Shown piece after piece: positions 1-64,000 of a stretch of 64,000 nucleotides of DNA. The notes below the pieces were generated by a model. It searched no databases. It saw only the letters and a list, made by a program, of their open reading frames with translations, and was not told where the DNA came from. A program made the translations under genes and the position numbers. The stretch's first letter is position 1. Each line of letters starts with the position of its first letter. This stretch comes from a virus (Duplodnaviria; Caudoviricetes). The DNA is taken from IMG/VR virus record IMGVR_UViG_3300035208_007155, positions 33,284 to 97,283 of that record; one strand, 5' to 3'.

Positions 1-561
1 GCTTGAACTAGAGCTTTTGCTTGAACTCTTTGAACTGGAGCTTGAGCCTGCTTCAATCACAATGAGTGGTGTGCTTGGATAACCGCCTAGTATATCAAAA
101 CTATTATTGGTAATTTTAAAGGCGTATGTACCAATACTTGTAAACTTTAAAGACCACACCCACTCTGCGTACATATTCAAAGTCATATTTACCTGAGTAG
201 CAACACTGTCCATATCATTTTGCGTTCCAAATCCAGCATAAGTACCCTCTGGTGACAATAAAGAGTTGCCTGTTCCTGTACTATCTGTGATATAGTCTGA
301 ACGCCAAACAACTACTGGTGTTGCTACTCCAATAGCATAATAATTTGGGCTGTCGATGGGTTTGGAATAATATAAACTTGGGGTAAGAAGAGAGCTTCCT
401 CCACCTGTTGCAGTTGCCAGCTTGATTCTAATTCTGTAATTAGTATTTGTAACACCAGCAGCTTGAGTGTTTTCGTCCGCAAGTGGATTCTCACCAACGC
501 CTAATGCGTGGTCATCCAAGTACCAACGATAACCAGTTTGTGTATATTTTAATCCTGCCAT
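1..561 (-). CDS. Ser-rich putative virion protein, 3'-truncated by the window edge; paralog of 574..1335
   Basis: Not in the ORF track. ATG at 561 reads MAGLKYTQTGYRWYLDDHALG... and stays open to base 1, ending in a poly-Ser linker. About 79 codons are identical to the neighbour. Confidence 0.85.
   Translation of the reverse strand, partial: MAGLKYTQTGYRWYLDDHALGVGENPLADENTQAAGVTNTNYRIRIKLATATGGGSSLLTPSLYYSKPIDSPNYYAIGVATPVVVWRSDYITDSTGTGNSLLSPEGTYAGFGTQNDMDSVATQVNMTLNMYAEWVWSLKFTSIGTYAFKITNNSFDILGGYPSTPLIVIEAGSSSSSKSSSKSSSSS
306..543. repeat. 238-bp perfect direct repeat, copy 1 (copy 2 at 1080..1317)
   Basis: Base-by-base comparison shows no mismatch; offset 774 bp. Confidence 0.95.
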
Positions 562-573
562 TGTTTTCCTGCT

Positions 574-1335
574 TTAAGAGCCCATGTCTCTGAATAATAT
601 GTGATGTATGCCTTGCATTTTGTATAATGCATTTGGTTCTTCATTTGTGCGGTAATACTTCTCAGTAGAAATATTCATTTCTATTAAAGATGGTTTTATA
701 AGTGATGTAGCCGATGAGCCTGATGATCTTGATGAGGATGAGCTTGAGCTTGATGAGCCTGCGGGAACATTGCCACTACTTGAACTTGAACTTGAACTTG
801 AACTTGAACTTGAAGGGGAAAGCTCAATCATAATGCGTGGAATTTGCGGATAGCCTCCTGCTATATCACTTCCAGCATTTGTTATTTTAAAGGCATATAA
901 GCCAATGTTTGTAAATTTTAAACACCATTCCCACTCCGTGTATTGACCATTACTCAGCGTCACCGTAGGAGCAACATTGTCTATATCATTTTGTGTTCCT
1001 TGTTGAATATAACTAAGTCCACCTGATGATAATAAAGAGCCACCCACTCCAGTACCATCAGTAATATAACTTGAAGGAGAAACAACTACTGGTGTTGCTA
1101 CTCCAATAGCATAATAATTTGGGCTGTCGATGGGTTTGGAATAATATAAACTTGGGGTAAGAAGAGAGCTTCCTCCACCTGTTGCAGTTGCCAGCTTGAT
1201 TCTAATTCTGTAATTAGTATTTGTAACACCAGCAGCTTGAGTGTTTTCGTCCGCAAGTGGATTCTCACCAACGCCTAATGCGTGGTCATCCAAGTACCAA
1301 CGATAACCAGTTTGTGTGTATACTATTCCCGCCAT
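574..1335 (-). CDS. Ser-rich putative virion/structural protein
   Basis: Beta-rich Gly/Thr/Ser N-domain plus poly-Ser tract (CTTGAA x6 at 779-814); ACTATATAGT motif upstream. Confidence 0.7.
   Translation of the reverse strand: MAGIVYTQTGYRWYLDDHALGVGENPLADENTQAAGVTNTNYRIRIKLATATGGGSSLLTPSLYYSKPIDSPNYYAIGVATPVVVSPSSYITDGTGVGGSLLSSGGLSYIQQGTQNDIDNVAPTVTLSNGQYTEWEWCLKFTNIGLYAFKITNAGSDIAGGYPQIPRIMIELSPSSSSSSSSSSSSSGNVPAGSSSSSSSSSRSSGSSATSLIKPSLIEMNISTEKYYRTNEEPNALYKMQGIHHILFRDMGS
1080..1317. repeat. 238-bp perfect direct repeat, copy 2
   Basis: Identical to 306..543. Confidence 0.95.
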
Positions 1336-1350
1336 TATTTTTATCCCTCA

Positions 1351-1360
1351 ACTATATAGT
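1351..1360. promoter_or_regulatory. Palindromic putative late promoter ACTATATAGT between divergent genes
   Basis: Perfect 10-bp palindrome between starts at 1335 (-) and 1366 (+); the core recurs upstream of many genes. Confidence 0.6.
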
Positions 1361-1365
1361 GATAT

Positions 1366-1530
1366 ATGACTAAAGAAGAAATCAAAGAAATTGTTTCTGA
1401 GACCATTGAGCAACTTCATTCAAGATCGATGTTGACAAGCTATGGCATAAAAACAAATAAGTGGAACATTGTGGGAATTGTAATTATTGTAATTCAAGTA
1501 ATTGCAATTAGTTATTTTATGTTCTTTTAA
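1366..1530 (+). CDS. 54-aa small membrane protein
   Basis: Below the track cutoff: MTKEEIKEIVSETIEQLHSRSMLTSYGIKTNKWNIVGIVIIVIQVIAISYFMFF. It has a C-terminal hydrophobic helix and fills the gap exactly. Confidence 0.65.
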   Translation: MTKEEIKEIVSETIEQLHSRSMLTSYGIKTNKWNIVGIVIIVIQVIAISYFMFF

Positions 1531-2108
1531 GCTCCCCACAAGCGTTTCATTTTTTCAACCCAAGCCAATTTGCTTCTTTTTTTGGTTTCAATCAACTTGC
1601 GGTTGTGTTCATTTTGACGTTCTTTGAATAATTTACGGCCTTGCAAATATAATTTTTCTATCATTTGCTGCCATTCATCAACGGGAACATAAGACTTTAA
1701 ATCCCCTCCCAATTCTCTATACACTATTGTTCCTTTGTATAAAACTTTGATTTCGGATTCGTCATCTTTAAACCAAATTTCGAGAGGAAATCCTCTGCTC
1801 AAACCATCGAAATGCCACCCTTCATTATTTGTGCCAAACATGGAAATGTTTTCTGGAACATTCCATTCCGCCCCATCGGGCAATCCTCGTTCTTCTGTAT
1901 CGGCTGTTGGCAAATTATCGTCTTCTAAATTCATATAATCATCTAAAAGTGTTTCTGTGTAGAATTTACCTCCCCCAGTAGTATGTCTTACTAGAGGTTC
2001 GCCCATTGTTTTGAGGATAACGCCAAACTTGCCTTTTAAGCCCATGTAATCTTTGCGTTTGGCTTCTAAAATTCGCAAATCCCGAATCTTTTGTTCGTGT
2101 TCGTTCAA
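1527..2108 (-). CDS. Hypothetical protein
   Basis: 193-aa ORF with TTG start directly after the HNH gene; no motif recognised. Confidence 0.7.
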   Translation of the reverse strand: MNEHEQKIRDLRILEAKRKDYMGLKGKFGVILKTMGEPLVRHTTGGGKFYTETLLDDYMNLEDDNLPTADTEERGLPDGAEWNVPENISMFGTNNEGWHFDGLSRGFPLEIWFKDDESEIKVLYKGTIVYRELGGDLKSYVPVDEWQQMIEKLYLQGRKLFKERQNEHNRKLIETKKRSKLAWVEKMKRLWGA

Positions 2109-2110
2109 TT

Positions 2111-2632
2111 TTAAACCTCAATATTTTTCAATTCGCCATTAAGATATTTGATTGCATTAATCAAAGTATCAACATTGTCTTGAGCATGGCCGAGCATCAC
2201 ATTACAATGATGACATATCACTCCTCTTACATTACCAGTTGTGTGATCGTGGTCTATAACTCTTTTGCACTTTTTTCCATCTATTCGCTTTTTAGAAGTT
2301 GCACCTTGTATAAACTCTCTTTCACAAATTGGGCAATTAGTCAAAGAATAAACACATTCAATTTGATCTGCATTTAATTTATAGCGAAGACCAGTTAGTA
2401 TTTTTTTATACTCCTCGGTGTTATATTTTTGATATTTATCTGGATTAGATTGTCGTCTTTTGCGTTGTTTTTCGGCAAGTTCTTTCTTATGTGCGTCTTT
2501 CCACTCTTTTTGTTTGCCATACACTTCTTCTTTATGCAACGATCTATATTTAGCACCATATGCTTTTGATTCTTCTTTATGCGATGCTCTATATTTAGCA
2601 TTGTATAATTTTCTTTTTTCTTTGTCGGTCAT
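2111..2632 (-). CDS. Endonuclease VII-family (HNH-like) homing endonuclease
   Basis: CPIC...IDHDHTTGNVRGVICHHCNVMLG signature; basic helical N-terminus. Confidence 0.88.
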   Translation of the reverse strand: MTDKEKRKLYNAKYRASHKEESKAYGAKYRSLHKEEVYGKQKEWKDAHKKELAEKQRKRRQSNPDKYQKYNTEEYKKILTGLRYKLNADQIECVYSLTNCPICEREFIQGATSKKRIDGKKCKRVIDHDHTTGNVRGVICHHCNVMLGHAQDNVDTLINAIKYLNGELKNIEV

Positions 2633-2633
2633 A

Positions 2634-2909
2634 TTACCACTCCTCCATGCATATTTTTCTCATTAGCTCATCATTTGGAAGGCTGTTCCAGCCATCTTCG
2701 GTTGCAGGCAGAAGATTGATTTCTAGTTTTTGGCCTTCTGTTACCTTGCTCTTAATTACAACTTTTCCGAATTTGGAATATTCTACAACCGATTTTCTTA
2801 CTACATCTGATACGGTGATTTTTTTTCCGCACAGCATTGAAATTATTTGCGACAATTTTTCTAAATGCTCCAGCAGGGATTCTTCCATCAATACATTGAC
2901 TTGTTTCAT
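2634..2909 (-). CDS. Ribbon-helix-helix DNA-binding protein
   Basis: N-terminal strand MKQVNVLM, helix, then TVSDVVRKSV; AGGAG RBS. Confidence 0.6.
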   Translation of the reverse strand: MKQVNVLMEESLLEHLEKLSQIISMLCGKKITVSDVVRKSVVEYSKFGKVVIKSKVTEGQKLEINLLPATEDGWNSLPNDELMRKICMEEW

Positions 2910-2918
2910 GCTTACTCC

Positions 2919-2942
2919 TTCTATATTTCTATATCTCTATAT
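2919..2942. promoter_or_regulatory. Three tandem 8-bp boxes (TTCTATAT, TTCTATAT, CTCTATAT), putative RHH operator
   Basis: Located between the CATATATAA motif and the RBS of the RHH gene. Confidence 0.45.
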
Positions 2943-3002
2943 TATATATGCACCAAGATTTAATTTTAATATGAATACATAAATAAAAAAGGAGACCTCT
3001 AT

Positions 3003-4415
3003 ATGTGGCAATGGTTAATAAAAATATGGCAAAAAATACAAGATTTATTTGTGGTTGTACCGAAGCAACAAGTTATGCCAACACAAATAACTTTTCAAGC
3101 AAATGATCCAACAACACCGGATTTAAGATTTGTGGTTCCTTGTCCTTCCGATCCATTACCATTGCAGATTACTGTGGTTGGTTTAAATTCCCCAGCGGAA
3201 TGGGGGACGGCAGAAGGAGACGCCGCCACAGTATTTGTTACGCTCGCAACATTATTGGAATACTTAAAAAAGATGTTTAGTAAACCAACACACTGGGCAG
3301 CCGCTCCTATACTTCAGGTTGTGCCAAGAGCGGGCAAACAATTAAATGCTTACTATGATCGCCAATCCCTGAGATATTTTTTTGACCAAGATCGTCATGG
3401 GAAAATGATCTATTTGTGCGAGTCTAGTGAAGTAGTTGCCCACGAATGCGGACATGCTATTTTAGATGCCCTTCGACCAGATTTTTGGAGCACAGCTTCC
3501 TTGGAAACATTTGCTTTTCATGAAGCATTTGCGGACATCACAGCAATGGTTGCCACGATGCAGTGGGACCAAGTATTGAACAAGGCAATTAAAGACACAA
3601 ATGGCAATTTGCATCAATCTAATGTTGTTTCTATGATTGGCGAAGATGTGGGACTTATATTAGGAATGCAACAGGGCTTAAGAAATGCATTCAATACTTT
3701 TTGCTACACTCCACCAGAAAACTTGCCAGAGAGTGCCCCAGACAATCAATTATCTGGAGAATGTCATAACTTTGGCAGAGTGTTTTTAGGAGCATGGTAT
3801 GAATTAATGGTCAATATTTATGATTATCACAAAACCGTAGGCATGGATGCAAAAACAGCACTCACACAAGCTAGAGATGTGGCATATTTATTGCTTTTAA
3901 ATGCCGTTGTTCAAACCCCTAATACACCAAGATTACACGAAGCCATAGCGAAAATAATGGTTTCTTTGGCATCTAAAGATTACCAAGAAATTGTTAGAAA
4001 GACTTTTGCTAAAAGAGGCTTGCTTGGAGAACATAGTTTATTTGCAATGTCGGGTGTTACATGGGATCAATTTGCGGACAAAGATAAAGCTCGTATCATA
4101 GAGGGCAATACCAAATTTGCAGTTGTGTCCCCCGAGAAAAAAACCATGCATCTTGCCCATCACGTTTCTAATGAACGCCTGTCTGCACTAGCAATAGGTG
4201 GCTATAATTTAGGCAATGTAAAAGTAGAATTTGCTGCGGATAAATTCTATGAATTCGATGAGGGCGGCAAATTAATTAGCATGTTTGCTCCCGAACAAGA
4301 AGAATTAGTTCAAATTACACAAAAAGCCGTAACATCTATCACCAGTATTGGTCCTCATGAAGACACAATGTGGAAAGTAGAAAACGGAAATTTAGTAAGA
4401 ACATATTACGAATAG
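3003..4415 (+). CDS. Thermolysin/fungalysin-like (M4/M36) zinc metalloprotease
   Basis: NAYY, VVAHECGH (HExxH), HEAFAD third ligand, GECH; upstream CATAAATA and AGGAG. Confidence 0.85.
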   Translation: MWQWLIKIWQKIQDLFVVVPKQQVMPTQITFQANDPTTPDLRFVVPCPSDPLPLQITVVGLNSPAEWGTAEGDAATVFVTLATLLEYLKKMFSKPTHWAAAPILQVVPRAGKQLNAYYDRQSLRYFFDQDRHGKMIYLCESSEVVAHECGHAILDALRPDFWSTASLETFAFHEAFADITAMVATMQWDQVLNKAIKDTNGNLHQSNVVSMIGEDVGLILGMQQGLRNAFNTFCYTPPENLPESAPDNQLSGECHNFGRVFLGAWYELMVNIYDYHKTVGMDAKTALTQARDVAYLLLLNAVVQTPNTPRLHEAIAKIMVSLASKDYQEIVRKTFAKRGLLGEHSLFAMSGVTWDQFADKDKARIIEGNTKFAVVSPEKKTMHLAHHVSNERLSALAIGGYNLGNVKVEFAADKFYEFDEGGKLISMFAPEQEELVQITQKAVTSITSIGPHEDTMWKVENGNLVRTYYE

Positions 4416-4417
4416 AC

Positions 4418-4446
4418 TTGCAATAAATTAAATAATTTATTAGAAT
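4418..4446 (+). promoter_or_regulatory. Sigma70-type promoter with an overlapping inverted repeat
   Basis: TTGCAA-17 bp-TAGAAT; AATAAATTA-AA-TAATTTATT at 4422-4441. Confidence 0.6.
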
Positions 4447-4478
4447 ACAATATAGCACCGTACCAATAGGAGCACAAT

Positions 4479-4622
4479 ATGGATTATTGGTTTGAAGAAC
4501 GAGAAGAACCTTATTGTTTTATTAAACCTTCTCAGTTGGCTAATTGGCGTTGGGAAGAAGTAGAATGTGATGAAGAAGAGGATGAATTAGACGAAGATTT
4601 CATCAATTGGTTTGAAGATTAG
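4479..4622 (+). CDS. 47-aa highly acidic protein
   Basis: Not in the track. AGGAG RBS; MDYWFEEREEPYCFIKPSQLANWRWEEVECDEEEDELDEDFINWFED has 19 D/E versus 3 K/R. Confidence 0.7.
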   Translation: MDYWFEEREEPYCFIKPSQLANWRWEEVECDEEEDELDEDFINWFED

Positions 4623-4804
4623 TTTTTCTTCATCTTTTTTAGTCTTCTTTTTAATTTTGACCAGCCTGTGGGTGGGTCTTCACCATTATTGTATTGAGGT
4701 AGGGCACCAGGGCCTGCCACCATAGGGTTTTCTTTAGGGGGTGTTAAGCCGCCACCAACACCTCCTGTTTGCCCTACTTCCGCTAACCACGTTTTGAATC
4801 GCAT
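4619..4804 (-). CDS. Small protein with capsid-targeting-like leader
   Basis: Starts MRFKTWLAE; Gly/Pro-rich body, basic tail; CTATATAG 3 nt upstream. Confidence 0.7.
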   Translation of the reverse strand: MRFKTWLAEVGQTGGVGGGLTPPKENPMVAGPGALPQYNNGEDPPTGWSKLKRRLKKMKKN

Positions 4805-4807
4805 AAC

Positions 4808-4815
4808 CTATATAG
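4808..4815. promoter_or_regulatory. Palindromic putative bidirectional late promoter CTATATAG
   Basis: Fills a 15-bp gap between divergent ATGs at 4804 and 4820. Confidence 0.6.
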
Positions 4816-4819
4816 TATT

Positions 4820-5332
4820 ATGAAACACATCATTGAAATATTAGAAATTAAGCATTTGTCCAAAAACGGCACAGTGCTATGGGAAGCATATAATTTGCCA
4901 AATACATTACACATTAGTGGAGAACAGTTTATTTTGTTGGCCACATTTGTAGGAGGCATAACTAACACCTACATCCCAGCATCTTATTATTTTGGGCTGG
5001 ACAATAGAACATCTTTAGATACTGCTGATACTCTATTGACAGCAGCAGCTACAGAACCTGCAACATATGGTTATAACAGAGCGGTAGTGGGCTCTAGTGG
5101 TCAGTTTATCGTATCTGTTGCTATGACTGGACATAATATAGCAACCAGCCCCATTGTAACATTTTCTGCTATAGGTGGGCCTTGGGGTCCGGTTAAAAAT
5201 ATGTTTTTATCCACCACAGCTAATAACACCGGATATTTAATTGCTTCCGTACCCTTGTTATCCAGCATAACATTGAATGCTGGGGAACAAGTGAGTGCAA
5301 GAATTGGATTGGGATTAAAAGACTGTCCCTAA
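4820..5332 (+). CDS. Putative tail/baseplate-associated structural protein
   Basis: Small beta-rich Thr/Ala/Gly protein; N-terminus resembles 32866..33336. Confidence 0.55.
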   Translation: MKHIIEILEIKHLSKNGTVLWEAYNLPNTLHISGEQFILLATFVGGITNTYIPASYYFGLDNRTSLDTADTLLTAAATEPATYGYNRAVVGSSGQFIVSVAMTGHNIATSPIVTFSAIGGPWGPVKNMFLSTTANNTGYLIASVPLLSSITLNAGEQVSARIGLGLKDCP

Positions 5333-5805
5333 ACTAAAGACTTTTGCAGCAATTCTATTGGTTTTATTTCCACAAAATGTAATACACTGATTTTTTTCAC
5401 TTCGGTTTGATGAGAAAATGACAGATAACCATCAGCCCCGCCATCAATTAAATCCAATAATTGATTTGGATTAGGTCGAGTGTTCTTTTCATACCATTTT
5501 GCTTTGGCATCTTCATCCATTGATCGCCACACATCATTAGGCATCAATTCTTTCCAATATTGATTACTTGTCGGTGGAATAGTAATAACGTGACCAGTTG
5601 GGGCTGGTTCTATTTTTTTTGGTTTACCATTATTGCGTAGAAGATATTTACAAAAGATTTCTTCTGCATCGTGTGGCAAACGTCCTTTTTTTACCCACAC
5701 AGGGATACTCACACCAACAACGGTGATAGAATTGCCATTATACAGTGCATATCGTTCCTCTCGGGTGAGAAAAACATTATGTGATATGGTTAGAATTATC
5801 GCCAT
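5329..5805 (-). CDS. Hypothetical protein
   Basis: Likely start MAIILTISH at 5805, overlapping the nuclease 3' end. Confidence 0.65.
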   Translation of the reverse strand: MAIILTISHNVFLTREERYALYNGNSITVVGVSIPVWVKKGRLPHDAEEIFCKYLLRNNGKPKKIEPAPTGHVITIPPTSNQYWKELMPNDVWRSMDEDAKAKWYEKNTRPNPNQLLDLIDGGADGYLSFSHQTEVKKISVLHFVEIKPIELLQKSLV

Positions 5806-6581
5806 TGTTTTCCATTCGCATAGAAAGGACACATATTTTTCCAATCACAACGTCGGCAATGTTCCCCGACTTTGCCTCGGGCTTCATCGGGGGGCATTGC
5901 CTCTATTTGTTGATGAGTCTTCAACAAATGCTGTTCCACGTCCAGCAGCGACTGTTGGCCAAATCTGGCTCCTATGAGATCACCTCCCTCAAGATAATAA
6001 AGGGCTGCTTGGATATTCTCAGCGGGAACATTAAACTTCTTTTGTACAACTCTTGCATAACAACGCAACTGAATATCTTTTGTTATTGTCTGTGGAGTTT
6101 TTCTCCACATGCCTTTTTTGGTGGTTTTATAGTCAACAATCCAAAACTTATTGTCTTTTTCAATTAATCTGTCAATTACTCCCGTGATTAGCTTGTTATT
6201 GGGAGGATCAAGGTCATAAGTAAACGCAAATTCCGTTTCCCCTGTAGTGCCCAGAATTTTAGTTATTTTTTCAATAGACCGCAAATGCCCAGGCATACGA
6301 TCCTTATATTCTGGTGGAATTGGTGGACAATAAGATTTCTTACCAAATCTTTCTTCAATAGGAGTCTGTCCAGATAATATTTCCTTTGTTACTTCATTTA
6401 ATGGTGTTTCGCCCTTGCGTTGCACATATATTTCTGCAATACGGTGAACTACCTTTCCGTACACAAAGTAAAAAGGTTCTGACACAGGAGAAGGTAGTTT
6501 TAGGTGATAACGACACTTATAAGAAAAAGGACATTGGTGGAAACAATCCGATCTACTGACGCTAATATGTTCTATATTCAT
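5796..6581 (-). CDS. PD-(D/E)xK RecB/Cas4-like exonuclease with Fe-S cysteines
   Basis: N-terminal QCP, GVIDRL, IVDYKT, QLRCY, C-terminal CRRCDWKNMCP. Confidence 0.88.
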   Translation of the reverse strand: MNIEHISVSRSDCFHQCPFSYKCRYHLKLPSPVSEPFYFVYGKVVHRIAEIYVQRKGETPLNEVTKEILSGQTPIEERFGKKSYCPPIPPEYKDRMPGHLRSIEKITKILGTTGETEFAFTYDLDPPNNKLITGVIDRLIEKDNKFWIVDYKTTKKGMWRKTPQTITKDIQLRCYARVVQKKFNVPAENIQAALYYLEGGDLIGARFGQQSLLDVEQHLLKTHQQIEAMPPDEARGKVGEHCRRCDWKNMCPFYANGKQWR

Positions 6582-6769
6582 TTAATTTCCTTTATAACAA
6601 ATTTGTTTATTGATTTCAAGTAATTTTCAATATCTTTTAAATAATATCTTCTGTGCCCGCCCATAGTTTTCATGCTCATTAGTTTGCCAGAAAGCTCCCA
6701 ATTACGAAGTGTATTGGTGGATACTCCAAGCATATCAGCCGCTTCTTTGGGAGAAATAAATTCACTCAT
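6578..6769 (-). CDS. Stand-alone MerR/BldC-type HTH protein
   Basis: SPKEAADMLGVSTNTLRNWE...KTMGGHRRY. Confidence 0.88.
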   Translation of the reverse strand: MSEFISPKEAADMLGVSTNTLRNWELSGKLMSMKTMGGHRRYYLKDIENYLKSINKFVIKEIK

Positions 6770-6816
6770 ATCTTAAATTTCCTCAAAAATTGAAATTTCC
6801 AATACTATATAATAGT

Positions 6817-7626
6817 ATGAGAAAATTAAATTACGAATATGTTAAAAAATATTTTGAAGAACAAGGATGCGTATTATTAGAACAAGAATATTTCGAAGCC
6901 CATGCCCACATGCAATATATTTGCAGTTGTGGTTGCCAATCATCTATAACATGGGCAAACTTCAACAGCGGCTACAGATGTAAATCATGCGGTCATAAAA
7001 GATCAGCAGAGAAATATCGTCTCTCTCAAGAATATATTTTGCAATATTTTAAAGATCGTGGATGTGTATTACTAGAAGAATATATTGACGCAAACAAACC
7101 AATGCAATATATTTGCAGTTGTGGGAATAAGGACAAAATACGATTTTCTAAATTTAAACAAGGACAAAGATGCCGAACATGTAAATATGAAAAAATCAGA
7201 GAGAAAATGAAGCAACGCAAGGGTACTTCAAATCCAAGGTGGAATCCAAACCGTGAATATGTACAATTGAATAAATTAATGCACATAAAATTCAGAAGTA
7301 TGGTAGCAAATATATTGGACGCTACCGACAAGAGAAAGAATTGCAAAAGTGCGGAATTGTTGGGTTATACTAGACTGGAATTACAGGAACACCTGATGCG
7401 ACACCCTAATTGGGATAATATTAGGCATCATAAGTGGTCAATAGATCACATTTTCCCAATCAAGGCATTTTTAGAACACGGAATAACTGATCTAAAAATA
7501 ATTAATTGTCTCGAAAATCTGCGACCTATGTTGTGCAAGGAAAACATATCTAAATCTTCTAAGTATAACAAGGAAGATTTTCGATTTTGGCTAGCCACAA
7601 AGGGAATTGAAAATGCGGTCTACTAA
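6817..7626 (+). CDS. HNH homing endonuclease with repeated zinc-ribbon domains
   Basis: Two MQYICSCG...CxxC repeats; WSIDHIFP...NLRPMLCKENISK. Likely start ATG 6817 after CTATATAATAGT. Confidence 0.85.
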   Translation: MRKLNYEYVKKYFEEQGCVLLEQEYFEAHAHMQYICSCGCQSSITWANFNSGYRCKSCGHKRSAEKYRLSQEYILQYFKDRGCVLLEEYIDANKPMQYICSCGNKDKIRFSKFKQGQRCRTCKYEKIREKMKQRKGTSNPRWNPNREYVQLNKLMHIKFRSMVANILDATDKRKNCKSAELLGYTRLELQEHLMRHPNWDNIRHHKWSIDHIFPIKAFLEHGITDLKIINCLENLRPMLCKENISKSSKYNKEDFRFWLATKGIENAVY

Positions 7627-8683
7627 TCAACACTATATAACAAAATCATATTTAAACAACTTTTGCCATCCTTCAATTGGGCAACATGCCCTCTATCCTT
7701 ATCGTAAGAACGGCGGGGCATGTAAACCAAGAGGAACAAAACAGCTAGGAAGTGCTATTGATTTTTATGTCCAACGGATTAATGGTGAGTTAAATAATCA
7801 GTTAGATGAAATGAGAGAGATAAGTGAACGTCTTTTGTTTTGCAAGGATAAAAGTCATCCAAGTCCACTAACCAAGTGTGTGAAAGATACTGAGAAATCT
7901 TTTGTTCCTGACGATGAAGCGAAAGAGCATTTTGCTGGTGCTGCTGCCTTTTTGCACTGCGGATCACCAGTTCAAGTTCATAATTCGGCAATGACTGGGC
8001 TATGGGCGATGCAAGTAGAGATATTTAACAGAATAAACGCACCAGAAACGTTGGAATTTTATAAAGAGCGGTTTGGAGATGCGGCGGAAGCACAGAGAGA
8101 CAAAGACCGTAAAGAATTGTTGGCAGGGGAACTTGTTATTGATGTTGGCAACGAAAATCACAAACAACTTGGTTTTGAATCATTCCAATACCAAGAATTA
8201 TGGATGGATTTTATGTGTGCTATGAGTTTGACTATTATGCACAGCCATCATTTTTTTATTACAAGCGACAATCCAGTTATTTTGTTTTCTCGATCAAAAA
8301 AAGGAATTGATAATGTGGGACTAAAAATGAGAGATGCCGAGATTTGGTTCCCAATTTCTTGGAACAAAGGGCTGCTCTGGAGGTGGGGCAAACATCCAAC
8401 GCACCATCAGACAGGATATTCTGAAAATTGCGTCCTTAACCGAAGGGAAATTGATGGATGTTATAAATTTGTTTATTCGCCTTTGCAGTCGGATTGGTTG
8501 GAAAAAACTTCTCACCAGACCAATTTTAATCCTTTGATTGGATATTATGGATGTTTAAATAATTTCTTTTCTCATGCAAAGCCGTGTTATGACGCTCAAA
8601 CTGGTGAGTTATTAGATGGAGAAATAATAGAGGTATTCGCAGCGTTAAAGCACGCTAATAAACCAGATATTTTGGGCATTTAA
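7613..8683 (+). CDS. DUF4238-like protein
   Basis: N-terminal QHYITKSYLNNF and internal FITSDNPV motifs. Confidence 0.7.
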   Translation: MRSTNQHYITKSYLNNFCHPSIGQHALYPYRKNGGACKPRGTKQLGSAIDFYVQRINGELNNQLDEMREISERLLFCKDKSHPSPLTKCVKDTEKSFVPDDEAKEHFAGAAAFLHCGSPVQVHNSAMTGLWAMQVEIFNRINAPETLEFYKERFGDAAEAQRDKDRKELLAGELVIDVGNENHKQLGFESFQYQELWMDFMCAMSLTIMHSHHFFITSDNPVILFSRSKKGIDNVGLKMRDAEIWFPISWNKGLLWRWGKHPTHHQTGYSENCVLNRREIDGCYKFVYSPLQSDWLEKTSHQTNFNPLIGYYGCLNNFFSHAKPCYDAQTGELLDGEIIEVFAALKHANKPDILGI

Positions 8684-8709
8684 TTTTTTGTGAATACAAT
8701 ATATAATTT

Positions 8710-9168
8710 ATGCAATTTAAGGAATGGCTAGCTCGAAAAACTTATTATCATGGTAGTTTTGACAAACTGCCAAATGGCACTATTTTAAGGCCCAACCCCA
8801 ATTACGTTCAGCACTGGGGCAAAAATTCATTTTATCAAATTTTAGAAAAACACCGCCCACCCAATATGATTTCTCACAAAAACGCTGTGTTTATGTGCGA
8901 CAATTCAGATGATGTAGGGTTGGCAGGCGGTGCAGAACGTTTTATTTATGCTGTTCAGCCCCTTGGACCTGTTCAAAAACATGATCTCAATTGGTCGAGC
9001 GAAATCAGCATGCTAACAGATATGTTGGCAAATGGAGAAGAAACTGATAAGGATTCTTTAAAAAGAGCAGCCGCCCATTATTGGCGTGGTGATCCACACC
9101 CCAACGAATCCGTCTGGGAATATCTCACAACCTACGCTGTTATTGTTGATTTAGTTGAAGAAGAATGA
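8710..9168 (+). CDS. Arr-like ADP-ribosyltransferase with capsid-targeting-like leader
   Basis: MQFKEWL leader; YYHGS..L..G..L.P, VFM, IYAVQPLGPV, WEYL resemble the rifampin ART fold. Confidence 0.65.
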   Translation: MQFKEWLARKTYYHGSFDKLPNGTILRPNPNYVQHWGKNSFYQILEKHRPPNMISHKNAVFMCDNSDDVGLAGGAERFIYAVQPLGPVQKHDLNWSSEISMLTDMLANGEETDKDSLKRAAAHYWRGDPHPNESVWEYLTTYAVIVDLVEEE

Positions 9169-9174
9169 TATAAT

Positions 9175-10209
9175 GTGCGTATGAAAATCTCTGCCGATAA
9201 GTTTATTGATTGGGCCGAAAGTCGCTTTGATTCTGTGCTGGTGCATGGAAATGAAGTCAAGTTAAATTCTATTTTCACGGATGACACCCACCACAAGCTT
9301 TGGTGCAACACCAACGGTGGCAAAAAAGGGCAACCGCCCTGCTTCCAATGCTGGAAAACCGGCAACAAAGGGTCGTTAATAAGTCTGGTTTGCTTAGTGG
9401 ACAATTGTGACTATGAAACTGCTCTTGAAGCTCTGGGTGGCGAAAACATTGTTCTTCTCAACCTTGAGAGAAAACTAAAAGAATTTTTTGATAATAAAAA
9501 CAAAAAACCGGAGGAAGAACAAGAGGAAGAAGTTTCCAACACTCTGGCTCTGCCGCCTTTCAGTAGTTTAATTACAGAATTGCCGGTTTACAACTTCCAT
9601 CGAGTACAAGCAGAGGTTTATTTGTTTGATCGTAGATTGCCAATAGAAGGATTATATGTGACCACAGGGGGTGGGCAATACAGGCAACGTGTGGTAATTC
9701 CTTATTATGACCGCAATGGCATTTTAATTTATTTCAACGCACGATACATTGGTAAATTACCAAACGTCAACAAATATTTAGGACCAGACAAAAAAACAGG
9801 AGTCGGAAAAGAAGATGTAATTTACATGCCTAAATGGCCTTCATTTGGTTCTAAGGTTTATTTAACCGAAGGGGAGTTTGACGCACTCTCTATTTGGCAG
9901 AGTGGCAAGGGAGAATTATATGCTGGGGCTTTTGGTGGCAAAAATCTTTCCGAGAAACAGGTAGAAATGATACGTCATTATTTGCCTGTTTTATGCCTAG
10001 ATACAGACAAGGCTGGCAAAAGTGGTTTAACCAAAATGGCAATGATTTTACGATCCAAGGGGTTGACACCCACATTTGTTCGACCGCCAGCAATCTATAA
10101 AGACTGGAACGCTATGTTGCAAAAAATAGGATCAGAGGCTTTGGTGTTTTACATTCGATCAAAAGAAAAGCCTTTAGATGATGCCGCTTTGATGCGATTA
10201 TTGGCCTAA
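9175..10209 (+). CDS. DNA primase (T4 gp61/DnaG-like)
   Basis: CFQC zinc knuckle, RVVIPYYD, FNAR, KYL, TEGEFDA and LDTD TOPRIM motifs. Start is GTG 9175 or ATG 9181. Confidence 0.88.
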   Translation: MRMKISADKFIDWAESRFDSVLVHGNEVKLNSIFTDDTHHKLWCNTNGGKKGQPPCFQCWKTGNKGSLISLVCLVDNCDYETALEALGGENIVLLNLERKLKEFFDNKNKKPEEEQEEEVSNTLALPPFSSLITELPVYNFHRVQAEVYLFDRRLPIEGLYVTTGGGQYRQRVVIPYYDRNGILIYFNARYIGKLPNVNKYLGPDKKTGVGKEDVIYMPKWPSFGSKVYLTEGEFDALSIWQSGKGELYAGAFGGKNLSEKQVEMIRHYLPVLCLDTDKAGKSGLTKMAMILRSKGLTPTFVRPPAIYKDWNAMLQKIGSEALVFYIRSKEKPLDDAALMRLLA

Positions 10210-10517
10210 CGCAAAGACATAGAAAATGCCGATTGGCCATTTTTTTGACCAAGGAACGTTGGTATTCTGGTGCTACGTTCTTCTCGCTCAAGTTTGTGAA
10301 TTGCTGCCCAGAGAACATCTTTAAATTCTGGGGTAGCTCGCTCAAGTGCTTCGTCTACACTTTTCCACGCACTGTCTGTTTTTGCATTTGCTGCAACGGC
10401 ATACTCCAATTTTCCTTTTGAATCTCTTCGTATTATATAAAATGTTTTTCCGCTTAAAAAAGAGGTTTCCGTCTGTTCGTTTATTAGTTTTTCTAAAAAC
10501 TCAAAGAATGTAAGCAT
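10206..10517 (-). CDS. Hypothetical protein with capsid-targeting-like leader
   Basis: MLTFFEFLEKLINE; CATATATAA upstream. Confidence 0.7.
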   Translation of the reverse strand: MLTFFEFLEKLINEQTETSFLSGKTFYIIRRDSKGKLEYAVAANAKTDSAWKSVDEALERATPEFKDVLWAAIHKLEREERSTRIPTFLGQKNGQSAFSMSLR

Positions 10518-10553
10518 TATGATTTTATATATGAATACAACTCTAATAATTGC

Positions 10554-10985
10554 ATGAAAAACATAGAGTATTTTGTGGGTAAAATCTGTTCTGTTTTTAC
10601 AACACCCCTCAACAGAGATTTCAAATTAGAAGGACCAAACAGCCTTGAGCAATTATTGCACTATTTTTTAGGAACAATCGATTCAGTAGACGATCAGGGA
10701 ATATTATTGTCACAACGCAATGGACGCAAAGCATATGTGTTCAAAAGCCACTTGGTTGCCATTGCTGAAGAAGAGGTGCTTGATCCTGACAATCCAGAAG
10801 ACGCAAAAATTATCAGAGAAATGAAGCCCTTGTCAGGCAAAAAATTGCCGCAGTCTTTGGTGCCAACGGAAATACCCGTGCCCAAAAAAGAAATCACGGA
10901 GATAAAAGTGCCCAGTTTGTTGAATATTGATTCGATGGCTGCTATTGCCGATAACCTTAAAAAGAACTTTGGTCAAAATGTTTGA
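10554..10985 (+). CDS. Hypothetical protein (possible Sm/SH3-like barrel)
   Basis: GTIDSVDDQGILL-type strands. Confidence 0.55.
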   Translation: MKNIEYFVGKICSVFTTPLNRDFKLEGPNSLEQLLHYFLGTIDSVDDQGILLSQRNGRKAYVFKSHLVAIAEEEVLDPDNPEDAKIIREMKPLSGKKLPQSLVPTEIPVPKKEITEIKVPSLLNIDSMAAIADNLKKNFGQNV

Positions 10986-11823
10986 GCTTGAAAAACAAAA
11001 AATATATTTGCAGGATTGCCGCAACTTATCCGATCTAGTGCCCAAATCAATAGATTTCATCTTTACAAGTCCACCTTATTGGAATTTAAAAAAGTATGGT
11101 GGTCCCAATTCTATTGGTGAGTCAGAATATGAGCAGTATCTTGATGATATGAATGTGGTGTGGAATGAGTGTTATCGTGTATCCAAGCCCACGGCAGTAT
11201 TAGTAATCAATGCAAACATTCGTCGTCATGAACGTAAATTATATCCTATTCCATTTGACATAGTTGCAAGAATGAAAGGGTGGACATTATGGGATGTGAA
11301 TATATGGTTCGTTCCAAATGCTCGCACACAATGCAAGACTTATATGGAAAGGCTACTAGACAATAAGTTTGAACACATTCTTGTTTTCACCAAAGATAAT
11401 AATCAAGATTATCATTTTTCCAAACCAAGAATTGCACAAAAGGAATATCGCATTCGCAAACGATTTGGAAAAGAATACATAGAATATGATCGTAGGGAAA
11501 ACAAAAAAAACAAGAATGGGAGATGTGTTGGAAATGTTATCCGCATACCTGCTTATCGTCCACCTCCCATCAAGCAAATGAATTATCATGTCGCTGCTTT
11601 CCCAGAAGACTTAGCTGCTTTCTACATACAGCTTTATACAAAGGAAAACGATGTGGTTTTGGACCCATTTGTGGGCTCAGGTACGGTATTAAAGGTGTGT
11701 AGGACAATGAATCGCAATGGTGTTGGGTATGAAATCAACACCAATTACGAAGATTTGATAAGAAATAGGATTATGGAAAAATTTACTGTTCCTAATTGGG
11801 AGGAATTGAATATTTTAACATAA
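10978..11823 (+). CDS. Orphan N4-C/N6-A DNA methyltransferase (beta class)
   Basis: TSPPY precedes HVAAFP and LDPFVGSG; likely start MFELEKQK at 10978. Confidence 0.92.
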   Translation: MFELEKQKIYLQDCRNLSDLVPKSIDFIFTSPPYWNLKKYGGPNSIGESEYEQYLDDMNVVWNECYRVSKPTAVLVINANIRRHERKLYPIPFDIVARMKGWTLWDVNIWFVPNARTQCKTYMERLLDNKFEHILVFTKDNNQDYHFSKPRIAQKEYRIRKRFGKEYIEYDRRENKKNKNGRCVGNVIRIPAYRPPPIKQMNYHVAAFPEDLAAFYIQLYTKENDVVLDPFVGSGTVLKVCRTMNRNGVGYEINTNYEDLIRNRIMEKFTVPNWEELNILT

Positions 11824-11831
11824 ATAGACAT

Positions 11832-14800
11832 ATGGACAATAAAATGAAATTTTCACAATGGGCGAACCTTTCTCCCCACAAAAACCTGAAATTCCACAAA
11901 TTCTGTCAATTTAAGGAATTAGACGAAGACACTTTAACAGAGATGGCACGCCTCAGGATTACCCAGGGGATAGAACGCCCAGAATTTAGGAAAGTTCCAT
12001 ATCTTCTTGATGGATTTGTGATTTTCTGTTTATCACAACTACCGCAGTCGCTATGGTCTGAGGCGTTGACTTATTTACATGATTGGGGAATATACAAGGT
12101 TCAGCAAGAAATGAAAAATGCTGGTATTCAGCCTCTTATGCGTGGAGAAACGTCCTATCTTGGTATCACAGGTGGAACACCAGAAGAAAAAGCAAAATAT
12201 GATGAAGTACGCACTTATTTGCTGAGGAAAAAACCATATGATTTCATTACATTATCAGGACACACATTTCTTGTTGTTAGTCCAAATAATTATCATCCTA
12301 TTGCCTATATGTATATGAAAATAGACAATAGTGCCAACGATGAGGTGTTACAACACCAAGAAAGTCTCAGCAAAACAGACAGAATGGAATATGAGAAGGC
12401 AGGACATGGGCTGCATAGTGGGTTTTTAAATTCCTTCGATCCCCCCGAAAATAAAGATGGCACATACATACACCACGTATGGACAGGTTATAGAGGTTTA
12501 AATCAAGGGTCGGCTTCCAAGTGGTTGTCTCGATATTATGATAATTTGCATTGGTATCATATGGCATCTAATCAAGATATAGACGATCCAAACAAAGTAC
12601 AAAAGAGAAGAGATCAATACGAAGCCATCAAAAAAGACCCGTTATTACTTCATCCGAGAATAAAACAATCGGGGGCCACGCCCAGAAGAGAATCAGCATT
12701 GCCCATTCTTTCTGGAGGTATGTTGCAAAAAGATGTGGGAAAACTGAATGCTTATAGGAATGCCGTTGTCAATAATTCGATGAGTCAAAAGATGCGTGAA
12801 AAATGGCAAATAGTAACCTCCCCAGAGGGACGTACCAACATAGAAATAGGTATAGCTGCGGGCCATAATCATGTGTTTAACACCTTTGAAATTCCGTTGC
12901 AAAAAGCCGCTCAAATTAAACAACTTTTGCAAAACCCAGAACTTACAACGCTTGCTACGAACGCAGGTAGTTATTCAACTTCAGAATATATTGCAGAAAA
13001 AGTTGGAATCGAAGGAAAGAAAGTTGGCAATTTCACCTATACTCCAAAACAAATTATTGATGCGATTGCAGCCGATACCAAAAAGTTCGATGCTTGCGTA
13101 TATCCATATTGGGATTCAGCAGGCAAATTACACAGCAATTCCACAGAAGGGCAGCATCCATATGTTCAAACCAAAATTAAGGTGGCTCCCGAAAAGTTTA
13201 TTCCAAAAGAATCCTACATGCAGCAGCACACACACCAATTGTTAGCTACAGTAGCAGAAGAGATGATAGATTCTTATAAAAAAGCTATAGACGGCAATGA
13301 AAATGAAGCTTCGGAAACAAGAGTTAACCGACAGAAGTTTTTAATGCTTTTCAGAAACGCAGATATTAAGCCAGAAGCATCAGAAAACGGAGAGTACAGT
13401 CAAGATTTTCCAGCAGCCATCAGAAACTATGCCCAACAACTAAGAAATGCTGAGCCTAGAATTATGTGGCCAAAAGAATATGTCACACAAGAGCTTACAA
13501 ATGCTGGCTACAATTTGTATGCATATAAAGCTAAAAATAAGGAACTTAAAACAGAAGCACAAGAAGAACCACAAGAACAAGAACCACAAGATATACAACA
13601 ACCTAAACGAATTCAAAACAAGTTAAAGAAAGACCCATCAGAAAAGAGAAAAAATAAAGATTGGACTCCGCTTATTGATGGTATGGAAACAGCTTTGTTG
13701 GCCAAATCATTTAAGTATTGGTTGCAGTATTTAAGGGGACGAAAACAAGGAGAGTTTAACATGTCCGTACCTGCCCCAATGGCAGAACTCCCAAATAGCT
13801 TAAGTCAAGTTACTGAATTATTACAAGAGTTTATTGATTTTAACAACAAAAAATCAAATCATATTATACAGAACACTAAAACCGCCAATGAATTTGATTA
13901 TTCTTTAAACTTTATACATGACAAAGGAGAGGAGTATGTGTCCTCTGGATGGGATACGCAACGTGGCGATCCTCTCACTATTTATGGTGATGATGAGGAC
14001 TATGCCGATCTTCTCAAAGTTTGCGATGAAACTTGGGTTATTCTCAAAGCTATGGCAGCCGTTAAAGGCTTTTTAATAGGAAGTTTACGAGACCAAAAGC
14101 TACAAGAGGAAGGACAAAATTCACAAAGCAAACTAACATCTATGCTACATCCTGACAACAGAAACATTCTTATAGCATTAGATGATGAGGTGGCAAGCGA
14201 AGCATTGTCTGAATTCAAACATACAAAAATAGGAATAAAGCCAGTGTTTAATTACCTGAGACTGAGAAGGAAGCTCATAAAAGAGGGAGGAAAAATCGAT
14301 CAAGCAACCGGCGATTTAGAGAATGTTAGAAGAAAAAATCCGCTTGTTCAACATTTTGAAAAAGCCCAAACAGAATTTTTAACAGTATTACACGATAATG
14401 TTCAAAATTATGTAAAACGATTGTGGCAATTGGATTTAGGATACGGCTCCAGAAGAACAGTGGGAAGAGGCCCAAAAACACAGCAAGGTGGCGAAATGTT
14501 TGATATAGGTGGGGGCAAAAAAGTAAGTGGCAAATCTAGTGAGCAAGAACAATTGGAATCTAGATATGGGGCGGCAGTAGCGTTTTTAATGGAGCCGAAA
14601 AAAGACCGATCTTTGCCGGAAAGAGGGAAAGAAATCGAAGGTCAAATATTTAGTACAAGTCTGCGACGACAAAAGGCAGAATCTGATGAACATATTAGAA
14701 AAGTACAAAATGGATTGTTGCAAATAGAAAAAGCAACAGGGGTGAGAGTTGATCGCAAAACGCCTGGATTTATAGATGAGGTTATGAGACTTGTTCAAGC

Positions 14801-15593
14801 TATGCATACTTCAAGGCAAAAATCACTCAGCTACGTTGTTGAGGTTGCCGAACGTGAAAAATATCATGCGTTACAAAACTCGCCAAAATTCAAAAGTATG
14901 TCCCCCGATCAGGTTGAGGAGGAAGTTAAGGCATATGGACGACTCAAAGCCAAAATGTTTATGGATCAATTAGATCAAATACATACTCTTTGCCCAACTA
15001 TCGATATAGTAGCACAAAAAATGGGAGATAGATGGAGGGTATTAAACAGAGCCTCAAGACAAATTTTGGCAAATATGCAATATACAATTGAGAAAAATTT
15101 CTTTGATGGACAAGGAAATCTCAAACCAATGGCAGAAAAGGGTTTTAAAGCATATTTGAAAACCTTATCTGAAGTTTCAAATTATGCACTAACAGGTAAT
15201 ACTCCATCCTATAATCCAAAGTATACCGAAATAACTGATGCCATCGATGAAATCACAGAAGAAATTGAAAAAGCTCAAAAGGCAAAGAATGTCTCAGAAG
15301 ATCAAAAAGTGCCATTTAGATTGGGCTTGCGTAGATTTACTGCCCTTTTCTATAGTGTTCTTAGACAACATACCACGACTATTGCCGATTCCAGAAAAGA
15401 CACCATAGAAACAGATTTAAAATCTCTTGCTGATGATAGGGTTTTATCTGTGGATAAAGGCTGGTTAGGCACTGCCGAAAAGGTATTGGAAACTAAAAAT
15501 CATTATGACCAGCCTATTCCTGCTGATTTATTTGCAAAATACGCAGCAAACATACAGAGGGCTGTAAGTATTGCTAAACAACGAGTTGCTTAG
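11832..15593 (+). CDS. About 1250-aa hypothetical protein, putative internal head/ejection protein
   Basis: CATAAATA directly upstream; MKFSQW...KFHKFCQFKE leader and an LTE-MA possible protease site. Confidence 0.7.
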   Translation: MDNKMKFSQWANLSPHKNLKFHKFCQFKELDEDTLTEMARLRITQGIERPEFRKVPYLLDGFVIFCLSQLPQSLWSEALTYLHDWGIYKVQQEMKNAGIQPLMRGETSYLGITGGTPEEKAKYDEVRTYLLRKKPYDFITLSGHTFLVVSPNNYHPIAYMYMKIDNSANDEVLQHQESLSKTDRMEYEKAGHGLHSGFLNSFDPPENKDGTYIHHVWTGYRGLNQGSASKWLSRYYDNLHWYHMASNQDIDDPNKVQKRRDQYEAIKKDPLLLHPRIKQSGATPRRESALPILSGGMLQKDVGKLNAYRNAVVNNSMSQKMREKWQIVTSPEGRTNIEIGIAAGHNHVFNTFEIPLQKAAQIKQLLQNPELTTLATNAGSYSTSEYIAEKVGIEGKKVGNFTYTPKQIIDAIAADTKKFDACVYPYWDSAGKLHSNSTEGQHPYVQTKIKVAPEKFIPKESYMQQHTHQLLATVAEEMIDSYKKAIDGNENEASETRVNRQKFLMLFRNADIKPEASENGEYSQDFPAAIRNYAQQLRNAEPRIMWPKEYVTQELTNAGYNLYAYKAKNKELKTEAQEEPQEQEPQDIQQPKRIQNKLKKDPSEKRKNKDWTPLIDGMETALLAKSFKYWLQYLRGRKQGEFNMSVPAPMAELPNSLSQVTELLQEFIDFNNKKSNHIIQNTKTANEFDYSLNFIHDKGEEYVSSGWDTQRGDPLTIYGDDEDYADLLKVCDETWVILKAMAAVKGFLIGSLRDQKLQEEGQNSQSKLTSMLHPDNRNILIALDDEVASEALSEFKHTKIGIKPVFNYLRLRRKLIKEGGKIDQATGDLENVRRKNPLVQHFEKAQTEFLTVLHDNVQNYVKRLWQLDLGYGSRRTVGRGPKTQQGGEMFDIGGGKKVSGKSSEQEQLESRYGAAVAFLMEPKKDRSLPERGKEIEGQIFSTSLRRQKAESDEHIRKVQNGLLQIEKATGVRVDRKTPGFIDEVMRLVQAMHTSRQKSLSYVVEVAEREKYHALQNSPKFKSMSPDQVEEEVKAYGRLKAKMFMDQLDQIHTLCPTIDIVAQKMGDRWRVLNRASRQILANMQYTIEKNFFDGQGNLKPMAEKGFKAYLKTLSEVSNYALTGNTPSYNPKYTEITDAIDEITEEIEKAQKAKNVSEDQKVPFRLGLRRFTALFYSVLRQHTTTIADSRKDTIETDLKSLADDRVLSVDKGWLGTAEKVLETKNHYDQPIPADLFAKYAANIQRAVSIAKQRVA

Positions 15594-16969
15594 TCGGAAT
15601 AACTGCCATCGTCGTCTTCATATGAAAGAGAGGAAGTTGCCGCCTCTGGCTCCCACAGATCAGCATCCTCTGGCTTTGGTGGCGAAAAGCCCCTGGATGG
15701 TTTGTTGTTACCCTGCTCGCTCAGATATAGTGCAGCAGCATTTTCATTATCAAAATGTCTAACAAAATCAGTCCAGGGTCGGCCTTTGACTTCTTTACCA
15801 ATTAAATTGCTAATTTTGGTAACAACTTCTTTGTTGTTAGTGTAATCTGTGTGTCCAAACCACCCTTTGTTAAAGGTTAAAAACAAATTGGTAAGACCTT
15901 CTACTTCATCTGTGAATTTATTTCCAGCTTGGTCTTGCCACTGCTTTAATAAAGCTTCCTGAGCATTTGGAAACTTCTTATAAATACCAGATGGCTTTTT
16001 AGCCCATGAAAACCATGTCCAAGGATCAAATGGTTGCAGGTCTTCCCACCGCAGGTGATCCATCATATCTTCTAAAATATCCTTATGTTTTTCAGTGGGG
16101 TTTTCAATAATGGGCAATACTGCTTTTTTCTTTTTTGTAACTTCGGGCTTATTTTTTACTGAAGGCCAATCCTCAGGCGGAATTACTGGTTCGTCTTTAT
16201 CTGTAGGTGCGACTTCTTTATCTGTAGGTGCGACTTCTTTATCTGTAGGTGCGACTTCCCTATCTGTAGGTGCGACTTCTTTATGCTTGTCTGTTGGCAT
16301 TAAATCACTACCAAAACGATTGAACAGAGGCACTTGTTTGTGAGTTGCCCATTTTGTGGAAGCTTCTAAATCACCTGCTGTAAAGCCTAAATCATGGGCT
16401 TGTTTCAAGAAGCTTAAAACTAATTTAGCCACTTCTTCTTTAGCCTTAGTAAATGCACTAACCACTTCTTGGGTGGCCTCTTCTATTACAAAATAATAAT
16501 CAGCAAGATTGTTTGCTGATTCTTTCAAATCAAGATATTCTTTTAGTGTCAAACGAGGTAGTGGCCCCTCATTTGCATATTTCCAAGCCGGGTCTTCAGG
16601 ATTGGTTCCCCTCCACACTCTAGAAGCCAGTCCTTTTAACCCCTGATATGTCCACGTATCACGCCAACGTGGCACCTTCCTGCCCATAGCGGCTGTAGCG
16701 GCTGTGGGAGACTCTGTGGGAGATTCTGTAGAAGGAGTTGTTGTATGAGGCTCTGGTGTTGCCGAAGCAGCAGGCGGCGTTGTAGACACTGGTGCAGCAG
16801 TAGGTGTTGAAGCAGCAGGAATTGGAGCAGCAGATACTGGTGGTGTCTCTGGCTCCAATTCCCCTAAGCGTTTATACAACCTGTCAAAAATATCATCTAA
16901 TTTTGTTTTATAGTCTTGTTGCAGGGTGTCAAAACTCTTCTGCAACTCGGCTTTTGTAGGCTGTGGCAT
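15590..16969 (-). CDS. Hypothetical low-complexity protein (Pro/Thr/Ala linker, 7-aa repeats)
   Basis: 459 aa; GGAG RBS and CATATATAA upstream; internal LTLKEYLDLKE motif. Confidence 0.75.
   Translation of the reverse strand: MPQPTKAELQKSFDTLQQDYKTKLDDIFDRLYKRLGELEPETPPVSAAPIPAASTPTAAPVSTTPPAASATPEPHTTTPSTESPTESPTAATAAMGRKVPRWRDTWTYQGLKGLASRVWRGTNPEDPAWKYANEGPLPRLTLKEYLDLKESANNLADYYFVIEEATQEVVSAFTKAKEEVAKLVLSFLKQAHDLGFTAGDLEASTKWATHKQVPLFNRFGSDLMPTDKHKEVAPTDREVAPTDKEVAPTDKEVAPTDKDEPVIPPEDWPSVKNKPEVTKKKKAVLPIIENPTEKHKDILEDMMDHLRWEDLQPFDPWTWFSWAKKPSGIYKKFPNAQEALLKQWQDQAGNKFTDEVEGLTNLFLTFNKGWFGHTDYTNNKEVVTKISNLIGKEVKGRPWTDFVRHFDNENAAALYLSEQGNNKPSRGFSPPKPEDADLWEPEAATSSLSYEDDDGSYSD
16196..16279. 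repeat. 4 x 21-bp tandem repeat (KEVAPTD)
   Basis: Unit TTTATCTGTAGGTGCGACTTC; the fourth copy has 2 changes. Confidence 0.95.
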
Positions 16970-17004
16970 AATATCTCCGTTTTATTTTATATATGTTGGA
17001 GATT

Positions 17005-17265
17005 CTACTCTTCTCTCGGCAAAAAATTGTGTATTTTCTTCAAAGACATCAAACAGGCATCAAAACGATGAAAATCACTGTTTAAATACGCCATTTGATC
17101 GTCTTCAAAGTTTCTCTCATCCTCAAGAGGCACCTGAAACACAAATGTAGATTTATCCCTTTTGCCGATTACTTTGTAACCAAGCATCAAAAGATAGGCC
17201 CCTGCTCCCAGGTCTTCGATTTCTTTTCGTACAGTTTCTTCAATCGATACTTCTTTTCGTTCCAT
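17005..17265 (-). CDS. Small hypothetical protein (DUF5659-like)
   Basis: DLGAGAYLLMLGYKV...FVF pattern, from recall only. Confidence 0.5.
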   Translation of the reverse strand: MERKEVSIEETVRKEIEDLGAGAYLLMLGYKVIGKRDKSTFVFQVPLEDERNFEDDQMAYLNSDFHRFDACLMSLKKIHNFLPREE

Positions 17266-17900
17266 TATTCTTCCTTTTTATTAAGTGTTTCATCTACTAA
17301 TTTTTGATGTTGTTCCAAATATTCTTTTATTGGGCTTTGGTGTCTGTCTGCCCATCCGAATATCTCATTAATTAGTTTTGTGTGCTGAGCCAAATAATAT
17401 GTTATTGGCTCTTTCGCTTTCGATTCTTCCTGCTTCTCTTTTTCATAAAGATCAGCATGTGCATATAGTTTGAAATATGCAGAGCTTTTCAACACCATTT
17501 CATCATGATCGTTTTTAACAAGATACAGTATCGTATGATTAGCAACGAATGTTGGCATTACTATACGATCATTATCTTCTGTTTCTTTTATGGCGACACT
17601 TCTGCCGCTCGCAAGAGTAGCATATTCGACCTCAACCTTCGGCTCAGTAACAGTGGTTTCACTCATGACTTCACTATAAACTGGATATTCCTTACCAACT
17701 GTAAATCCTTCCGTTTGTTTATCAGTTGTCATGAATGGGGGATCAAAAGTTTCATATTTAATAGGTTTTTGTTCTGTTGCCATAAGCACTGGGACGAAGA
17801 CTCGTGTTGTTTGCTTAAGCCATTCATCAAAGCACTCTCGTCGTTCTAGGGTTTTATCCCACGCAAAAATGGGATTTTGTTCTTGTCTTGGATTATCCAT
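17265..17900 (-). CDS. Hypothetical protein, paralog A
   Basis: Shares MDxPRQ, FDPPF, FTVGKEYP and NDxxEMV with the neighbour. Confidence 0.75.
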   Translation of the reverse strand: MDNPRQEQNPIFAWDKTLERRECFDEWLKQTTRVFVPVLMATEQKPIKYETFDPPFMTTDKQTEGFTVGKEYPVYSEVMSETTVTEPKVEVEYATLASGRSVAIKETEDNDRIVMPTFVANHTILYLVKNDHDEMVLKSSAYFKLYAHADLYEKEKQEESKAKEPITYYLAQHTKLINEIFGWADRHQSPIKEYLEQHQKLVDETLNKKEE

Positions 17901-18444
17901 TTGTGTGATCCCTTCTTAGTAATTCTCGTACTCGGCGTTGCAATATGGACGAAAGTCCTTTTAGCTCACCTAATTCTTTATCTAGTTCCTTTAATTGCTT
18001 GGTTAAATTTAGCGTTTCAGGTAAACCAGACAAAACTCTCCAAACTGGCAACATTGCCATATACTCTTCAAATGGCATATGATTTGTGAGTTTTTTGTAT
18101 TCTTCACGCAAATTAAATGTCGCAACTGGCAAATCTTTTTCCATCATGTGTTCGTATCGATTCCATATATTTCCTTTTAAATAGAAATATATTGAGTCAA
18201 TGCAAACCATCTCGCCATCATCATTAATGGTGCGGTATTGAATACCTTTAAAAGCACGATTTTTTGTTGTGCCCATGTAATATAAACTAGAAATAAGTTT
18301 TTCTTCATAAATGGGATATTCTTTACCAACCGTGAACATTGCTGTTTCTAACGCTTCTTGTTCCGTGATTGCAAAAGGCGGATCAAAAACCTCATGTTTC
18401 AGGGGTTTTTCTGATTCTGTCTTATCTTGTCTCGGATCATCCAT
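17893..18444 (-). CDS. Hypothetical protein, paralog B
   Basis: Likely start MDDPRQ at 18444. Confidence 0.75.
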   Translation of the reverse strand: MDDPRQDKTESEKPLKHEVFDPPFAITEQEALETAMFTVGKEYPIYEEKLISSLYYMGTTKNRAFKGIQYRTINDDGEMVCIDSIYFYLKGNIWNRYEHMMEKDLPVATFNLREEYKKLTNHMPFEEYMAMLPVWRVLSGLPETLNLTKQLKELDKELGELKGLSSILQRRVRELLRRDHTNG

Positions 18445-18457
18445 TGTATACCTTTCA

Positions 18458-19477
18458 TTAAGATTTATCTGCCGCTTCGGCTGCCAGCAAGCATCCTCTG
18501 GCCACACTGTACAACGGGTCTTTTGGCTTAATGACGTTTCCAACATCCATTGGTAAATGAGATTTTTCTAAGATTTCTTTAAACAAATTCTCAAAACCTG
18601 TGGGCATTGCAGTTCCGCCAGAAATCACTATGTCTATAGGAGTATCACTTCTGGCTTTGTTGCCAACATCTTCTAAACCTTTTTTGATGCCATTAATTGT
18701 TTTTTGTACCATAATCTCATACTGGGACTTGATAGCCCGTTGTACCAGAGAATCCGAAGGTTGGCTTAAATCCAACTTCAACTTCTCCTTATTAATATAC
18801 GTAGGAGATTCGCCTGTAGCCTTAGCTGCTTGTTTATCAATCCAATCACCGGCATTAACAACGCTAAAAGAAAAAATTGGATTCCCAAACATAGCATAGC
18901 AAATATTACACATTCCTGCACCGAATGAAATTCCCATGCCAGTCCACTGCTTTTGTGCTAATTCAGCATAAATTAGTGCCAAGCCTTCATTTATTGGGAA
19001 TGATTTCACTTTGTAACCAGATTCATCTTGGAACGCTTTAAAAATGGCTTCAACAACTTTGGAGTGATAATCAGCATCTGTGTCTTCATTTAAAGCATTT
19101 GCCGGAACAGAATAATATAAAGTTTCATTTTGTCGAGATACATTACCCAGCAAACTATGCACCATAATATTCATAATTTGTTGAGCATGTTTTTCTTTGG
19201 GATTTAGACAACCATCTTTCATTGGTCGTTTAAGCTCAATCTGATTCATTGTATAAGCCATTTGAATTGCAGATTCACCTAAAGCATAAGCAATGCCAGC
19301 ATCTTTTCTTTCGACAAGAGGCACGCCCGCATCCTTCATCATATTAAACACAAATCGATTTTCATTTACGGGCATTTCTAAGAAAGCATTGACTTCTTTC
19401 TTGTAAACAAAATTGCCTTCTTTATCTCTTTGGCAAATAACCAAGTTATATGTGCCGATATCTGCTCCAATTGCCAT
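18458..19477 (-). CDS. Actin-like ATPase (volactin/MreB/FtsA superfamily)
   Basis: Phosphate-1 GADIGT, connect-1 INEGLA, phosphate-2 ISFGAGMCN, adenosine ISGGTA, connect-2 SVARG. Confidence 0.88.
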   Translation of the reverse strand: MAIGADIGTYNLVICQRDKEGNFVYKKEVNAFLEMPVNENRFVFNMMKDAGVPLVERKDAGIAYALGESAIQMAYTMNQIELKRPMKDGCLNPKEKHAQQIMNIMVHSLLGNVSRQNETLYYSVPANALNEDTDADYHSKVVEAIFKAFQDESGYKVKSFPINEGLALIYAELAQKQWTGMGISFGAGMCNICYAMFGNPIFSFSVVNAGDWIDKQAAKATGESPTYINKEKLKLDLSQPSDSLVQRAIKSQYEIMVQKTINGIKKGLEDVGNKARSDTPIDIVISGGTAMPTGFENLFKEILEKSHLPMDVGNVIKPKDPLYSVARGCLLAAEAADKS

Positions 19478-19687
19478 TTATTTCTCTTCCTTTCCAAATT
19501 TAAGTTTTTGCCCTGTTGTGAAATCAGGAATAGCCCAATCTATAGATTCATCAATCTTGTCATCAGAGGCTTTGACAGTAACACCATGTTCATTCACATT
19601 AATGTCCAATTGGATATTAATTTGAATTTTGCATTCTCCATCCTTGGTTATGACTTTAGCCTCTTGTTTTACAAGTTTCTGTACCAT
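19478..19687 (-). CDS. 69-aa protein directly upstream of the actin homolog
   Basis: GAGG RBS; its stop abuts the actin ATG. Confidence 0.7.
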   Translation of the reverse strand: MVQKLVKQEAKVITKDGECKIQINIQLDINVNEHGVTVKASDDKIDESIDWAIPDFTTGQKLKFGKEEK

Positions 19688-19717
19688 TGGACCTCTTTGT
19701 AATATAGTGTGTTATTG

Positions 19718-20707
19718 CTAAAAAATGACATGATTAGGCGGCCATCTTTTAAACATACGATCTATACCATCTACAATCATATTGACTGTAATTTCCGTTA
19801 AACAGGGCTTAAACATAATGTTTGATTTGGGGCAAATAGGATAATTATAACATGGCCCACAATCCCAATTGCCGTTATCTCTGTGTTTTTGAACTAATTC
19901 ATGTTTGTAATATTTGCCATACACCTTACCATCAGCAAAGGTGAATATTCCAAGCATTGGTTTTTGCAAGCCTCCCGACAAATGAAAGTGACTTGTATCT
20001 ACCGAAATGACGTAATCCACAGCATTGACCAGCCCAAATAATTTATGGACATTGCCATTGGTTTCAGTAATGGTGGGAACATCCATTTTTTGAAGCTGAG
20101 GAATGGTAGTTATGTGGCTTGCTATAACACAACAATTTCTAGACCTTAGGGCGGTAACCACCCCTTCCATTTGTTGATCTGTTAAATTTTTCATTTGCAT
20201 GGCAGAAACAGGACACAATAAAACAACAGGTCCGGTTTTTCTAAAATCTCGAACTAAATCCTGTCCATATTTCAAGCCTACTGGATCAATATTGATATGC
20301 ATGTTATGTTCTGTGAGTTCTACACCGCAGTGATTAGCCCAAATATCACTCCTGTGCAGCCCCGATAGGGGGGCCATGCTCATTTCATAACGAACACAAG
20401 CAGAAGTTGTATTGTATGAAACATTAAACTGAGATATATCTACCTTATTATTATCAACTAATTCATCAATATATGGATGATCTTTCAATGCATCAAAATA
20501 ACGAGGCGGCACGGCAAGTGTAATTTTTATGTTTGGGTCTATTTTTTTGAAGTCTTCAAACATCATCCGATGCATAAGAATGTCCCCTAATCCCCCCGCT
20601 GCTCGCAAAATTAGTATTTTGTCTTTGCGGTCATAGAAATCCCGCAAAGAAAGGGAGGCATTGGAGACAAATTTCTTGTTGCTTTTAAATAATACTTTTT
20701 TTACCAT
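19718..20707 (-). CDS. Glycosyltransferase family 9-like protein
   Basis: GGLGDILM and ISVDTSHFHLSG motifs; C-terminal CxPC...C...PC. Confidence 0.82.
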   Translation of the reverse strand: MVKKVLFKSNKKFVSNASLSLRDFYDRKDKILILRAAGGLGDILMHRMMFEDFKKIDPNIKITLAVPPRYFDALKDHPYIDELVDNNKVDISQFNVSYNTTSACVRYEMSMAPLSGLHRSDIWANHCGVELTEHNMHINIDPVGLKYGQDLVRDFRKTGPVVLLCPVSAMQMKNLTDQQMEGVVTALRSRNCCVIASHITTIPQLQKMDVPTITETNGNVHKLFGLVNAVDYVISVDTSHFHLSGGLQKPMLGIFTFADGKVYGKYYKHELVQKHRDNGNWDCGPCYNYPICPKSNIMFKPCLTEITVNMIVDGIDRMFKRWPPNHVIF

Positions 20708-20717
20708 AACTTAATAG

Positions 20718-20752
20718 AAAAAGGTCGTTTGATTTCTCAAACGACCTTTTTT
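20718..20752. terminator. Bidirectional intrinsic terminator
   Basis: AAAAAGGTCGTTTGA-TTTC-TCAAACGACCTTTTT, downstream of 20774..21367. Confidence 0.88.
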
Positions 20753-20773
20753 ATTTATTTATAGAACAACTAA

Positions 20774-21367
20774 TTAGCTGTTGCAAGGCGATTGAATTGA
20801 GCACAAAACCTCAACCGTAATCGATGCAGCACCCGATGCAGTGTTGTCACACTCAACTTTCCAAACTTTCAAATCACCAGCATTGAAAATTTGGCTTGTG
20901 GCTGGCTCCAATGTGAAGATTGCAGTGGCTACGCCATTGAGCTTCACACTAACAGCGGTGGCACCTGGATTGCTAATTTGCACAAAGGTGGCATATCCAC
21001 CAGCCCCGGTTGCTGTTAGAAGGTTTAATGAGTTAGCGGCATATGTAGAACCACCAGCACATACAATCGATCCAACATATGGGAATGTGTTTTCATCAGC
21101 AACGTCAGAAAATACGCTACCATCGTCAGTTGTGCATGTTAAAATAGCGTCTTCAAGGGATACTTGAGGATAGCAAAATCTCTTGTAGTAGTTGCAATCT
21201 TGGAATGTGTCACCATCCTTCAATTTGCGATTAATTTTGCCCGGACCCATAATATACACAGTACGCTGCTTGCTGGTAGCGACTTGTGTTCCAGCATGGG
21301 TAGCATCAAATTGCTTGTCCAAAAGACCTTGTGCTGAATTGTTCAAATTTACTGTAAAAAGACTCAT
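20774..21367 (-). CDS. Putative abundant virion structural protein
   Basis: Has its own CATATATAA motif, TAGGAG RBS and terminator; small-residue beta-rich composition. Confidence 0.55.
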   Translation of the reverse strand: MSLFTVNLNNSAQGLLDKQFDATHAGTQVATSKQRTVYIMGPGKINRKLKDGDTFQDCNYYKRFCYPQVSLEDAILTCTTDDGSVFSDVADENTFPYVGSIVCAGGSTYAANSLNLLTATGAGGYATFVQISNPGATAVSVKLNGVATAIFTLEPATSQIFNAGDLKVWKVECDNTASGAASITVEVLCSIQSPCNS

Positions 21368-21429
21368 GAGAATTATCTCCTAAAAAAAATATTGTAATGC
21401 AGTTTCAAAGTTATATATGCTTGACATCA

Positions 21430-22029
21430 TTAAAATATTTCACCACTTGGAAATAACCTCTTGTAGAGTTCCGTCCCCAACCCAGTTGGCACAAGGGTGG
21501 TTTTGACGCCTTGTATAGCTGCCACAAACAATTGTTCATTTTCCGTTCCTACAACCCAATCCGCTTCAGATACATTCTCGGACACAGAGAATCCTTTGCT
21601 GATTACCCATTTTATTAATTTGTCTACATCAGGCATGGATTTTGTGGGCAAATTGGCTTTAGTGCAGATTGCACATATTTTTTTTGTAATGTTTTTTGTT
21701 TGTGGTGGCTCCAAAAACTTTAGCGTTAGTTTTGATTCTTGTATCCATTGCCATACTGGATGTGTTTCCAAATCACATCGCAGTTCCCTTAAATAAGCCA
21801 CTTCTTTTTTTCTGTCCCCTATTTCCGATGCAAAAATTATCTTGGTATTATCAGGAATAAAACATCGGCAATCATCACTGCAAGAAATATAAAGTTCTAA
21901 GCCGGGCAATTCCTTTTCGATTGCTGAGCGTAAATATAAGAGTTGCAAAACATATTCCCTACAGGGTCCATAATATGCTACACAATACCTGTTTTTGATT
22001 TTGCTATAAGAAGGAAATGCAAGTGCCAT
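21430..22029 (-). CDS. Degenerate GT-B-like hypothetical protein
   Basis: Likely start MALAFPSY; ADWVVGTENEQLFVAAIQGVKT resembles a GT-B donor loop. Confidence 0.45.
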   Translation of the reverse strand: MALAFPSYSKIKNRYCVAYYGPCREYVLQLLYLRSAIEKELPGLELYISCSDDCRCFIPDNTKIIFASEIGDRKKEVAYLRELRCDLETHPVWQWIQESKLTLKFLEPPQTKNITKKICAICTKANLPTKSMPDVDKLIKWVISKGFSVSENVSEADWVVGTENEQLFVAAIQGVKTTLVPTGLGTELYKRLFPSGEIF

Positions 22030-22166
22030 GACAAATAATGATTGTTTAGAAATTAAAGATACTATAAACGCTTTTACAGCACAATTTGGCAAACTAGATA
22101 CTCATACAATGCTGGCATTGGAAGTATTGTTTAATTTAATCTATTTGAGTAATAAGAAAGAAAATA

Positions 22167-22610
22167 ATGGGAAAAATATACCTTTATCTGGGCAAGCGAG
22201 ACAAAAAAGGAATTAAAGTATTGACAGTTTTTCCTGGCAAAGAATTAAGCCGAGCAAAAGTTGATAATATTAAATCCTTACATCTACCACCAGACATAGA
22301 GCTTGCATTGCAAAAAACCATTCAAGAACATCGATTTTTATGGGAAATATGGATTGAAGAAGCTGCTGATTTTAATGATTTGAAAACCAAGTTAGAAAAA
22401 AGAGGATACAGAAATATACCCATTCATGCAGAGCAATTAAATCCATTGAAGCAATTCTATAACACTACAAAAACAGCCCCTCAGCCTGATATTTCTGCAC
22501 TTAGAAGTAAAAGCAGAACAATGCTCGAAAGAAATAGTAAAAAGAATTTAACGTCTTCGAATGCAAACTTTGGGAATAGAAAAAGAACCACTGGTGGTTT
22601 CAATCACTAA
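22167..22610 (+). CDS. Hypothetical protein
   Basis: 147-aa ORF filling the gap between minus-strand genes. Confidence 0.6.
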   Translation: MGKIYLYLGKRDKKGIKVLTVFPGKELSRAKVDNIKSLHLPPDIELALQKTIQEHRFLWEIWIEEAADFNDLKTKLEKRGYRNIPIHAEQLNPLKQFYNTTKTAPQPDISALRSKSRTMLERNSKKNLTSSNANFGNRKRTTGGFNH

Positions 22611-22835
22611 GTGTTTGCCATCAATATCAATAATTTTGCCACCTGTCTTGACAAAATCTTTTACCAATTCTTCTAAATTGCCTTCTCGGACACACATCTT
22701 GGGGGCTAATTTACTTTTTGGAATACCTGAATCAACAGTTGCCCCAATGACATATGATGAGGGAAGATTAGTAGCAAATCCTGTTTGTTGTTTCATCCAG
22801 CGTTTAAAATCATCAAGAGAAAATATGTTATCCAT
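22548..22835 (-). CDS. Hypothetical protein
   Basis: 95 aa, coupled to the upstream gene; FKRWM near the N-terminus. Confidence 0.65.
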   Translation of the reverse strand: MDNIFSLDDFKRWMKQQTGFATNLPSSYVIGATVDSGIPKSKLAPKMCVREGNLEELVKDFVKTGGKIIDIDGKHLVIETTSGSFSIPKVCIRRR

Positions 22836-23691
22836 CCTTAAAAAACTCCACTAATTGTTCTGGTTTTATATATGTGGAATGGTTCAAATTTTTTCCACTA
22901 GAACAATTTACCACTTCAATGCCTGCTTTTTGCAACCAAAACAAGTTTCCATCTATAACGTTTTGAGAGACAATTTGCTGCGGATAAGTCCATAGTCCGT
23001 TTTCCAATTGTTGGCTTGCAGGTCTGGGTTTTTCAAATGAGTCATCACAACAAAACAGGGCCAGTTTACGCACGCCCATGCGATACGCCAATCCAATAGC
23101 CGCACAGATAGGATTGCGATAATCATCTATTGAGAAATCAGCCGTATTAGATATTCCTGAATATCGCACATCGTTGACTGGATAATATAAAGTTGTGCTA
23201 CCTTTATATTTTTCTATAAATTCTGTATTAGTTCTGCTGGAGGCAATACACAATGGATAGTAGGCATGTTTTGATGGCAAAAATCTTCCGCACTCAGGAT
23301 ATGGGTTATTGACAACATACCAAGTAATTGCTCTTTGTAATTCAATGGGACAACTTTTGCCCACAAGTTGCCAATTTGCTAATGCTCCATTAGTGGCAAA
23401 AATAGCCACGTCCTTAAAAGGTAGCTGAGCTAAAACCTTTTGCTTTTCGGCAAAGTCATACCCATCAGATATTATCACTGCTTTGGTAACTGTAGATGTG
23501 ATCTCTATGGGCTGTAATTTCTTTTTTAGATTCTTAAATTCATTATTTAAGAATGTGTTATAAGAGGATGTAGACAAACCATAATTTAAGTCCAAAGGAT
23601 TAGATTCTATAGCAAAATTACGCACCCAAATATTATCTTCTGTAAGATAGTATTCATTTGTGTGGGTCTTCTTAATTCTTCGTGGAGGCAT
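22828..23691 (-). CDS. Maf/DUF115-like (glycosyltransferase-type Rossmann) protein, degenerate
   Basis: AVIISDG, IFATNGAL, AIGLAYRMGVRKLALFCCD, VVNCS. Confidence 0.55.
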   Translation of the reverse strand: MPPRRIKKTHTNEYYLTEDNIWVRNFAIESNPLDLNYGLSTSSYNTFLNNEFKNLKKKLQPIEITSTVTKAVIISDGYDFAEKQKVLAQLPFKDVAIFATNGALANWQLVGKSCPIELQRAITWYVVNNPYPECGRFLPSKHAYYPLCIASSRTNTEFIEKYKGSTTLYYPVNDVRYSGISNTADFSIDDYRNPICAAIGLAYRMGVRKLALFCCDDSFEKPRPASQQLENGLWTYPQQIVSQNVIDGNLFWLQKAGIEVVNCSSGKNLNHSTYIKPEQLVEFFKDG

Positions 23692-23710
23692 GTAATAGAT
23701 TAGTAAAAAA

Positions 23711-25657
23711 CTATCTCTTTGGACAGGGAATTATCGCAAAGCAAGGCGGATCATCAGCATCAGAGTCAGCTAATTTCCCAAGATCAAAATGCACTGGAAT
23801 AGGTCCACCCCTGTATACAAGTGGTACTTCGAGATTTTCTGGAATCTTTAAATAAATTTCACTGGGCAATTGTCCCTTTAATTCAATTGCAGAAGGGATG
23901 CCAGTTACTTGAATAGTGTCAGGAATATCTGATGCGTCTATCATAATAATTGATGGCAAATTCATTGGTTGTAAAGCAATAGTCGTAGGCAAGGCTGAGC
24001 TATCAATTTTAATTACTTGTGGCAACTCTTTTGCGTCCAATCTAATAGAATCTGGTATATTCCCAATAATCTTGATTTCTGTGGGTAGCGGTATTTCTGG
24101 TCCTTGTATATTGATAGTTCTGGGAAGATTTGGAGAAACCACTTCAATTACTTGGGGCAAATCATGTTGAAGCGTTATTTGTTTAAATTCCGGCACCATT
24201 ATTTTAATTTCCGTGGGTATGCCCAGGGCTTGAGGTGTTGGTATTGTAATAACTGGATTGTCTTCAAATGTGTCTAAATTAGCAGCAAATGGTACTGCTA
24301 CCTTTGTGGGAGCAAAGGCAGCAGGAGCAACACAAGACACCTTGATCGTACAATCACACGCTCCCCAATTTACATTAATAGTCGGTGTAGTGCCCCAATC
24401 AACGCTTATGGGGTTAATTGGGGGAACAATCAGCGAGATATTTGAGATTGGTGGAATAATCAGCGAGGGATTTATTATGCTGATTGTGGGAACACTAATG
24501 GAAATCGTGGGGAAGCTAATGGAAGCAAACGAAATCGTAGGGAAGCTAATGGAAGCAAACGAAATCGTGGGGAAGCTAATGGAAGCAAACGAAATCGTGG
24601 GGAAGCTAATGGAAGCAAACGAAATCGTGGGGAAGCTAATGGAAGCAAACGAAATCGTGGGGAAGCTAATGGAAGCAAACGACACTGTTGGAAATTCAAC
24701 CGAAGCAAATGAAATAACAGATGGAATAAAACATGATATAATTGAAATAGGACAAATCTCTACACTTATGCTCACGTTGATTGGGGGCATAGAAAAAGAA
24801 AAAGCAGGAATAGAAATAGCAGGCATAGAAATGCAAATACTTGGCAAAATAATTTGCGGGAACGTAAGTGTGAGACTTGGTAATTCAAATGAGGGAATGT
24901 TGATAGGTGGCAATTCAGGAATTACACACAAAGGAATGCTAAAAGGTGTTGTTGGAGGAATGTCCAAATAACCACCTGTGGTTCGATCTGCGGGTGTTTG
25001 AATTGTTAGGCAAGAATCACTTTCTATTGCTACAATTGGATCAATGTTAGCATTGGGCGGATAAGTATGCGTTCCTGTTAGGCTTGTTGATGTACTGCCA
25101 TCACCAAAGTTTATTGTAACTGTGGTGTAATTTCCAGCAACATCTACTGTATAAGTTGCTTGTGTTTCGCCACACACCACGGCAGGTGCTATATCGAACA
25201 TTAAAGTAACGTTTGCACAGTTGAAGTCATCAACACAAACGGCCTCATTTTCCAACAACTCCAGATCAGCATTGAGGTCTAGTAGGAAGCTCTCAAGACT
25301 CATTATGGCATCTACTAGTTGATTATGATGCTCGGCTATTACATAGCTTCTCACCCATGTGCCAGCAGCATTGAATCTGGTTTGGTTTCCTCCGATATTC
25401 CGAGCACAACCTTTTAATTTTATTACTTTGCCATCAATATCTTTGCCTACTGAATCATAATAAAAAAGCTCCCCAGAAATGTTGCCATATCCATTATCGG
25501 CCCATATTTCATTTGATGTTATTGCATCTATTTCTATTTCCTCGGCCCAGGGTTGATTATCAACAGACAGCTTTGTTTCTGTGGTGTTGTACACCAAGAA
25601 CAAGGTTCTGTCGGAATCTAATTTGATCGGATATACAGGAACAGGAGGAAATGCCAT
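23711..25657 (-). CDS. PKD-domain tail/baseplate-associated protein with Ile/Pro/Ser repeats
   Basis: INFGDG...HTY PKD motif; 10-aa repeats; N-domain shared with the next two genes. Confidence 0.7.
   Translation of the reverse strand: MAFPPVPVYPIKLDSDRTLFLVYNTTETKLSVDNQPWAEEIEIDAITSNEIWADNGYGNISGELFYYDSVGKDIDGKVIKLKGCARNIGGNQTRFNAAGTWVRSYVIAEHHNQLVDAIMSLESFLLDLNADLELLENEAVCVDDFNCANVTLMFDIAPAVVCGETQATYTVDVAGNYTTVTINFGDGSTSTSLTGTHTYPPNANIDPIVAIESDSCLTIQTPADRTTGGYLDIPPTTPFSIPLCVIPELPPINIPSFELPSLTLTFPQIILPSICISMPAISIPAFSFSMPPINVSISVEICPISIISCFIPSVISFASVEFPTVSFASISFPTISFASISFPTISFASISFPTISFASISFPTISFASISFPTISFASISFPTISISVPTISIINPSLIIPPISNISLIVPPINPISVDWGTTPTINVNWGACDCTIKVSCVAPAAFAPTKVAVPFAANLDTFEDNPVITIPTPQALGIPTEIKIMVPEFKQITLQHDLPQVIEVVSPNLPRTINIQGPEIPLPTEIKIIGNIPDSIRLDAKELPQVIKIDSSALPTTIALQPMNLPSIIMIDASDIPDTIQVTGIPSAIELKGQLPSEIYLKIPENLEVPLVYRGGPIPVHFDLGKLADSDADDPPCFAIIPCPKR
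24501..24680. repeat. 6 x 30-bp tandem repeat (ISFASISFPT)
   Basis: Unit GAAATCGTGGGGAAGCTAATGGAAGCAAAC, one substitution in copy 2; degenerate flanking copies. Confidence 0.95.
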
Positions 25658-25661
25658 ATTA

Positions 25662-27962
25662 TTAGTACATACCCATTAAAAATTGAGTTTTTGCTACATC
25701 CCATCCAGGTCTTGGCCCAATATTATAAAAAGCCAAGTCTAGACTGCTGAATTTTGTAAAAGCATAAGGGCTATAATCATAACTTAAATAGGCTTGACGA
25801 TCTCCGTCTGTCGTAGCCAAAAGTGTGTTTGTAAAATTTCCAAATTCAGTAACAGAAGTATCTTGTAGGGATCGGAAGGTAGCTGATGTGGCACTCGCAC
25901 CTCCTGTTTCCCATGTATTAGAACTTGTGTTATATGCTGAAATATTTCCGCTATTATTAAAGAAAAACAAGCCATCAGATAATGCCACCAATTGTCCTTC
26001 TGTTTTAACAGGACCAGTCATATCAGTAAGTTTGGTGATTGTTTGAAATTCATTGCCAAGGGTGCCTTCTGTTTTGTAGAAACTATTTAACCTAAAATAA
26101 GCACCCACACTTCCATTTCTGATAAAGTAGCCAGCACTATCCTTCCAAGCGGATCGATAAACAGCAAAATAGCCATTATCGGGAACACCCATTGCAGTAT
26201 AATGAGACGCATATTCTATTAAATCCTGGGCACCATTTGTATAATTGGATAGCGTCAAAGCATTTTGTGCATAAGTACGAGTAAGAAGGTCATAATCGGT
26301 TTTTGTTTGACCAGAGTAATTGTGAAAAGGCACAGTTCCTTGATTATAATCTGCCCCAAATACAAAATAGCTTTTCGTAGGAGAGTTTAAATTAACCCAA
26401 TTCCAAGATTGACAAATAGGAAGTTGAGCAGCGTAGGTGTCAGCAAATCCATTAAATTCAATTATTTTGATTTCATGATCTGTTGCGAAAGTACCAGGAG
26501 GTGGTGTGGCACATCCTTGGCTTGCCCAATAAATATTAGCCGATCCAGCAGACCCTGAAGGAGTGGTATTCGTTGGATTGAATCCAATATTTCGCCTGAA
26601 TTCCGTTTTGGCTTGCCATTCATTGTTGCTGCCGTCCAAAAAGGTTTCGCTTCTTATAACGTCGAAAGTATTTGTGCCAGTTTTGAATGTTTCGCTAAGT
26701 AACCCAAATTCATTGGCTGTGGCATTTCCGCTCTTGGTCAAATAATTTAATGGAGCATAACTAGAATAAGTTATATGATCTGAATCCATTGTCCATAACC
26801 AAATATTTTGGCTTTCTACCATGTCAATACAATTGTTGTATTTGGTAATTCTATAAGCTCCGCAAGTAGTATCTGTTCTTAAAATTAAATCATAAATACC
26901 ACCTATGCTGTAGAGAGCTTGAGCACCACTTTGGCTGGAGTGCGTTAAATCATCTCCTAAAGACCATGTATATTCTTCAATTGGGTCTATGGGTGTAGTA
27001 CCAATAACTTCTTCTCCCGCATATGTTTTGCCAGTAGCTGGATTAACACCAGTAGGAATCGCCATTGTCACTAAAGTATCTGTTGCTGATCTAATTGTTG
27101 GCGATGTTGTATAGGGACCGCCTGTTGGCACACCCGCTGTTACTATCTGCCCCGCAGCAGCCACAAAATCAATAATTGCCTCATCAGGAGCAGCTATACG
27201 GGCATTAATAAAGTTTGGCAATATTACTGTATTTGAACCATAGGCATTACTGACAGTAAGAGTGACATCAAAGTGCGATGGTGTTAAATAGGTGTGTGAA
27301 ATATACTTATCGGTAGTTACAGATATATCAGATATATTAGAAATTCCCGACACATGGGAAATTCCACCATCACCAAAATCCCAAGTATATACAACAGCAC
27401 CATCTCCTAAACGAAAACTTTCGTCATGAAACACAACGGTAAAAGGCGTCAATCCTATTGTCCGATTAGCAGAAAACCAAGCTTTTGGCGTGAAAACTAG
27501 TTTCAGCAAAAAATTTAATCTACCCACAATAGTTTCGCCAAAAGGAGTAGCATCTGTAGTGCCTTTTACACCCACAAAAGTTTCTACTGCAATAATGGCA
27601 TTTTTTATAACATTGTGGTGCCGATCCATTACATTCATCGTAATGTTGGTGAAATTCTTTGGTTTTAAGACATTGGTAAATTCTGGCAATATTTCCAAAT
27701 CATTAAAAGTAGTGTCTGTTCTTGATCCATAATAAAAAGAAATAGCTCGTTCATCAATATCGCTGCACTGCTCAGTAAGGGTAATCACACCAGTTGGTGG
27801 GAAAAAAACTATTACACCACTATTGTCATATATTGAAATACTGGTATCCCCTGGTTTGTAGTCCTCTGCTAATGTTACTCGCAAAGAGTCATGAACCAAA
27901 TATAAATTGGTGTCATTATCTAGAGATGTGGGAAAACTACTTGTTACACTTGGTATAGACAT
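25662..27962 (-). CDS. PKD-domain putative tail fibre/receptor-binding protein
   Basis: YTWDFGDG and YTWSLGD PKD motifs; aromatic beta-rich C-terminal domain. Confidence 0.7.
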   Translation of the reverse strand: MSIPSVTSSFPTSLDNDTNLYLVHDSLRVTLAEDYKPGDTSISIYDNSGVIVFFPPTGVITLTEQCSDIDERAISFYYGSRTDTTFNDLEILPEFTNVLKPKNFTNITMNVMDRHHNVIKNAIIAVETFVGVKGTTDATPFGETIVGRLNFLLKLVFTPKAWFSANRTIGLTPFTVVFHDESFRLGDGAVVYTWDFGDGGISHVSGISNISDISVTTDKYISHTYLTPSHFDVTLTVSNAYGSNTVILPNFINARIAAPDEAIIDFVAAAGQIVTAGVPTGGPYTTSPTIRSATDTLVTMAIPTGVNPATGKTYAGEEVIGTTPIDPIEEYTWSLGDDLTHSSQSGAQALYSIGGIYDLILRTDTTCGAYRITKYNNCIDMVESQNIWLWTMDSDHITYSSYAPLNYLTKSGNATANEFGLLSETFKTGTNTFDVIRSETFLDGSNNEWQAKTEFRRNIGFNPTNTTPSGSAGSANIYWASQGCATPPPGTFATDHEIKIIEFNGFADTYAAQLPICQSWNWVNLNSPTKSYFVFGADYNQGTVPFHNYSGQTKTDYDLLTRTYAQNALTLSNYTNGAQDLIEYASHYTAMGVPDNGYFAVYRSAWKDSAGYFIRNGSVGAYFRLNSFYKTEGTLGNEFQTITKLTDMTGPVKTEGQLVALSDGLFFFNNSGNISAYNTSSNTWETGGASATSATFRSLQDTSVTEFGNFTNTLLATTDGDRQAYLSYDYSPYAFTKFSSLDLAFYNIGPRPGWDVAKTQFLMGMY

Positions 27963-29051
27963 TTATAGTACCATCAATTGATCTGTTAAAAATACTCTTT
28001 TATACGATTGGTCTGCAAATACACAAATTAGTGTGGGAATATAATTCCCTGGCAAGGCATATATGTGTTCCGCCACATGTACGTTAGGATCATCAATTGT
28101 TGTGCTATTTCCATCGCCAAAATCCCAAAATCTCTGCGAAATAGTTCCAGTTGTTTGATCTATAAAAACAAAAGTGGCGGGCACACCCCCGTGTGCAATA
28201 GCTGTTTTTTGGGAATAAGCAGGCAAAGAAGGGTTTTTTTGTTGTGTGTAAAAAAAAGACTCAATATATTGGTCATCCACCGTTATGTAGTTATTTTTCG
28301 TTACAATACCCTGCCCTCCACTTGATGTAATGATATTTAAAGTTATTGTGTAAGTTCCCTCGGCATTGTAGACATGTGTTATATTTTCCTCTACAGAAGT
28401 AGTTCCATCTCCAAAATCCCATAAATAACGAAGAACATTACTGTTAGAAAGATTTTGAAACCTTACTGTCAATGGAGACTTGCCCTGTCTTGGATAAGCT
28501 CTAAATAATGGACTGGGAGCTAAGAACTTAGATTCCATTGCTTCCAGTCTGCCATTCAAAGAAGTCTCAGATGGATTTTCTTTGGTGCCTACAAAAGTTT
28601 CTATATTAATCATTGCATCTTTTATGGCATTGTGTTGCTCTGCAAAAACAGCACAACTAACAGCCGTGTCCTTTGACCACTGACTTTGGCGAGTGCCACA
28701 AAATCCTCTTTGTAAAGATTTAAACACATTTGCTGTGCGTTCTCCATAGTAAACCATTTCGGCAACACCGGGGACTCCAGGCACACCAGAGGTATTTAGC
28801 AAATCAGGAGTTTCCTCAAAAGCTGGCACCTTTGCATTGGCTGGACCTATTCTTAATAACCCCTTGGCCGGAAAAGATGTGGCATCTTCCACCACAATAT
28901 AAGTGCTATTTAATGGAAGCGTTAGTTTTAAAGTGGTTGCTGCGTTATTTTTAACCTCATAAAGCGTATCTTTAGTATCAACTGTTTCTGGAAAAACAGA
29001 CAAATCCCCCGCTTGATAAGAATCGTCTAATGATGATATTCTGCTACTCAC
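27963..29051 (-). CDS. PKD-domain virion protein
   Basis: Two WDFGDG...HxY PKD domains. Confidence 0.78.
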   Translation of the reverse strand: MSSRISSLDDSYQAGDLSVFPETVDTKDTLYEVKNNAATTLKLTLPLNSTYIVVEDATSFPAKGLLRIGPANAKVPAFEETPDLLNTSGVPGVPGVAEMVYYGERTANVFKSLQRGFCGTRQSQWSKDTAVSCAVFAEQHNAIKDAMINIETFVGTKENPSETSLNGRLEAMESKFLAPSPLFRAYPRQGKSPLTVRFQNLSNSNVLRYLWDFGDGTTSVEENITHVYNAEGTYTITLNIITSSGGQGIVTKNNYITVDDQYIESFFYTQQKNPSLPAYSQKTAIAHGGVPATFVFIDQTTGTISQRFWDFGDGNSTTIDDPNVHVAEHIYALPGNYIPTLICVFADQSYKRVFLTDQLMVL

Positions 29052-29691
29052 TTTTAATTTCCATTTGTTTCTTTTTTGTATTTAGTGCCTGTAAAAATTG
29101 TTGCTTTACGGGCATGTCATCCATTAAACTCATGGTTGTACGAGCCAAATCTACGTCGGCTGGTTGTCCTGTTAAAGCCCTCATTTGAAACTCTTGAGTA
29201 ATCTTTTCGTTCCAAAATTCCTTTTGCGAAGCTAAATCATCATATGGTTTCAATTTTCCGTTTTTCTCCAAAGAAACAAATGCCTCGTAAAAGAATGCCG
29301 CCTCCTCTTGGGTTTCCATTAATTTTTTTTCTAAAGTTGCAATCTGGGCATGACCGGCTTTGCGTGTTCGCTCTAATTTGCGAAGCCTAATTTCTTTCTC
29401 CCTCTTATTTAGTTCTTCCATCCCATTTTCTTGTGGAAAGTCGGGTATTTGCAATCTCTCCATCTCAATATCTAATAACTCTAAATTGTCTTTGCACTCC
29501 TCTATTTCCATCAACATTGCATCTACTGCATCTCGTCGCACATATAATTCCCGCATACATCGCCATAATTTCGATTGATGCGTGGGTTCTTTATTAATAA
29601 TGAAATACTTCATTTGAAAGAAACTGTGTCGATTTACCACGTCTCTCGTATCTAAAAGTTCGCATATTTCTTTATAAACATCTCTTGACAT
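29044..29691 (-). CDS. Coiled-coil hypothetical protein
   Basis: 215 aa, charged helical, coupled to the PKD gene. Confidence 0.7.
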   Translation of the reverse strand: MSRDVYKEICELLDTRDVVNRHSFFQMKYFIINKEPTHQSKLWRCMRELYVRRDAVDAMLMEIEECKDNLELLDIEMERLQIPDFPQENGMEELNKREKEIRLRKLERTRKAGHAQIATLEKKLMETQEEAAFFYEAFVSLEKNGKLKPYDDLASQKEFWNEKITQEFQMRALTGQPADVDLARTTMSLMDDMPVKQQFLQALNTKKKQMEIKSE

Positions 29692-29749
29692 TGATCTATC
29701 CTTTTGTTAAATTTAATAGAGTAATGGGGTGAAATATAGAGGAATTAAA

Positions 29750-30262
29750 ATGGGATATCTTGCTGGTAAAAAACTTTATCTTAGTGGGGCTATCGAGCAT
29801 GCTGATCCTAAGGATAATTGGCGAATAGAGCCAATGCATGTGTTTAAAGAATGGTTCAACATTGATGTGTTTGATCCATACTCCGATCCAAAACAACAGT
29901 GGTTCTTACCCCTTGTTGAAGCTAAAAAACAGCGTGATTTCGACAAAATGGCAGACATAGCCAAACGTTTCGTCCGAAAAGACCTGCAACAGGTTCAAAA
30001 ATCCAATATTGTCGTCGCCTATCTTCCCAAGGATGTTCGCACCACAGGCACACATCACGAAATCATAGAAGCCAATGACTTAAAAATACCAACCTTGTTG
30101 GTGTCTGAACGCAAGGAAGAGGTTCCATTGTGGTATTATGGATTCATTGACCACAAATACATGTTTGATGGCTGGGTCAGTTTATATGATTATCTGAGGG
30201 AAGTCGATGCAGGAGACCACAAGGATGATTTTCTTTGGGCTTTTGTTTATGGACTAATTTAA
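29750..30262 (+). CDS. Nucleoside 2-deoxyribosyltransferase/DNPH1-like hydrolase
   Basis: LYLSGAI, FDP, DLQQVQKSNIVVAYL, GTHHEI; likely start MGYLAG. Confidence 0.72.
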   Translation: MGYLAGKKLYLSGAIEHADPKDNWRIEPMHVFKEWFNIDVFDPYSDPKQQWFLPLVEAKKQRDFDKMADIAKRFVRKDLQQVQKSNIVVAYLPKDVRTTGTHHEIIEANDLKIPTLLVSERKEEVPLWYYGFIDHKYMFDGWVSLYDYLREVDAGDHKDDFLWAFVYGLI

Positions 30263-30555
30263 TGAGAAACATATATTTAATATTTCCGAAAGACAGGGTT
30301 GGCGACGAACCAGCTATGGCTGGTGTTGTGGTGGCTGATTACGATAAAGCCATACAAGAGGAAGGTCCAGATTTTTTGGACGAACCCTTGATTTTTACTG
30401 ACTTCCTATCAGTAATACTAACGCTTCAAGAAGCTGAAATTGTTCAAGTATATGTTACTTGTCCTCGTTTCCAGCCAGAGGATGGCGTAAAAGAGAAGGC
30501 AGAAGCTGTTTTGCGAAAACTTGGATTTGATGTTTTAGAGCATTTGAGTCCCTAA
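30262..30555 (+). CDS. Hypothetical protein
   Basis: TAATG coupling; starts MRNIYLIF. Confidence 0.6.
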   Translation: MRNIYLIFPKDRVGDEPAMAGVVVADYDKAIQEEGPDFLDEPLIFTDFLSVILTLQEAEIVQVYVTCPRFQPEDGVKEKAEAVLRKLGFDVLEHLSP

Positions 30556-31101
30556 AATTGCTTTAAATCTTGTTCCTTGTTCTATCGCATGAGCCGCCCA
30601 CCAAAGTTTCGACTCAACCAAAGACTCACCATCAGAAAAATCTCCAACTGCCTTAAATGTTTTTTGGTGAATAAAAGTCCCATTCAGACTGGCATCTGGA
30701 AACTTGTTTTTAATGTTGCAGGGCTCGCCTTTTCGATTATGATCCATCACAATTGGAAAAAGCACATCTGTTTCTTGATCTATGAACAAAGAGTATTTTT
30801 GCACAACACTAGACCTAACATTCACTCCCTCCATTACTAATAAATTCCATTCCTTGTGTCCTCTGCGAATGGCAGCATTCATTAAAGATGTTATTGTGTC
30901 TTTACCCTTGTAAACAGAACAAATATTACTTATTTCTTTTACAGAAGCCGGGCAGGCATTTCTAGGAACAACACAAATAAAAGGCACTTCTGGGTGATTA
31001 TTCCTGATAGATCGCACGGTACACATAATGGCACCGATGTTTTGTTCTGGGCATAGTATCCCTATGCCGAAATTTAATTTTTTATATTGATGTAAAATCA
31101 T
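30535..31101 (-). CDS. Degenerate GT-A-like hypothetical protein
   Basis: GIGILCP...TVRSI...FICVV...MNAAI pattern, but no DxD. Confidence 0.45.
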   Translation of the reverse strand: MILHQYKKLNFGIGILCPEQNIGAIMCTVRSIRNNHPEVPFICVVPRNACPASVKEISNICSVYKGKDTITSLMNAAIRRGHKEWNLLVMEGVNVRSSVVQKYSLFIDQETDVLFPIVMDHNRKGEPCNIKNKFPDASLNGTFIHQKTFKAVGDFSDGESLVESKLWWAAHAIEQGTRFKAILGTQML

Positions 31102-31865
31102 TAGGTATAAAGTGTATCAAAGTCAATTCTGACAATATCACTTGGGTCAAGGGTTCGATTAAAAATGAATGTGCCAGTAATTTCATCGGGTATGAAACTG
31201 GTTGCTGTCCAAGTAGTTGCCAGCGAATCTGGCACAAGCACAACTATATCAGAGTATACTCTCACACCATTTATATAAACCCTCAAAGTATCTGCTATAA
31301 AAACTGTGGATAATGAGGTTGTTTTATAACTTGCATAATCTGTAGTGACAGGCTCTAAACCATAATAATGTTTGTGAACAGCCGTTGTTGGAAACGCCAT
31401 GTGGGCTTTAATAGAACTTGGAGCATTTACTTCCCATGTGATGGTATCACTAGATTCTACTTCCACAACAGCGTCCACGAATGATGTGGTAACTGATGGA
31501 GTATGCACATTAATTGAGAAAGCAGTAGCCGTATCCGATATAAGGGCAAGCTTATCACTCTCAGCCAATGTCATTTTTACATAAACACCAAGCGGATCAT
31601 CAGCATGATCGGCTATATTATGCAATGCTGTGTCTATAGCATCGGCTTTCAAGGTGCCATCGTCATTTATCGCCACTCTAAGTCGATTGCTCAGAGTGCC
31701 AGACGTGCCAATGGATTCTCTCATTAAAGCGGAATTGATATCAACAGCATCGTTAATAATCTCTTCTCTGGTATAGATGGTGTGCAAGGGGAGATTATCA
31801 TAATCTATTTGATATGGCATCATCGCCTGATACAATGTTTCGGGTATAAGATTTAAGTTTGGCAT
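31101..31865 (-). CDS. Putative tail/virion structural protein
   Basis: LRVYINGV motif; CATAAATA upstream. Confidence 0.6.
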   Translation of the reverse strand: MPNLNLIPETLYQAMMPYQIDYDNLPLHTIYTREEIINDAVDINSALMRESIGTSGTLSNRLRVAINDDGTLKADAIDTALHNIADHADDPLGVYVKMTLAESDKLALISDTATAFSINVHTPSVTTSFVDAVVEVESSDTITWEVNAPSSIKAHMAFPTTAVHKHYYGLEPVTTDYASYKTTSLSTVFIADTLRVYINGVRVYSDIVVLVPDSLATTWTATSFIPDEITGTFIFNRTLDPSDIVRIDFDTLYT

Positions 31866-31892
31866 ATCTTATTTATGGTCTGAACAATAGAA

Positions 31893-32774
31893 TTAAACAA
31901 CTGCTCTTCCAATCATTTTCTCCCAATCCTTTTCTGGCCTTATTTCCAGATTTTTATCCCAAACAGCCTGCATGACTTTAGGATCAATTTTTAACTCTCT
32001 GGCTAAATACATCAAACCATTTAAATCTTTGGGAAAACAACTTCCTGAAAATCCACATAATCCAGTTCCATCATTGCCAGGAACACCCCAATGAGATGTG
32101 CCCAATCGACTGTCTTTTGTGGCAATTTCTATTACTCGATCATAATCAATGTCTAATTTATCACATATTTGCTTTACTTCATTAGCAAAAGAGACTTTAG
32201 TAGCCAAGAAACAGTTAGTGATATATTTTACCATTTCCGCCGTTACAGCATTTGTACGGGTAATTGATACGTTGGGAAAAGCAATTTGATACACTTGCTT
32301 TACTTCGTCTGTGGCTTCATAGGGACCGCCAATCACAATTCTTTCCTGGTTTTTAAAATCCTCAATAGCACTTCGCTCTCGTAAAAATTCAGGATTAAAA
32401 CACACATAAACTGATGTGTAGGATGTGTTGAGATAATCGGTAGTTCCTGGCGGTATGGTTGATTTAATTGCTACTACACGATTGGGAGCACACTCATTGA
32501 TGTCCTTCACAACGCCCTCTACAATACTAATATCACAACTACCATCGGGCTTCATGGGGGTGGGCAAACAAACAAAAATTGGACCATCTGTTGTTTCAAC
32601 TAATTTATTTAGCCTATCAATAGCCGGTATGGTTTCTGTGCCAGTGGCTGAATATACCACCAAATCATCTGGCTGCTTGATGTCATAAGTTACGACTTGA
32701 AAAGAATTACGCAAACCTTCTCTAACAGCAGTGCCAACAAAGCCCTGGCCAACCACACCGCATTTTGTAATCAT
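31893..32774 (-). CDS. ugd: UDP-glucose/GDP-mannose dehydrogenase family (short form lacking the C-terminal domain)
   Basis: GQGFVG, CLPTP, IKSTIPPGT, NPEFLRE, AEMVKY, GFSGSCFPKD. Confidence 0.9.
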   Translation of the reverse strand: MITKCGVVGQGFVGTAVREGLRNSFQVVTYDIKQPDDLVVYSATGTETIPAIDRLNKLVETTDGPIFVCLPTPMKPDGSCDISIVEGVVKDINECAPNRVVAIKSTIPPGTTDYLNTSYTSVYVCFNPEFLRERSAIEDFKNQERIVIGGPYEATDEVKQVYQIAFPNVSITRTNAVTAEMVKYITNCFLATKVSFANEVKQICDKLDIDYDRVIEIATKDSRLGTSHWGVPGNDGTGLCGFSGSCFPKDLNGLMYLARELKIDPKVMQAVWDKNLEIRPEKDWEKMIGRAVV

Positions 32775-32865
32775 ATTAGTTATCCTTTAAAAATTTTCTG
32801 TATTCTGCATCTGATTTAAATAAGTTACATTTATACAAAATTCTGGTTGCAATAAATTTTGCATA

Positions 32866-33336
32866 CTAAACAAAGGATATACGCCAATTGAAAACAATCT
32901 GAATATTTGATGTTTTGCCCAAATCTGCAAAAGTAACCATCGAATATAGGTCGCCGCTATTCATGCGAAGGGCCATTTCATTTAAGTTATGCCCGTTGGC
33001 GTCATCAAAAGCTACCACTGATGTGAATGTGACCATTGAGGGTATGTTTGCGTCAATGCTAGAAATCACACCCTTAGATAAAATTGTCAACCCAAATAAA
33101 CCATTGCGTTCAGTGTTTACGTATTTTGGGGTTCCGCCTGATGTTCCATTCTCCCCAAAAATCATCTGAGAAATGTAATAATCGTATTGATCCCCATATC
33201 TATTTGCCAAACTATTGGCCAGAGCATATCGACCAGTCCTAAGAATGGTATTGTGGTGATAATATTTTTCAATATCTCCATTCCTGTATTGCTTAATAAT
33301 TTCTACTTCGCCTTTTGATTTAATATTTTCAATCAT
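32866..33336 (-). CDS. Baseplate/tail-fibre attachment protein
   Basis: NTILRTGR...ISQMIFG...NEMAL pattern; follows the wedge gene. Confidence 0.6.
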   Translation of the reverse strand: MIENIKSKGEVEIIKQYRNGDIEKYYHHNTILRTGRYALANSLANRYGDQYDYYISQMIFGENGTSGGTPKYVNTERNGLFGLTILSKGVISSIDANIPSMVTFTSVVAFDDANGHNLNEMALRMNSGDLYSMVTFADLGKTSNIQIVFNWRISFV

Positions 33337-36300
33337 TATTTATCCTTATATTCAATAGAGAAACTTATCGATTCATTTTGTCCAATTGGCTCAGAAATTT
33401 CATTCCCTGGCATAGCTGCTAATAATGGAAGAAATGGAGTGGCCGTTTCCGCCGTAATGCCAATTGCATCATTTCCACCATGATCCACACCCCCTGGCGG
33501 GATGGCCACAACAGGCGGCACCAGCACTCCACCAGACCAATATGGCAACGGCAATGGTGGTGTATTACCTGATGGGAATGTTTGAGCATCCATTGGAGGA
33601 TAATCTCTTTCAGGAATGGTGAAAGACTCTTTTGTGTATTGGTATATATTGATGTTCACTGCTGTTCCAAATTTAGTAATTCCATCCCATGTCCCCCAAT
33701 CCTTGTGAACACCACTTAAAGTAATAGTGTTTCCGTCAATCTGTGCAATCGCATAATAATCATTATCTGGTGGATTTTGAATCACAACCAAAAAGCTTTC
33801 TTTCCACAAATCACTGTCCAGAATTAAATCGGGATCGACAGGAGCATTTGCCCCATTGAGGATACCAAAACCAGGAGGAGTGGCAGATTCATAATTTGCG
33901 GTAGTTCGCAACATCATGTCCTTATATTGCAAATAGCCCATTTGGTTGTCTAATAATCGTTGATATACATGAATTGTTGCTGTAGTTACATCTCCCGATG
34001 TATATCCACCAATATAAAGCCTATCAACATCATTGGGGACAAAATCTACAATTTCATATTGAGTGCCACCATACAAAACATATTGACCTCTGCTAAACAA
34101 ATGACGCACATCATCTAATGAGCCTTCGCTGCTAAAGTCTACAATTCCTCGACTTGTTTTTGTCCATCTCCCAGCCGTTCCTGTGGCGATAGTGGTTAAA
34201 CCGCTATAAATTGTATAAGTAATTCCTGTAGTGTTTATTGTGGGAAGAGTGCTCAAAGGATATGCATAATCATTAATCAGTAATTCACCATCAGATGTGA
34301 TGGCAATAATGTTGTATGTACTCGGGGAATAGGCAGGTATATCAATCGTCCAAGAGCCATCATATACAGTTGCTGGGTTAGTGGCGTTCCACAAATCTCT
34401 AAAATCGGTGCCCGCATCATCAAATGTGAACTCCTGCACAATATCAATGCTGGTGTTGGTATACTTGTCCAGTGATAGTCTAAAATTAAAAGAGGAGGTG
34501 GTAAATGGCTCTGCCATGCCATTTATTACTGCCTGATTACTGTGGCTGCCATTACATGTATAGGTGCCAGCACTAATGCTGGGAATCATAATTTCTAAGA
34601 TGTTTTTTGTGGAATCCCCCTCATTCATTCCCCAAAATTCTGCATCGGGTGAAAACACAACAATAGAATCGTTGTACCCTGTAGCTGCTATCCAAGGACC
34701 AGCGACTAAAGCACCTGTTGCCAAAGAATCACGTCTAAAACTGGCTGGGCTTTCTAAAACTCTGTTGAAAAACATTTGGCCATTGCCAGAAATGGTTAAA
34801 TCTGTCCCTGAAAAATGCACAAGCATTTCTACAAGTTCTGTTGGTGGTGATAAAAACTCATTTATCAATCCTTCAAAATTCATTTGATGCAAAACAGCGT
34901 GAAATGGTGTGTATTCATCAAGAATTTCCAAAGCCTCTCTAATGCGGTCATCACAAAGCTGCTCAATTCTCAGATCAACAATATATTTGCTGCCCTGTCC
35001 ACCGCTACAAGGGTCTATAAAATCTCTATCAATGTCGCAAGGACTTCTTGATTCTCTGGTAGACCCATTGTATTCTTCCATATTGTAGATGTTTTCACTG
35101 TATGGAAATTCCGTTCTCACCAAGCCAAATATCAGAGGATCATAATAAGGATGTCTGGTTGGAATTACACAATCAAACAACAAATCATCCTCTTCAATCA
35201 ATCTCACATTCCAATTTTTTAATGGATAATCTTGACTTCTTTCATCCCTTTGATCTGCTAATGACAGACCACGAATGTATGTCTCTATGTCCTGTTCCGA
35301 AAGGCCATCACAGGTTTGGGCCGGAATATTTTTTGTTTGATATACAACTCTAATAGAATCCCCTGCTTGAAGTGTTATTGGATAGAAAGATAATAAATTT
35401 CCAACCCAAGTAAGAGTTGATGTTGAGGATGCATTGGTTATTTGTACATAATCTATTGTGAGAGTTGTCCAATTATCATCATTTGCTCCTCTGTAATAAA
35501 GCTCAAAATTAGCTAAATCTATGGGCAGGATAGCTGTTTTGGACAAAGTGAATGTATCTTGTCCATCATATGTTACATTAAAAAGCTCTTGCCAAGTATA
35601 CGGAGAAACAACCTGCCACAACTTAGTAAATTTTTTAAGTTCAATACCAGCCTGAGCCAAAGCTTCTGATAAGCCTTTGTATGTGCCCTTTTTCTTAAAT
35701 ACCGGCACAGCCCTTTTAATTTGTCGTCGCCATAATGTAGAATCACCTGATCGAAGTTTTAAACTAAACAAATTTGCCAAATAAGCCAAATAAGCCTCAT
35801 TGATTGCATTGGCGTCAAATAAATCAACACTCTGATTAGTTAAATCTTCTAATAAAGTAAATCCCTTCGCAACAGAGTTGTTGAGTTCTTGAAGAATTTC
35901 TGGCGATAAATCATTATTCGACCAATGGGTTGCAAACAATGATGGCAAATATCTGTTCAACAATGTTTCATATTTGTTTTCTTTTGTAAAATGAGTGGGA
36001 ATACTCGTAGTAGATCGAGTATCACCGGATAGGCTGAAATATTGGTAATCGGATAATGCCTCCGCACCTATAGCAGGTGTCCAACTCCAACAAATTACAT
36101 AATCTCCTTCTCGCTGCCCTATGTTGGGAGACCACTCCAGTTCCCAGTGTCCATATTGGAGGTCTTCATTTTCGTCTTCATCAATGTTTTTGAAATGCCA
36201 TTGTAAAGCTGTTGAAGCATCCTCAGCAGGATTGCCAGTATCTTGCCAAACTAATGAAGTGTCTGTGCCAAATACAGCCACAACTACAGCCTCTTTGTAA

Positions 36301-36611
36301 TAATAACTATTGGTTTGAGTGCTGGCTTCTAATTGATTGTATAAACGATCAACTTTTGCCAAATTTGCTGGAGTGGGTGATGCACACCAAATTGCTTTGG
36401 CTGTCTCATAAGCCTTTAGCAAATCTGCATCACTATCATAATTATCAAATTGCTGAGTGTTATAACCAAAGTCTCTTGTGACATAATAAATGGTAATTTT
36501 GTTGACACTAACGGGATTGTTTAAATAACATCCACTAACATCCGGTGTGAGGATATCAAAAATGATGGTATCAGAAATGGTCGGAGACTCATTTATTCTT
36601 TTTAATGTCAC
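33336..36611 (-). CDS. Baseplate wedge protein (P2 gpI/T4 gp7-like domain)
   Basis: YLAYLANLF...RRQIKRAV...KKGT, later PFH motif; gene order. Confidence 0.75.
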   Translation of the reverse strand: MTLKRINESPTISDTIIFDILTPDVSGCYLNNPVSVNKITIYYVTRDFGYNTQQFDNYDSDADLLKAYETAKAIWCASPTPANLAKVDRLYNQLEASTQTNSYYYKEAVVVAVFGTDTSLVWQDTGNPAEDASTALQWHFKNIDEDENEDLQYGHWELEWSPNIGQREGDYVICWSWTPAIGAEALSDYQYFSLSGDTRSTTSIPTHFTKENKYETLLNRYLPSLFATHWSNNDLSPEILQELNNSVAKGFTLLEDLTNQSVDLFDANAINEAYLAYLANLFSLKLRSGDSTLWRRQIKRAVPVFKKKGTYKGLSEALAQAGIELKKFTKLWQVVSPYTWQELFNVTYDGQDTFTLSKTAILPIDLANFELYYRGANDDNWTTLTIDYVQITNASSTSTLTWVGNLLSFYPITLQAGDSIRVVYQTKNIPAQTCDGLSEQDIETYIRGLSLADQRDERSQDYPLKNWNVRLIEEDDLLFDCVIPTRHPYYDPLIFGLVRTEFPYSENIYNMEEYNGSTRESRSPCDIDRDFIDPCSGGQGSKYIVDLRIEQLCDDRIREALEILDEYTPFHAVLHQMNFEGLINEFLSPPTELVEMLVHFSGTDLTISGNGQMFFNRVLESPASFRRDSLATGALVAGPWIAATGYNDSIVVFSPDAEFWGMNEGDSTKNILEIMIPSISAGTYTCNGSHSNQAVINGMAEPFTTSSFNFRLSLDKYTNTSIDIVQEFTFDDAGTDFRDLWNATNPATVYDGSWTIDIPAYSPSTYNIIAITSDGELLINDYAYPLSTLPTINTTGITYTIYSGLTTIATGTAGRWTKTSRGIVDFSSEGSLDDVRHLFSRGQYVLYGGTQYEIVDFVPNDVDRLYIGGYTSGDVTTATIHVYQRLLDNQMGYLQYKDMMLRTTANYESATPPGFGILNGANAPVDPDLILDSDLWKESFLVVIQNPPDNDYYAIAQIDGNTITLSGVHKDWGTWDGITKFGTAVNINIYQYTKESFTIPERDYPPMDAQTFPSGNTPPLPLPYWSGGVLVPPVVAIPPGGVDHGGNDAIGITAETATPFLPLLAAMPGNEISEPIGQNESISFSIEYKDK

Positions 36612-36619
36612 AATTGCTC

Positions 36620-38212
36620 CTACGAGTATATAAATCTAATACTAATGTCATCTGGTCTAATAATTTGATAATACAATGCAGATACAATCTCCCCAGAATT
36701 GCTGGGATCATCTGTGGTGAATGATATTGTAAAAGTATTTGCTTCATTGATTATTGCCAATTGCTTTATCAAATCCACAGATCGCAAGGTTTGTCCATAA
36801 TCCCAGTTGGATAATGAAAAAAACAAGCCAGTTTGCTCTAAGATTCTGTTTTTTATTTCTTCCTGAAACTTTCTATAAAACTTATCTAGAGTTATTTCTA
36901 TGGCAACATCTGTCCTTAAAACAATTCCATCTTTTATGCAGATAAAATCTGTAAGCATTTTTTTATCATTTAATTCTGTGATTAAATCCATTTTTAAATT
37001 GTTTGATGCTGTCTCTAAGTCAGTTGTAATACCATTCGTGGTATTCAGACTTCCTAAAGCTAAGGCATATATGTCTATAATGTTGCCCGCACAACCGTAG
37101 TTTCTCAGAGTAACATTTGCTTTGCTGATTTGTCCATGATATGCTGTAGACAATTGTTCAGATAAAATTTTGTAATCTGCTCCCGAAACAGCCCTATCCT
37201 GTGTTTTAACCCACAAAGGAAGTTTTTTGCGAACATCTTCGATGGTGTCGCCATTATAGCCATAACGACCCTGGGTATAATTGTTAAAAATTACTGGTGC
37301 TCTATAGTCGGCACCACTAATATCAGCTTGATATTGGAAAGTTACATATCCACTTACAATATTGCCAACTGTTCCACCCCCAACACGATAAATAACCTGA
37401 ATTCTAGAGTTTTGTGGAGGCAGCAAACCAGCCTTATTATTTCCAAAAATCACATAAGCTACCCATGCAGAATCGAACTCTAATCTGTATTCTCTGCGTG
37501 GTTGGGAATCAGTAAAATAATCAACTTTATCCCACAATACTCCATCTACATAAACCCTGACAGAATCATAAATAACTGGGCTTTGCAACAATGTCAATGT
37601 TTGAGACACCTGCCCAGTTCCGCTAAATAAATCGTTGTATGTTTTTCCCTCTAACCCAATAATGCTTGTATTAATCAATTCACCAGCAGGAATAATAATA
37701 TCTTCATCCAATAGTGGTTCATTATTTTCATCTGCTTGAAATAGTTCAATTGTTGTAGCTGTACCACCTGAAACAATATCTATAGGAACAGGTGTTGGAA
37801 TAAGAATATCTGTGCTGGTAGTAGAGTTAATGGTTGCCGACCACATACTGGATGCTGCAATAGGTGGTTGTGGTTCAAAACCAATCAATTTGCTCATACG
37901 AAAAGCATTTTCAACTTCTGTGACTGTATCGATGAACATTTCGTTGACTATTTGATCTTGCTTAAAAGAAAGCATGTCGCCAACAAAAGCAAAGTTTTCC
38001 ATCAACATGATGGCTATGCTGGATTCTACCAAATCATTAAATGTATTTGGCAAAACTGAGCCACTGGGACCAAAACGCTCTTTAATAAAATCTCTTAATC
38101 TTGTTTTCAAAGACCAAAAATCTTGATTAGTATAATTTAGACTAATCATAGTTGGCGTATTTACAAGACTCGCTTGTGCATGCGGGTTAACATTAATGGG
38201 ACAACTGGACAT
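36620..38212 (-). CDS. Baseplate wedge protein (T4 gp6/gpJ-like)
   Basis: NYTNQDF, FGNNKAG..P, YRVGGG..GN, QDRAVSGADY. Confidence 0.88.
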   Translation of the reverse strand: MSSCPINVNPHAQASLVNTPTMISLNYTNQDFWSLKTRLRDFIKERFGPSGSVLPNTFNDLVESSIAIMLMENFAFVGDMLSFKQDQIVNEMFIDTVTEVENAFRMSKLIGFEPQPPIAASSMWSATINSTTSTDILIPTPVPIDIVSGGTATTIELFQADENNEPLLDEDIIIPAGELINTSIIGLEGKTYNDLFSGTGQVSQTLTLLQSPVIYDSVRVYVDGVLWDKVDYFTDSQPRREYRLEFDSAWVAYVIFGNNKAGLLPPQNSRIQVIYRVGGGTVGNIVSGYVTFQYQADISGADYRAPVIFNNYTQGRYGYNGDTIEDVRKKLPLWVKTQDRAVSGADYKILSEQLSTAYHGQISKANVTLRNYGCAGNIIDIYALALGSLNTTNGITTDLETASNNLKMDLITELNDKKMLTDFICIKDGIVLRTDVAIEITLDKFYRKFQEEIKNRILEQTGLFFSLSNWDYGQTLRSVDLIKQLAIINEANTFTISFTTDDPSNSGEIVSALYYQIIRPDDISIRFIYS

Positions 38213-38646
38213 TAGGCCCCTCCTATCTGCGTTGTGGGCAAATTCAACACCAAACTATCAATCTGGGCTATGTGATCTGGATCATAAAAATCAATTTTTA
38301 TATACAAAATACTTTCTGTCTCCGTCAAATCATCTTCTGAATTTAATTGAGTGTTATCTATCAAACTTACTGTGATATTATCCACAGTAATTCTTGGCTC
38401 CCAAGTAGTTATGGCTTGTGAAATAATCTCTTTCACCTGAGCGGCGACTGTTTGATCGTTTGGCTCAAAGAAGTATTTACGCAGATTGCATCCATAAGTG
38501 GGCAACATTACTCGTTCCCCAGGATTGGTTAATAACAAAATCATTAAATCTGATTTAACAACACTTAATCCCGTAGAAACATGCATGAATCCCAAAGGAT
38601 GTCGTACTAAAGGATATGCCAAACCATATGTTGTATCAATAGCCAT
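38212..38646 (-). CDS. Baseplate gp25/gpW-like sheath initiator
   Basis: LLLTNPGERVMLPTYGCNL...WEPRI. Confidence 0.92.
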   Translation of the reverse strand: MAIDTTYGLAYPLVRHPLGFMHVSTGLSVVKSDLMILLLTNPGERVMLPTYGCNLRKYFFEPNDQTVAAQVKEIISQAITTWEPRITVDNITVSLIDNTQLNSEDDLTETESILYIKIDFYDPDHIAQIDSLVLNLPTTQIGGA

Positions 38647-38657
38647 TTATTTTTTTC

Positions 38658-40694
38658 CTATATCAAGTCATTCTCAATCATTGGTCTTTGAACTCTAGAG
38701 GAGCCCTTTGATGCCGAAGCATATACTCTATCACTAATATGAAGATAGCCATCCTGTCCCATAACTATTACGGGCAGAACGCATCCCGACAAAGTACCAT
38801 CCTCATTCTCACAATCCTGTCCAGCATCTAAAATAATCAATGAATCTGCCAAAAATAGATGTAATCTGGCTTTGTTTATGTAATATTCTGTACTTTGGTG
38901 ATAACTAGTTTGGCTTACAATAGTTATCCAATTAGCTGGTTGTTCCTCTGATCCCACAATTGTATACATATCTTTGCATGTGGAGATTATATAAATACCG
39001 CCAACCCTTAAAAATACATATCCATCTGTTGGCGATTCTTGAAATCGCAAAATATGTGGACCACATGGATTACATTCTTTGTCTTTTGTTCCACATTGTG
39101 GACTAAATATTTGAATGTATTGTTGTTGACATTCTTCTTGGCTATTATCATCATTAAATCGCATTTCTAAGCCATAGCCAGTCCGCAGTCTGCAATAAGC
39201 CTTTTTTGCCTTGGGAATAGGTCTCGATTCAGGATCAATAATTTCTGAGCCTTCATCTTGTGGTTTGTTTATTTCTTGACGATCAGGAGAATGTTGTTCA
39301 TTCTCTTCATCTAGCATCTCAAATATATGCTTAGATGTAGTTCTTAAAGTAATGCCACGTTTCTTTCCTGAAAGCTCTTTGTTTACCGTGTGGTCATTAA
39401 GTTCAACTGTGTTGCCACAAGCCGACACTAATCTAATAAGGTTTTGTGGGCCTCTGTTGTTTGTTTCATCCTCCTCGTCAAGCATTTCAAATCTATGCCC
39501 TGTGGGAGAAATAATTTTTACTTTTGTTTGACACTTATCTGTGCAACCAAAATCAAAACTTCCCAGACCTACTTCCCATGCCAAACCATCGCCAGGAACC
39601 TTTGGTTGCTCTACAGTGTCATCGAAAATAATGGTGGCACCACTTCTGGATAGAAGCTGAATACCACTCTGGTGTAGGCAAGCTTTGTTGTTTTGTGGTG
39701 TGCCCGGTCCTTTATAAGGAGCACATTCATTTTGGTGTTTAAAATAAGGATTGGCACATTTGGGCTTGCTTTTAGGGTCAAGACATTCGCCGGGCTTTTC
39801 TTTTGGCACCCAGTTCGAAGTTCCATCTTTGTTTTTTACTTCTTCCATACATTCTGATTCATCTCCACCCCCACAGCTACATTCGGGATGTGCCCATTGT
39901 CCCATAGGATGTAAAAAGTCATCCTTGAAAATCATCCAGTTATTGAGGCTACTGCCAATTTCTATTCTTTTATATCTGTGTCCACACTTATAATTTCCAT
40001 CATCCAATTTGACATAATGCTTTTGCGGAGTCTTAAACCCATAAATATGCGGATAAGTAACCTTTCGCTTAGCAATGGCATCATCATCCATTAGTCTTTC
40101 TTTGTTGGCGTCAATTCCATTGTAGTTTTCTGTATTCCATTGCGGCAGGCACTGAGAACCGTCATTGGGTGGCAATAAATATCCCTTACGATGGCCTTCG
40201 TGAATTTTATAGTATTCTTCAACATTATATTGAAAATTATGTTGCCCATCTGGGTCTCTGTTTCTTCCCCAAGTTGTACCCATATAATAAGGATAGCGTC
40301 GGCTACCTCTGCCAAAAACAATACATAACAAAGAGCCAGCAGGTGGAACCCATACTAAGCCGCAATCATCAAATCCGCCCATAGCCGAAATAGGCCAAGC
40401 CCATTCACATTGCTCAATTTGTGTCTTTTCATTATTCATTTCTGGGCTGTAAAATCTTACCCTGCCTTGTTTTAGGGGATCAATTGTGTCAACACATAAC
40501 CCCAGATAAACACCAAAATATGTCTCGGCTTGTGGCACTATTTTCCAACGTTTTTTAACTTCGCTGACGACCATTCTTTTGGTGTCATAGCCAAGCTCTG
40601 CAAAACGAGCCTCCACTTCTAATAATCGCTGGTTTAATGCTCCTATTTGACCAGGAATTGTTTTAGGCAAATTGCCTCTGTGACCCATTCTCAT
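38658..40694 (-). CDS. Baseplate central spike (gp5/VgrG OB-fold), Cys-rich
   Basis: DPLKQGRVR, VPPAGS..CIVF..G...PYYMG, followed by GH/G-turn beta-helix repeats. Confidence 0.8.
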   Translation of the reverse strand: MRMGHRGNLPKTIPGQIGALNQRLLEVEARFAELGYDTKRMVVSEVKKRWKIVPQAETYFGVYLGLCVDTIDPLKQGRVRFYSPEMNNEKTQIEQCEWAWPISAMGGFDDCGLVWVPPAGSLLCIVFGRGSRRYPYYMGTTWGRNRDPDGQHNFQYNVEEYYKIHEGHRKGYLLPPNDGSQCLPQWNTENYNGIDANKERLMDDDAIAKRKVTYPHIYGFKTPQKHYVKLDDGNYKCGHRYKRIEIGSSLNNWMIFKDDFLHPMGQWAHPECSCGGGDESECMEEVKNKDGTSNWVPKEKPGECLDPKSKPKCANPYFKHQNECAPYKGPGTPQNNKACLHQSGIQLLSRSGATIIFDDTVEQPKVPGDGLAWEVGLGSFDFGCTDKCQTKVKIISPTGHRFEMLDEEDETNNRGPQNLIRLVSACGNTVELNDHTVNKELSGKKRGITLRTTSKHIFEMLDEENEQHSPDRQEINKPQDEGSEIIDPESRPIPKAKKAYCRLRTGYGLEMRFNDDNSQEECQQQYIQIFSPQCGTKDKECNPCGPHILRFQESPTDGYVFLRVGGIYIISTCKDMYTIVGSEEQPANWITIVSQTSYHQSTEYYINKARLHLFLADSLIILDAGQDCENEDGTLSGCVLPVIVMGQDGYLHISDRVYASASKGSSRVQRPMIENDLI

Positions 40695-40700
40695 ATTTTT

Positions 40701-42110
40701 TTATCCTTGATTTTTAGCATCTTGTGGCAACTCTAAACTAATTGTAGTAGTGTATGAGCCCTCACTGATATTGTGGCACACACCAGTTATTTTCCATTTT
40801 TTATGGCTCAAATAAGTGTTGCATCCAGGCTCAGCCAACCAATCGGCACAATCTCTTCCTCCCCCACCAACCAAATGGAAAGGATTAATTACCACAACAG
40901 AAGCCCATCTAATTACAGTTTCTTTAACACCACAAAATTCCCTGGCTGGATTTCCCACAATTCTTAATTCTGCTTTTATGGGCTCTTTTTGCATAAAGAT
41001 TGCATTGGCCTTGGTGTGTTCTGATTGTGATTTTTCAGTCTCTTTGCCAGCTTTTTCCATAAAATGATTTACGGCTTGGGCAGATATTAGAACGCTTTGG
41101 AACGCACCTGTGTTTTCGCTAGTGCCAGGACAAATCTTATTATCCTTTTTTATGGGCTCTGAATTTGCAGGATTATTTCCACCGCCAGCACCAAATTTAT
41201 TGAATGAAACCATCCAATTGATTTGTGGTGAGAAACTTATTACTGGACTGCAAAGGCCACCATTGACTATAAAAGTACCAATGCTGTTTTCACAATTATT
41301 CTCATTTTTGCAACCTTCTGGGTCTTCCCAAAATATAATAGTATTACTTAGCGGATCAAAAGAAGGAACAATTCCTTTATCATCTTTTGTATGAAATGGT
41401 TCTAGCCATTCCATAGCGGCTGCTAACTTGTTTTGATTGTCTGTCGTCCATCTATCTTTAGGTCCACGAGGAGGTATATTAGGACCACCAAAATCCCACT
41501 CTACGGGCGAGCCACCATTTTGACTTTTCTTCAAAAACTCTACCTTGCAGGTTGGTGGTTTTTCACCAAAGAGTTTAATGATAGCATCTTTCAGATGCAT
41601 TTTTTGTACTTTGTCCCCCCCAAAAGAATCGCTGTGCCTACTGGCAAAAATAGCCTGTAAAACATCATTGGCAGTTACTATAAACTTTATTTTTCCCTCA
41701 CTGAAACTTGTTTCAATGTTTGTCATTTCGGCTTCTATAATTGGGGATAATATTGGTGACATAGGACCATTACAATCACTCCCAACCCATCCGAATTGTG
41801 CCCTTACTTTTGGTTTGGTGTCAAATTCTTCAAGTTTTTTTGGCATGTCTTGAAAGAACTTATCGAAAGCTCCCCCTTGTTCATCAAAAATTTCTATCGT
41901 AAGCCCCATTCCATTAGACTTGTTGTATTCAAAACTTTTAATAATAGCTTCATGTGGTCTAGACGGAAATGATTTATTGCCAACTGTAACACCATTTTCC
42001 GCTGAACCTAGCCCAACCTTGACAAATGGAGCCATGTTCACGTAAGGCGGGGGCTTCAATAATGGAGGACAATAATAACTGTTGATACAACCAACTAAAC
42101 AATTAGCCAT
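40701..42110 (-). CDS. Baseplate hub (gp27/gpD-like)
   Basis: AELRIVGNP...WKITGVCHNISEGSYTT C-terminal motif; position before the spike. Confidence 0.7.
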   Translation of the reverse strand: MANCLVGCINSYYCPPLLKPPPYVNMAPFVKVGLGSAENGVTVGNKSFPSRPHEAIIKSFEYNKSNGMGLTIEIFDEQGGAFDKFFQDMPKKLEEFDTKPKVRAQFGWVGSDCNGPMSPILSPIIEAEMTNIETSFSEGKIKFIVTANDVLQAIFASRHSDSFGGDKVQKMHLKDAIIKLFGEKPPTCKVEFLKKSQNGGSPVEWDFGGPNIPPRGPKDRWTTDNQNKLAAAMEWLEPFHTKDDKGIVPSFDPLSNTIIFWEDPEGCKNENNCENSIGTFIVNGGLCSPVISFSPQINWMVSFNKFGAGGGNNPANSEPIKKDNKICPGTSENTGAFQSVLISAQAVNHFMEKAGKETEKSQSEHTKANAIFMQKEPIKAELRIVGNPAREFCGVKETVIRWASVVVINPFHLVGGGGRDCADWLAEPGCNTYLSHKKWKITGVCHNISEGSYTTTISLELPQDAKNQG

Positions 42111-42119
42111 AATTTTTCC

Positions 42120-42443
42120 TTAATATGGGTTACTCGGAAGCCTTATATTAGTTCCTGTTTTAAAATCATAAATATCGAAGATGTTATTAGCCTCCATAAT
42201 TTTCCACCAAAAGTCGGGCGTGCCATAAACCTCCATAGAAGCCCTGTCAGGACGATATTCCCAACCAGCAGGTATAACAGCATACATATCGTCTGACCTT
42301 GATTCATAAACATGCCTCTTGTAAGTTGTAAGTGTTAAAAGCTTAAAGTTGCCATAATAAATAATTTCACTATCAGCATACCTGCTAGTGGCTGTTACAA
42401 AACCCTGTGTTGAATAGGTCGTTCTTTCTAATTTATTAGCCAT
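42120..42443 (-). CDS. LysM-like baseplate wedge protein (gp53/gpX-like)
   Basis: RPDRASMEVYGTPDFWWKIMEAN...IRLP. Confidence 0.85.
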   Translation of the reverse strand: MANKLERTTYSTQGFVTATSRYADSEIIYYGNFKLLTLTTYKRHVYESRSDDMYAVIPAGWEYRPDRASMEVYGTPDFWWKIMEANNIFDIYDFKTGTNIRLPSNPY

Positions 42444-42979
42444 TATCTGCCATCCGTAAATATTCTGCTTTGCCCTGGTAAATCAGCACTTTTGTATACT
42501 ACTTCCCAAGTAGTATCTACATCAAATTGAACTGGTGTAAAAAGAGTTTTATTCCATGCTACATTTGTGGGAAATTTGACTGAATACTGCATTAAAATTA
42601 CACACAAGGGGTCTTTATCTGACAATAAAGAACCACATCTTATCATGCAAACTGGTGGTGGAATAAATGGAGCACCGCCGCCGCCAATATCTCTTGGATA
42701 AACTGCACTCTCCAACGCCCTTAAAAAGGATAAATTTTCATCAGCATCACCTGCTTTTGTAGTATAAAAATGCAATGTCATTGAAATTGTTCTGGGGGCC
42801 GAATGTGAATAAGTCTTCAAAGGACTAGCTCGACCAATAACTGTTTCGTCATTATATTGTGCTGATTTAGAATCTGATATGTCTGGCAAGGCTTTCATAA
42901 AAACAGTGCCAGCACCCGGAATCATAATCCAACAATTCGGAATTTCTACTAATGAACCACTGCCATCTGTTGCTTTCAT
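42443..42979 (-). CDS. Tail tube initiator-like protein
   Basis: IGRASP...YS.S..RTIS, PPPVC..RCG; directly follows the tape measure gene. Confidence 0.72.
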   Translation of the reverse strand: MKATDGSGSLVEIPNCWIMIPGAGTVFMKALPDISDSKSAQYNDETVIGRASPLKTYSHSAPRTISMTLHFYTTKAGDADENLSFLRALESAVYPRDIGGGGAPFIPPPVCMIRCGSLLSDKDPLCVILMQYSVKFPTNVAWNKTLFTPVQFDVDTTWEVVYKSADLPGQSRIFTDGR

Positions 42980-42988
42980 ATTTATCCT

Positions 42989-45900
42989 TTAGACTACGCC
43001 TACGTTAGTTTCTCCTGTAGAGGGAGTGCCCGATTGCAATCCAAATTGCCACCTTGCATAATCTGTTGATTTTGGTGGCGTCATATGACTTCTTGAAGAG
43101 GTTGTACCTTGACCGCTCGCACGCATGACTTCACTCGGCTTCATTAAACTTACCAGAGTAGCAATATTTTCATTTATTTCTACTAAATTCTTTACTTGCT
43201 CCTCATTCAAAGCTTCCAACTTGGTGGTTTGTGTCGTTCCACTAACAGCAGATTGAGACGCACTTTGCTCTTGTCGTATGCGATCATAAACATCATTTAC
43301 AGGACTGGCATTAGCTGGCACATTAGTGGCTGGTTCTATCTTGGGAATGGGCATCCTTCCATCTGCCATGTTGTTTGCCGCTCCCACAGCCGCTACTTGA
43401 TTATTAAGGTTTTGTTTTAACAACTGAGAATGCATAGTTTCTGGCAAAGCATTTGGTGCATAACCACGAGCATAACCAGCTTGTATGCTTTGGTGAAAAT
43501 CAAGTGCTGTTGGTGTTGCCGCTGATACTGGCGTTGTGGTTACTGGTGCTGTTGGTGTTGCTGCCGAAACTGGCGTTGTGGTTACTGGTGCTGTTGGTGT
43601 TGCTGCCGAAACTGGCGACTCAGACACAAGTTTTCCATTTATAAAAGTACCAGATGTTCTACCAGCTTGACTCAACTGATTACTACGGTCGTCCTTGCCT
43701 TGATGAAGCTGCCATTGTCGGTATTGTAGTTCTCTGGCTTTTGCTGGCCCTAATGATTTTCCTCGTCCATTTGGATCAAATTTAAACTCGTCTGTAACTG
43801 CGGCTGCTGGTGTCGCTGCCGCTACTGGTGTGGTTGGAACTGTAACTGCGGTCACTGGTGTCGCTGCTGCTACTGGTGTTGCCGCAACTGGTGTGGCTTT
43901 AATTTCTTCTAATTTCTTCCTTGTTGTTTCTACCTCTGTTTGAGCGGCTTGAACTGCTGCCTGAGATGCTTTTTGATCTGCTTCAATTGCTGAACTGTTC
44001 ATCCACTTGGTAAACCAATTGCCCTCTGGGTTCATGGATTTTTCAAGATTAGTCTTTTGTCCCTCTAGGAATGCTTCATTAGCAGCCAATAGTTCTTCAA
44101 ATTCTTTTACACTCTTGTCTTTTTCTGCTGCTGAAATACCAGCTTGCTTCTTTGCTTCGTTGCCCCTTTGTTCTATTATTGCTTTGTTCGCCTCCCCACC
44201 AGCTTTAGCCATCCTTTCAGTTTTTTCTGCTGCCGTTTTAGCAGCTTTGGTTTCTTCCAATGTTAATTTGTTTGATATCCAATTTGCAACTTCCGTAATA
44301 CCTTTTTGCAATAATTCAAAAGGCGATTTGAGCAAATTCCAAGCACCATCAGCAATTGCCAAGAATCCCGACTTAACCTTGCCCCACACCCAACCAAGGC
44401 CAGTACCAATATGCGAGAATCCAGATTTAACCCAATCCCAACTTACCGAAAGCCCCTTTGCCATTGTTTGGAAAGGCCAACTAACTATATCCCAAGCTCC
44501 CTTGAGACCACTGCCAATTAATGAAAATCCTGATTTAATTCCGCCCCACATTACACCAAGTCCCTTGCCTATTAGTTTGAAGGGCGAGCTAATCAACTTC
44601 CATGCTGCACCGAGTCCCTTGCCTATTAACTTGAAGGGAGCACTAATTATACTCCATGCCCAACTAAGCCCCTTGCCAATCAATGAGAATCCTGATTTAA
44701 TAGTGTCCCAAACACCACTAAGACCGCCTCCAATGCCCTCGCCAATTGAGAACCAGGATTTGATCCAATTCCACACTTTTTCAACTCCATTCGCTATCAT
44801 TCTGAATGGCCAACTAATTACATCCCAGGCAGCACTAAGCCCATCACCAATCAAGGAGAAACCAGATTCTACCCAACCCCAGGCCACATCAAGCCCCTTG
44901 CCAATCATTTCAAATGGCCAACTAATTATGTCCCAGGCAGCACTAAGCCCCTCGCCAATCAATGAGAACCCTGATTTTACCCAACCCCAGACTACACCAA
45001 GTCCCTTAGCCATCATTCTGAATGGCCAACTAATGATGCTCCAAGCCCAACTAAGCCCCTTGCCAAGTAATACAAACGCTGGTTTAACAATACTGTTCCA
45101 ATACCAACCAAGGAACTTGCCAATTAGTGAAAATGCTTTAATTATCATTCTGATTGGGAAAAGCAATACTTTGGCAAAGAATCCCAATACTTTGATTATC
45201 AACTTGATGGGGAACATCAATGCTTTTACAAAGAAACCAATAACTTTAATCAATAGTCGAATGGGCACAAGAAGAACTTTCAGAATAATGCCAATTGTGC
45301 CTCCAATAATCTTGGCAGCGGTGCCTAATACCCATCCAACTGCCTTAAATATTGTGCCTATTATTGTGCCAATAAATTTTACAACTGTTCCTATGGCTGA
45401 TCCTATGGTTTTAAGAGCGGAAATAAAACCGCCAGTAGCAGCACCAGCTTCACCGCCTACGCCACCTGCACCACCGCCGCCAAACAAACTTATGATTGGT
45501 TGGAATATCGATTTAATCGTATCCCAAAGAGTGCTAAACACACTTCCAATTTCTGTGAATATGTCTACAACCGTATCCCAAAGGTCTGTAAATACCTCTA
45601 TGATAGGTGCAAATATTGCTTTAGTTCCTTCCCATATTCCGCTAGCATATGATTGAATGCCTTCCCAAATACCGCTGAATATTTCGCTTAAACCATCTTC
45701 AAAACCCTGCCATATGCCACCAAATAAAGCATCCATTCCAGCCATGAAGGTTTCTTTTATTTTGGCAAATATATTCTCAAGACCAAATGCCTCCAATATC
45801 ATTCCTGGCACAGCAGTTAAAACATCCCAAATCATTTCGGGTATGCTCACTATTGCATCCCAAATCATGCTCGCAATCTTGCCAGGAAATGCCTTGATTT

Positions 45901-48900
45901 CTGCCCATGCTCCACTAAAATCAAGTGTGGCTAATTTGCCCAAAACACTGAATAGACTACCCAGAGTCGTCCATAAAATTCTGAATGGCAACAGTACGTA
46001 TTTCCATATAAACGTGCCCAAAGCTCCTAAAACCTGTATCAAAGCCCTAAGTGGAATAAGCAATATATCCACAACTTTGCCCAGCATTTGGAATGTCTTT
46101 CCAAGAATTCCAACAGCAGGCGGCTCCACAGCAACTTCGGCGGATTGCAATGCTGCATTAGGAGTTCTGCGAAGACCATCAACACCAAGAGTGGCTTCTG
46201 GACCTATTCTTGCCAAGCGTGGTCCATTTGGTCCCATTTCTTGTCGATAAGTTCTGCCTTCTTCGGTTCGATAATCTCTGTATGCTCTGCGATTTGTTGC
46301 TGCTGATTCTGTAGCATCAAATTCTGGAGCGATTGCAGCTTCGGTAGCTTTGGTGGCAGCAGCTTCTGGTTTTGCTTCTTCCTTGATGCCAAGCCACTTC
46401 TTTAGCCATCCAGGCATCATGCTAATTAATGCACCTATTGTATGGTCATATAACCAACCACCAAATGCTGCAAATGGCTCAGAAATTGTCTTCCAAAGCC
46501 AAGCACCAGCATCTGTAAAGTAACCAAACGAATGATCCCATAGCCATTTCCCAACATTGACAAACGGGGAAACAAACATCTTGTAAAGAATTTTGCCTAC
46601 TGATGGGAAGTCAAAGTTCAATAATGCCATCGTCAAATCATAGACATCTTCAAAGAAACCAATGATACCCTTAATCACTGGAGCTAATAGTTTTGCAATT
46701 AGTTTCACCACAAAAGCTATGGCTTTCACAACCCACATCACAGGTGTCAAAATAACCTTAATCAAGAAGCCAACAATCTTGCCAATGGCTTTAAATATTC
46801 CACCAATTACTTTGCCTATGAAACCAAGAACATTAGCAATTGTCTCAAATATACCGACTGCTTCACCTCCTTGCGTGGTAAACGCCTCAAGAATTGGACT
46901 CAAAGCATCCGTGAAGAGATTTATAACTTCCTTTACAGCATCTATAACTGGTTCTACAGCAGCTACTAAGCCTTCCCAAACACCAATTAACACATTCTTT
47001 ATAAATCTATAAATTCCAACCAATATGCCTAATAAAACTTCTAATACCAGCATTATCGGACCTAGCACAGGAATAAAGTAGCCGAATGTTCTAAAGATTT
47101 TGGCAAGTGCCACCGTCAACGTTCCAGTAGCTCCAATGTATTTGCTGAATATTCCAAATGTCATGAAATTCAAAGCACCCGTAAGCATACCAGCAGCACC
47201 GGCTGATAATTTTTCGTGCATACTAAGTTGCTCTTGTTTCTTGTTGAAAATTTCAGCGGCCTTATTCATTGATTTGAATCCCTGAATAAGAGAACCAATT
47301 ACCGAAACAGCAGCGACAATAACAGCTACAGCTATTGCCACGGGCCATGCCAAAGCAGAAATAGTAGCCCCTAAACCAGCGAGAGCCCCACCAGTTGTGC
47401 CAGCAGCAGCAGCAGTCGCCCCAGCAGCACCTTCTACCACGCCACTAACTCCCACTAATGTGGAAGTGGTGCCTAATGCAGCAGTACCTAATGCTGTTGT
47501 CTCTGCTCCTATTCCCGCTAATGTGGAAGTGGTGCCTAATGCAGCAGTACCTAATGCTGTTGTCTCTGCTCCTATTCCTGCTAATGTGGAAGTTGCTTGT
47601 AATGCGGCAGGTGCCAATGCCGCTGTACTGCTTTCCATTCCAACCAGTGTCGGCAAAGTCTTCAATGCAGCACTGCCAACGCCAGCCGTTACTTCTTCCA
47701 TTCCCACTAATTGAGGCAAGGATTGCAGTGCGGTAGTGCCAAGTCCAGTCAATTCAGATTCTATTCCTGATAACACCTGTCCAGAACCGGGAAGCATCTT
47801 GACATCTTCCAAGCCTTTTTCCACCACACCACCAACTTTACCTAATTTTGGTTTGCCGCCCAATATTTGCTGAGTTTTTTGCTGAGTCTTAGACGTAGGT
47901 CCGTGACCTCCCATTATTTGCTTTAACTCCTGCTTAGCCCGAGCTTCAAGATGTGCCAAAGACACATAAATGGTATGTTTGCTTGTTGCTGCTTTATAGA
48001 GATTGGCACTGGATTTTGAAATCTTTTCTAATGTGGGCTGTGCCTTATCTTCTTTTTTCTTGAAAGCATCTTTGATAGAAGCCCACACTCCTTTTTTCTC
48101 GCCCTCAGGTTCCGCTTTTTCTTCTTTGCCTTTCCACATGGACTTGATGGCACTCCACGCACCTTTTGCACCACCACCACCCTCAGCCGCATTGGTGCGG
48201 AATGTTCCAAATCCTTCTCTCACACCTTTGCCAAAAGTTGCCAAGCTTTTCCCGATTACGCCCGCTCCATAAGAAAATGCCACTAGTTCAGCCATTAACT
48301 TGACTATCATCATGACCTGTAAATACAAGCCAGACCAACGTCTAACAGCACCACCAAAGTATAGTCGTATCCTCTCATTAATTGTGTCTAATATTTGAGT
48401 CATGTGACTAAATGGATCGGCAGCTTTCTTTTCCTTCATTGCCAATCGCTGCGACTCCTCATTCATTGCTTCGCCAATTGTTTTTATTCCCTTTAAATTA
48501 CCAGCACTAAGAGCCTTTGAAATTTCGCCAGTAAAATCTTTACCACCAGCCTTCTTTAACTTGTCGGCACCGTACATCAAAGATTCACTTGCCATCTTAA
48601 ATGAATCAGATGTATTAATTCCAAGATCATTGATGTCTTGCATCATGTCTTCGTTTTTAGATATATTGGTAGAAAACTTCGCCATAGCTTCATTCATGTC
48701 GCCAGATTTTTCAGCGGCTTCTTGGAAAGTGCTAACAAGGTTCATACCACGACCTAATTGTAAATCTGATAATTGTTTCTCTAACAATAATCTTTGTTTT
48801 GCGGTGGTATTTTGGTCATTTATTTTTCCCGTAAGCTCATCCATCTGAGTGGTAAGAGACTTCCCAGAATTAGCAGCCGATTCTTGCATTCGTTTAAGTT

Positions 48901-50209
48901 CGCCAAAAGTATATCCTGTTATTGTTTGCAATAGATTATTTTGCCATTGATCTACTGCCTCTGTGCCTTTTAGAGAAACGCCATTAAGAATTTCGGCAAC
49001 CTTCTTTTCCAATCCTGCGGCTATATCTTTTTGCCCAGCCCGAGTTCCCATCATTGTTCCGCTCAACAAACCACCCTTTTTGTCGTGCAATCTTCCAGTG
49101 GCATCAGCAATCATAATGAGCAAATTCTTCATTTGCGGACTAGTCTTATTAAAGAAATTGTATACACTACTGGCTCCCTCAGCCATTTCAGTCATTTGTT
49201 TATCGACACCAATCTTCGATGCAGCAGTCAATAAACGTATGATGCCCGAAGCTGAGTCGGCAGTTAAAGTGCCGACATTTCTCATTGTTTCAATAAGAGG
49301 TTCGGCCTGTTTGACCACTGCTGCTAAACTTGCACCCAAAACTCCAGTTTCTCTGGCTACTGCTCGTATTCCCCTTCCTAATTGTGCTGTTTGATTTACT
49401 GATAAGCCCATCTTCATGTGCCAAACAGACAAAGTATTGGCTATATCACCTGCTTCATCTCCAACCATTGTGGAAACATGTAGTCCAGTCTTGGTTACAC
49501 TTATCATTTCTTTTTGGGTCTTAACACCACGTTGTAAGTTGGCAAGATATGCTCCTTGGAATTTAGATAAATTCAATCCCGTAATATCCACAGTTCTGCC
49601 AATTTTTTGAAATGCTTCTTGTGCTTCTCCAAAATTTCCAGTAATACCTTGGGTAACATAACCAATTTCACGCATGTGTATCATGAAAGACTGTTCATCT
49701 TGAATAAGTCCACCAAATGTCGAACTAAGAGGTTTAAAACTGTCAGCAATGGCAATAGAACCAGCAAGTATTGAGCCCCAACTAAAGGCTGATTTAATTC
49801 CCGTGTTAAATTCTTTTCCCCAGGATTCTCCATCTGCTTTGGCTGTTCCTTTTGATTTACCCCCACTGCCACCCCCTGCCGCCTTTACTTCTCCCTTTGG
49901 TTTTTCTGCCTTACCTTCAGCCGCAAGCTTTTTTTCCTCTTTGGTTAAATTTTTGGTGGCCTCCGTGGATTTTCTCATTTGATCCATTTGTTTTGTAATC
50001 AAATTGAGTAATTCCCCAAGTTTGTCAACACCCTCTTTAAATCCCGCCTCTAGTTCGCCCATTGCAGCGACCAATGCATCTGTTTTTTCGCCATATTCTT
50101 TTGTTCTTTGATTATATTCTGTTGTGTTGGCACGCAGAACATTACAACACTTGCCCAAAAGATCAGCAGGCGAGAGTTCAGGAGGTGTAGGATTGGTGGT
50201 GTCTGCCAT
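42989..50209 (-). CDS. Tail tape measure protein
   Basis: 2406 aa, helical Ala/Gly-rich, hydrophobic central segments, 11/22-aa Trp-periodic repeats; sits upstream of the baseplate genes. Confidence 0.92.
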   Translation of the reverse strand: MADTTNPTPPELSPADLLGKCCNVLRANTTEYNQRTKEYGEKTDALVAAMGELEAGFKEGVDKLGELLNLITKQMDQMRKSTEATKNLTKEEKKLAAEGKAEKPKGEVKAAGGGSGGKSKGTAKADGESWGKEFNTGIKSAFSWGSILAGSIAIADSFKPLSSTFGGLIQDEQSFMIHMREIGYVTQGITGNFGEAQEAFQKIGRTVDITGLNLSKFQGAYLANLQRGVKTQKEMISVTKTGLHVSTMVGDEAGDIANTLSVWHMKMGLSVNQTAQLGRGIRAVARETGVLGASLAAVVKQAEPLIETMRNVGTLTADSASGIIRLLTAASKIGVDKQMTEMAEGASSVYNFFNKTSPQMKNLLIMIADATGRLHDKKGGLLSGTMMGTRAGQKDIAAGLEKKVAEILNGVSLKGTEAVDQWQNNLLQTITGYTFGELKRMQESAANSGKSLTTQMDELTGKINDQNTTAKQRLLLEKQLSDLQLGRGMNLVSTFQEAAEKSGDMNEAMAKFSTNISKNEDMMQDINDLGINTSDSFKMASESLMYGADKLKKAGGKDFTGEISKALSAGNLKGIKTIGEAMNEESQRLAMKEKKAADPFSHMTQILDTINERIRLYFGGAVRRWSGLYLQVMMIVKLMAELVAFSYGAGVIGKSLATFGKGVREGFGTFRTNAAEGGGGAKGAWSAIKSMWKGKEEKAEPEGEKKGVWASIKDAFKKKEDKAQPTLEKISKSSANLYKAATSKHTIYVSLAHLEARAKQELKQIMGGHGPTSKTQQKTQQILGGKPKLGKVGGVVEKGLEDVKMLPGSGQVLSGIESELTGLGTTALQSLPQLVGMEEVTAGVGSAALKTLPTLVGMESSTAALAPAALQATSTLAGIGAETTALGTAALGTTSTLAGIGAETTALGTAALGTTSTLVGVSGVVEGAAGATAAAAGTTGGALAGLGATISALAWPVAIAVAVIVAAVSVIGSLIQGFKSMNKAAEIFNKKQEQLSMHEKLSAGAAGMLTGALNFMTFGIFSKYIGATGTLTVALAKIFRTFGYFIPVLGPIMLVLEVLLGILVGIYRFIKNVLIGVWEGLVAAVEPVIDAVKEVINLFTDALSPILEAFTTQGGEAVGIFETIANVLGFIGKVIGGIFKAIGKIVGFLIKVILTPVMWVVKAIAFVVKLIAKLLAPVIKGIIGFFEDVYDLTMALLNFDFPSVGKILYKMFVSPFVNVGKWLWDHSFGYFTDAGAWLWKTISEPFAAFGGWLYDHTIGALISMMPGWLKKWLGIKEEAKPEAAATKATEAAIAPEFDATESAATNRRAYRDYRTEEGRTYRQEMGPNGPRLARIGPEATLGVDGLRRTPNAALQSAEVAVEPPAVGILGKTFQMLGKVVDILLIPLRALIQVLGALGTFIWKYVLLPFRILWTTLGSLFSVLGKLATLDFSGAWAEIKAFPGKIASMIWDAIVSIPEMIWDVLTAVPGMILEAFGLENIFAKIKETFMAGMDALFGGIWQGFEDGLSEIFSGIWEGIQSYASGIWEGTKAIFAPIIEVFTDLWDTVVDIFTEIGSVFSTLWDTIKSIFQPIISLFGGGGAGGVGGEAGAATGGFISALKTIGSAIGTVVKFIGTIIGTIFKAVGWVLGTAAKIIGGTIGIILKVLLVPIRLLIKVIGFFVKALMFPIKLIIKVLGFFAKVLLFPIRMIIKAFSLIGKFLGWYWNSIVKPAFVLLGKGLSWAWSIISWPFRMMAKGLGVVWGWVKSGFSLIGEGLSAAWDIISWPFEMIGKGLDVAWGWVESGFSLIGDGLSAAWDVISWPFRMIANGVEKVWNWIKSWFSIGEGIGGGLSGVWDTIKSGFSLIGKGLSWAWSIISAPFKLIGKGLGAAWKLISSPFKLIGKGLGVMWGGIKSGFSLIGSGLKGAWDIVSWPFQTMAKGLSVSWDWVKSGFSHIGTGLGWVWGKVKSGFLAIADGAWNLLKSPFELLQKGITEVANWISNKLTLEETKAAKTAAEKTERMAKAGGEANKAIIEQRGNEAKKQAGISAAEKDKSVKEFEELLAANEAFLEGQKTNLEKSMNPEGNWFTKWMNSSAIEADQKASQAAVQAAQTEVETTRKKLEEIKATPVAATPVAAATPVTAVTVPTTPVAAATPAAAVTDEFKFDPNGRGKSLGPAKARELQYRQWQLHQGKDDRSNQLSQAGRTSGTFINGKLVSESPVSAATPTAPVTTTPVSAATPTAPVTTTPVSAATPTALDFHQSIQAGYARGYAPNALPETMHSQLLKQNLNNQVAAVGAANNMADGRMPIPKIEPATNVPANASPVNDVYDRIRQEQSASQSAVSGTTQTTKLEALNEEQVKNLVEINENIATLVSLMKPSEVMRASGQGTTSSRSHMTPPKSTDYARWQFGLQSGTPSTGETNVGVV
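43504..43618. repeat. About 2.7 x 42-bp repeat in the tape measure gene (PVSAATPTAPVTTT)
   Basis: Units start at 43504, 43546 and 43588. Confidence 0.85.
47455..47593. repeat. About 2.2 x 63-bp repeat in the tape measure gene
   Basis: Units start at 47455, 47518 and 47581. Confidence 0.85.
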
Positions 50210-50823
50210 TATTCTTCAGCTTCTCCAAAAGGTAGTTCCATTTGCTGCCCAGCCCCTGGTGTTTGCATAAAATCAAATTTTTGTTGCTGTGGTTGCGATA
50301 GTTCTTCTGCCTTAATATTGACTTGTTGTTCTAACTGTCTCTGTATAGATTGCTTGATTGCATCCATTTGATTAGGATCATATGCTCTGGATATGTCACG
50401 AGCCGCCACAATATCATCGCAATTCAACATTTGTAAATTTTGAATGTTGTCAAATCCGACCACATAATGACGATATGCTCTTTTCAACTGATTGTCACCC
50501 ATAATAGTGTTATAAGAGAAAGCGGCATTACCACAATTTATGACAATTCTTTGAAAATCAAATGATGTCAAATAATTTAGATTAATGCCCTTAATAAAAG
50601 GTTGTTCGATTCCCCCATTCGTTCTTTGACGTGCAGCCCAACTTACATCAGTTACAATCACCACAGGATAAGGATCATGCTTCCAATTTCGATATCCAAA
50701 ACGAATAATTGATCCTCTTGGAATCTGCCCACCTACACCAACAGACCTGGGACCACGAACTGGTTGAATGTTTTGAAAAAGATTATTCAGTATTTGTCGG
50801 GCAGTTTGAACATTTAGTGGCAT
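50209..50823 (-). CDS. DNA end protector-like protein (T4 gp2-like)
   Basis: DPYPVVIV...GINLNYL...YRHY resembles the gp2 FPL...GLNLHY motif. Confidence 0.55.
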   Translation of the reverse strand: MPLNVQTARQILNNLFQNIQPVRGPRSVGVGGQIPRGSIIRFGYRNWKHDPYPVVIVTDVSWAARQRTNGGIEQPFIKGINLNYLTSFDFQRIVINCGNAAFSYNTIMGDNQLKRAYRHYVVGFDNIQNLQMLNCDDIVAARDISRAYDPNQMDAIKQSIQRQLEQQVNIKAEELSQPQQQKFDFMQTPGAGQQMELPFGEAEE

Positions 50824-50880
50824 ATTATTATGTAGTCAAATGGGCGGGATTTACATAATATATATGCTTCATTGACAAAC

Positions 50881-51393
50881 TTAGAAACGACCCCTGGAAG
50901 CATTGTGCCCCATGACAGAATTACTGTAATCGGTGCCCGTGCTTCGCATCATAACTCTGCCTAACGGATCGCCATCTCTATCATAATCACCAGTTCTTAA
51001 TTCTCGTTCGGCTTCATAACTCTTTTCAAAGAACTGTTGCAACTCTTTCACAATTGCTTGCATTACCTCTTTAGCTGCTTGCTCTTCATTTATATCATCA
51101 GATACCAAGTCATCATACATTTCTTGTATATCTAAACGATAAGCCCTGCCGTAAGGATGTGTCTTTTCCTCTTTTTGAATCCTGTAAGCTATGGATTCAC
51201 CAGTTTGATAAATTCTGATTCCCTGAAAAGAAACCTTGCTAACAGGACTAACCACAAACAAAAAGGGTTCCTCGCCCTCATCCAAGTGATTCTTGATTGT
51301 CAATCCTTGCTTGGAAAGAATTTGCTCAATCATCTTGAGGTGTTTTTTGGCTTTGCGAGTCTTTTTGTCCACAAACTGGTTAAATGTTTTCAT
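50881..51393 (-). CDS. Hypothetical protein with capsid-targeting-like leader
   Basis: Starts MKTFNQFVD. Confidence 0.75.
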   Translation of the reverse strand: MKTFNQFVDKKTRKAKKHLKMIEQILSKQGLTIKNHLDEGEEPFLFVVSPVSKVSFQGIRIYQTGESIAYRIQKEEKTHPYGRAYRLDIQEMYDDLVSDDINEEQAAKEVMQAIVKELQQFFEKSYEAERELRTGDYDRDGDPLGRVMMRSTGTDYSNSVMGHNASRGRF

Positions 51394-51707
51394 TAGTATC
51401 CTTCTTCCTTTGTAATCTGTCGAATCCTTTGCATTAACTCAGGAATGTCACCACTGGTGATTTCTTCTCTGTTTATATATAGAATAAAATGATCGGAATC
51501 TCTAGGAATACGATGATCCCCAGAAGTGGAAATAGACATAACTTGTCCAGAACCAGCATGCATTCGATTGTATCTCTCTACTTCTCTGTTTAATTCAGCC
51601 AAATCCTCTTCCTGCTGCACATATTGCTGATAGTTGGCATCATCGGGTTCCTCCGGTGGCCAGTCTCGCCAATGTCTTGCTTCTAAAAATTGCTGAAAAG
51701 TTTTCAT
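51393..51707 (-). CDS. Small internal-protein-like ORF
   Basis: Starts MKTFQQFLE, very close to the T4 IP leader MKTYQEFIAE. Confidence 0.75.
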   Translation of the reverse strand: MKTFQQFLEARHWRDWPPEEPDDANYQQYVQQEEDLAELNREVERYNRMHAGSGQVMSISTSGDHRIPRDSDHFILYINREEITSGDIPELMQRIRQITKEEGY

Positions 51708-51961
51708 GTTTTTTTCTTTGTGGGAATAGCATTGAGTGGAATTTGACGACGATCACGATCCATGCCCTCATGGTTGTAATTTTTTCGTCTTTCTTCCTCT
51801 TTTTGAGCCCAAGAACCCTTCCAAGGTGTAATTGGCTTTTGTTTGCCTTTAACCACTGGACCTCGGCCCTCCTCAGTCGGCTCCTCTTGCGTTTCCTGCT
51901 CAACAGGCTCCTCGCCGTATTCAGGATGCTTTTCCGTAACCCATTGTTCAAAATCTTTCAT
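51704..51961 (-). CDS. Small internal-protein-like ORF
   Basis: Likely start MKDFEQWVTE at 51961 through TAATG coupling. Confidence 0.7.
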   Translation of the reverse strand: MKDFEQWVTEKHPEYGEEPVEQETQEEPTEEGRGPVVKGKQKPITPWKGSWAQKEEERRKNYNHEGMDRDRRQIPLNAIPTKKKT

Positions 51962-53283
51962 TAGCATTGCCTCAATAATAAGTCGTGTGCTGAATATACG
52001 CATCGCCGTAATGTTCTCAAATCACTCGGGTTACCCGTATAAGGGGTTTCCTTGAAAACAAATCCTGGCAATACGCTAGCCGCATCTTTGATCGTTTGAT
52101 AAGATGCTTTCAAAAACAAGATTCCATTCCTTCTCTCAACAAATTCAATTTCTTCTGTGGCTGGCATGCCATCTTCATCCTGCTCGCCAGTTTCTTTAAC
52201 AAAATAAATGTTCAAATCAATATAAGGAATTATTTCTCCATCGTCTGTTATCATTGCTTCACTATTGTCCGAGTGTCTTGTGCGGACTACCAGCTTGCCA
52301 TCCTTGTAGGCACCCTTCAAGGCGTTTGAGAAATCCATACCCAATGTGTAAACCGTTCCATCATCGGCTACAACATTGATAATAAAAGCTCTAGTCTTAA
52401 AGAAATCTGCAATAGATTCGACAACTACTCTTCTACGCAAAACCTCTTTCTCCTCAGGGCTGCCTTCCTGCAAACGCTTTGCTTCTGGTTCTGATAAGAA
52501 TCTTTCAGGATCATCCTCTTTCAGTGACCAATTGCCTAAATTAATAGCACCCCACTCTGCATTAAAACGAGTGGACATCATAACTGAATACTCACGCTCA
52601 TTGTAAATAATATCTTCAGTATTCGATCCTGATCCCACCTGTACCGCACCTGTAAGCGATGCAATGAATTTGCGGTGTAGATCACCCTTTAAATTGCCAT
52701 AGCCACTCATTTTAATGAAAATAGCATTAAGCATGGGCATTGTGGATAAAGTATTAAATGTATGATTGACAACAGAAGTAGCTGGATTGTTTTGATCCAA
52801 TTGATCCTTCATGTTTCTTCTGATTTCATTGCTGGCTTTCTCAATGTTAGAATTTTGTCTCAAAAGCTGAACATTAAAATTGTCTTCAATGAATTTTCGT
52901 TGATATGGCTGTAAATCATCTTTGTTTCTTTGTTCATTCAAAATGTCAATCAATTGATTGGTGTCGCCTTTGATGGATTCTTTGAAATATTTGTTCTTCC
53001 AAATTTCAAAATCTTCTTCCACACCCTTTTGATCTGGCATTTCTGGGGCCTGAGGGTCTTGGGACATATCCTCTCCAGATGCCTGTGTTTGTTGCATGTT
53101 GGCAATATTGGGATCATTTTGATTGGGGTTCATGCCACTTGGTTGCCCTGCTGGACCCGGTGGCATTTGTCCACCTGTGGGATCAACTCCTGGGGCCTGC
53201 ATCCCGCCAGCATCAGGCTGTCCACCCATCGTTGGCATGTCTTGTTCTACCAACCAATCTTCGAATATATCTTTATTCTTCAT
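51961..53283 (-). CDS. Putative head/core protein with leader and Gln/Pro-rich linker
   Basis: MKNKDIFEDWLVE, then a disordered segment and an acidic folded domain. Confidence 0.65.
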   Translation of the reverse strand: MKNKDIFEDWLVEQDMPTMGGQPDAGGMQAPGVDPTGGQMPPGPAGQPSGMNPNQNDPNIANMQQTQASGEDMSQDPQAPEMPDQKGVEEDFEIWKNKYFKESIKGDTNQLIDILNEQRNKDDLQPYQRKFIEDNFNVQLLRQNSNIEKASNEIRRNMKDQLDQNNPATSVVNHTFNTLSTMPMLNAIFIKMSGYGNLKGDLHRKFIASLTGAVQVGSGSNTEDIIYNEREYSVMMSTRFNAEWGAINLGNWSLKEDDPERFLSEPEAKRLQEGSPEEKEVLRRRVVVESIADFFKTRAFIINVVADDGTVYTLGMDFSNALKGAYKDGKLVVRTRHSDNSEAMITDDGEIIPYIDLNIYFVKETGEQDEDGMPATEEIEFVERRNGILFLKASYQTIKDAASVLPGFVFKETPYTGNPSDLRTLRRCVYSAHDLLLRQC

Positions 53284-53743
53284 CGTATTGTGCCTTTTTG
53301 GCTGCCTGCTGAATTGATTTCAACAGTTGTCGCTTACTATTAGTTATGTTGATGGTTGTTTTGTTTTCCTGCTTGGCATTCAAGTATGGTTTATAAGTGT
53401 CAGGAGACTTCAATTTAATACGGGTCATCAAATCAGCAACTTTAGACATCTTATCCGTTGTTTCTGTTTTTATTTTTAATAAATTGACCAATGCCTCTTT
53501 GCTTGATGTGGAAGCATCACCACCATTGATAACCATTTCTTTAAACTCAACAAAACACTCATCAATTTGTGTTCTGTCATCCCGCAGATTTTTGATAATT
53601 TCTCCATAAATTCCAAGAAGCTCTTCGTCTCCTACCAAACATTGTTCTTTTTCCTGAACCTCCGCAGGTAGACTAACATTCATTTGTGGAATAAGGTCTT
53701 TAATATCCTCTTCCATAGCCGCTATTTCATTTTGATTTTGCAT
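53273..53743 (-). CDS. Helical protein, possible terminase small subunit (gp16-like)
   Basis: Likely start MQNQNE behind CTATATAA; helix-hairpin followed by a TTINITN strand, as in gp16. Confidence 0.4.
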   Translation of the reverse strand: MQNQNEIAAMEEDIKDLIPQMNVSLPAEVQEKEQCLVGDEELLGIYGEIIKNLRDDRTQIDECFVEFKEMVINGGDASTSSKEALVNLLKIKTETTDKMSKVADLMTRIKLKSPDTYKPYLNAKQENKTTINITNSKRQLLKSIQQAAKKAQYDEE

Positions 53744-53779
53744 TCTATTGATTATATAGAGTATAGAGGTGAAAAAGTT

Positions 53780-54412
53780 ATGGAATTTAGAGACTTTATC
53801 GAAGCTTCCAAGCACCCCGCTCATTTTGCTTACTTCCGACCAAACCAAAAAGGTGTGCCATATTATTTGCAACAACAATATGGCATTTCACCATATGTTA
53901 GCTCTAAAACAAAAACCGCAAATATTGATGGAAGAGACATAGAAATACCCGCATGGACCAATGCACCAGCATATGCTGCCGCAAATATACATGCTGGCAC
54001 CATGAAAACATTTTTGCAAAAATATGATAGATTGGGCGAACCTCCACAAGAACCACAGCACGATTTAATCAAACAATGGTTTGGCGAGATAATGCCGGGA
54101 TTGCAAGTAGATATTGTCCCCGATGGATTGATAGTATCTGGGCCGTCTATTCATTCCATAACGCCCAAAGATTTACAAAACAAAGTGCAAAACCAAGCAA
54201 AATACAATTCTCTTTCAGCAAAACAAAGTGTAAATACCCTGACACCAGGGGAACAAAAGGAGCTTGCTGATTTAGAAACTATCCGTAACTTAAATTGGTA
54301 TAGAGCGGGGAAAACCGTAACACAGGATGGTACTGAAATAATTTTTGTTCCCCACAATAACTGGGTGACAACCCATCGCAAAGCACCACAAAGAAGTAAA
54401 CGAAGTTACTAA
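53780..54412 (+). CDS. Hypothetical protein with capsid-targeting-like leader
   Basis: Likely start MEFRDFIE at 53780 with GAGGT RBS. Confidence 0.72.
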   Translation: MEFRDFIEASKHPAHFAYFRPNQKGVPYYLQQQYGISPYVSSKTKTANIDGRDIEIPAWTNAPAYAAANIHAGTMKTFLQKYDRLGEPPQEPQHDLIKQWFGEIMPGLQVDIVPDGLIVSGPSIHSITPKDLQNKVQNQAKYNSLSAKQSVNTLTPGEQKELADLETIRNLNWYRAGKTVTQDGTEIIFVPHNNWVTTHRKAPQRSKRSY

Positions 54413-54468
54413 AATGTCTTCATATTTTCTACTACGTTAAGTATAGATAATACAAAGGTAAATTATAT

Positions 54469-55884
54469 ATGAATCGATCTTTTAAAGACTACGTTCTACT
54501 CAAAGAAGAAAAAAGCTCTGAAAAAGACTGGAAAAAAGAATTCATTTCGTTGGAAAAAGGCTTTATTCCCCCTCCAAAAATGAAACCAGTCATCGAAGCT
54601 TTTCTTAATAGTAGTGAAATTAAAGTCATTGATGATACTAGCAAAGATGTTACATTGCCCAAAAAATCCCTATTCCTTTGCGGTGGTTCAGTCCGAGATT
54701 TCCTAAAGGGCAAGTCCCCACATGAATTCCACCTCTGCACAAACGCCACCCCAGCCCAAACCGCACTCATTCTTCATAGTGCTGGTTTTAGATTTGAAGG
54801 TGGCGACCCAGGAAAACTTAAACTGACTTTTCAGCCTCGCCCCATGAAAGAAGGAGCAGTACGTAGCTGGCGAGTAGGCAATGCCGATAAAAAAGGTGGT
54901 TGCTATTCTATGATTGCCACCTACAAGGGAGAGCCATTCGAAATTTGCACCATGATGAAAGACCCCAAAACATCTCAAGTCGCCAGTGCAAAAGAATTTG
55001 TCGATAATCCCAATGATGATGCAAATGGACGTGATTTAACTATCAATGCCCTTTATATCGAATTGTCAAAACCAGATGGTGAAAACAATAAATTATTTGA
55101 TCCAACTCAAAAAGGCTGGCACGATGTAACCAATGGATTGGTGAGAGCAGTTGGTAGTGCCGAAGATCGATTCAAAGAAGACCCAATTCGTATCCTGCGT
55201 GCCATTCGATTCCACGCAAGATTTGGTAAGGGTGAAAAAATGGACCCCGATATCCGACGAGCTATGGATCGATTCAAAAATCTTGAAGGTGTATCGTTAT
55301 CCGAAGTACGGGAAGAATTTCTAAAAGGCTTGCTACACCCAGATACAGATGCAAAGAAATATATCAGCATCTATCAACAAGCCGGTTTGTTCAATAAATT
55401 ATTCCCTAATGTCACCATTCATGGAGAAGTGCCGCCTGAATTCTCAAGCAGAAAAGACAAACCACTCGCTCTGGCATGGATTTTACAAGATAATGATTTG
55501 CAAACAGTCAATAAAGTCCTCTCTGCTGAAGCTGGTTGGAATTCCCAAGATAAAAGAGCCGTTCTTTTCTTGTTGGCTTTGAAAGAATTCTCCCCGGATG
55601 ATAGACCCCAAGCCCTCAATTCTTGGAAAGGTACAGGTCTATCTAAAACACAAATTAAAGACTGGGTAGAAATGTTCAATATCACAGATGGTCGTGGTGT
55701 AAAAAGAAACCGCAGACCAGTTTGGGCTCTTCACGTCAGAACCTTTGCTGATAATGATCTCCCATTAGCTGGACCTAAAGAAGTTGGACAAGTTCCAGAT
55801 ATCCAAAAACCACAGGCTCTTAATAACCTAGAAGCAGAAAAATTCAAGAAGTTATTACCAATCAGTAAAGTCGCAAGTCTTTAA
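54469..55884 (+). CDS. Class II tRNA nucleotidyltransferase/poly(A) polymerase homolog with altered catalytic motif
   Basis: GGSVRD, RDLTINA and EDPIRILRAIRF are present, but DxD reads E-F-H; leader MNRSFKDYVLLKE. Confidence 0.88.
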   Translation: MNRSFKDYVLLKEEKSSEKDWKKEFISLEKGFIPPPKMKPVIEAFLNSSEIKVIDDTSKDVTLPKKSLFLCGGSVRDFLKGKSPHEFHLCTNATPAQTALILHSAGFRFEGGDPGKLKLTFQPRPMKEGAVRSWRVGNADKKGGCYSMIATYKGEPFEICTMMKDPKTSQVASAKEFVDNPNDDANGRDLTINALYIELSKPDGENNKLFDPTQKGWHDVTNGLVRAVGSAEDRFKEDPIRILRAIRFHARFGKGEKMDPDIRRAMDRFKNLEGVSLSEVREEFLKGLLHPDTDAKKYISIYQQAGLFNKLFPNVTIHGEVPPEFSSRKDKPLALAWILQDNDLQTVNKVLSAEAGWNSQDKRAVLFLLALKEFSPDDRPQALNSWKGTGLSKTQIKDWVEMFNITDGRGVKRNRRPVWALHVRTFADNDLPLAGPKEVGQVPDIQKPQALNNLEAEKFKKLLPISKVASL

Positions 55885-55944
55885 TTGATAAGTATTTAGA
55901 AACAAAGCAAATATTTTTTGTTGTTATTATGCTCTAAATACTGC

Positions 55945-56268
55945 GTGAAAAACTTTCATCAAGTATCCAATGTGTTAAAGAAACATTTTCCCAACTACAA
56001 GGTAAGCATCAGAAGAGTTGTTGTTCCACCTGATATTGCTGGCGAATGTTGCTTGTTGCCCACACGCAAAAAATGCAAACAATTCATGATAAAAATAGAT
56101 CACAGTCTAGATGAAGACGCAGCTATTTTAATCCTTTTGCATGAGTGGTCTCACATTCTTTCTTGGCAGGCAAGAGGAGATGACCACGGAATTGAATGGG
56201 GCAAAGCATATAGTCGCATTTATCGGGTGTATCTAAAAGATTGGATTGAAAAAGAAAATCAGAACTAA
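55945..56268 (+). CDS. Small zincin metallopeptidase (SprT-like)
   Basis: LLHEWSH...DDHGIEW; likely GTG start after CTAAATA. Confidence 0.7.
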   Translation: MKNFHQVSNVLKKHFPNYKVSIRRVVVPPDIAGECCLLPTRKKCKQFMIKIDHSLDEDAAILILLHEWSHILSWQARGDDHGIEWGKAYSRIYRVYLKDWIEKENQN

Positions 56269-56282
56269 ACTCTTTTGATACT

Positions 56283-57053
56283 ATGGATTACTTTGTTACC
56301 GTTGTGCCCTCCTATCAACACTTTTGGCAAGTTGAACTGCTGATCGAAAGCTTCAAAATGCTAAAAATGCAAGATAGGCTGCTTGTGGCCATCGTTGGTG
56401 CCCCAACCTCATTGCCCACCAATCTCCACAACCACTCCAGAAAAATATTTTGCTCGGATTTTAATGAATCTTCTGGACTCAATTATCCACCTATCAATAA
56501 AATAGCTTGCCTTAGAACCGCTCTGCATGCTTTGGACTCTAACTTCACATTGCTGCATACAGATATGGTAATGGTTGGACCTGTACCCAATGTCAAACAA
56601 AACATCTGCTTTACCCCATCTCCACCACCACAAAAAGTAGTTGATATGCTTCAATTACCATCTGATTCTATATGGGTATCCTTCGATGGAGCAACTATTT
56701 TTAATCAAGTGCCAACCATATTTTTTGACAACGTTTTGGAAGCAACCAAAATCCTAATAGACATGTATGGAACAGAATGGCCCGCAAGTCTTGCCGCATG
56801 GAATTCCATCACGCATCAACACAATCTTTCCATTCTTGGTGCTGCTATAGAATCTCCACTAACTCAAACCTCTTCTGCTCTGCTGCCTTTTGTCCACTAC
56901 AAAGCAGGATTGCCACCCTACTTCAGCAAACATGCCTACAATCCTGAGTTTCAAATCATCAATCCTTATAACGCCTTCATAGATCACAACCCCAATTTCT
57001 GCACCAATCACGTTCGAAACGTAATCTTAGCCTACCAAAAAAACACAACTTGA
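56283..57053 (+). CDS. GT-A glycosyltransferase-like protein resembling peptide O-glycosyltransferases (GT95/GT96)
   Basis: WQVELLIESF, NYPPINK, LLHTDMV, FVHY. Confidence 0.5.
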   Translation: MDYFVTVVPSYQHFWQVELLIESFKMLKMQDRLLVAIVGAPTSLPTNLHNHSRKIFCSDFNESSGLNYPPINKIACLRTALHALDSNFTLLHTDMVMVGPVPNVKQNICFTPSPPPQKVVDMLQLPSDSIWVSFDGATIFNQVPTIFFDNVLEATKILIDMYGTEWPASLAAWNSITHQHNLSILGAAIESPLTQTSSALLPFVHYKAGLPPYFSKHAYNPEFQIINPYNAFIDHNPNFCTNHVRNVILAYQKNTT

Positions 57054-57078
57054 CAATGGTAATCATTTTATTTATATT
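57050..57078 (+). promoter_or_regulatory. Sigma70-type promoter
   Basis: TTGACA-17 bp-TATATT. Confidence 0.6.
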
Positions 57079-57134
57079 TGCCTAAGAGAATCACCCAGAA
57101 ACCTCATCGGGGAATCACCCAAGGAACATACATT

Positions 57135-57389
57135 ATGGCATGTGATTGTCAAGACATAGACTTTTTGCCAAACAACGAGTTGATAAAAAAATTATTGGAA
57201 CGTACCACCTTTTTGGGTGTGGTCATTTCCTCAGAAGATGATCCCCATAACACCGAACATAAAAATTTCTCTGTGTCCTTCAACAGCCAATTAGACACCA
57301 AAGAAGTCTCCCAAATCCTGCTTTGGGCCGCAAATGCACTGCTTGAAACCGCAAATAGTGATTTACAACCACCAAATTCTGGAGTATAA
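57135..57389 (+). CDS. Hypothetical protein
   Basis: Likely start MACDCQ with AAGGA upstream. Confidence 0.55.
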   Translation: MACDCQDIDFLPNNELIKKLLERTTFLGVVISSEDDPHNTEHKNFSVSFNSQLDTKEVSQILLWAANALLETANSDLQPPNSGV

Positions 57390-57396
57390 TAGAGGA

Positions 57397-57942
57397 ATGA
57401 TAAGTTGCGACGAAAATGAATGCGAATACTTTGGACAACCCACCAATGGCAAACTCTTGGTTTTGCCAAAGTCTGCTGCTAGTAATTTCACCTACGATAA
57501 GCCGTGGGCTTGTATCTCTATTGGCTGTGAACCGGGTGATTGGCCTAAAATCAACAAGTGCCAACAAGTTGATCTTCTTCAAATCGCTTTTGCCGATCTT
57601 GATAGACCACTCAATCAAGAAGAGTCAACTGATTATGCCGAAAGTCACAAAAGCCACAAGCTGAACCCAATTCTATTCACTCCCGAACACGCTCAGCAAA
57701 TTTGGGATTTTGTAGAAAAAAATTGGGATAAAGTTGAACTCCTTATGGTGCATTGCCTTGCAGGTGCTTCTCGCTCTCCAGCAGTTGCAGCCGCTATTGC
57801 ATTAAAAAAATATGAAAATGACAATCTGTATTTTCAACTCTATTGCCCAAATCGATTAGTCTATAGAACACTCTTGGAAACAACAGGACTGTCTCTTAAG
57901 CCACATCCCGTGGTCAAAATAGCAAATAAAGAACTGTTCTAA
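57397..57942 (+). CDS. Protein tyrosine/dual-specificity phosphatase family
   Basis: VHCLAGASRS (CX5R), FADLD, PN..VY; GAGGA RBS. Confidence 0.88.
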   Translation: MISCDENECEYFGQPTNGKLLVLPKSAASNFTYDKPWACISIGCEPGDWPKINKCQQVDLLQIAFADLDRPLNQEESTDYAESHKSHKLNPILFTPEHAQQIWDFVEKNWDKVELLMVHCLAGASRSPAVAAAIALKKYENDNLYFQLYCPNRLVYRTLLETTGLSLKPHPVVKIANKELF

Positions 57943-57956
57943 AACATATATAAAGT

Positions 57957-58187
57957 ATGACATGCTTTTCAGCAACAGAATTTGATGACAGTTTTTATGT
58001 TTGCATTGCAGTAGCACCCGTCGTTACAGTAAAAACACCCGCTATTTGTCGGGCGGAACAAAAGTTTTATTGCAGCACCTATAGCAGATGTACCAAGTCC
58101 CTTCTGATAAATAATGCCTACGTGCCCGCCATCACAGTTTGTCAAATGGACTCGTTGTATGCACAATATCTCAAAAGCATAAATTAA
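57957..58187 (+). CDS. Small Cys-rich protein
   Basis: CATATATAA directly upstream; fills the gap. Confidence 0.5.
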   Translation: MTCFSATEFDDSFYVCIAVAPVVTVKTPAICRAEQKFYCSTYSRCTKSLLINNAYVPAITVCQMDSLYAQYLKSIN

Positions 58188-59002
58188 AGTAAAGCCATCC
58201 GTAAGGCTTGTTCATCTTTAATTACATAATTTCCATCCAATGCATACTTTACACCACGTTGACAATAACGAAAGAAAATAGAATCATATAGCCATTCATT
58301 GGGCTCGGCTACATGTATCTTTATTTTTCGACTGACACCATCTGCGTTCTTCTTCAAACAGCCTTGAATATCACGCACTAATAATTCATATAAGCTCAAG
58401 TCTACTGCCCGCCAACTCATCCAGCCAAATGCAAACAACCCAGTAGGATATTGCCACGGTGGAGTTATTAATGGTCTGCCCAAAATGACATAGACTTCAT
58501 CACAACCAGCATCAATACATTGTTGTAGTGGTGCCATCTGCCGAGCACCAGCATCTACCCACCCATTTCTGTCATGCACAATTCCAGGTATTGCCACTGC
58601 ACCTAGTGCAGCGTCGGCAAATTCTTCTCTGGAAACTTTTGTGCTCCATATGTACTCAATTTCCCCGCTCACAATATTTAGTCTTGTGACTACCCCTGTG
58701 CAAAATGGACCCTGTTGCACAATTTTGCCAACCACTTTTTCAGCAGGCTTCTCATTGAATATTCCACGATTCCATAAAAAATTCCAATTAAAACCAAATA
58801 AGCTAAGAATGGTGGTAACACCATTCCACATATCAACAAGGCCCTGCGGACCAGCGTATGCATAGCCTGTCGAACATGCAGAACCAGATGATGCCCCCAT
58901 GACAAAATCAGCCTTGATTCCATGCTTTTGATATAAATCTAACGCTATTCCAGCTTGAATCGCTCCCCTAGAGCCGTCCCCAGAAAAACAAAAACCTATC
59001 AT
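58184..59002 (-). CDS. Patatin-like phospholipase
   Basis: SGDGSRG, GASSG nucleophile, WVDAG. Confidence 0.85.
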   Translation of the reverse strand: MIGFCFSGDGSRGAIQAGIALDLYQKHGIKADFVMGASSGSACSTGYAYAGPQGLVDMWNGVTTILSLFGFNWNFLWNRGIFNEKPAEKVVGKIVQQGPFCTGVVTRLNIVSGEIEYIWSTKVSREEFADAALGAVAIPGIVHDRNGWVDAGARQMAPLQQCIDAGCDEVYVILGRPLITPPWQYPTGLFAFGWMSWRAVDLSLYELLVRDIQGCLKKNADGVSRKIKIHVAEPNEWLYDSIFFRYCQRGVKYALDGNYVIKDEQALRMALL

Positions 59003-59508
59003 TTTTTATTCCTTTTAGTTTGCCAATCTTTAATAGATTTAAGTGGTAATACAAACATCAATATATTTAATGTCAAATTATCACTAATCAACCATAATGT
59101 TGTGAGTTCCATCGCCACTATCAATGCCACAATTGTATAATAAGGCACATAAAGACATAAAGTATAACCAGCTATTACACACAAAATATCACACACTGAA
59201 TTTAAGACGGTATCACCAGTGTAGTCTGTTGATGATGTCTTAGTTCTGTAATGATTGATAACAAAAGGTGAATTCTCCATCATCTCCCAAATGGCCTCTA
59301 ATAATACGGCTATCCACAATTGACCACACCAAAAAAACACAAAACCATGTATGATGTGCGAAGGAGAATACCAATCAAACATCTGTCTGGAAGATTCTTC
59401 CATGTTTCCCCATATTTTTATCTTCTCTGGGAAAATCCTCCTCCCAAATAATAACTCAACCGAAACCATTACCACTAATATAATTGCTATTATCGATGCT
59501 GCTGCCAT
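58999..59508 (-). CDS. DUF2585-like membrane protein
   Basis: DWYSPSHIIHG, WEMMENSP, YTGDTVLNSVCD, DNLTLNI. Confidence 0.8.
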   Translation of the reverse strand: MAAASIIAIILVVMVSVELLFGRRIFPEKIKIWGNMEESSRQMFDWYSPSHIIHGFVFFWCGQLWIAVLLEAIWEMMENSPFVINHYRTKTSSTDYTGDTVLNSVCDILCVIAGYTLCLYVPYYTIVALIVAMELTTLWLISDNLTLNILMFVLPLKSIKDWQTKRNKK

Positions 59509-60185
59509 TGTAAATAATCTTTCGCATATCTTTCAAGTTCACGCCCAGACAAACTTTGTATCTTTGCTCTTATTTTTTCTTTTGAATATTCTGGATGTTC
59601 TCGCATCGCTGCCGACATCAACCTTCCTCGCAACTGCTTATCTCTTGAACGATAGCCTTCTTTTCCCCAATCCCTTGGCCATTCCCCATATCTCTGCAAT
59701 AAACGCAATAATGCCGATCCTTTAATAAACTGATCCGGCATCCTCGAATCACTATAATAATCCCCAGGCTCTGCCCCCCTTGGATATTCCTCTCCCCATT
59801 TGTCTTCCTCTGGACGACGAGATACTGTTGCTCTTTCGCCAGCAAATTTATCCATATTGTCTTGTGGTCCAATCTCATCATGCATCACACATAACAAACC
59901 ATAGTTTCTTATGTCGTCATCCGTAACATCTTGAAATCCTTTGCCTAATTTCTTGCTAATATGATGCACCATAGCATTCACAGCCCTGCCCAATCCCTTC
60001 TTATCCGCCATAAATATTACTTCATCGCTCTCGGTCGGTGGCTGTCCGTAGGTTTCATCGTCGTATCCAGAACTACTTTGAAAATCACCAACTTGACCAA
60101 ATAAACCTATTTGACGAATAGAGGGCTCATTATCCACCACTGTGCCATGATACAACGTTCGTTCTATGAAATTTCTAAAATTCAT
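59490..60185 (-). CDS. Putative ADP-ribosyltransferase-fold protein with leader
   Basis: MNFRNFIE, then LYHGT....SI...GL and VIFMA. Confidence 0.55.
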   Translation of the reverse strand: MNFRNFIERTLYHGTVVDNEPSIRQIGLFGQVGDFQSSSGYDDETYGQPPTESDEVIFMADKKGLGRAVNAMVHHISKKLGKGFQDVTDDDIRNYGLLCVMHDEIGPQDNMDKFAGERATVSRRPEEDKWGEEYPRGAEPGDYYSDSRMPDQFIKGSALLRLLQRYGEWPRDWGKEGYRSRDKQLRGRLMSAAMREHPEYSKEKIRAKIQSLSGRELERYAKDYLQWQQHR

Positions 60186-61330
60186 TGCTTAAAAAACAAC
60201 TTTCTATTTTCTTTGTCCAAAGCATAATAAATATGTCTCATCTGTTTTTCATTCTTCTTCGACCACGCATCCTTTATGCGATTGCTTATCTCCTCACCAG
60301 ATTTAATGCGTAGTCCAGAAGCTGTGTTCAAATCTCCCGCCGATAAAGCTGGATGAACGTTTTCTCCCCAATCATTTCCTTGTAAATCTTGACTGTCTGT
60401 TATGCCTATGGTTTTGTTTAATATGTCTGAAATTTCTTGATCTGTTGCCGCAACAAGATTTGTGTTCACAACCTGTTGAAGATATTGCTTTGCCTCCTTG
60501 TCATCCATGTAAAAAGATTTTGTGGGCAATCGTTTGTTTAATACTTTTCTAGCAATGTCTTGAATTGATCGCTGAAATTGTCCACGCTCATGAGGTGCGG
60601 CCTTCATATACTCACGAGCAGTTGTCAAAGCCTCTTGTTCTGTTGCGTCTTCCCAGCCAGAAAGATTGTTTCTTGCTTTGAATAATGCCTTTGATAACTT
60701 TTGAGCATCATCTTCTTGCTTTTTCTTTTGCATTGCCCAACGCTCACTTTGAGCCTTTATGTCGGCATCAAATCGATGCATGTGTTGTAAATGCTCCTCA
60801 TCATGCTCCAACTCATCGTTCAGATAATCAAGCCATTTTATTACAGGCTCTGGAAGTGGCGGGCGTTCTATTTGTTTGTAACTGTAATCATCTGTGATCG
60901 TCCTCTGTTTACACCAATGTAGTTCAAAAATAGCATTGTGGAGACCACCCATTGAACGATCAGATATAAAAATTCGCTTCTCAGCATCCCCCATTTTATG
61001 AAATTCATCAGGAGCATGCGTGCGATAAAGCGAAGGTATGTAACCGAATCGTGTGGCAGTTACGTCCCACATGGCCTTTTTTAATGCTTCATATGGCGTC
61101 TTAATAATCTCACCAAGCGGCTTGTTCCACCAACCTAGTTGGGCAATAACCTCAGAAGCAGAATAATCATAACTCTTTGGAAGCCAAAGCGTATCAATCC
61201 TGCTATTTAATGTGATTGGTTCTAATGGCTTGTCTGGCTTACGATATTTGCGACGAACCTCATCACTCGATAAATAACGATCAGGGTCTTCTTCCTCTTC
61301 TTCTAACCATAGTCTAAATTTAAACTCCAT
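60182..61330 (-). CDS. Hypothetical protein with leader
   Basis: MEFKFRLWLEEEEE; GATATATATC upstream. Confidence 0.75.
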   Translation of the reverse strand: MEFKFRLWLEEEEEDPDRYLSSDEVRRKYRKPDKPLEPITLNSRIDTLWLPKSYDYSASEVIAQLGWWNKPLGEIIKTPYEALKKAMWDVTATRFGYIPSLYRTHAPDEFHKMGDAEKRIFISDRSMGGLHNAIFELHWCKQRTITDDYSYKQIERPPLPEPVIKWLDYLNDELEHDEEHLQHMHRFDADIKAQSERWAMQKKKQEDDAQKLSKALFKARNNLSGWEDATEQEALTTAREYMKAAPHERGQFQRSIQDIARKVLNKRLPTKSFYMDDKEAKQYLQQVVNTNLVAATDQEISDILNKTIGITDSQDLQGNDWGENVHPALSAGDLNTASGLRIKSGEEISNRIKDAWSKKNEKQMRHIYYALDKENRKLFFKQ

Positions 61331-61333
61331 GTT

Positions 61334-61343
61334 GATATATATC
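61334..61343. promoter_or_regulatory. Palindromic putative late promoter GATATATATC between divergent cargo operons
   Basis: Located between ATG 61330 (-) and ATG 61365 (+). Confidence 0.55.
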
Positions 61344-61364
61344 GTAAACTGAGAAATTATTGAG

Positions 61365-62420
61365 ATGAACTTTAAACAGTGGATAGAAGCACAAGGTATG
61401 GTTAACGATCCCTGGACCGCTATGGAAATCCTGGGTCTTACAAATAAATCGGGCGGAAATCTCGATCCACAAGAACTTATGGCTGCCTATCGATCCGCTG
61501 CCAAAAACGCTCATCCCGATGCCGGTGGCAGTAATCAACAAATGTCCCTGGTAAACGCAGCCAAAGATTTCCTCCAATCCTATGGCCAACCACTACCCAC
61601 TAAACCCGATGTAAAACAAAAAAGCTTCTGGGATACCGGCACATCTGTAAAAACAACAACTAAAAAAGAAAAACCCAGAGGCTCAGAATCCTATACCGTC
61701 AAAGATTTAGAAGCATTTATCCACTCCGTTATGGAAATGGGTGCCACCAATGTCTTCGTTAAAACAAAAGTAGATCGTATGCCAATGGATGCAGAATTCG
61801 GTGACGGTGTTGGTAGCCGACCATTAGGTAGCCAAGAGAAAAAAATAAGTGGCAAAGATTGGAACGCCGATCAATACCTGTCCTTCATCTTCAACACCAT
61901 GTCCAAAGATAGAGCCGAATACCCAGAAGGTATCGTTTGTATCAAAACAATCCCACAAGCCCAACAACCCTATGGCTGGATTACCTACTATTGGTCCGCT
62001 GATCGAAGCTGGGAACGATTCCTCGGTGCCTATTCCGCCGATTATTACGTCCGCACCATCGAATTCATCAAACCAACCGAACCAGTAGCCAAACCTAAAG
62101 ATGCTCTGAAAAATCGAGCTAATGTCGAAAACTACCTCAGAGAAAAAGGTATGAAACTTTTGGCAGCTAATAAAGATCATTATTGGGGACTTGCAGAACA
62201 TATGGGAAGACGAACCCCTATCGGCTACCTTATCGAAACTAGCCCCAGAGTTTTCTCTATCATCCATCGTTACCAATACAAAGGTAGCTATCGATCAGAA
62301 ATGAAAGTCATTACACTTGACTCTAAATCCTATGGACAGGTTACACCCGCTATGGTAGATATTGCAATCAATTGGGTTAAAAAACGATATGAACAAAAAG
62401 GATTCGGTGAAAAAGAATGA
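61365..62420 (+). CDS. J-domain (DnaJ-like) protein with leader
   Basis: MNFKQWIE; ILGL...AAYRSAAKNAHPDAGGS...LVNAA. Confidence 0.85.
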   Translation: MNFKQWIEAQGMVNDPWTAMEILGLTNKSGGNLDPQELMAAYRSAAKNAHPDAGGSNQQMSLVNAAKDFLQSYGQPLPTKPDVKQKSFWDTGTSVKTTTKKEKPRGSESYTVKDLEAFIHSVMEMGATNVFVKTKVDRMPMDAEFGDGVGSRPLGSQEKKISGKDWNADQYLSFIFNTMSKDRAEYPEGIVCIKTIPQAQQPYGWITYYWSADRSWERFLGAYSADYYVRTIEFIKPTEPVAKPKDALKNRANVENYLREKGMKLLAANKDHYWGLAEHMGRRTPIGYLIETSPRVFSIIHRYQYKGSYRSEMKVITLDSKSYGQVTPAMVDIAINWVKKRYEQKGFGEKE

Positions 62421-62665
62421 ACTTCAAACAATGGATAGAAAGTTTTCGTCATCCAAGCAACGTCCCAGTTGACTTCGCTATGGCTATCTATAAAATCTTC
62501 CATAATCAAGCCGATTATCCAGAATGGGAAACCTTGGATAGCTATCAAGCACACCAAGACCCAGTTTTCGATTGGATCAATGCAGTTCTACAAGCAAATG
62601 GTGTAGAAGATACAAAAAAAGAAATAGATTGGTTTAAAATGCAATTGGCCAAAGGTAGAAATTAA
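62417..62665 (+). CDS. Small protein with leader
   Basis: MNFKQWIE, the same first 8 aa as the preceding gene; ATGA overlap. Confidence 0.75.
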   Translation: MNFKQWIESFRHPSNVPVDFAMAIYKIFHNQADYPEWETLDSYQAHQDPVFDWINAVLQANGVEDTKKEIDWFKMQLAKGRN

Positions 62666-62712
62666 TATAGTCCCAACTTCGGGGCACATTTATTAAATGC
62701 ATTTCCATTCGC

Positions 62713-63228
62713 TTAAACCGTCACTAACCTCGAACCGCTTGGCTTTTCATCCCAATAAGTTGGCTCAGGTTTGGGAGCATTTTCATCATCGCCATCATCA
62801 TCCTTTTGCCAATCATCTATTACTTTTTTTACCCAAATTGCTAATTCATGGGGCGTATGCAATCTTCCTCCCGAAGTATTGCTTCGCTCCCCTACCTTTT
62901 TGAGATTGTAACCACCCCAACTATTCTTGCCCATCATTACCGTTATATTTCCTATAATTTCAACCTTGGAATTACCATCAATCTCCCCAGTCATCGAATC
63001 GTAAGAATCAATCGGTCGCTCATCTACAGCATTCGCCGTCAAAAAGAAATGCCCCTTGGTACAATAAAAATGACCAGCAACTGTTACCGTTTTTATGCCA
63101 CTCAATCCGTATGGACGTGGTTCAAATTTCCATTCTCCATCCGTTACAACAAACTCCAATGTTTTCTTGATCGCTTCCGTTATGTCTTTAAACTTCACAG
63201 TCGCTTCTAACCATGTTCTAAATTTCAT
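62713..63228 (-). CDS. Hypothetical protein with leader
   Basis: MKFRTWLE; ATGA overlap. Confidence 0.75.
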   Translation of the reverse strand: MKFRTWLEATVKFKDITEAIKKTLEFVVTDGEWKFEPRPYGLSGIKTVTVAGHFYCTKGHFFLTANAVDERPIDSYDSMTGEIDGNSKVEIIGNITVMMGKNSWGGYNLKKVGERSNTSGGRLHTPHELAIWVKKVIDDWQKDDDGDDENAPKPEPTYWDEKPSGSRLVTV

Positions 63229-63911
63229 GTTCCAAAAAATCTCCTTAAATCTATTGCATAATTATAGTCCTTGGGGCCATACATCTTATCCTTCCTACCC
63301 GTGCCATTATCATAAATACTCTCCCCCCCACCACGATACATACCCAGTTGTAAATTCGATACTGCTCGGTGCAATTCGTCAATCCTTTTTATCTGCTGCC
63401 TCGTTGGCATTTTAAAAATCCTTAAATTCGCATAATCATTGCCATAATGTAAACTCATCGACCCAAACCGCTCACAAAATTCCCTAATGGCCCAAGAACC
63501 ACTAACAATACCAACATCATCCCGCAGAAAATGACCAACCTCTCGATGGTCAATCCCCCGCACGTCACCGGGAGCACCCTTGTTGCTCCCAGAAAAATTT
63601 AGCATACTTCCATCAGCCAAAATATAACCCGCTACCGCAAAATTATTCGTAATCCCATAATACCGCTTTATTCGAGTTAATAACTTCTCATCTGGGCTTC
63701 GCTCCACAGACTTACGATGTAATGACCGAAGTGCAGCGGCATGGTCGGGAAATATCTTTTCATCAATCTCCCCATCCCTCATCATACCAGTCATTATTCT
63801 TTTCGCATCCTCAGCACCACGCCAATCATAACCCTTCCGAACCATATAATTATTAACAGATTGCCACTGCTGAGTCGTTAAATTCGTTTCTAAAAAATTT
63901 CTAAATTCCAT
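63225..63911 (-). CDS. Hypothetical protein with leader
   Basis: MEFRNFLE; AGYILADGSMLNFSG...DHRE motif; CTATATAATAGTA upstream. Confidence 0.75.
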   Translation of the reverse strand: MEFRNFLETNLTTQQWQSVNNYMVRKGYDWRGAEDAKRIMTGMMRDGEIDEKIFPDHAAALRSLHRKSVERSPDEKLLTRIKRYYGITNNFAVAGYILADGSMLNFSGSNKGAPGDVRGIDHREVGHFLRDDVGIVSGSWAIREFCERFGSMSLHYGNDYANLRIFKMPTRQQIKRIDELHRAVSNLQLGMYRGGGESIYDNGTGRKDKMYGPKDYNYAIDLRRFFGT

Positions 63912-64000
63912 TACTATTATATAGCAAATGCCCTGGACTTTTTAAGACAGGGAACAATTGCACGCAATAGGGCGGCAATTATAACAATATGAGGTGTTTT

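What the first reader, a model, noticed from the sequence alone, without database searches (positions are those of the whole stretch)
4619..63911. About 16 unrelated proteins share an N-terminal capsid-targeting-like tag: a candidate large injected-protein arsenal
Seen: starts at 4804 MRFKTWLAE, 8710 MQFKEWLA, 10517 MLTFFEFLE, 11844 MKFSQW, 51393 MKTFNQFVD, 51707 MKTFQQFLE, 51961 MKDFEQWVTE, 53283 MKNKDIFEDWLVE, 53780 MEFRDFIE, 54469 MNRSFKDYVLLKE, 60185 MNFRNFIE, 61330 MEFKFRLWLE, 61365 and 62417 MNFKQWIE, 63228 MKFRTWLE, 63911 MEFRNFLE. The bodies are unrelated, and the tail, baseplate and replication genes lack the tag. Known: T4 internal proteins carry a ~10-aa capsid-targeting sequence (MKTYQEFIAE type) that the gp21 protease removes after Glu. 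Inference: this phage uses a portable tag to load many enzymes (ARTs, a CCA homolog, a J-protein, a giant protein) into the head for injection, far more than T4's few small IPs.
Basis: partly seen in the sequence, partly recalled or inferred. Interest (0 to 1): 0.92.

Follow-up and report, generated by a model that had tools for sequence, protein, structure and literature searches.

The report
Expanded T4-type capsid-targeting tag set
About 55 unrelated proteins of a huge uncultured T4-type phage start with the same roughly 9-residue peptide, which matches the key residues of the signal phage T4 uses to load proteins into its head, so this phage probably pre-packs an unusually large protein cargo, though packaging has not been measured.

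Summary
All 16 listed starts exist: 13 fit the motif strongly and 3 weakly (11844, 53283, 54469). The window is part of a phage of at least 437 kb (contigs C200 and C242, colinear with the 595-kb LR756511.1). In it, 49 of 699 called genes start with M-x(1-2)-F-[KR]-x-[WF]-[LI]-(x)-E. Controls gave 2 of 2145 internal Met sites and 0.65 of 699 shuffled N-termini. Bodies are unrelated, and codons vary synonymously, so the peptide is what is conserved.

The conserved positions match those shown by mutagenesis to matter in the T4 tag MKTYQEFIAE: residues 4 and 7 for targeting, 8 and 10 for cleavage. A gp21-type protease, a candidate scaffold gene between protease and capsid genes, the gp23 capsid protein and a T4-type portal lie 6-15 kb upstream of the window. 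Orthologues in LR756511.1 keep the tag. One cargo family carries it only in a genome whose other genes also carry it.

My best reading (about 0.6) is a greatly expanded T4-type capsid-targeting system. Cargo includes an Arr-like ADP-ribosyltransferase fold, Tpt1-like, CCA-type, NUDIX and J-domain-like proteins. Packaging, cleavage and injection are untested.

I found no paper describing such an expansion. This scan has reported the same phenomenon on other DNA (e1-5408298, e1-5757282, e1-5806885, e1-5665754).

The parts
4619..4804 (-). Tagged gene, 61 aa, MRFKTWLAE. CTATATAG lies 3 nt upstream of the ATG.
   Evidence: score 17.7; no Pfam family
8710..9168 (+). Tagged gene, 152 aa, MQFKEWLAR followed directly by the YYHGS core. 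Arr-like ADP-ribosyltransferase fold.
   Evidence: Score 22.3. AF2 pLDDT 91.2, with the tag as a short helix at residues 3-7. Foldseek: BC2332 E 3e-5, Arr 2hw2 prob 1.0. More than 226 homologues with variable leaders.
10206..10517 (-). Tagged gene, 103 aa, MLTFFEFLE
   Evidence: score 15.4
11844..15593 (+). 1249-aa protein with a weak tag variant, MKFSQWANL (no aliphatic-Glu end)
   Evidence: Score 8.1; no Pfam or PHROG family
50881..51393 (-). Tagged gene, 170 aa, MKTFNQFVD (Asp in place of Glu). Its LR756511.1 orthologue starts MLEFKEFID.
   Evidence: (score 12.8)
51393..51707 (-). Tagged gene, 104 aa, MKTFQQFLE. Closest in the window to T4 MKTYQEFIAE.
   Evidence: (score 20.5)
51704..51961 (-). 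Tagged gene, 85 aa, MKDFEQWVTE
   Evidence: score 12.6
51961..53283 (-). 440-aa protein with a displaced, weak variant, MKNKDIFEDWLVE
   Evidence: score -1.6
53780..54412 (+). Tagged gene, 210 aa, MEFRDFIE
   Evidence: score 20.5
54469..55884 (+). 471-aa nucleotidyltransferase (PolyA_pol head domain, CCA-enzyme type) with a weak variant, MNRSFKDYVLLKEE
   Evidence: PF01743 E 1.1e-15; tag score -0.5
59490..60185 (-). Tagged gene, 231 aa, MNFRNFIE followed by the invariant TLYHGT. Possible divergent ADP-ribosyltransferase fold.
   Evidence: Score 25.1. The family alignment has L11-T15 invariant, so the ATG at 60185 is the true start. Fold hits are only weak: DarT1, KptA, PARP, E 0.09 or worse.
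60182..61330 (-). Tagged gene, 382 aa, MEFKFRLWLE
   Evidence: score 18.8
61365..62420 (+). Tagged gene, 351 aa, MNFKQWIE. J-domain-like region with an HPD motif near residue 50.
   Evidence: Score 26.9. DnaJ E 0.0021, below the cut-off. HPD present. phrog_13942 E 2.8e-11.
62417..62665 (+). Tagged gene, 82 aa, MNFKQWIE
   Evidence: score 27.5
62713..63228 (-). Tagged gene, 171 aa, MKFRTWLE
   Evidence: score 23.6
63225..63911 (-). Tagged gene, 228 aa, MEFRNFLE. CTATATAAT ends 6 nt before the ATG.
   Evidence: score 22.5

Best explanation
The peptide is a capsid-targeting sequence of the phage T4 type, used on a far larger scale than in T4. It is an 8-14-residue N-terminal propeptide: Met, one or two residues, an aromatic, a basic residue, any residue, a second aromatic, an aliphatic, then Glu directly or one to three residues later.

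Proposed mechanism:
1. The tag forms a short amphipathic helix that binds the scaffolding core of the assembling prohead.
2. The capsid shell closes around the core, enclosing the tagged protein.
3. The gp21-type prohead protease cuts after the Glu.
4. The mature protein stays in the head with the DNA and enters the host at infection.

Shown here: the tag exists, sits only at N-termini, is conserved as a peptide, occurs on about 55 unrelated proteins, and co-occurs with a T4-type head-assembly module. Inferred: binding to the core, cleavage, presence in the virion, and injection. I also infer that these genes are late genes, because they share a TATATA-type promoter-like element with the structural genes.
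For: 1. N-terminal enrichment: 49 of 699 against 2 of 2145 and 0.65 of 699 in controls; 14 against 0.11 hits per 100 kb.
2. The conservation is at peptide level. Phe is TTT 30 / TTC 15. The second aromatic is TGG, TTT, TTC or TAT. The aliphatic position uses TTA, ATT, ATA, CTT, TTG and GTG. Lys AAA alternates with Arg AGA.
3. T4 ipII and ipIII start MKTYQEFIAE and ipI starts MKTFKEFTST (from NC_000866). Amber-suppressor analysis of that tag placed targeting mainly at residues 4 and 7 and processing at 8 and 10; Asp at 10 blocks cleavage but not targeting (PMC9026906). These are the four positions conserved here: aromatic, aromatic three residues on, aliphatic, Glu.
4. 44 of 49 tags have a Glu 2-5 residues after the second aromatic. 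The predicted propeptide has a median of 9 residues, range 8-14. T4 propeptides are 10-19 residues.
5. A T4-type head module lies on the same contig: Peptidase_S77 at 89.5 bits, Gp23 at 289 bits, Portal_T4 at 258 bits, and an acidic, repeat-rich 307-aa gene lying between the protease and capsid genes, which I take as the scaffold by position alone.
6. Bodies are unrelated.
7. LR756511.1 (capsid protein 72% identical, gene order colinear) has 32 tagged ORFs. All 10 orthologues that align from the N-terminus, at 31-56% identity, keep a tag-like start.
8. A natural swap experiment: the conserved family of the 8710 protein carries different leaders in different phages. Of 36 IMG/VR loci, the only one whose member has this tag (L051) also has 11 of 28 neighbouring ORFs tagged; the other 35 have 0-1. 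That contig has 18 tagged ORFs plus the S77 protease and Gp23.
9. A different T4-type 374-kb phage uses another leader, M-[RK]-x-x-[ED]-[FIL], on 16 of 550 ORFs against 4 of 1946 internal Met controls.
10. In both AF2 models the tag is a short helix at residues 3-7 with lower confidence, ahead of the first strand of the fold.
11. TATATA-type elements precede both structural genes and tagged genes.
12. The cargo recalls T4 Alt, a packaged ADP-ribosyltransferase: one Arr-like fold and a Tpt1/KptA-like segment.
Against: There is no virion proteome, N-terminal mapping or expression data. The phage is uncultured, and no cultured phage has a homologue of the two families I tested.

In most tags the Glu sits directly after the aliphatic residue ([WF]-[LI]-E), one residue closer than in T4 (F-I-A-E). 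The residue three positions before the cut would therefore be aromatic rather than Leu or Ile.

Some cargo has no obvious need to be pre-packed: CCA-type nucleotidyltransferases and a NUDIX hydrolase.

About 55 different cargo species is far beyond T4's few.

The candidate scaffold shows no tag-like repeats, so nothing here points to a partner.

One third of tagged genes have a promoter-like element right at the start codon and no Shine-Dalgarno sequence, which leaves room for an expression-related role.
Confidence: 0.6

Rival explanations
1. The peptide is an address or docking tag, but for some other partner or place than the prohead core. Candidates are another virion site, a phage-made compartment, a chaperone, or a modifying or processing enzyme that recognises a shared leader on many substrates.
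For: Everything that shows a selected, portable, genome-specific N-terminal peptide fits this reading equally well. Packaging itself is untested. Earlier notes of this scan include shared N-terminal tags that turned out to be linked to other machines (e1-127136, e1-158929). Cargo such as CCA-type enzymes and NUDIX could act in the cytoplasm.
Against: The match to the T4 capsid-targeting sequence falls on the four functionally mapped residues. All three genomes found with this tag have the S77 protease and Gp23 (LR756511.1 shares the syntenic head module). I did not find any other candidate receptor, but I did not search for one systematically.
Confidence: 0.2
2. The shared start reflects gene expression rather than protein sorting. 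It would be a preferred 5' coding sequence for genes whose promoter sits at the start codon (leaderless or near-leaderless mRNAs), selected for initiation efficiency or mRNA stability.
For: Tagged genes have a Shine-Dalgarno sequence less often (33% against 58%). They more often have TATATA 10-15 nt before the ATG (31% against 8%; odds ratio 9.6, p 4e-9).
Against: Conservation is by amino-acid class with free synonymous and class-preserving codon changes. 16 tagged genes have a normal Shine-Dalgarno sequence, and 16 have neither that nor the promoter-like element. 34 genes with the promoter-like element lack the tag. The pattern (two aromatics, an aliphatic, Glu) has no known role in initiation.
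Confidence: 0.07
3. The shared start is a by-product of how the genes arose: a promoter-plus-first-codons cassette copied by recombination in front of new genes, as at hypervariable loci, with no present function for the peptide.
For: Tagged genes cluster in variable regions, for example 51.4-54.5 kb and 59.5-63.9 kb of the window and 164-181 kb of C200. Only 13 of 49 have a homologue in LR756511.1.
Against: At DNA level the tags are diverse. Orthologues at 31-56% identity still keep the pattern. The same pattern recurs in a third phage with 36% GC. A neutral relic would have decayed.
Confidence: 0.05

Closest known systems
Capsid-targeting sequence (CTS) of phage T4 internal proteins IPI, IPII and IPIII (Mullaney and Black 1996, as reviewed in PMC9026906 and PMC3012670)
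   Same: - A short propeptide at the very N-terminus of otherwise unrelated proteins.
- Aromatic residues three apart, then an aliphatic residue, then Glu, matching T4 residues 4, 7, 8 and 10.
- Some copies are near-identical in wording: MKTFQQFLE here, MKTYQEFIAE and MKTFKEFTST in T4.
- The genome has a gp21-type protease, a candidate gp22-position scaffold gene, and gp23.
   Different: - About 55 carriers (roughly 8% of genes) rather than 3.
- The usual form is one residue shorter at both ends (M-x-F... and [LI]-E).
- Cargo includes enzyme-sized proteins up to about 400 aa (ADP-ribosyltransferase fold, nucleotidyltransferase, NUDIX, J-domain-like), not only small DNA-binding or anti-restriction proteins.
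- Function is untested here.
T4 Alt, an ADP-ribosyltransferase packed in the head, processed by gp21 and injected
   Same: An enzyme of the ADP-ribosyltransferase superfamily with a protease-removable terminal propeptide. It offers a precedent for the Arr-like and Tpt1-like tagged proteins.
   Different: No sequence relation was shown. The proteins here are small (152-268 aa) and of the Arr and Tpt1 type. Alt is an R-S-E type enzyme of about 680 aa (size and type from my own knowledge, not tested here).
Long N-terminal propeptides of ejection proteins in phiKZ/SPN3US-type giant phages (PMC5694885)
   Same: Giant phages whose heads hold about 50 protein species, many of them cleaved by a related prohead protease. 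Their propeptides are thought to direct incorporation into the head.
   Different: Those propeptides are 80-130 residues long and protein-specific. They are not a short shared portable tag, and those phages have no confirmed gp22-type scaffold.
Cargo-loading peptides of encapsulins
   Same: A short terminal peptide that is enough to load unrelated cargo into an HK97-fold shell.
   Different: Encapsulin peptides are usually C-terminal, bind the shell protein itself and are not cleaved. There is no sequence likeness.

Membership tests
T4-type capsid-targeting sequence (CTS) | Lies at the extreme N-terminus and is short (10-19 residues in T4) | tested here: met
   49 of 699 N-termini against 2 of 2145 internal Met sites. 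Length to the Glu: median 9, range 8-14.
T4-type capsid-targeting sequence (CTS) | Residues mapped as functional in IPIII: 4 and 7 for targeting, 8 and 10 for processing, with Glu at the cut | tested here: met
   T4 sequences read from NC_000866. Mutational mapping quoted from PMC9026906. Matrix columns: F, then W/F three residues on, then L/I, then E. In 29 of 49 the Glu is one residue nearer than in T4.
T4-type capsid-targeting sequence (CTS) | Carried by proteins otherwise unrelated to each other | tested here: met
   1 blastp pair among 49 bodies
T4-type capsid-targeting sequence (CTS) | Same genome encodes the gp21 protease, a scaffolding core and the gp23 shell protein | tested here: met
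   PF03420 at 89.5 bits, PF07068 at 289 bits, PF07230 at 258 bits. The scaffold is assigned only by its position between the protease and capsid genes and its acidic, repeat-rich sequence.
T4-type capsid-targeting sequence (CTS) | Propeptide removed by the prohead protease after Glu | not testable with these tools
   Needs N-terminal mapping of virion proteins or an in vitro cleavage assay
T4-type capsid-targeting sequence (CTS) | Carriers are present inside the mature head and are injected | not testable with these tools
   The phage is uncultured and no proteome exists. No cultured-phage homologues of two cargo families were found.
T4-type capsid-targeting sequence (CTS) | The tag alone is enough to load a foreign protein | tested here: inconclusive
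   Only a natural proxy is available. One conserved cargo family carries this tag only in a genome where many other genes carry it: 11 of 28 neighbours against 0-1 in 35 other loci. There is just one positive locus besides this phage.
Peptidase S77 (T4 gp21 prohead protease) | Match to the family profile above the curated cut-off | tested here: met
   E 5.9e-25, 89.5 bits against a cut-off of 27, profile positions 24-189 of 198. Catalytic residues were not checked individually.
ADP-ribosyltransferase fold (Arr-like), for the 8710 protein | Structural match to solved members of the fold | tested here: met
   AF2 pLDDT 91.2. Foldseek: BC2332 E 3e-5; Arr 2hw2 E 4.6e-3, prob 1.0, TM 0.41-0.45; further toxin-type members of the fold lower in the list. 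No Pfam or PDB sequence match. Catalytic residues and activity not tested.
ADP-ribosyltransferase fold, for the 60185 protein | Structural match to solved members of the fold | tested here: inconclusive
   AF2 pLDDT 86.8. The top hits are all of this fold (DarT1, KptA/Tpt1, PARP), but E is 0.086 or worse and TM at most 0.27.
J-domain protein, for the 61365 protein | DnaJ-domain profile match and HPD motif | tested here: inconclusive
   PF00226 E 0.0021, 18.6 bits, below the cut-off of 27.8. The HPD motif is present near residue 50.

The most novel reading that the evidence does not exclude
Huge T4-type phages have turned the T4 capsid-targeting sequence into a general loading system. A portable 9-residue address places some 50 or more unrelated proteins per genome into the head as a pre-made first-strike set injected with the DNA. 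These include ADP-ribosyltransferase-fold enzymes, tRNA-repair-type nucleotidyltransferases, a NUDIX hydrolase and a J-domain-like protein. Different lineages use different 'dialects' of the tag, each matched to its own head core. The same cargo gene therefore changes its leader when it moves between lineages.
Probability: 0.45. Interest if true: 0.8.

Novelty: new variant of a known kind. Interest (0 to 1): 0.68.

Why it matters
If the reading is right, a large share of the unexplained coding capacity of huge phages goes to proteins delivered ready-made into the host, before any phage gene is expressed.

- It would give a simple sequence rule for listing the injected proteome of uncultured T4-type phages. 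About 55 candidates come from this genome alone.
- It would mark most of these orphan proteins as likely early host-takeover or counter-defence factors.
- It would supply natural variants of a tag already used to load foreign proteins into T4 heads for delivery.
- The lineage-specific dialects offer a way to find the still unknown receptor of the tag in the prohead core, by co-variation.

Tried and rejected
- Complex prediction of two copies of the candidate scaffold with the 82-aa tagged protein (62417) returned no answer: score 0.00, controls not run. This is not evidence either way.
I used the search for related loci instead.
- A strict DNA pattern for the tag found nothing in LR756511.1. 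It was too narrow; the protein-level scan found 32.
- I tested whether each homologue's leader resembles its own neighbours' starts more than those of other loci, using BLOSUM scoring on 9 loci. The result was not significant (p 0.20), because most loci share the same non-aromatic leader type. I replaced it with a presence/absence test for the aromatic tag.
- A lead from another genome, that the tag resembles a repeat in the scaffold, was not seen in this phage's candidate scaffold.
- PDB sequence searches for the 8710 and 60185 proteins found nothing.
- No homologue of either protein exists in 50,697 phage records.
- Pfam and PHROGs leave most tagged proteins unassigned.
- The look-up of sequencing runs listed no RNA holder, only DNA runs, so expression and 5' ends could not be examined.
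- The idea that the other low-GC contigs belong to the same phage was rejected for C44, C137, C140, C215 and C221, which have few or no homologues in LR756511.1 and almost no tag hits. C226 has 36 of 176 ORFs with homologues but only one tag and remains unresolved.

Full report
**What the window is.** The window is G000:C242:33284-97283. The assembly is a 64% GC bin. C242 (97 kb, 39% GC) and C200 (340 kb, 40.5% GC) are low-GC contigs within it. A T4-type head module lies on C242, 6-15 kb upstream of the window:
- Peptidase_S77 (gp21), 89.5 bits.
- Gp23 major capsid protein, 289 bits.
- Portal_T4, 258 bits, in an 836-aa ORF.
- An acidic, repeat-rich 307-aa gene between the protease and capsid genes, which I take as the scaffold by position alone.

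The closest public record is LR756511.1, an unannotated 595-kb 'uncultured phage' whose capsid protein is 72% identical. Genes of C242 map colinearly to 499-585 kb of that record, and genes of C200 mostly to 298-487 kb. 204 of 699 genes have a homologue there, at a mean identity of about 41%. The two contigs are therefore non-overlapping parts of one T4-type phage of at least 437 kb. Runs that hold the stretch are landfill and groundwater metagenomes.

**Checking the observation.** All 16 quoted N-termini are present on the stated strands. I called genes with a codon-usage and ribosome-binding-site score that did not use the tag, then built a 9-column matrix anchored on the first aromatic residue.
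- At score 12 or more, 49 of 699 called N-termini match. Controls gave 2 of 2145 internal Met positions in the same proteins and 0.65 of 699 shuffled N-termini.
- A scan independent of gene calls found 61 hits on C200 and C242 (about 55 distinct ORFs, 14 per 100 kb). It found 6 hits in the remaining 5.36 Mb (0.11 per 100 kb) and 0-1 hits in each of six other low-GC contigs.
- A fixed regular expression gave the same contrast.
- In the window, 13 of the 16 starts are strong. Three are weak variants: 11844, 53283 and 54469.
- After removing the first 14 residues, the 49 bodies give a single blastp pair at E below 1e-3.
- Every untagged gene I could name is a structural or DNA-handling gene: gp25 and gp6-like baseplate wedge, a tape-measure-like protein, endonuclease VII, a PD-(D/E)XK nuclease, Toprim, a DNA methylase, a volactin-type actin, UDP-glucose dehydrogenase and patatin.

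**Peptide or nucleotide signal?** Codons at the conserved positions vary freely within amino-acid class. Phe is TTT 30 / TTC 15. The second aromatic is TGG 28, TTT 14, TTC 3, TAT/TAC 3. The aliphatic position uses eight or more codons for Leu, Ile, Val and Met. Lys AAA alternates with Arg AGA. Selection therefore acts on the peptide.

**Likeness to the T4 signal.** From NC_000866, ipII and ipIII start MKTYQEFIAE and ipI starts MKTFKEFTST. The review PMC9026906 summarises the amber-suppressor analysis of this tag:
- The first 10 residues of IPIII are sufficient for incorporation into the head.
- Targeting depends mainly on residues 4 and 7, and processing on residues 8 and 10.
- Asp at position 10 blocks processing but not targeting.

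Those four positions (aromatic, aromatic three residues on, aliphatic, Glu) are exactly the columns conserved here. Several copies read almost like T4: MKTFQQFLE, MKTFNQFVD and MKTFKEWNE. 44 of 49 tags have a Glu 2-5 residues after the second aromatic. The implied propeptide has a median of 9 residues, range 8-14. One difference: in 29 of 49 the Glu follows the aliphatic residue directly, one position closer than in T4. In two AF2 models of tagged proteins the tag is a short helix (residues 3-7) of lower confidence, ahead of the first strand of the fold.

**Evolutionary tests.**
1. LR756511.1 has 32 tagged ORFs, nearly all at the first Met of the frame. Of 13 tagged proteins with a homologue there, 10 align from the N-terminus, and all 10 homologues keep a tag-like start at 31-56% identity. 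Examples are MKTFNQFVD / MLEFKEFID and MEFSNWILQE / MNFSGWLNE.
2. The 8710 protein belongs to a well-conserved family of more than 226 members, over 50% identical, in which only the first 8-14 residues differ in kind. Some have this tag, others have MRAxEF[IL]xE, and others M[KR][IL]xE[IL]. The 60185 family shows the same thing.
3. Of 36 IMG/VR loci that encode the 8710 family, the single locus whose member has the aromatic tag (L051, MKTFKQFLES) has 11 of 28 neighbouring ORFs tagged. The 35 others have 0-1. That 181-kb contig (36% GC) carries 18 tagged ORFs plus an S77 protease and Gp23.
4. A complete 374-kb T4-type phage with a different leader on its family member has only 1 aromatic tag. 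However, 16 of its 550 ORFs start M-[RK]-x-x-[ED]-[FIL], against 4 of 1946 internal Met controls.

The tag thus behaves as a property of the genome that is imposed on cargo genes, as expected for a signal read by a phage-specific receptor. A more general similarity test on 9 loci was not significant (p 0.20), so the 'dialect' idea rests on few genomes.

**Cargo.** Most tagged proteins have no Pfam or PHROG assignment. Those with some assignment are:
- The 8710 protein: pLDDT 91, BC2332 E 3e-5, rifampin ADP-ribosyltransferase Arr prob 1.0.
- A partial Tpt1/KptA match, E 6e-6.
- A nucleotidyltransferase with PolyA_pol head and RNA-binding domains, E 1e-35, on C200, and the weaker-tagged one in the window.
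- A NUDIX protein, E 2.5e-17.
- A weak PARP hit.
- A J-domain-like protein with HPD, below the Pfam cut-off.
- The 60185 protein, with only non-significant hits to the ADP-ribosyltransferase fold.

Tagged proteins have a median length of 152 aa, the longest strong carrier is 408 aa, and their median pI is 7.9 against 6.1 for untagged proteins.

**Expression context.** TATATA is 13.6-fold denser in the 40 nt upstream of genes than in coding sequence. It precedes structural genes at -21 to -64. In 31% of tagged genes, against 8% of untagged ones, it lies only 10-15 nt before the ATG, usually with no Shine-Dalgarno sequence (odds ratio 9.6, p 4e-9). By analogy with the T4 late promoter TATAAATA (my own knowledge), I infer that tagged genes are co-expressed with head genes and that some transcripts are leaderless. 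This is unproven. Tag and promoter layout are separable: 16 tagged genes have a normal ribosome-binding site, and 34 genes with the promoter-proximal layout are untagged.

**Verdict.** The simplest account is a T4-type capsid-targeting sequence used on about 8% of genes. It passes every membership feature that can be tested on sequence. The three decisive features (cleavage, presence in heads, sufficiency) cannot be tested here. I put it at 0.6. The rivals are a sorting tag for another partner (0.2), an expression-related 5' element (0.07) and a recombination relic (0.05).

**Novelty.** The concept is in print: T-even internal proteins are diverse, share only the targeting sequence, and that sequence may be a general way for T4-like phages to pack varied proteins (PMC3012670; PMC9026906). 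I found no paper describing an expansion to dozens of carriers in huge phages. I class it as a new variant of a known kind.

Noticed in passing
window 18458-19477 (-): A 339-aa phage-encoded actin-fold protein matches Pfam Volactin over its full length (E 2.4e-72) and MreB only weakly. It lies among virion and glycan genes.
   Followed up: partly
window 4802-4822, also 1345-1366, 6795-6817 and 63911-63925: TATATA-type elements end 3-8 nt before start codons that lack a Shine-Dalgarno sequence. CTATATAG lies between the divergent starts at 4804 and 4820. These are candidate leaderless transcripts from a T4-late-like promoter. TATATA is 13.6-fold enriched upstream of genes.
   Followed up: partly
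window 59490-60185 (-): The public gene call for this protein (P0001, 215 aa) starts 16 codons downstream. It cuts off both the tag and the family's invariant LYHGT motif. Automated calls may systematically hide such tags where no ribosome-binding site precedes the true ATG.
   Followed up: yes
G002 (IMG/VR contig of L039, 374 kb), loci L082-L100: A complete T4-type huge phage uses a different shared start, M-[RK]-x-x-[ED]-[FIL] (for example MRATEFVTE), on 16 of 550 ORFs, against 4 of 1946 internal Met controls. This looks like a second 'dialect' of the tag, closer to the QEFIAE part of the T4 sequence.
   Followed up: partly
C242:25106-26200 (about 7-8 kb upstream of the window): The Portal_T4 match lies in an 836-aa ORF, much longer than I recall T4 gp20 to be (about 520 aa). 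A separate 572-aa ORF of unknown function sits next to the protease gene. Beside that ORF is a 100-aa acidic protein starting MKSFKKYINLRE, a loose tag variant that could be a core protein.
   Followed up: no
window 42989-50209 (-): A 2406-aa untagged protein in the tail/baseplate block has no Pfam family above the cut-off.
   Followed up: no
window 58184-59002 (-) and 31893-32774 (-): An untagged patatin-like phospholipase (E 2.3e-10) lies among the tagged genes. A UDP-glucose/GDP-mannose dehydrogenase lies inside the structural block.
   Followed up: no
assembly G000, contigs C44, C137, C226: The 64% GC bin holds several other low-GC contigs. C44 carries the only family-B DNA polymerase match in the assembly but shares no ORFs with LR756511.1. 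C226 shares 36 of 176 ORFs with LR756511.1 but has almost no tags. The bin therefore mixes at least two low-GC elements with a high-GC genome, and this phage's own replication genes were not located.
   Followed up: partly

Follow-up and report, generated by a model that had tools for sequence, protein, structure and literature searches.

Class II CCA-adding enzymes (human TRNT1, structures 4X4W and 8CBM; the G. stearothermophilus enzyme, 1MIV) and bacterial poly(A) polymerase I (3AQK-N) have in common a PF01743 head and a four-domain fold. The roles of the class II motifs have been described (PMC3925840, PMC11784652, PMC7947759), among them that of EDxxR in nucleotide recognition (PMC11784652). 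CC-adding enzymes of the split CC/A bacterial systems naturally carry QRD instead of RRD, with the B/A element weakened or lost and the flexible loop missing (PMC7947759), but keep DxD and are active polymerases. In phages, CCA-adding enzymes have been described only as tRNA repair enzymes (e.g. PMC7824862), and our full-text literature searches returned no description of catalytically degenerate phage CCA-enzyme paralogs. CCA-adding enzymes, those of phages included, have so far been regarded as catalytic without exception, with housekeeping or repair as their task. Nucleotidyltransferase folds without catalytic carboxylates do occur in MiD51, NF45/NF90 and the N-terminal domain of TUT4/7, where they are kept for ligand, RNA or protein binding. 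These belong to unrelated eukaryotic subfamilies, and we know of none that is a CCA-adding derivative or a phage protein.

The window analysed here is a 64,000-nucleotide stretch of an IMG/VR contig from the mixed bin G000 (C242:33284-97283). At 54469..55884 on the plus strand it encodes a long-form class II tRNA nucleotidyltransferase homolog with a degenerate active site (471 aa plus stop), the query of this study. An earlier note, made from the DNA alone, had taken the frame to be intact outside the altered motifs, and this holds: the open reading frame list shows no internal stops across 54469-55884, all 471 aa are open, and the class II fold is complete. The protein's PolyA_pol head domain is recognised by PF01743 at 58.6 bits (curated cut-off 23, E 1.1e-15), and phrog_2244, a family of phage tRNA nucleotidyltransferases, is hit at E 2e-29. 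An AlphaFold2 model built from a 60-sequence alignment has a mean pLDDT of 88.7. Its best Foldseek match is the human mitochondrial CCA-adding enzyme 4x4w (E 2.4e-13, about 470 columns), and the head-neck-body-tail architecture is recovered against 4x4w, 8cbm, 6q52 and 1miv over 436-476 columns (E 1e-11 to 1e-13). The top Foldseek matches of the model were all CCA-adding enzymes or poly(A) polymerases, with no hydrolase found. As modelled, then, the protein has the class II tRNA nucleotidyltransferase fold in full. The match extends through the body and tail domains (residues 301-471, 55369..55881, plus strand), the tRNA-binding part in class II enzymes. Relative to the class II enzymes, the query has in addition an N-terminal leader plus extension of about 60 aa and a head insertion of about 40 aa. 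The extension, specific to the long form (residues 19-60, 54523..54648, plus strand), is confidently modelled as a small alpha/beta unit in which W21, K23, G31, F32, P34, P35, P40, A44 and F45 are nearly invariant across the whole long-form family. A promoter and terminator scan around the gene did no better than shuffled sequence.

Compared with the class II enzymes named above, the query shares GGxVRD, the third carboxylate, the xRD-x-x-x-N of motif B and EDxxR, but has Glu/His at DxD, Gly for the first Arg of RRD and Met for the basic residue of the B/A element. Motif A (GGSVRDFLKGKSPHEFHLCT, residues 72-91, 54682..54741, plus strand) reads E86-x-H88 in place of DxD, with codons at 54724-54732. 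The earlier note had pointed to this ExH; translation of CAT GAA TTC CAC at 54721-54732 gives H85-E86-F87-H88, and HMMER alignments to the human and E. coli class II enzymes set PHEFHLCT opposite PQDIDFAT and PKDFDVTT. In these alignments, GGSVRDFLKGKSPHEFHLCTNATP stands opposite the corresponding stretches of the solved human and E. coli PAP structures, so that ExH occupies the place of DxD in motif A. In the strand FEICTMMKD (residues 157-165, 54937..54963, plus strand), the third catalytic carboxylate is present as E158, FEICT standing opposite FEITT/FEIAT, and A160 is replaced by Cys. The B/A element is altered, with M163 for the invariant R163, and D165 is kept. Motif B (DDANGRDLTINA, residues 183-194, 55015..55050, plus strand) aligns with D/E-A-x-RRD-x-T-I-N and has G187-R188-D189 for RRD, so that the first Arg is Gly. 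This part of the note's reading stands, but the DDANGRD that it took for a changed EDxxRRD (55015-55035) is motif B, and the true EDxxR lies elsewhere: motif D (EDPIRILRAIRF, residues 237-248, 55177..55212, plus strand), the amino-acid template that recognises C and A, is intact as EDPIR at 55177-55191. By sequence, therefore, the query lacks the DxD, RRD and B/A element of an active CCA-adding enzyme while having its third carboxylate and EDxxR. It does not match a CC-adding enzyme either: motif B and the B/A element are altered as in those enzymes, yet DxD is lost as well.

A search of 5.8 billion proteins gave 1,628 relatives at E <= 1e-5, the best 120 of which were aligned. Among these best 120 of 1,628, the query belongs to a variant clade of 32 metagenomic proteins (query included, 45-97% identity), which is monophyletic with an SH-aLRT of 99 and consists of intact, full-length members. 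One of them, P0001, comes from a different sample, is 97% identical and has the same residues as the query. The earlier note had proposed an alignment of homologs as the check on DxD, with assembly error or private decay as the alternative; the close homologs have no DxD either, and since P0001 and the 32-member clade share the pattern, sequencing error and private decay are ruled out. All 84 canonical long-form relatives keep D86, D88, E/D158, A160, R163, D165 and R187. In the clade, position 88 is His in 26, Asn in five and Glu in one of the 32 members, and position 86 retains Asp in 18/32 and an acidic residue (D or E) in 22/32. As to the proposal in the same note to examine conservation of ExH, the second position is thus H, N or E in these 32. 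P0126, which lies inside the clade, keeps DxD, having already lost R187, R163 and D165, which suggests an order of events. R187 is retained by none of the 32 (G in 22, T in six, C in three, N in one), and R163 and D165, both invariant in canonical relatives, are present in 27/32 and 20/32. Further changes fall at V147, which is Ser in 24 members and Gly or Ala in eight, at A166, which is Pro in 26/32, and at position 160, which is highly variable, with A160 replaced by E, C or S. A carboxylate is found at 158 or 160 in every member. Unchanged throughout the clade are G72-G73, R76-D77, D184, R188-D189 and N193, of which R188, D189 and N193 are likewise invariant in the canonical group. The template is 91-100% conserved (E237 in 29, D238 in 31, R241 in 31 and R244 in all 32).

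The gene is under strong purifying selection. Against the closest relative for which DNA is available (78% amino acid identity; Nei-Gojobori), dN/dS is 0.10, with 0.066 in the head and 0.144 in the rest, values that are approximate as they come from pairs more distant than P0001 with dS >= 1.5. Mean pairwise identity is lower in the clade than in canonical relatives for the head (0.62-0.70 versus 0.78-0.79) and the neck (0.56 versus 0.66), and is not lower for the N-terminal extension (0.69 versus 0.64), the body (0.57 versus 0.56) or the tail (0.51 versus 0.36). Because identity drops in head and neck only, constraint appears to be relaxed on the catalytic core alone. The general proposal of the note, a pseudoenzyme or an enzyme of altered chemistry, is upheld to this extent: the changes are conserved in a clade, dN/dS is about 0.1, and the gene is not a decaying one. 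The particular roles that the note offered, a shield of tRNA against toxins or a head component, are candidate functions.

Loss of motif A is not confined to this clade. Scoring the query against 1.84 billion cluster representatives gave 47 clusters at E <= 1e-30, and in 16 of about 45 aligned representatives motif A is degenerate, reading DxH, ExH, NxN, NxD, KxE, GxE, KxN or TxD. In most of these R187 is missing as well, and the deeper ones also lose R241 of the template. On a tree of 50%-identity representatives, the degenerate state requires nine changes, at least seven of them forced by well-supported branches, compared with 18.9 in shuffles. The main variant clade and a small second group (P0057, P0075, P0067 and P0070) cluster together in the representative tree, and with a p-AU of 0.083 for their joint monophyly in a 53-row subset, a single origin of the two is neither rejected nor established. 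The replacements are both recurrent and heterogeneous (H, N, E, S, C; NxN, KxE, GxE), which favours loss of catalysis, with some other function kept, over the gain of one new chemistry.

The bin from which the window derives is a mixture of a bacterium of about 69% GC and roughly 1.08 Mb of low-GC contigs. One of the latter, C200 (340 kb), is also an IMG/VR viral contig; its 3′ end and the 5′ end of C242 share an overlap of exactly 127 nt, and the tetranucleotide correlation of the two contigs is 0.987. C242 carries a gp23-type capsid protein gene (C242:18209-19447, PF07068, E 7.6e-86) and a gp21-type prohead protease gene (C242:20708-21184, PF03420, E 5.9e-25) in T4 gene order, and the tail module, which lies in the window, includes a baseplate wedge protein and a tape measure protein of 2,406 aa. 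Given the join between the two contigs, the T4-type head genes and the tail module, the element is a huge T4-like phage of at least 437 kb, roughly half a megabase. Its nearest database phages are LR756511, LR745206 and LR756502 (595-642 kb).

The earlier note had suggested looking for a second, canonical cca gene, and one was found: a short-form gene at C200:175100-176317 on the minus strand, with DFD, RRD and EDxxR all present. The bin's three other PolyA_pol matches all fall on bacterial contigs of high GC. Just one other large genome (436 kb) carries the variant, and it likewise has a second canonical gene, of the HD-domain type. A second gene was absent from all seven canonical long-form IMG/VR records, including a complete 572-kb genome, and LR756511 has a single match for the enzyme; this comparison covers two variant genomes, and its records are mostly fragments. 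The canonical huge-phage long forms (LR756511 and the 572-kb UViG_3300015615_000629) have the same locus, leader, N-terminal extension and insertion as the query, but have all catalytic residues and are the sole PolyA_pol gene of their record, whereas the query is degenerate and accompanied by a canonical short-form cca. Identity of the query to the canonical IMG/VR loci is 46-51%, with LR756511 more distant at 33%. Relatives of the short-form cca sought in IMG/VR were only fragments or unrelated phages. C200 has 65 tRNA genes, of which 63 end in N73-C74-T and hence do not encode CCA.

The same 440-aa, 170-aa, 204-aa and tape-measure neighbours flank the gene in 25 IMG/VR loci and in LR756511, whether the enzyme is canonical or degenerate. 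As this locus beside the tail module is that of the canonical relatives, the variant diverged in place. No conserved neighbour specific to the variant was found among these 25 loci and LR756511, and the SprT-like and 256-aa genes downstream adjoin canonical forms as well. Pfam and PHROGs gave no match for the upstream 210-aa tagged open reading frame or for the 440-, 170- and 204-aa neighbours.

The protein begins with MNRSFKDYVLLKE (residues 1-13, 54469..54507, plus strand), a leader resembling the T4 capsid-targeting sequence (CTS) and ending in L11-K12-E13. In the AlphaFold2 model, residues 1-18 are of low confidence and lie outside the fold. The prohead protease gp21 has the specificity (L/I)xE, which the L-K-E of the leader fits. 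The family consensus at the N-terminus, SFKDFVLLKE, is present in 91 of 125 relatives, and among these 91 the P3 residue is L/I in 49, P2 is K/R in 84 and P1 is E in 69. With a loose tag motif (M, then 0-5 residues, then aromatic-x-x-aromatic-aliphatic), 41/489 gene starts on C200 and 15/99 on C242 were matched (8-15%); the corresponding background is 1.4% for internal Met, about 1.5% for the other low-GC contigs and 0.8% for those of the host. In all, some 55 genes of the phage carry the tag, enzymes among them, and most are without a Pfam family; they include the canonical cca paralog, a Tpt1/KptA-like protein, a D12 DNA methyltransferase and a weak PARP-like match. With T4 internal proteins and Alt the query shares a short aromatic-x-acidic-aromatic-aliphatic leader followed by an (L/I)xE site. 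Its leader (FKDYVLLKE) is longer than the T4 capsid-targeting sequence, MKTYQEFIAE (PMC3012670), and is shared by about 55 genes of the phage. The sequence features of a CTS cargo are in place, namely a leader with an LxE site and, in the same phage, gp21- and gp23-type genes. The packaging tag proposed in the earlier note therefore has N-terminal enrichment, a gp21-type site and the gp21/gp23 genes indirectly in its favour, but the tag is not special to the degenerate enzyme, as canonical relatives and the canonical paralog have it too. From the resemblance of the leader, the protein is possibly packaged in the virion.

We favour, with a probability of roughly 0.55, the reading that the query binds tRNA acceptor ends and/or C/A nucleotides without polymerising, that the canonical paralog does the polymerisation, and that the query may enter the head and be injected. 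The protein would be the positional ortholog of the long-form CCA-adding enzyme of huge phages, having lost template-independent polymerisation, and what is retained would be non-catalytic or at most feebly catalytic. With a normal copy elsewhere in the same phage, the query most likely binds tRNA ends without extending them; tRNA binding itself is suggested by the predicted fold and by conservation. The remodelled pocket may dock the tRNA acceptor end or hold a C/A nucleotide with no extension taking place, and the protein may serve as a cap or escort for the 3′ ends of tRNAs, for instance as a defence against host toxins directed at the CCA end. The T4 CTS-like leader with its L-K-E site would direct the protein into the prohead, where the gp21-type protease would cut the leader off, and the protein would then be delivered with the DNA.

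One alternative, which we consider possible but doubtful, is that the query is still a working nucleotidyltransferase with a remodelled site (E/D86, H88, E158, C/E160), perhaps using Mn2+, Co2+ or Zn2+ and perhaps restricted to CC- or A-only addition. Such a restriction would suit the tRNAs of this phage, whose genes encode C74 and not C75-A76. With His88 in 26/32 members, a carboxylate always at 158 or 160, and D or E at 86 in most (22/32), the clade may have a single-metal or transition-metal site. The residues of EDxxR and R188-D189 are all in place, and with the nucleotide template present use of CTP or ATP could persist. Loss of R187 is not fatal by itself, because the first Arg of RRD is also absent from CC-adding enzymes, which have QRD (PMC7947759), and the lowest dN/dS is that of the head domain, 0.066. 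Against continued activity, the second Asp of DxD ligates both metals in every characterised Pol-beta-type nucleotidyltransferase and D88 is invariant in the 84 canonical kin. Moreover, lineages with NxN, KxS, KxE or GxE persist although these residues could not build a site of this kind, the clade shows relaxation of the B/A element, which positions the 3′ end, and the genome has a canonical enzyme as well.

It is rather unlikely that tRNA plays no part and that the protein serves solely in structure or in the virion, or else partners or regulates another protein, with the selected function lying in the N-terminal extension and head insertion. In keeping with such a role, the extension (residues 19-60) is conserved at least as well as the catalytic core, the gene always lies next to the tail module, a CTS-like leader is present, and in deeper lineages the nucleotide template decays too. 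However, in the variant clade the template together with R188-D189-N193-R244 is 91-100% conserved, and constraint on body and tail matches that in active kin, a pattern not expected of a protein for which binding RNA or nucleotides had no importance.

We give little weight to the idea of a new tRNA 3′-end enzyme, one that would for example remove toxin-installed 3′-pyrophosphate or extra nucleotides and be injected through its T4-like leader as a repair or protection factor. Very unlikely, too, is the more general form of new chemistry at the tRNA 3′ end, in which the pocket would go on holding the CCA end and His88 together with S147 and C/E160 would catalyse trimming, deacylation or removal of a toxin modification. 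The pocket-lining positions 147, 160, 166 and 88 do change together and are conserved in the clade, with the template residues intact. Yet each of the candidate catalytic residues varies (H88 is replaced by N or E in six members, S147 by G or A in eight, and 160 is highly variable), degenerate lineages elsewhere in the family have no constellation in common, and the structural matches are without any hydrolase. That the gene is an assembly or sequencing error, a case of private decay or a recent pseudogene, for which nothing more than the missing Asp residues speaks, is ruled out by the independent 97%-identical P0001 with the same residues, the 32 intact full-length clade members, the dN/dS of 0.10 and a frame without stops.

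The query belongs to a broad, uncultivated huge-phage family in which the catalytic carboxylates have been lost at least seven times while the protein has stayed intact, syntenic and under purifying selection. That a degenerate protein is maintained in this way points to a second selected function of the scaffold, which may lie in tRNA-end binding or in a virion or counter-defence role. The same phage pairs its degenerate copy with a canonical enzyme predicted to be active, a combination that bears on how phages manipulate tRNA 3′ ends. The case also bears on whether the T4-type capsid-targeting leader marks some 55 candidate cargo proteins in this phage.

Two segments are common to the long-form enzymes, the 471-aa CCA-enzyme homolog of the window and its huge-phage relatives, and are absent from both cellular and short-form phage enzymes. 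The first is a conserved N-terminal extension (KDWKKEF...GFIPP..., residues 19-60, window 54523-54648), whose conservation equals or exceeds that of the catalytic core, and the second is an insertion in the head domain (residues 108-146, window 54790-54906). Within the degenerate clade of long-form relatives, the metagenomic protein P0126 retains DxD, whereas R187, R163, D165 and E237 have already gone; it may represent an intermediate, which would place the decay of motif A after that of motif B and the B/A element.

Downstream of the long-form gene lie genes for a 116-aa SprT-like protein with HEWSH (55918-56268, weak PF10263 match), a 256-aa protein (56283-57053), a 202-aa protein with the Cys-phosphatase motif VHCLAGASRS (57334-57942, weak DSPc match), a patatin-like phospholipase (58184-59002) and a DUF2585 protein (58999-59508). 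In many related phages, the first two of these genes (SprT-like and 256-aa) again adjoin long-form cca genes. At the start of the window, two adjacent genes (1-561 and 574-1335, both minus strand) encode paralogs with almost identical N-termini, MAG(L/I)(K/V)YTQTGYRWYLDDHALGVGENPLADENTQAAGV; they are a tandem duplication and possibly encode tail-fibre-like proteins.

A leader resembling the T4 capsid-targeting sequence (e.g. MKTFQQFLE, MNFKQWIE or MEFRNFLE) begins approximately 55 otherwise unrelated genes, 41 of them on contig C200 and others in the window. Tagged genes in the window are found at 8710, 53780, 61365 and 62417 and, on the minus strand, at 10517, 51393, 51707, 53283, 60185, 61330, 63228 and 63911. 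Tagged proteins on C200 include a Tpt1/KptA-like RNA 2′-phosphotransferase (172571-173377), a D12 adenine methyltransferase (217902-218693) and a protein with weak likeness to PARP/ART (260381-261373). Ahead of the window, C242:18143-22983 carries head genes in the T4 order: a candidate portal of 572 aa, a gp21-type protease, a candidate scaffold of 307 aa and a gp23-type capsid protein. Only two of these, the protease and the capsid protein, have a family match behind their identity; portal and scaffold are guesses from position. The huge phage, about half a megabase long, therefore appears to rely on head assembly of the T4 type.

The assembly bin mixes a bacterium of ~69% GC with low-GC contigs, and the window corresponds to C242:33284-97283. 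A 127-nt end overlap links C200 with C242, and C226, C102, C63, C179 and C184 are also chained through 127-nt overlaps, with a tetranucleotide correlation of 0.98 between C226 and C200. The phage genome probably spans 0.5-0.6 Mb. Tag enrichment was absent on the low-GC contigs C137, C44 and C140, which may be entities separate from the phage.

In 63 of the 65 phage tRNA genes, located outside the window (C200:13209-334202), N73-C74 is followed by T, and therefore CCA is not encoded there. A 3′-processing signal may lie in the conserved C-T that follows the discriminator. Judging from these gene sequences, all 63 tRNAs ending in N73-C74-T would need CCA (or CA) addition.
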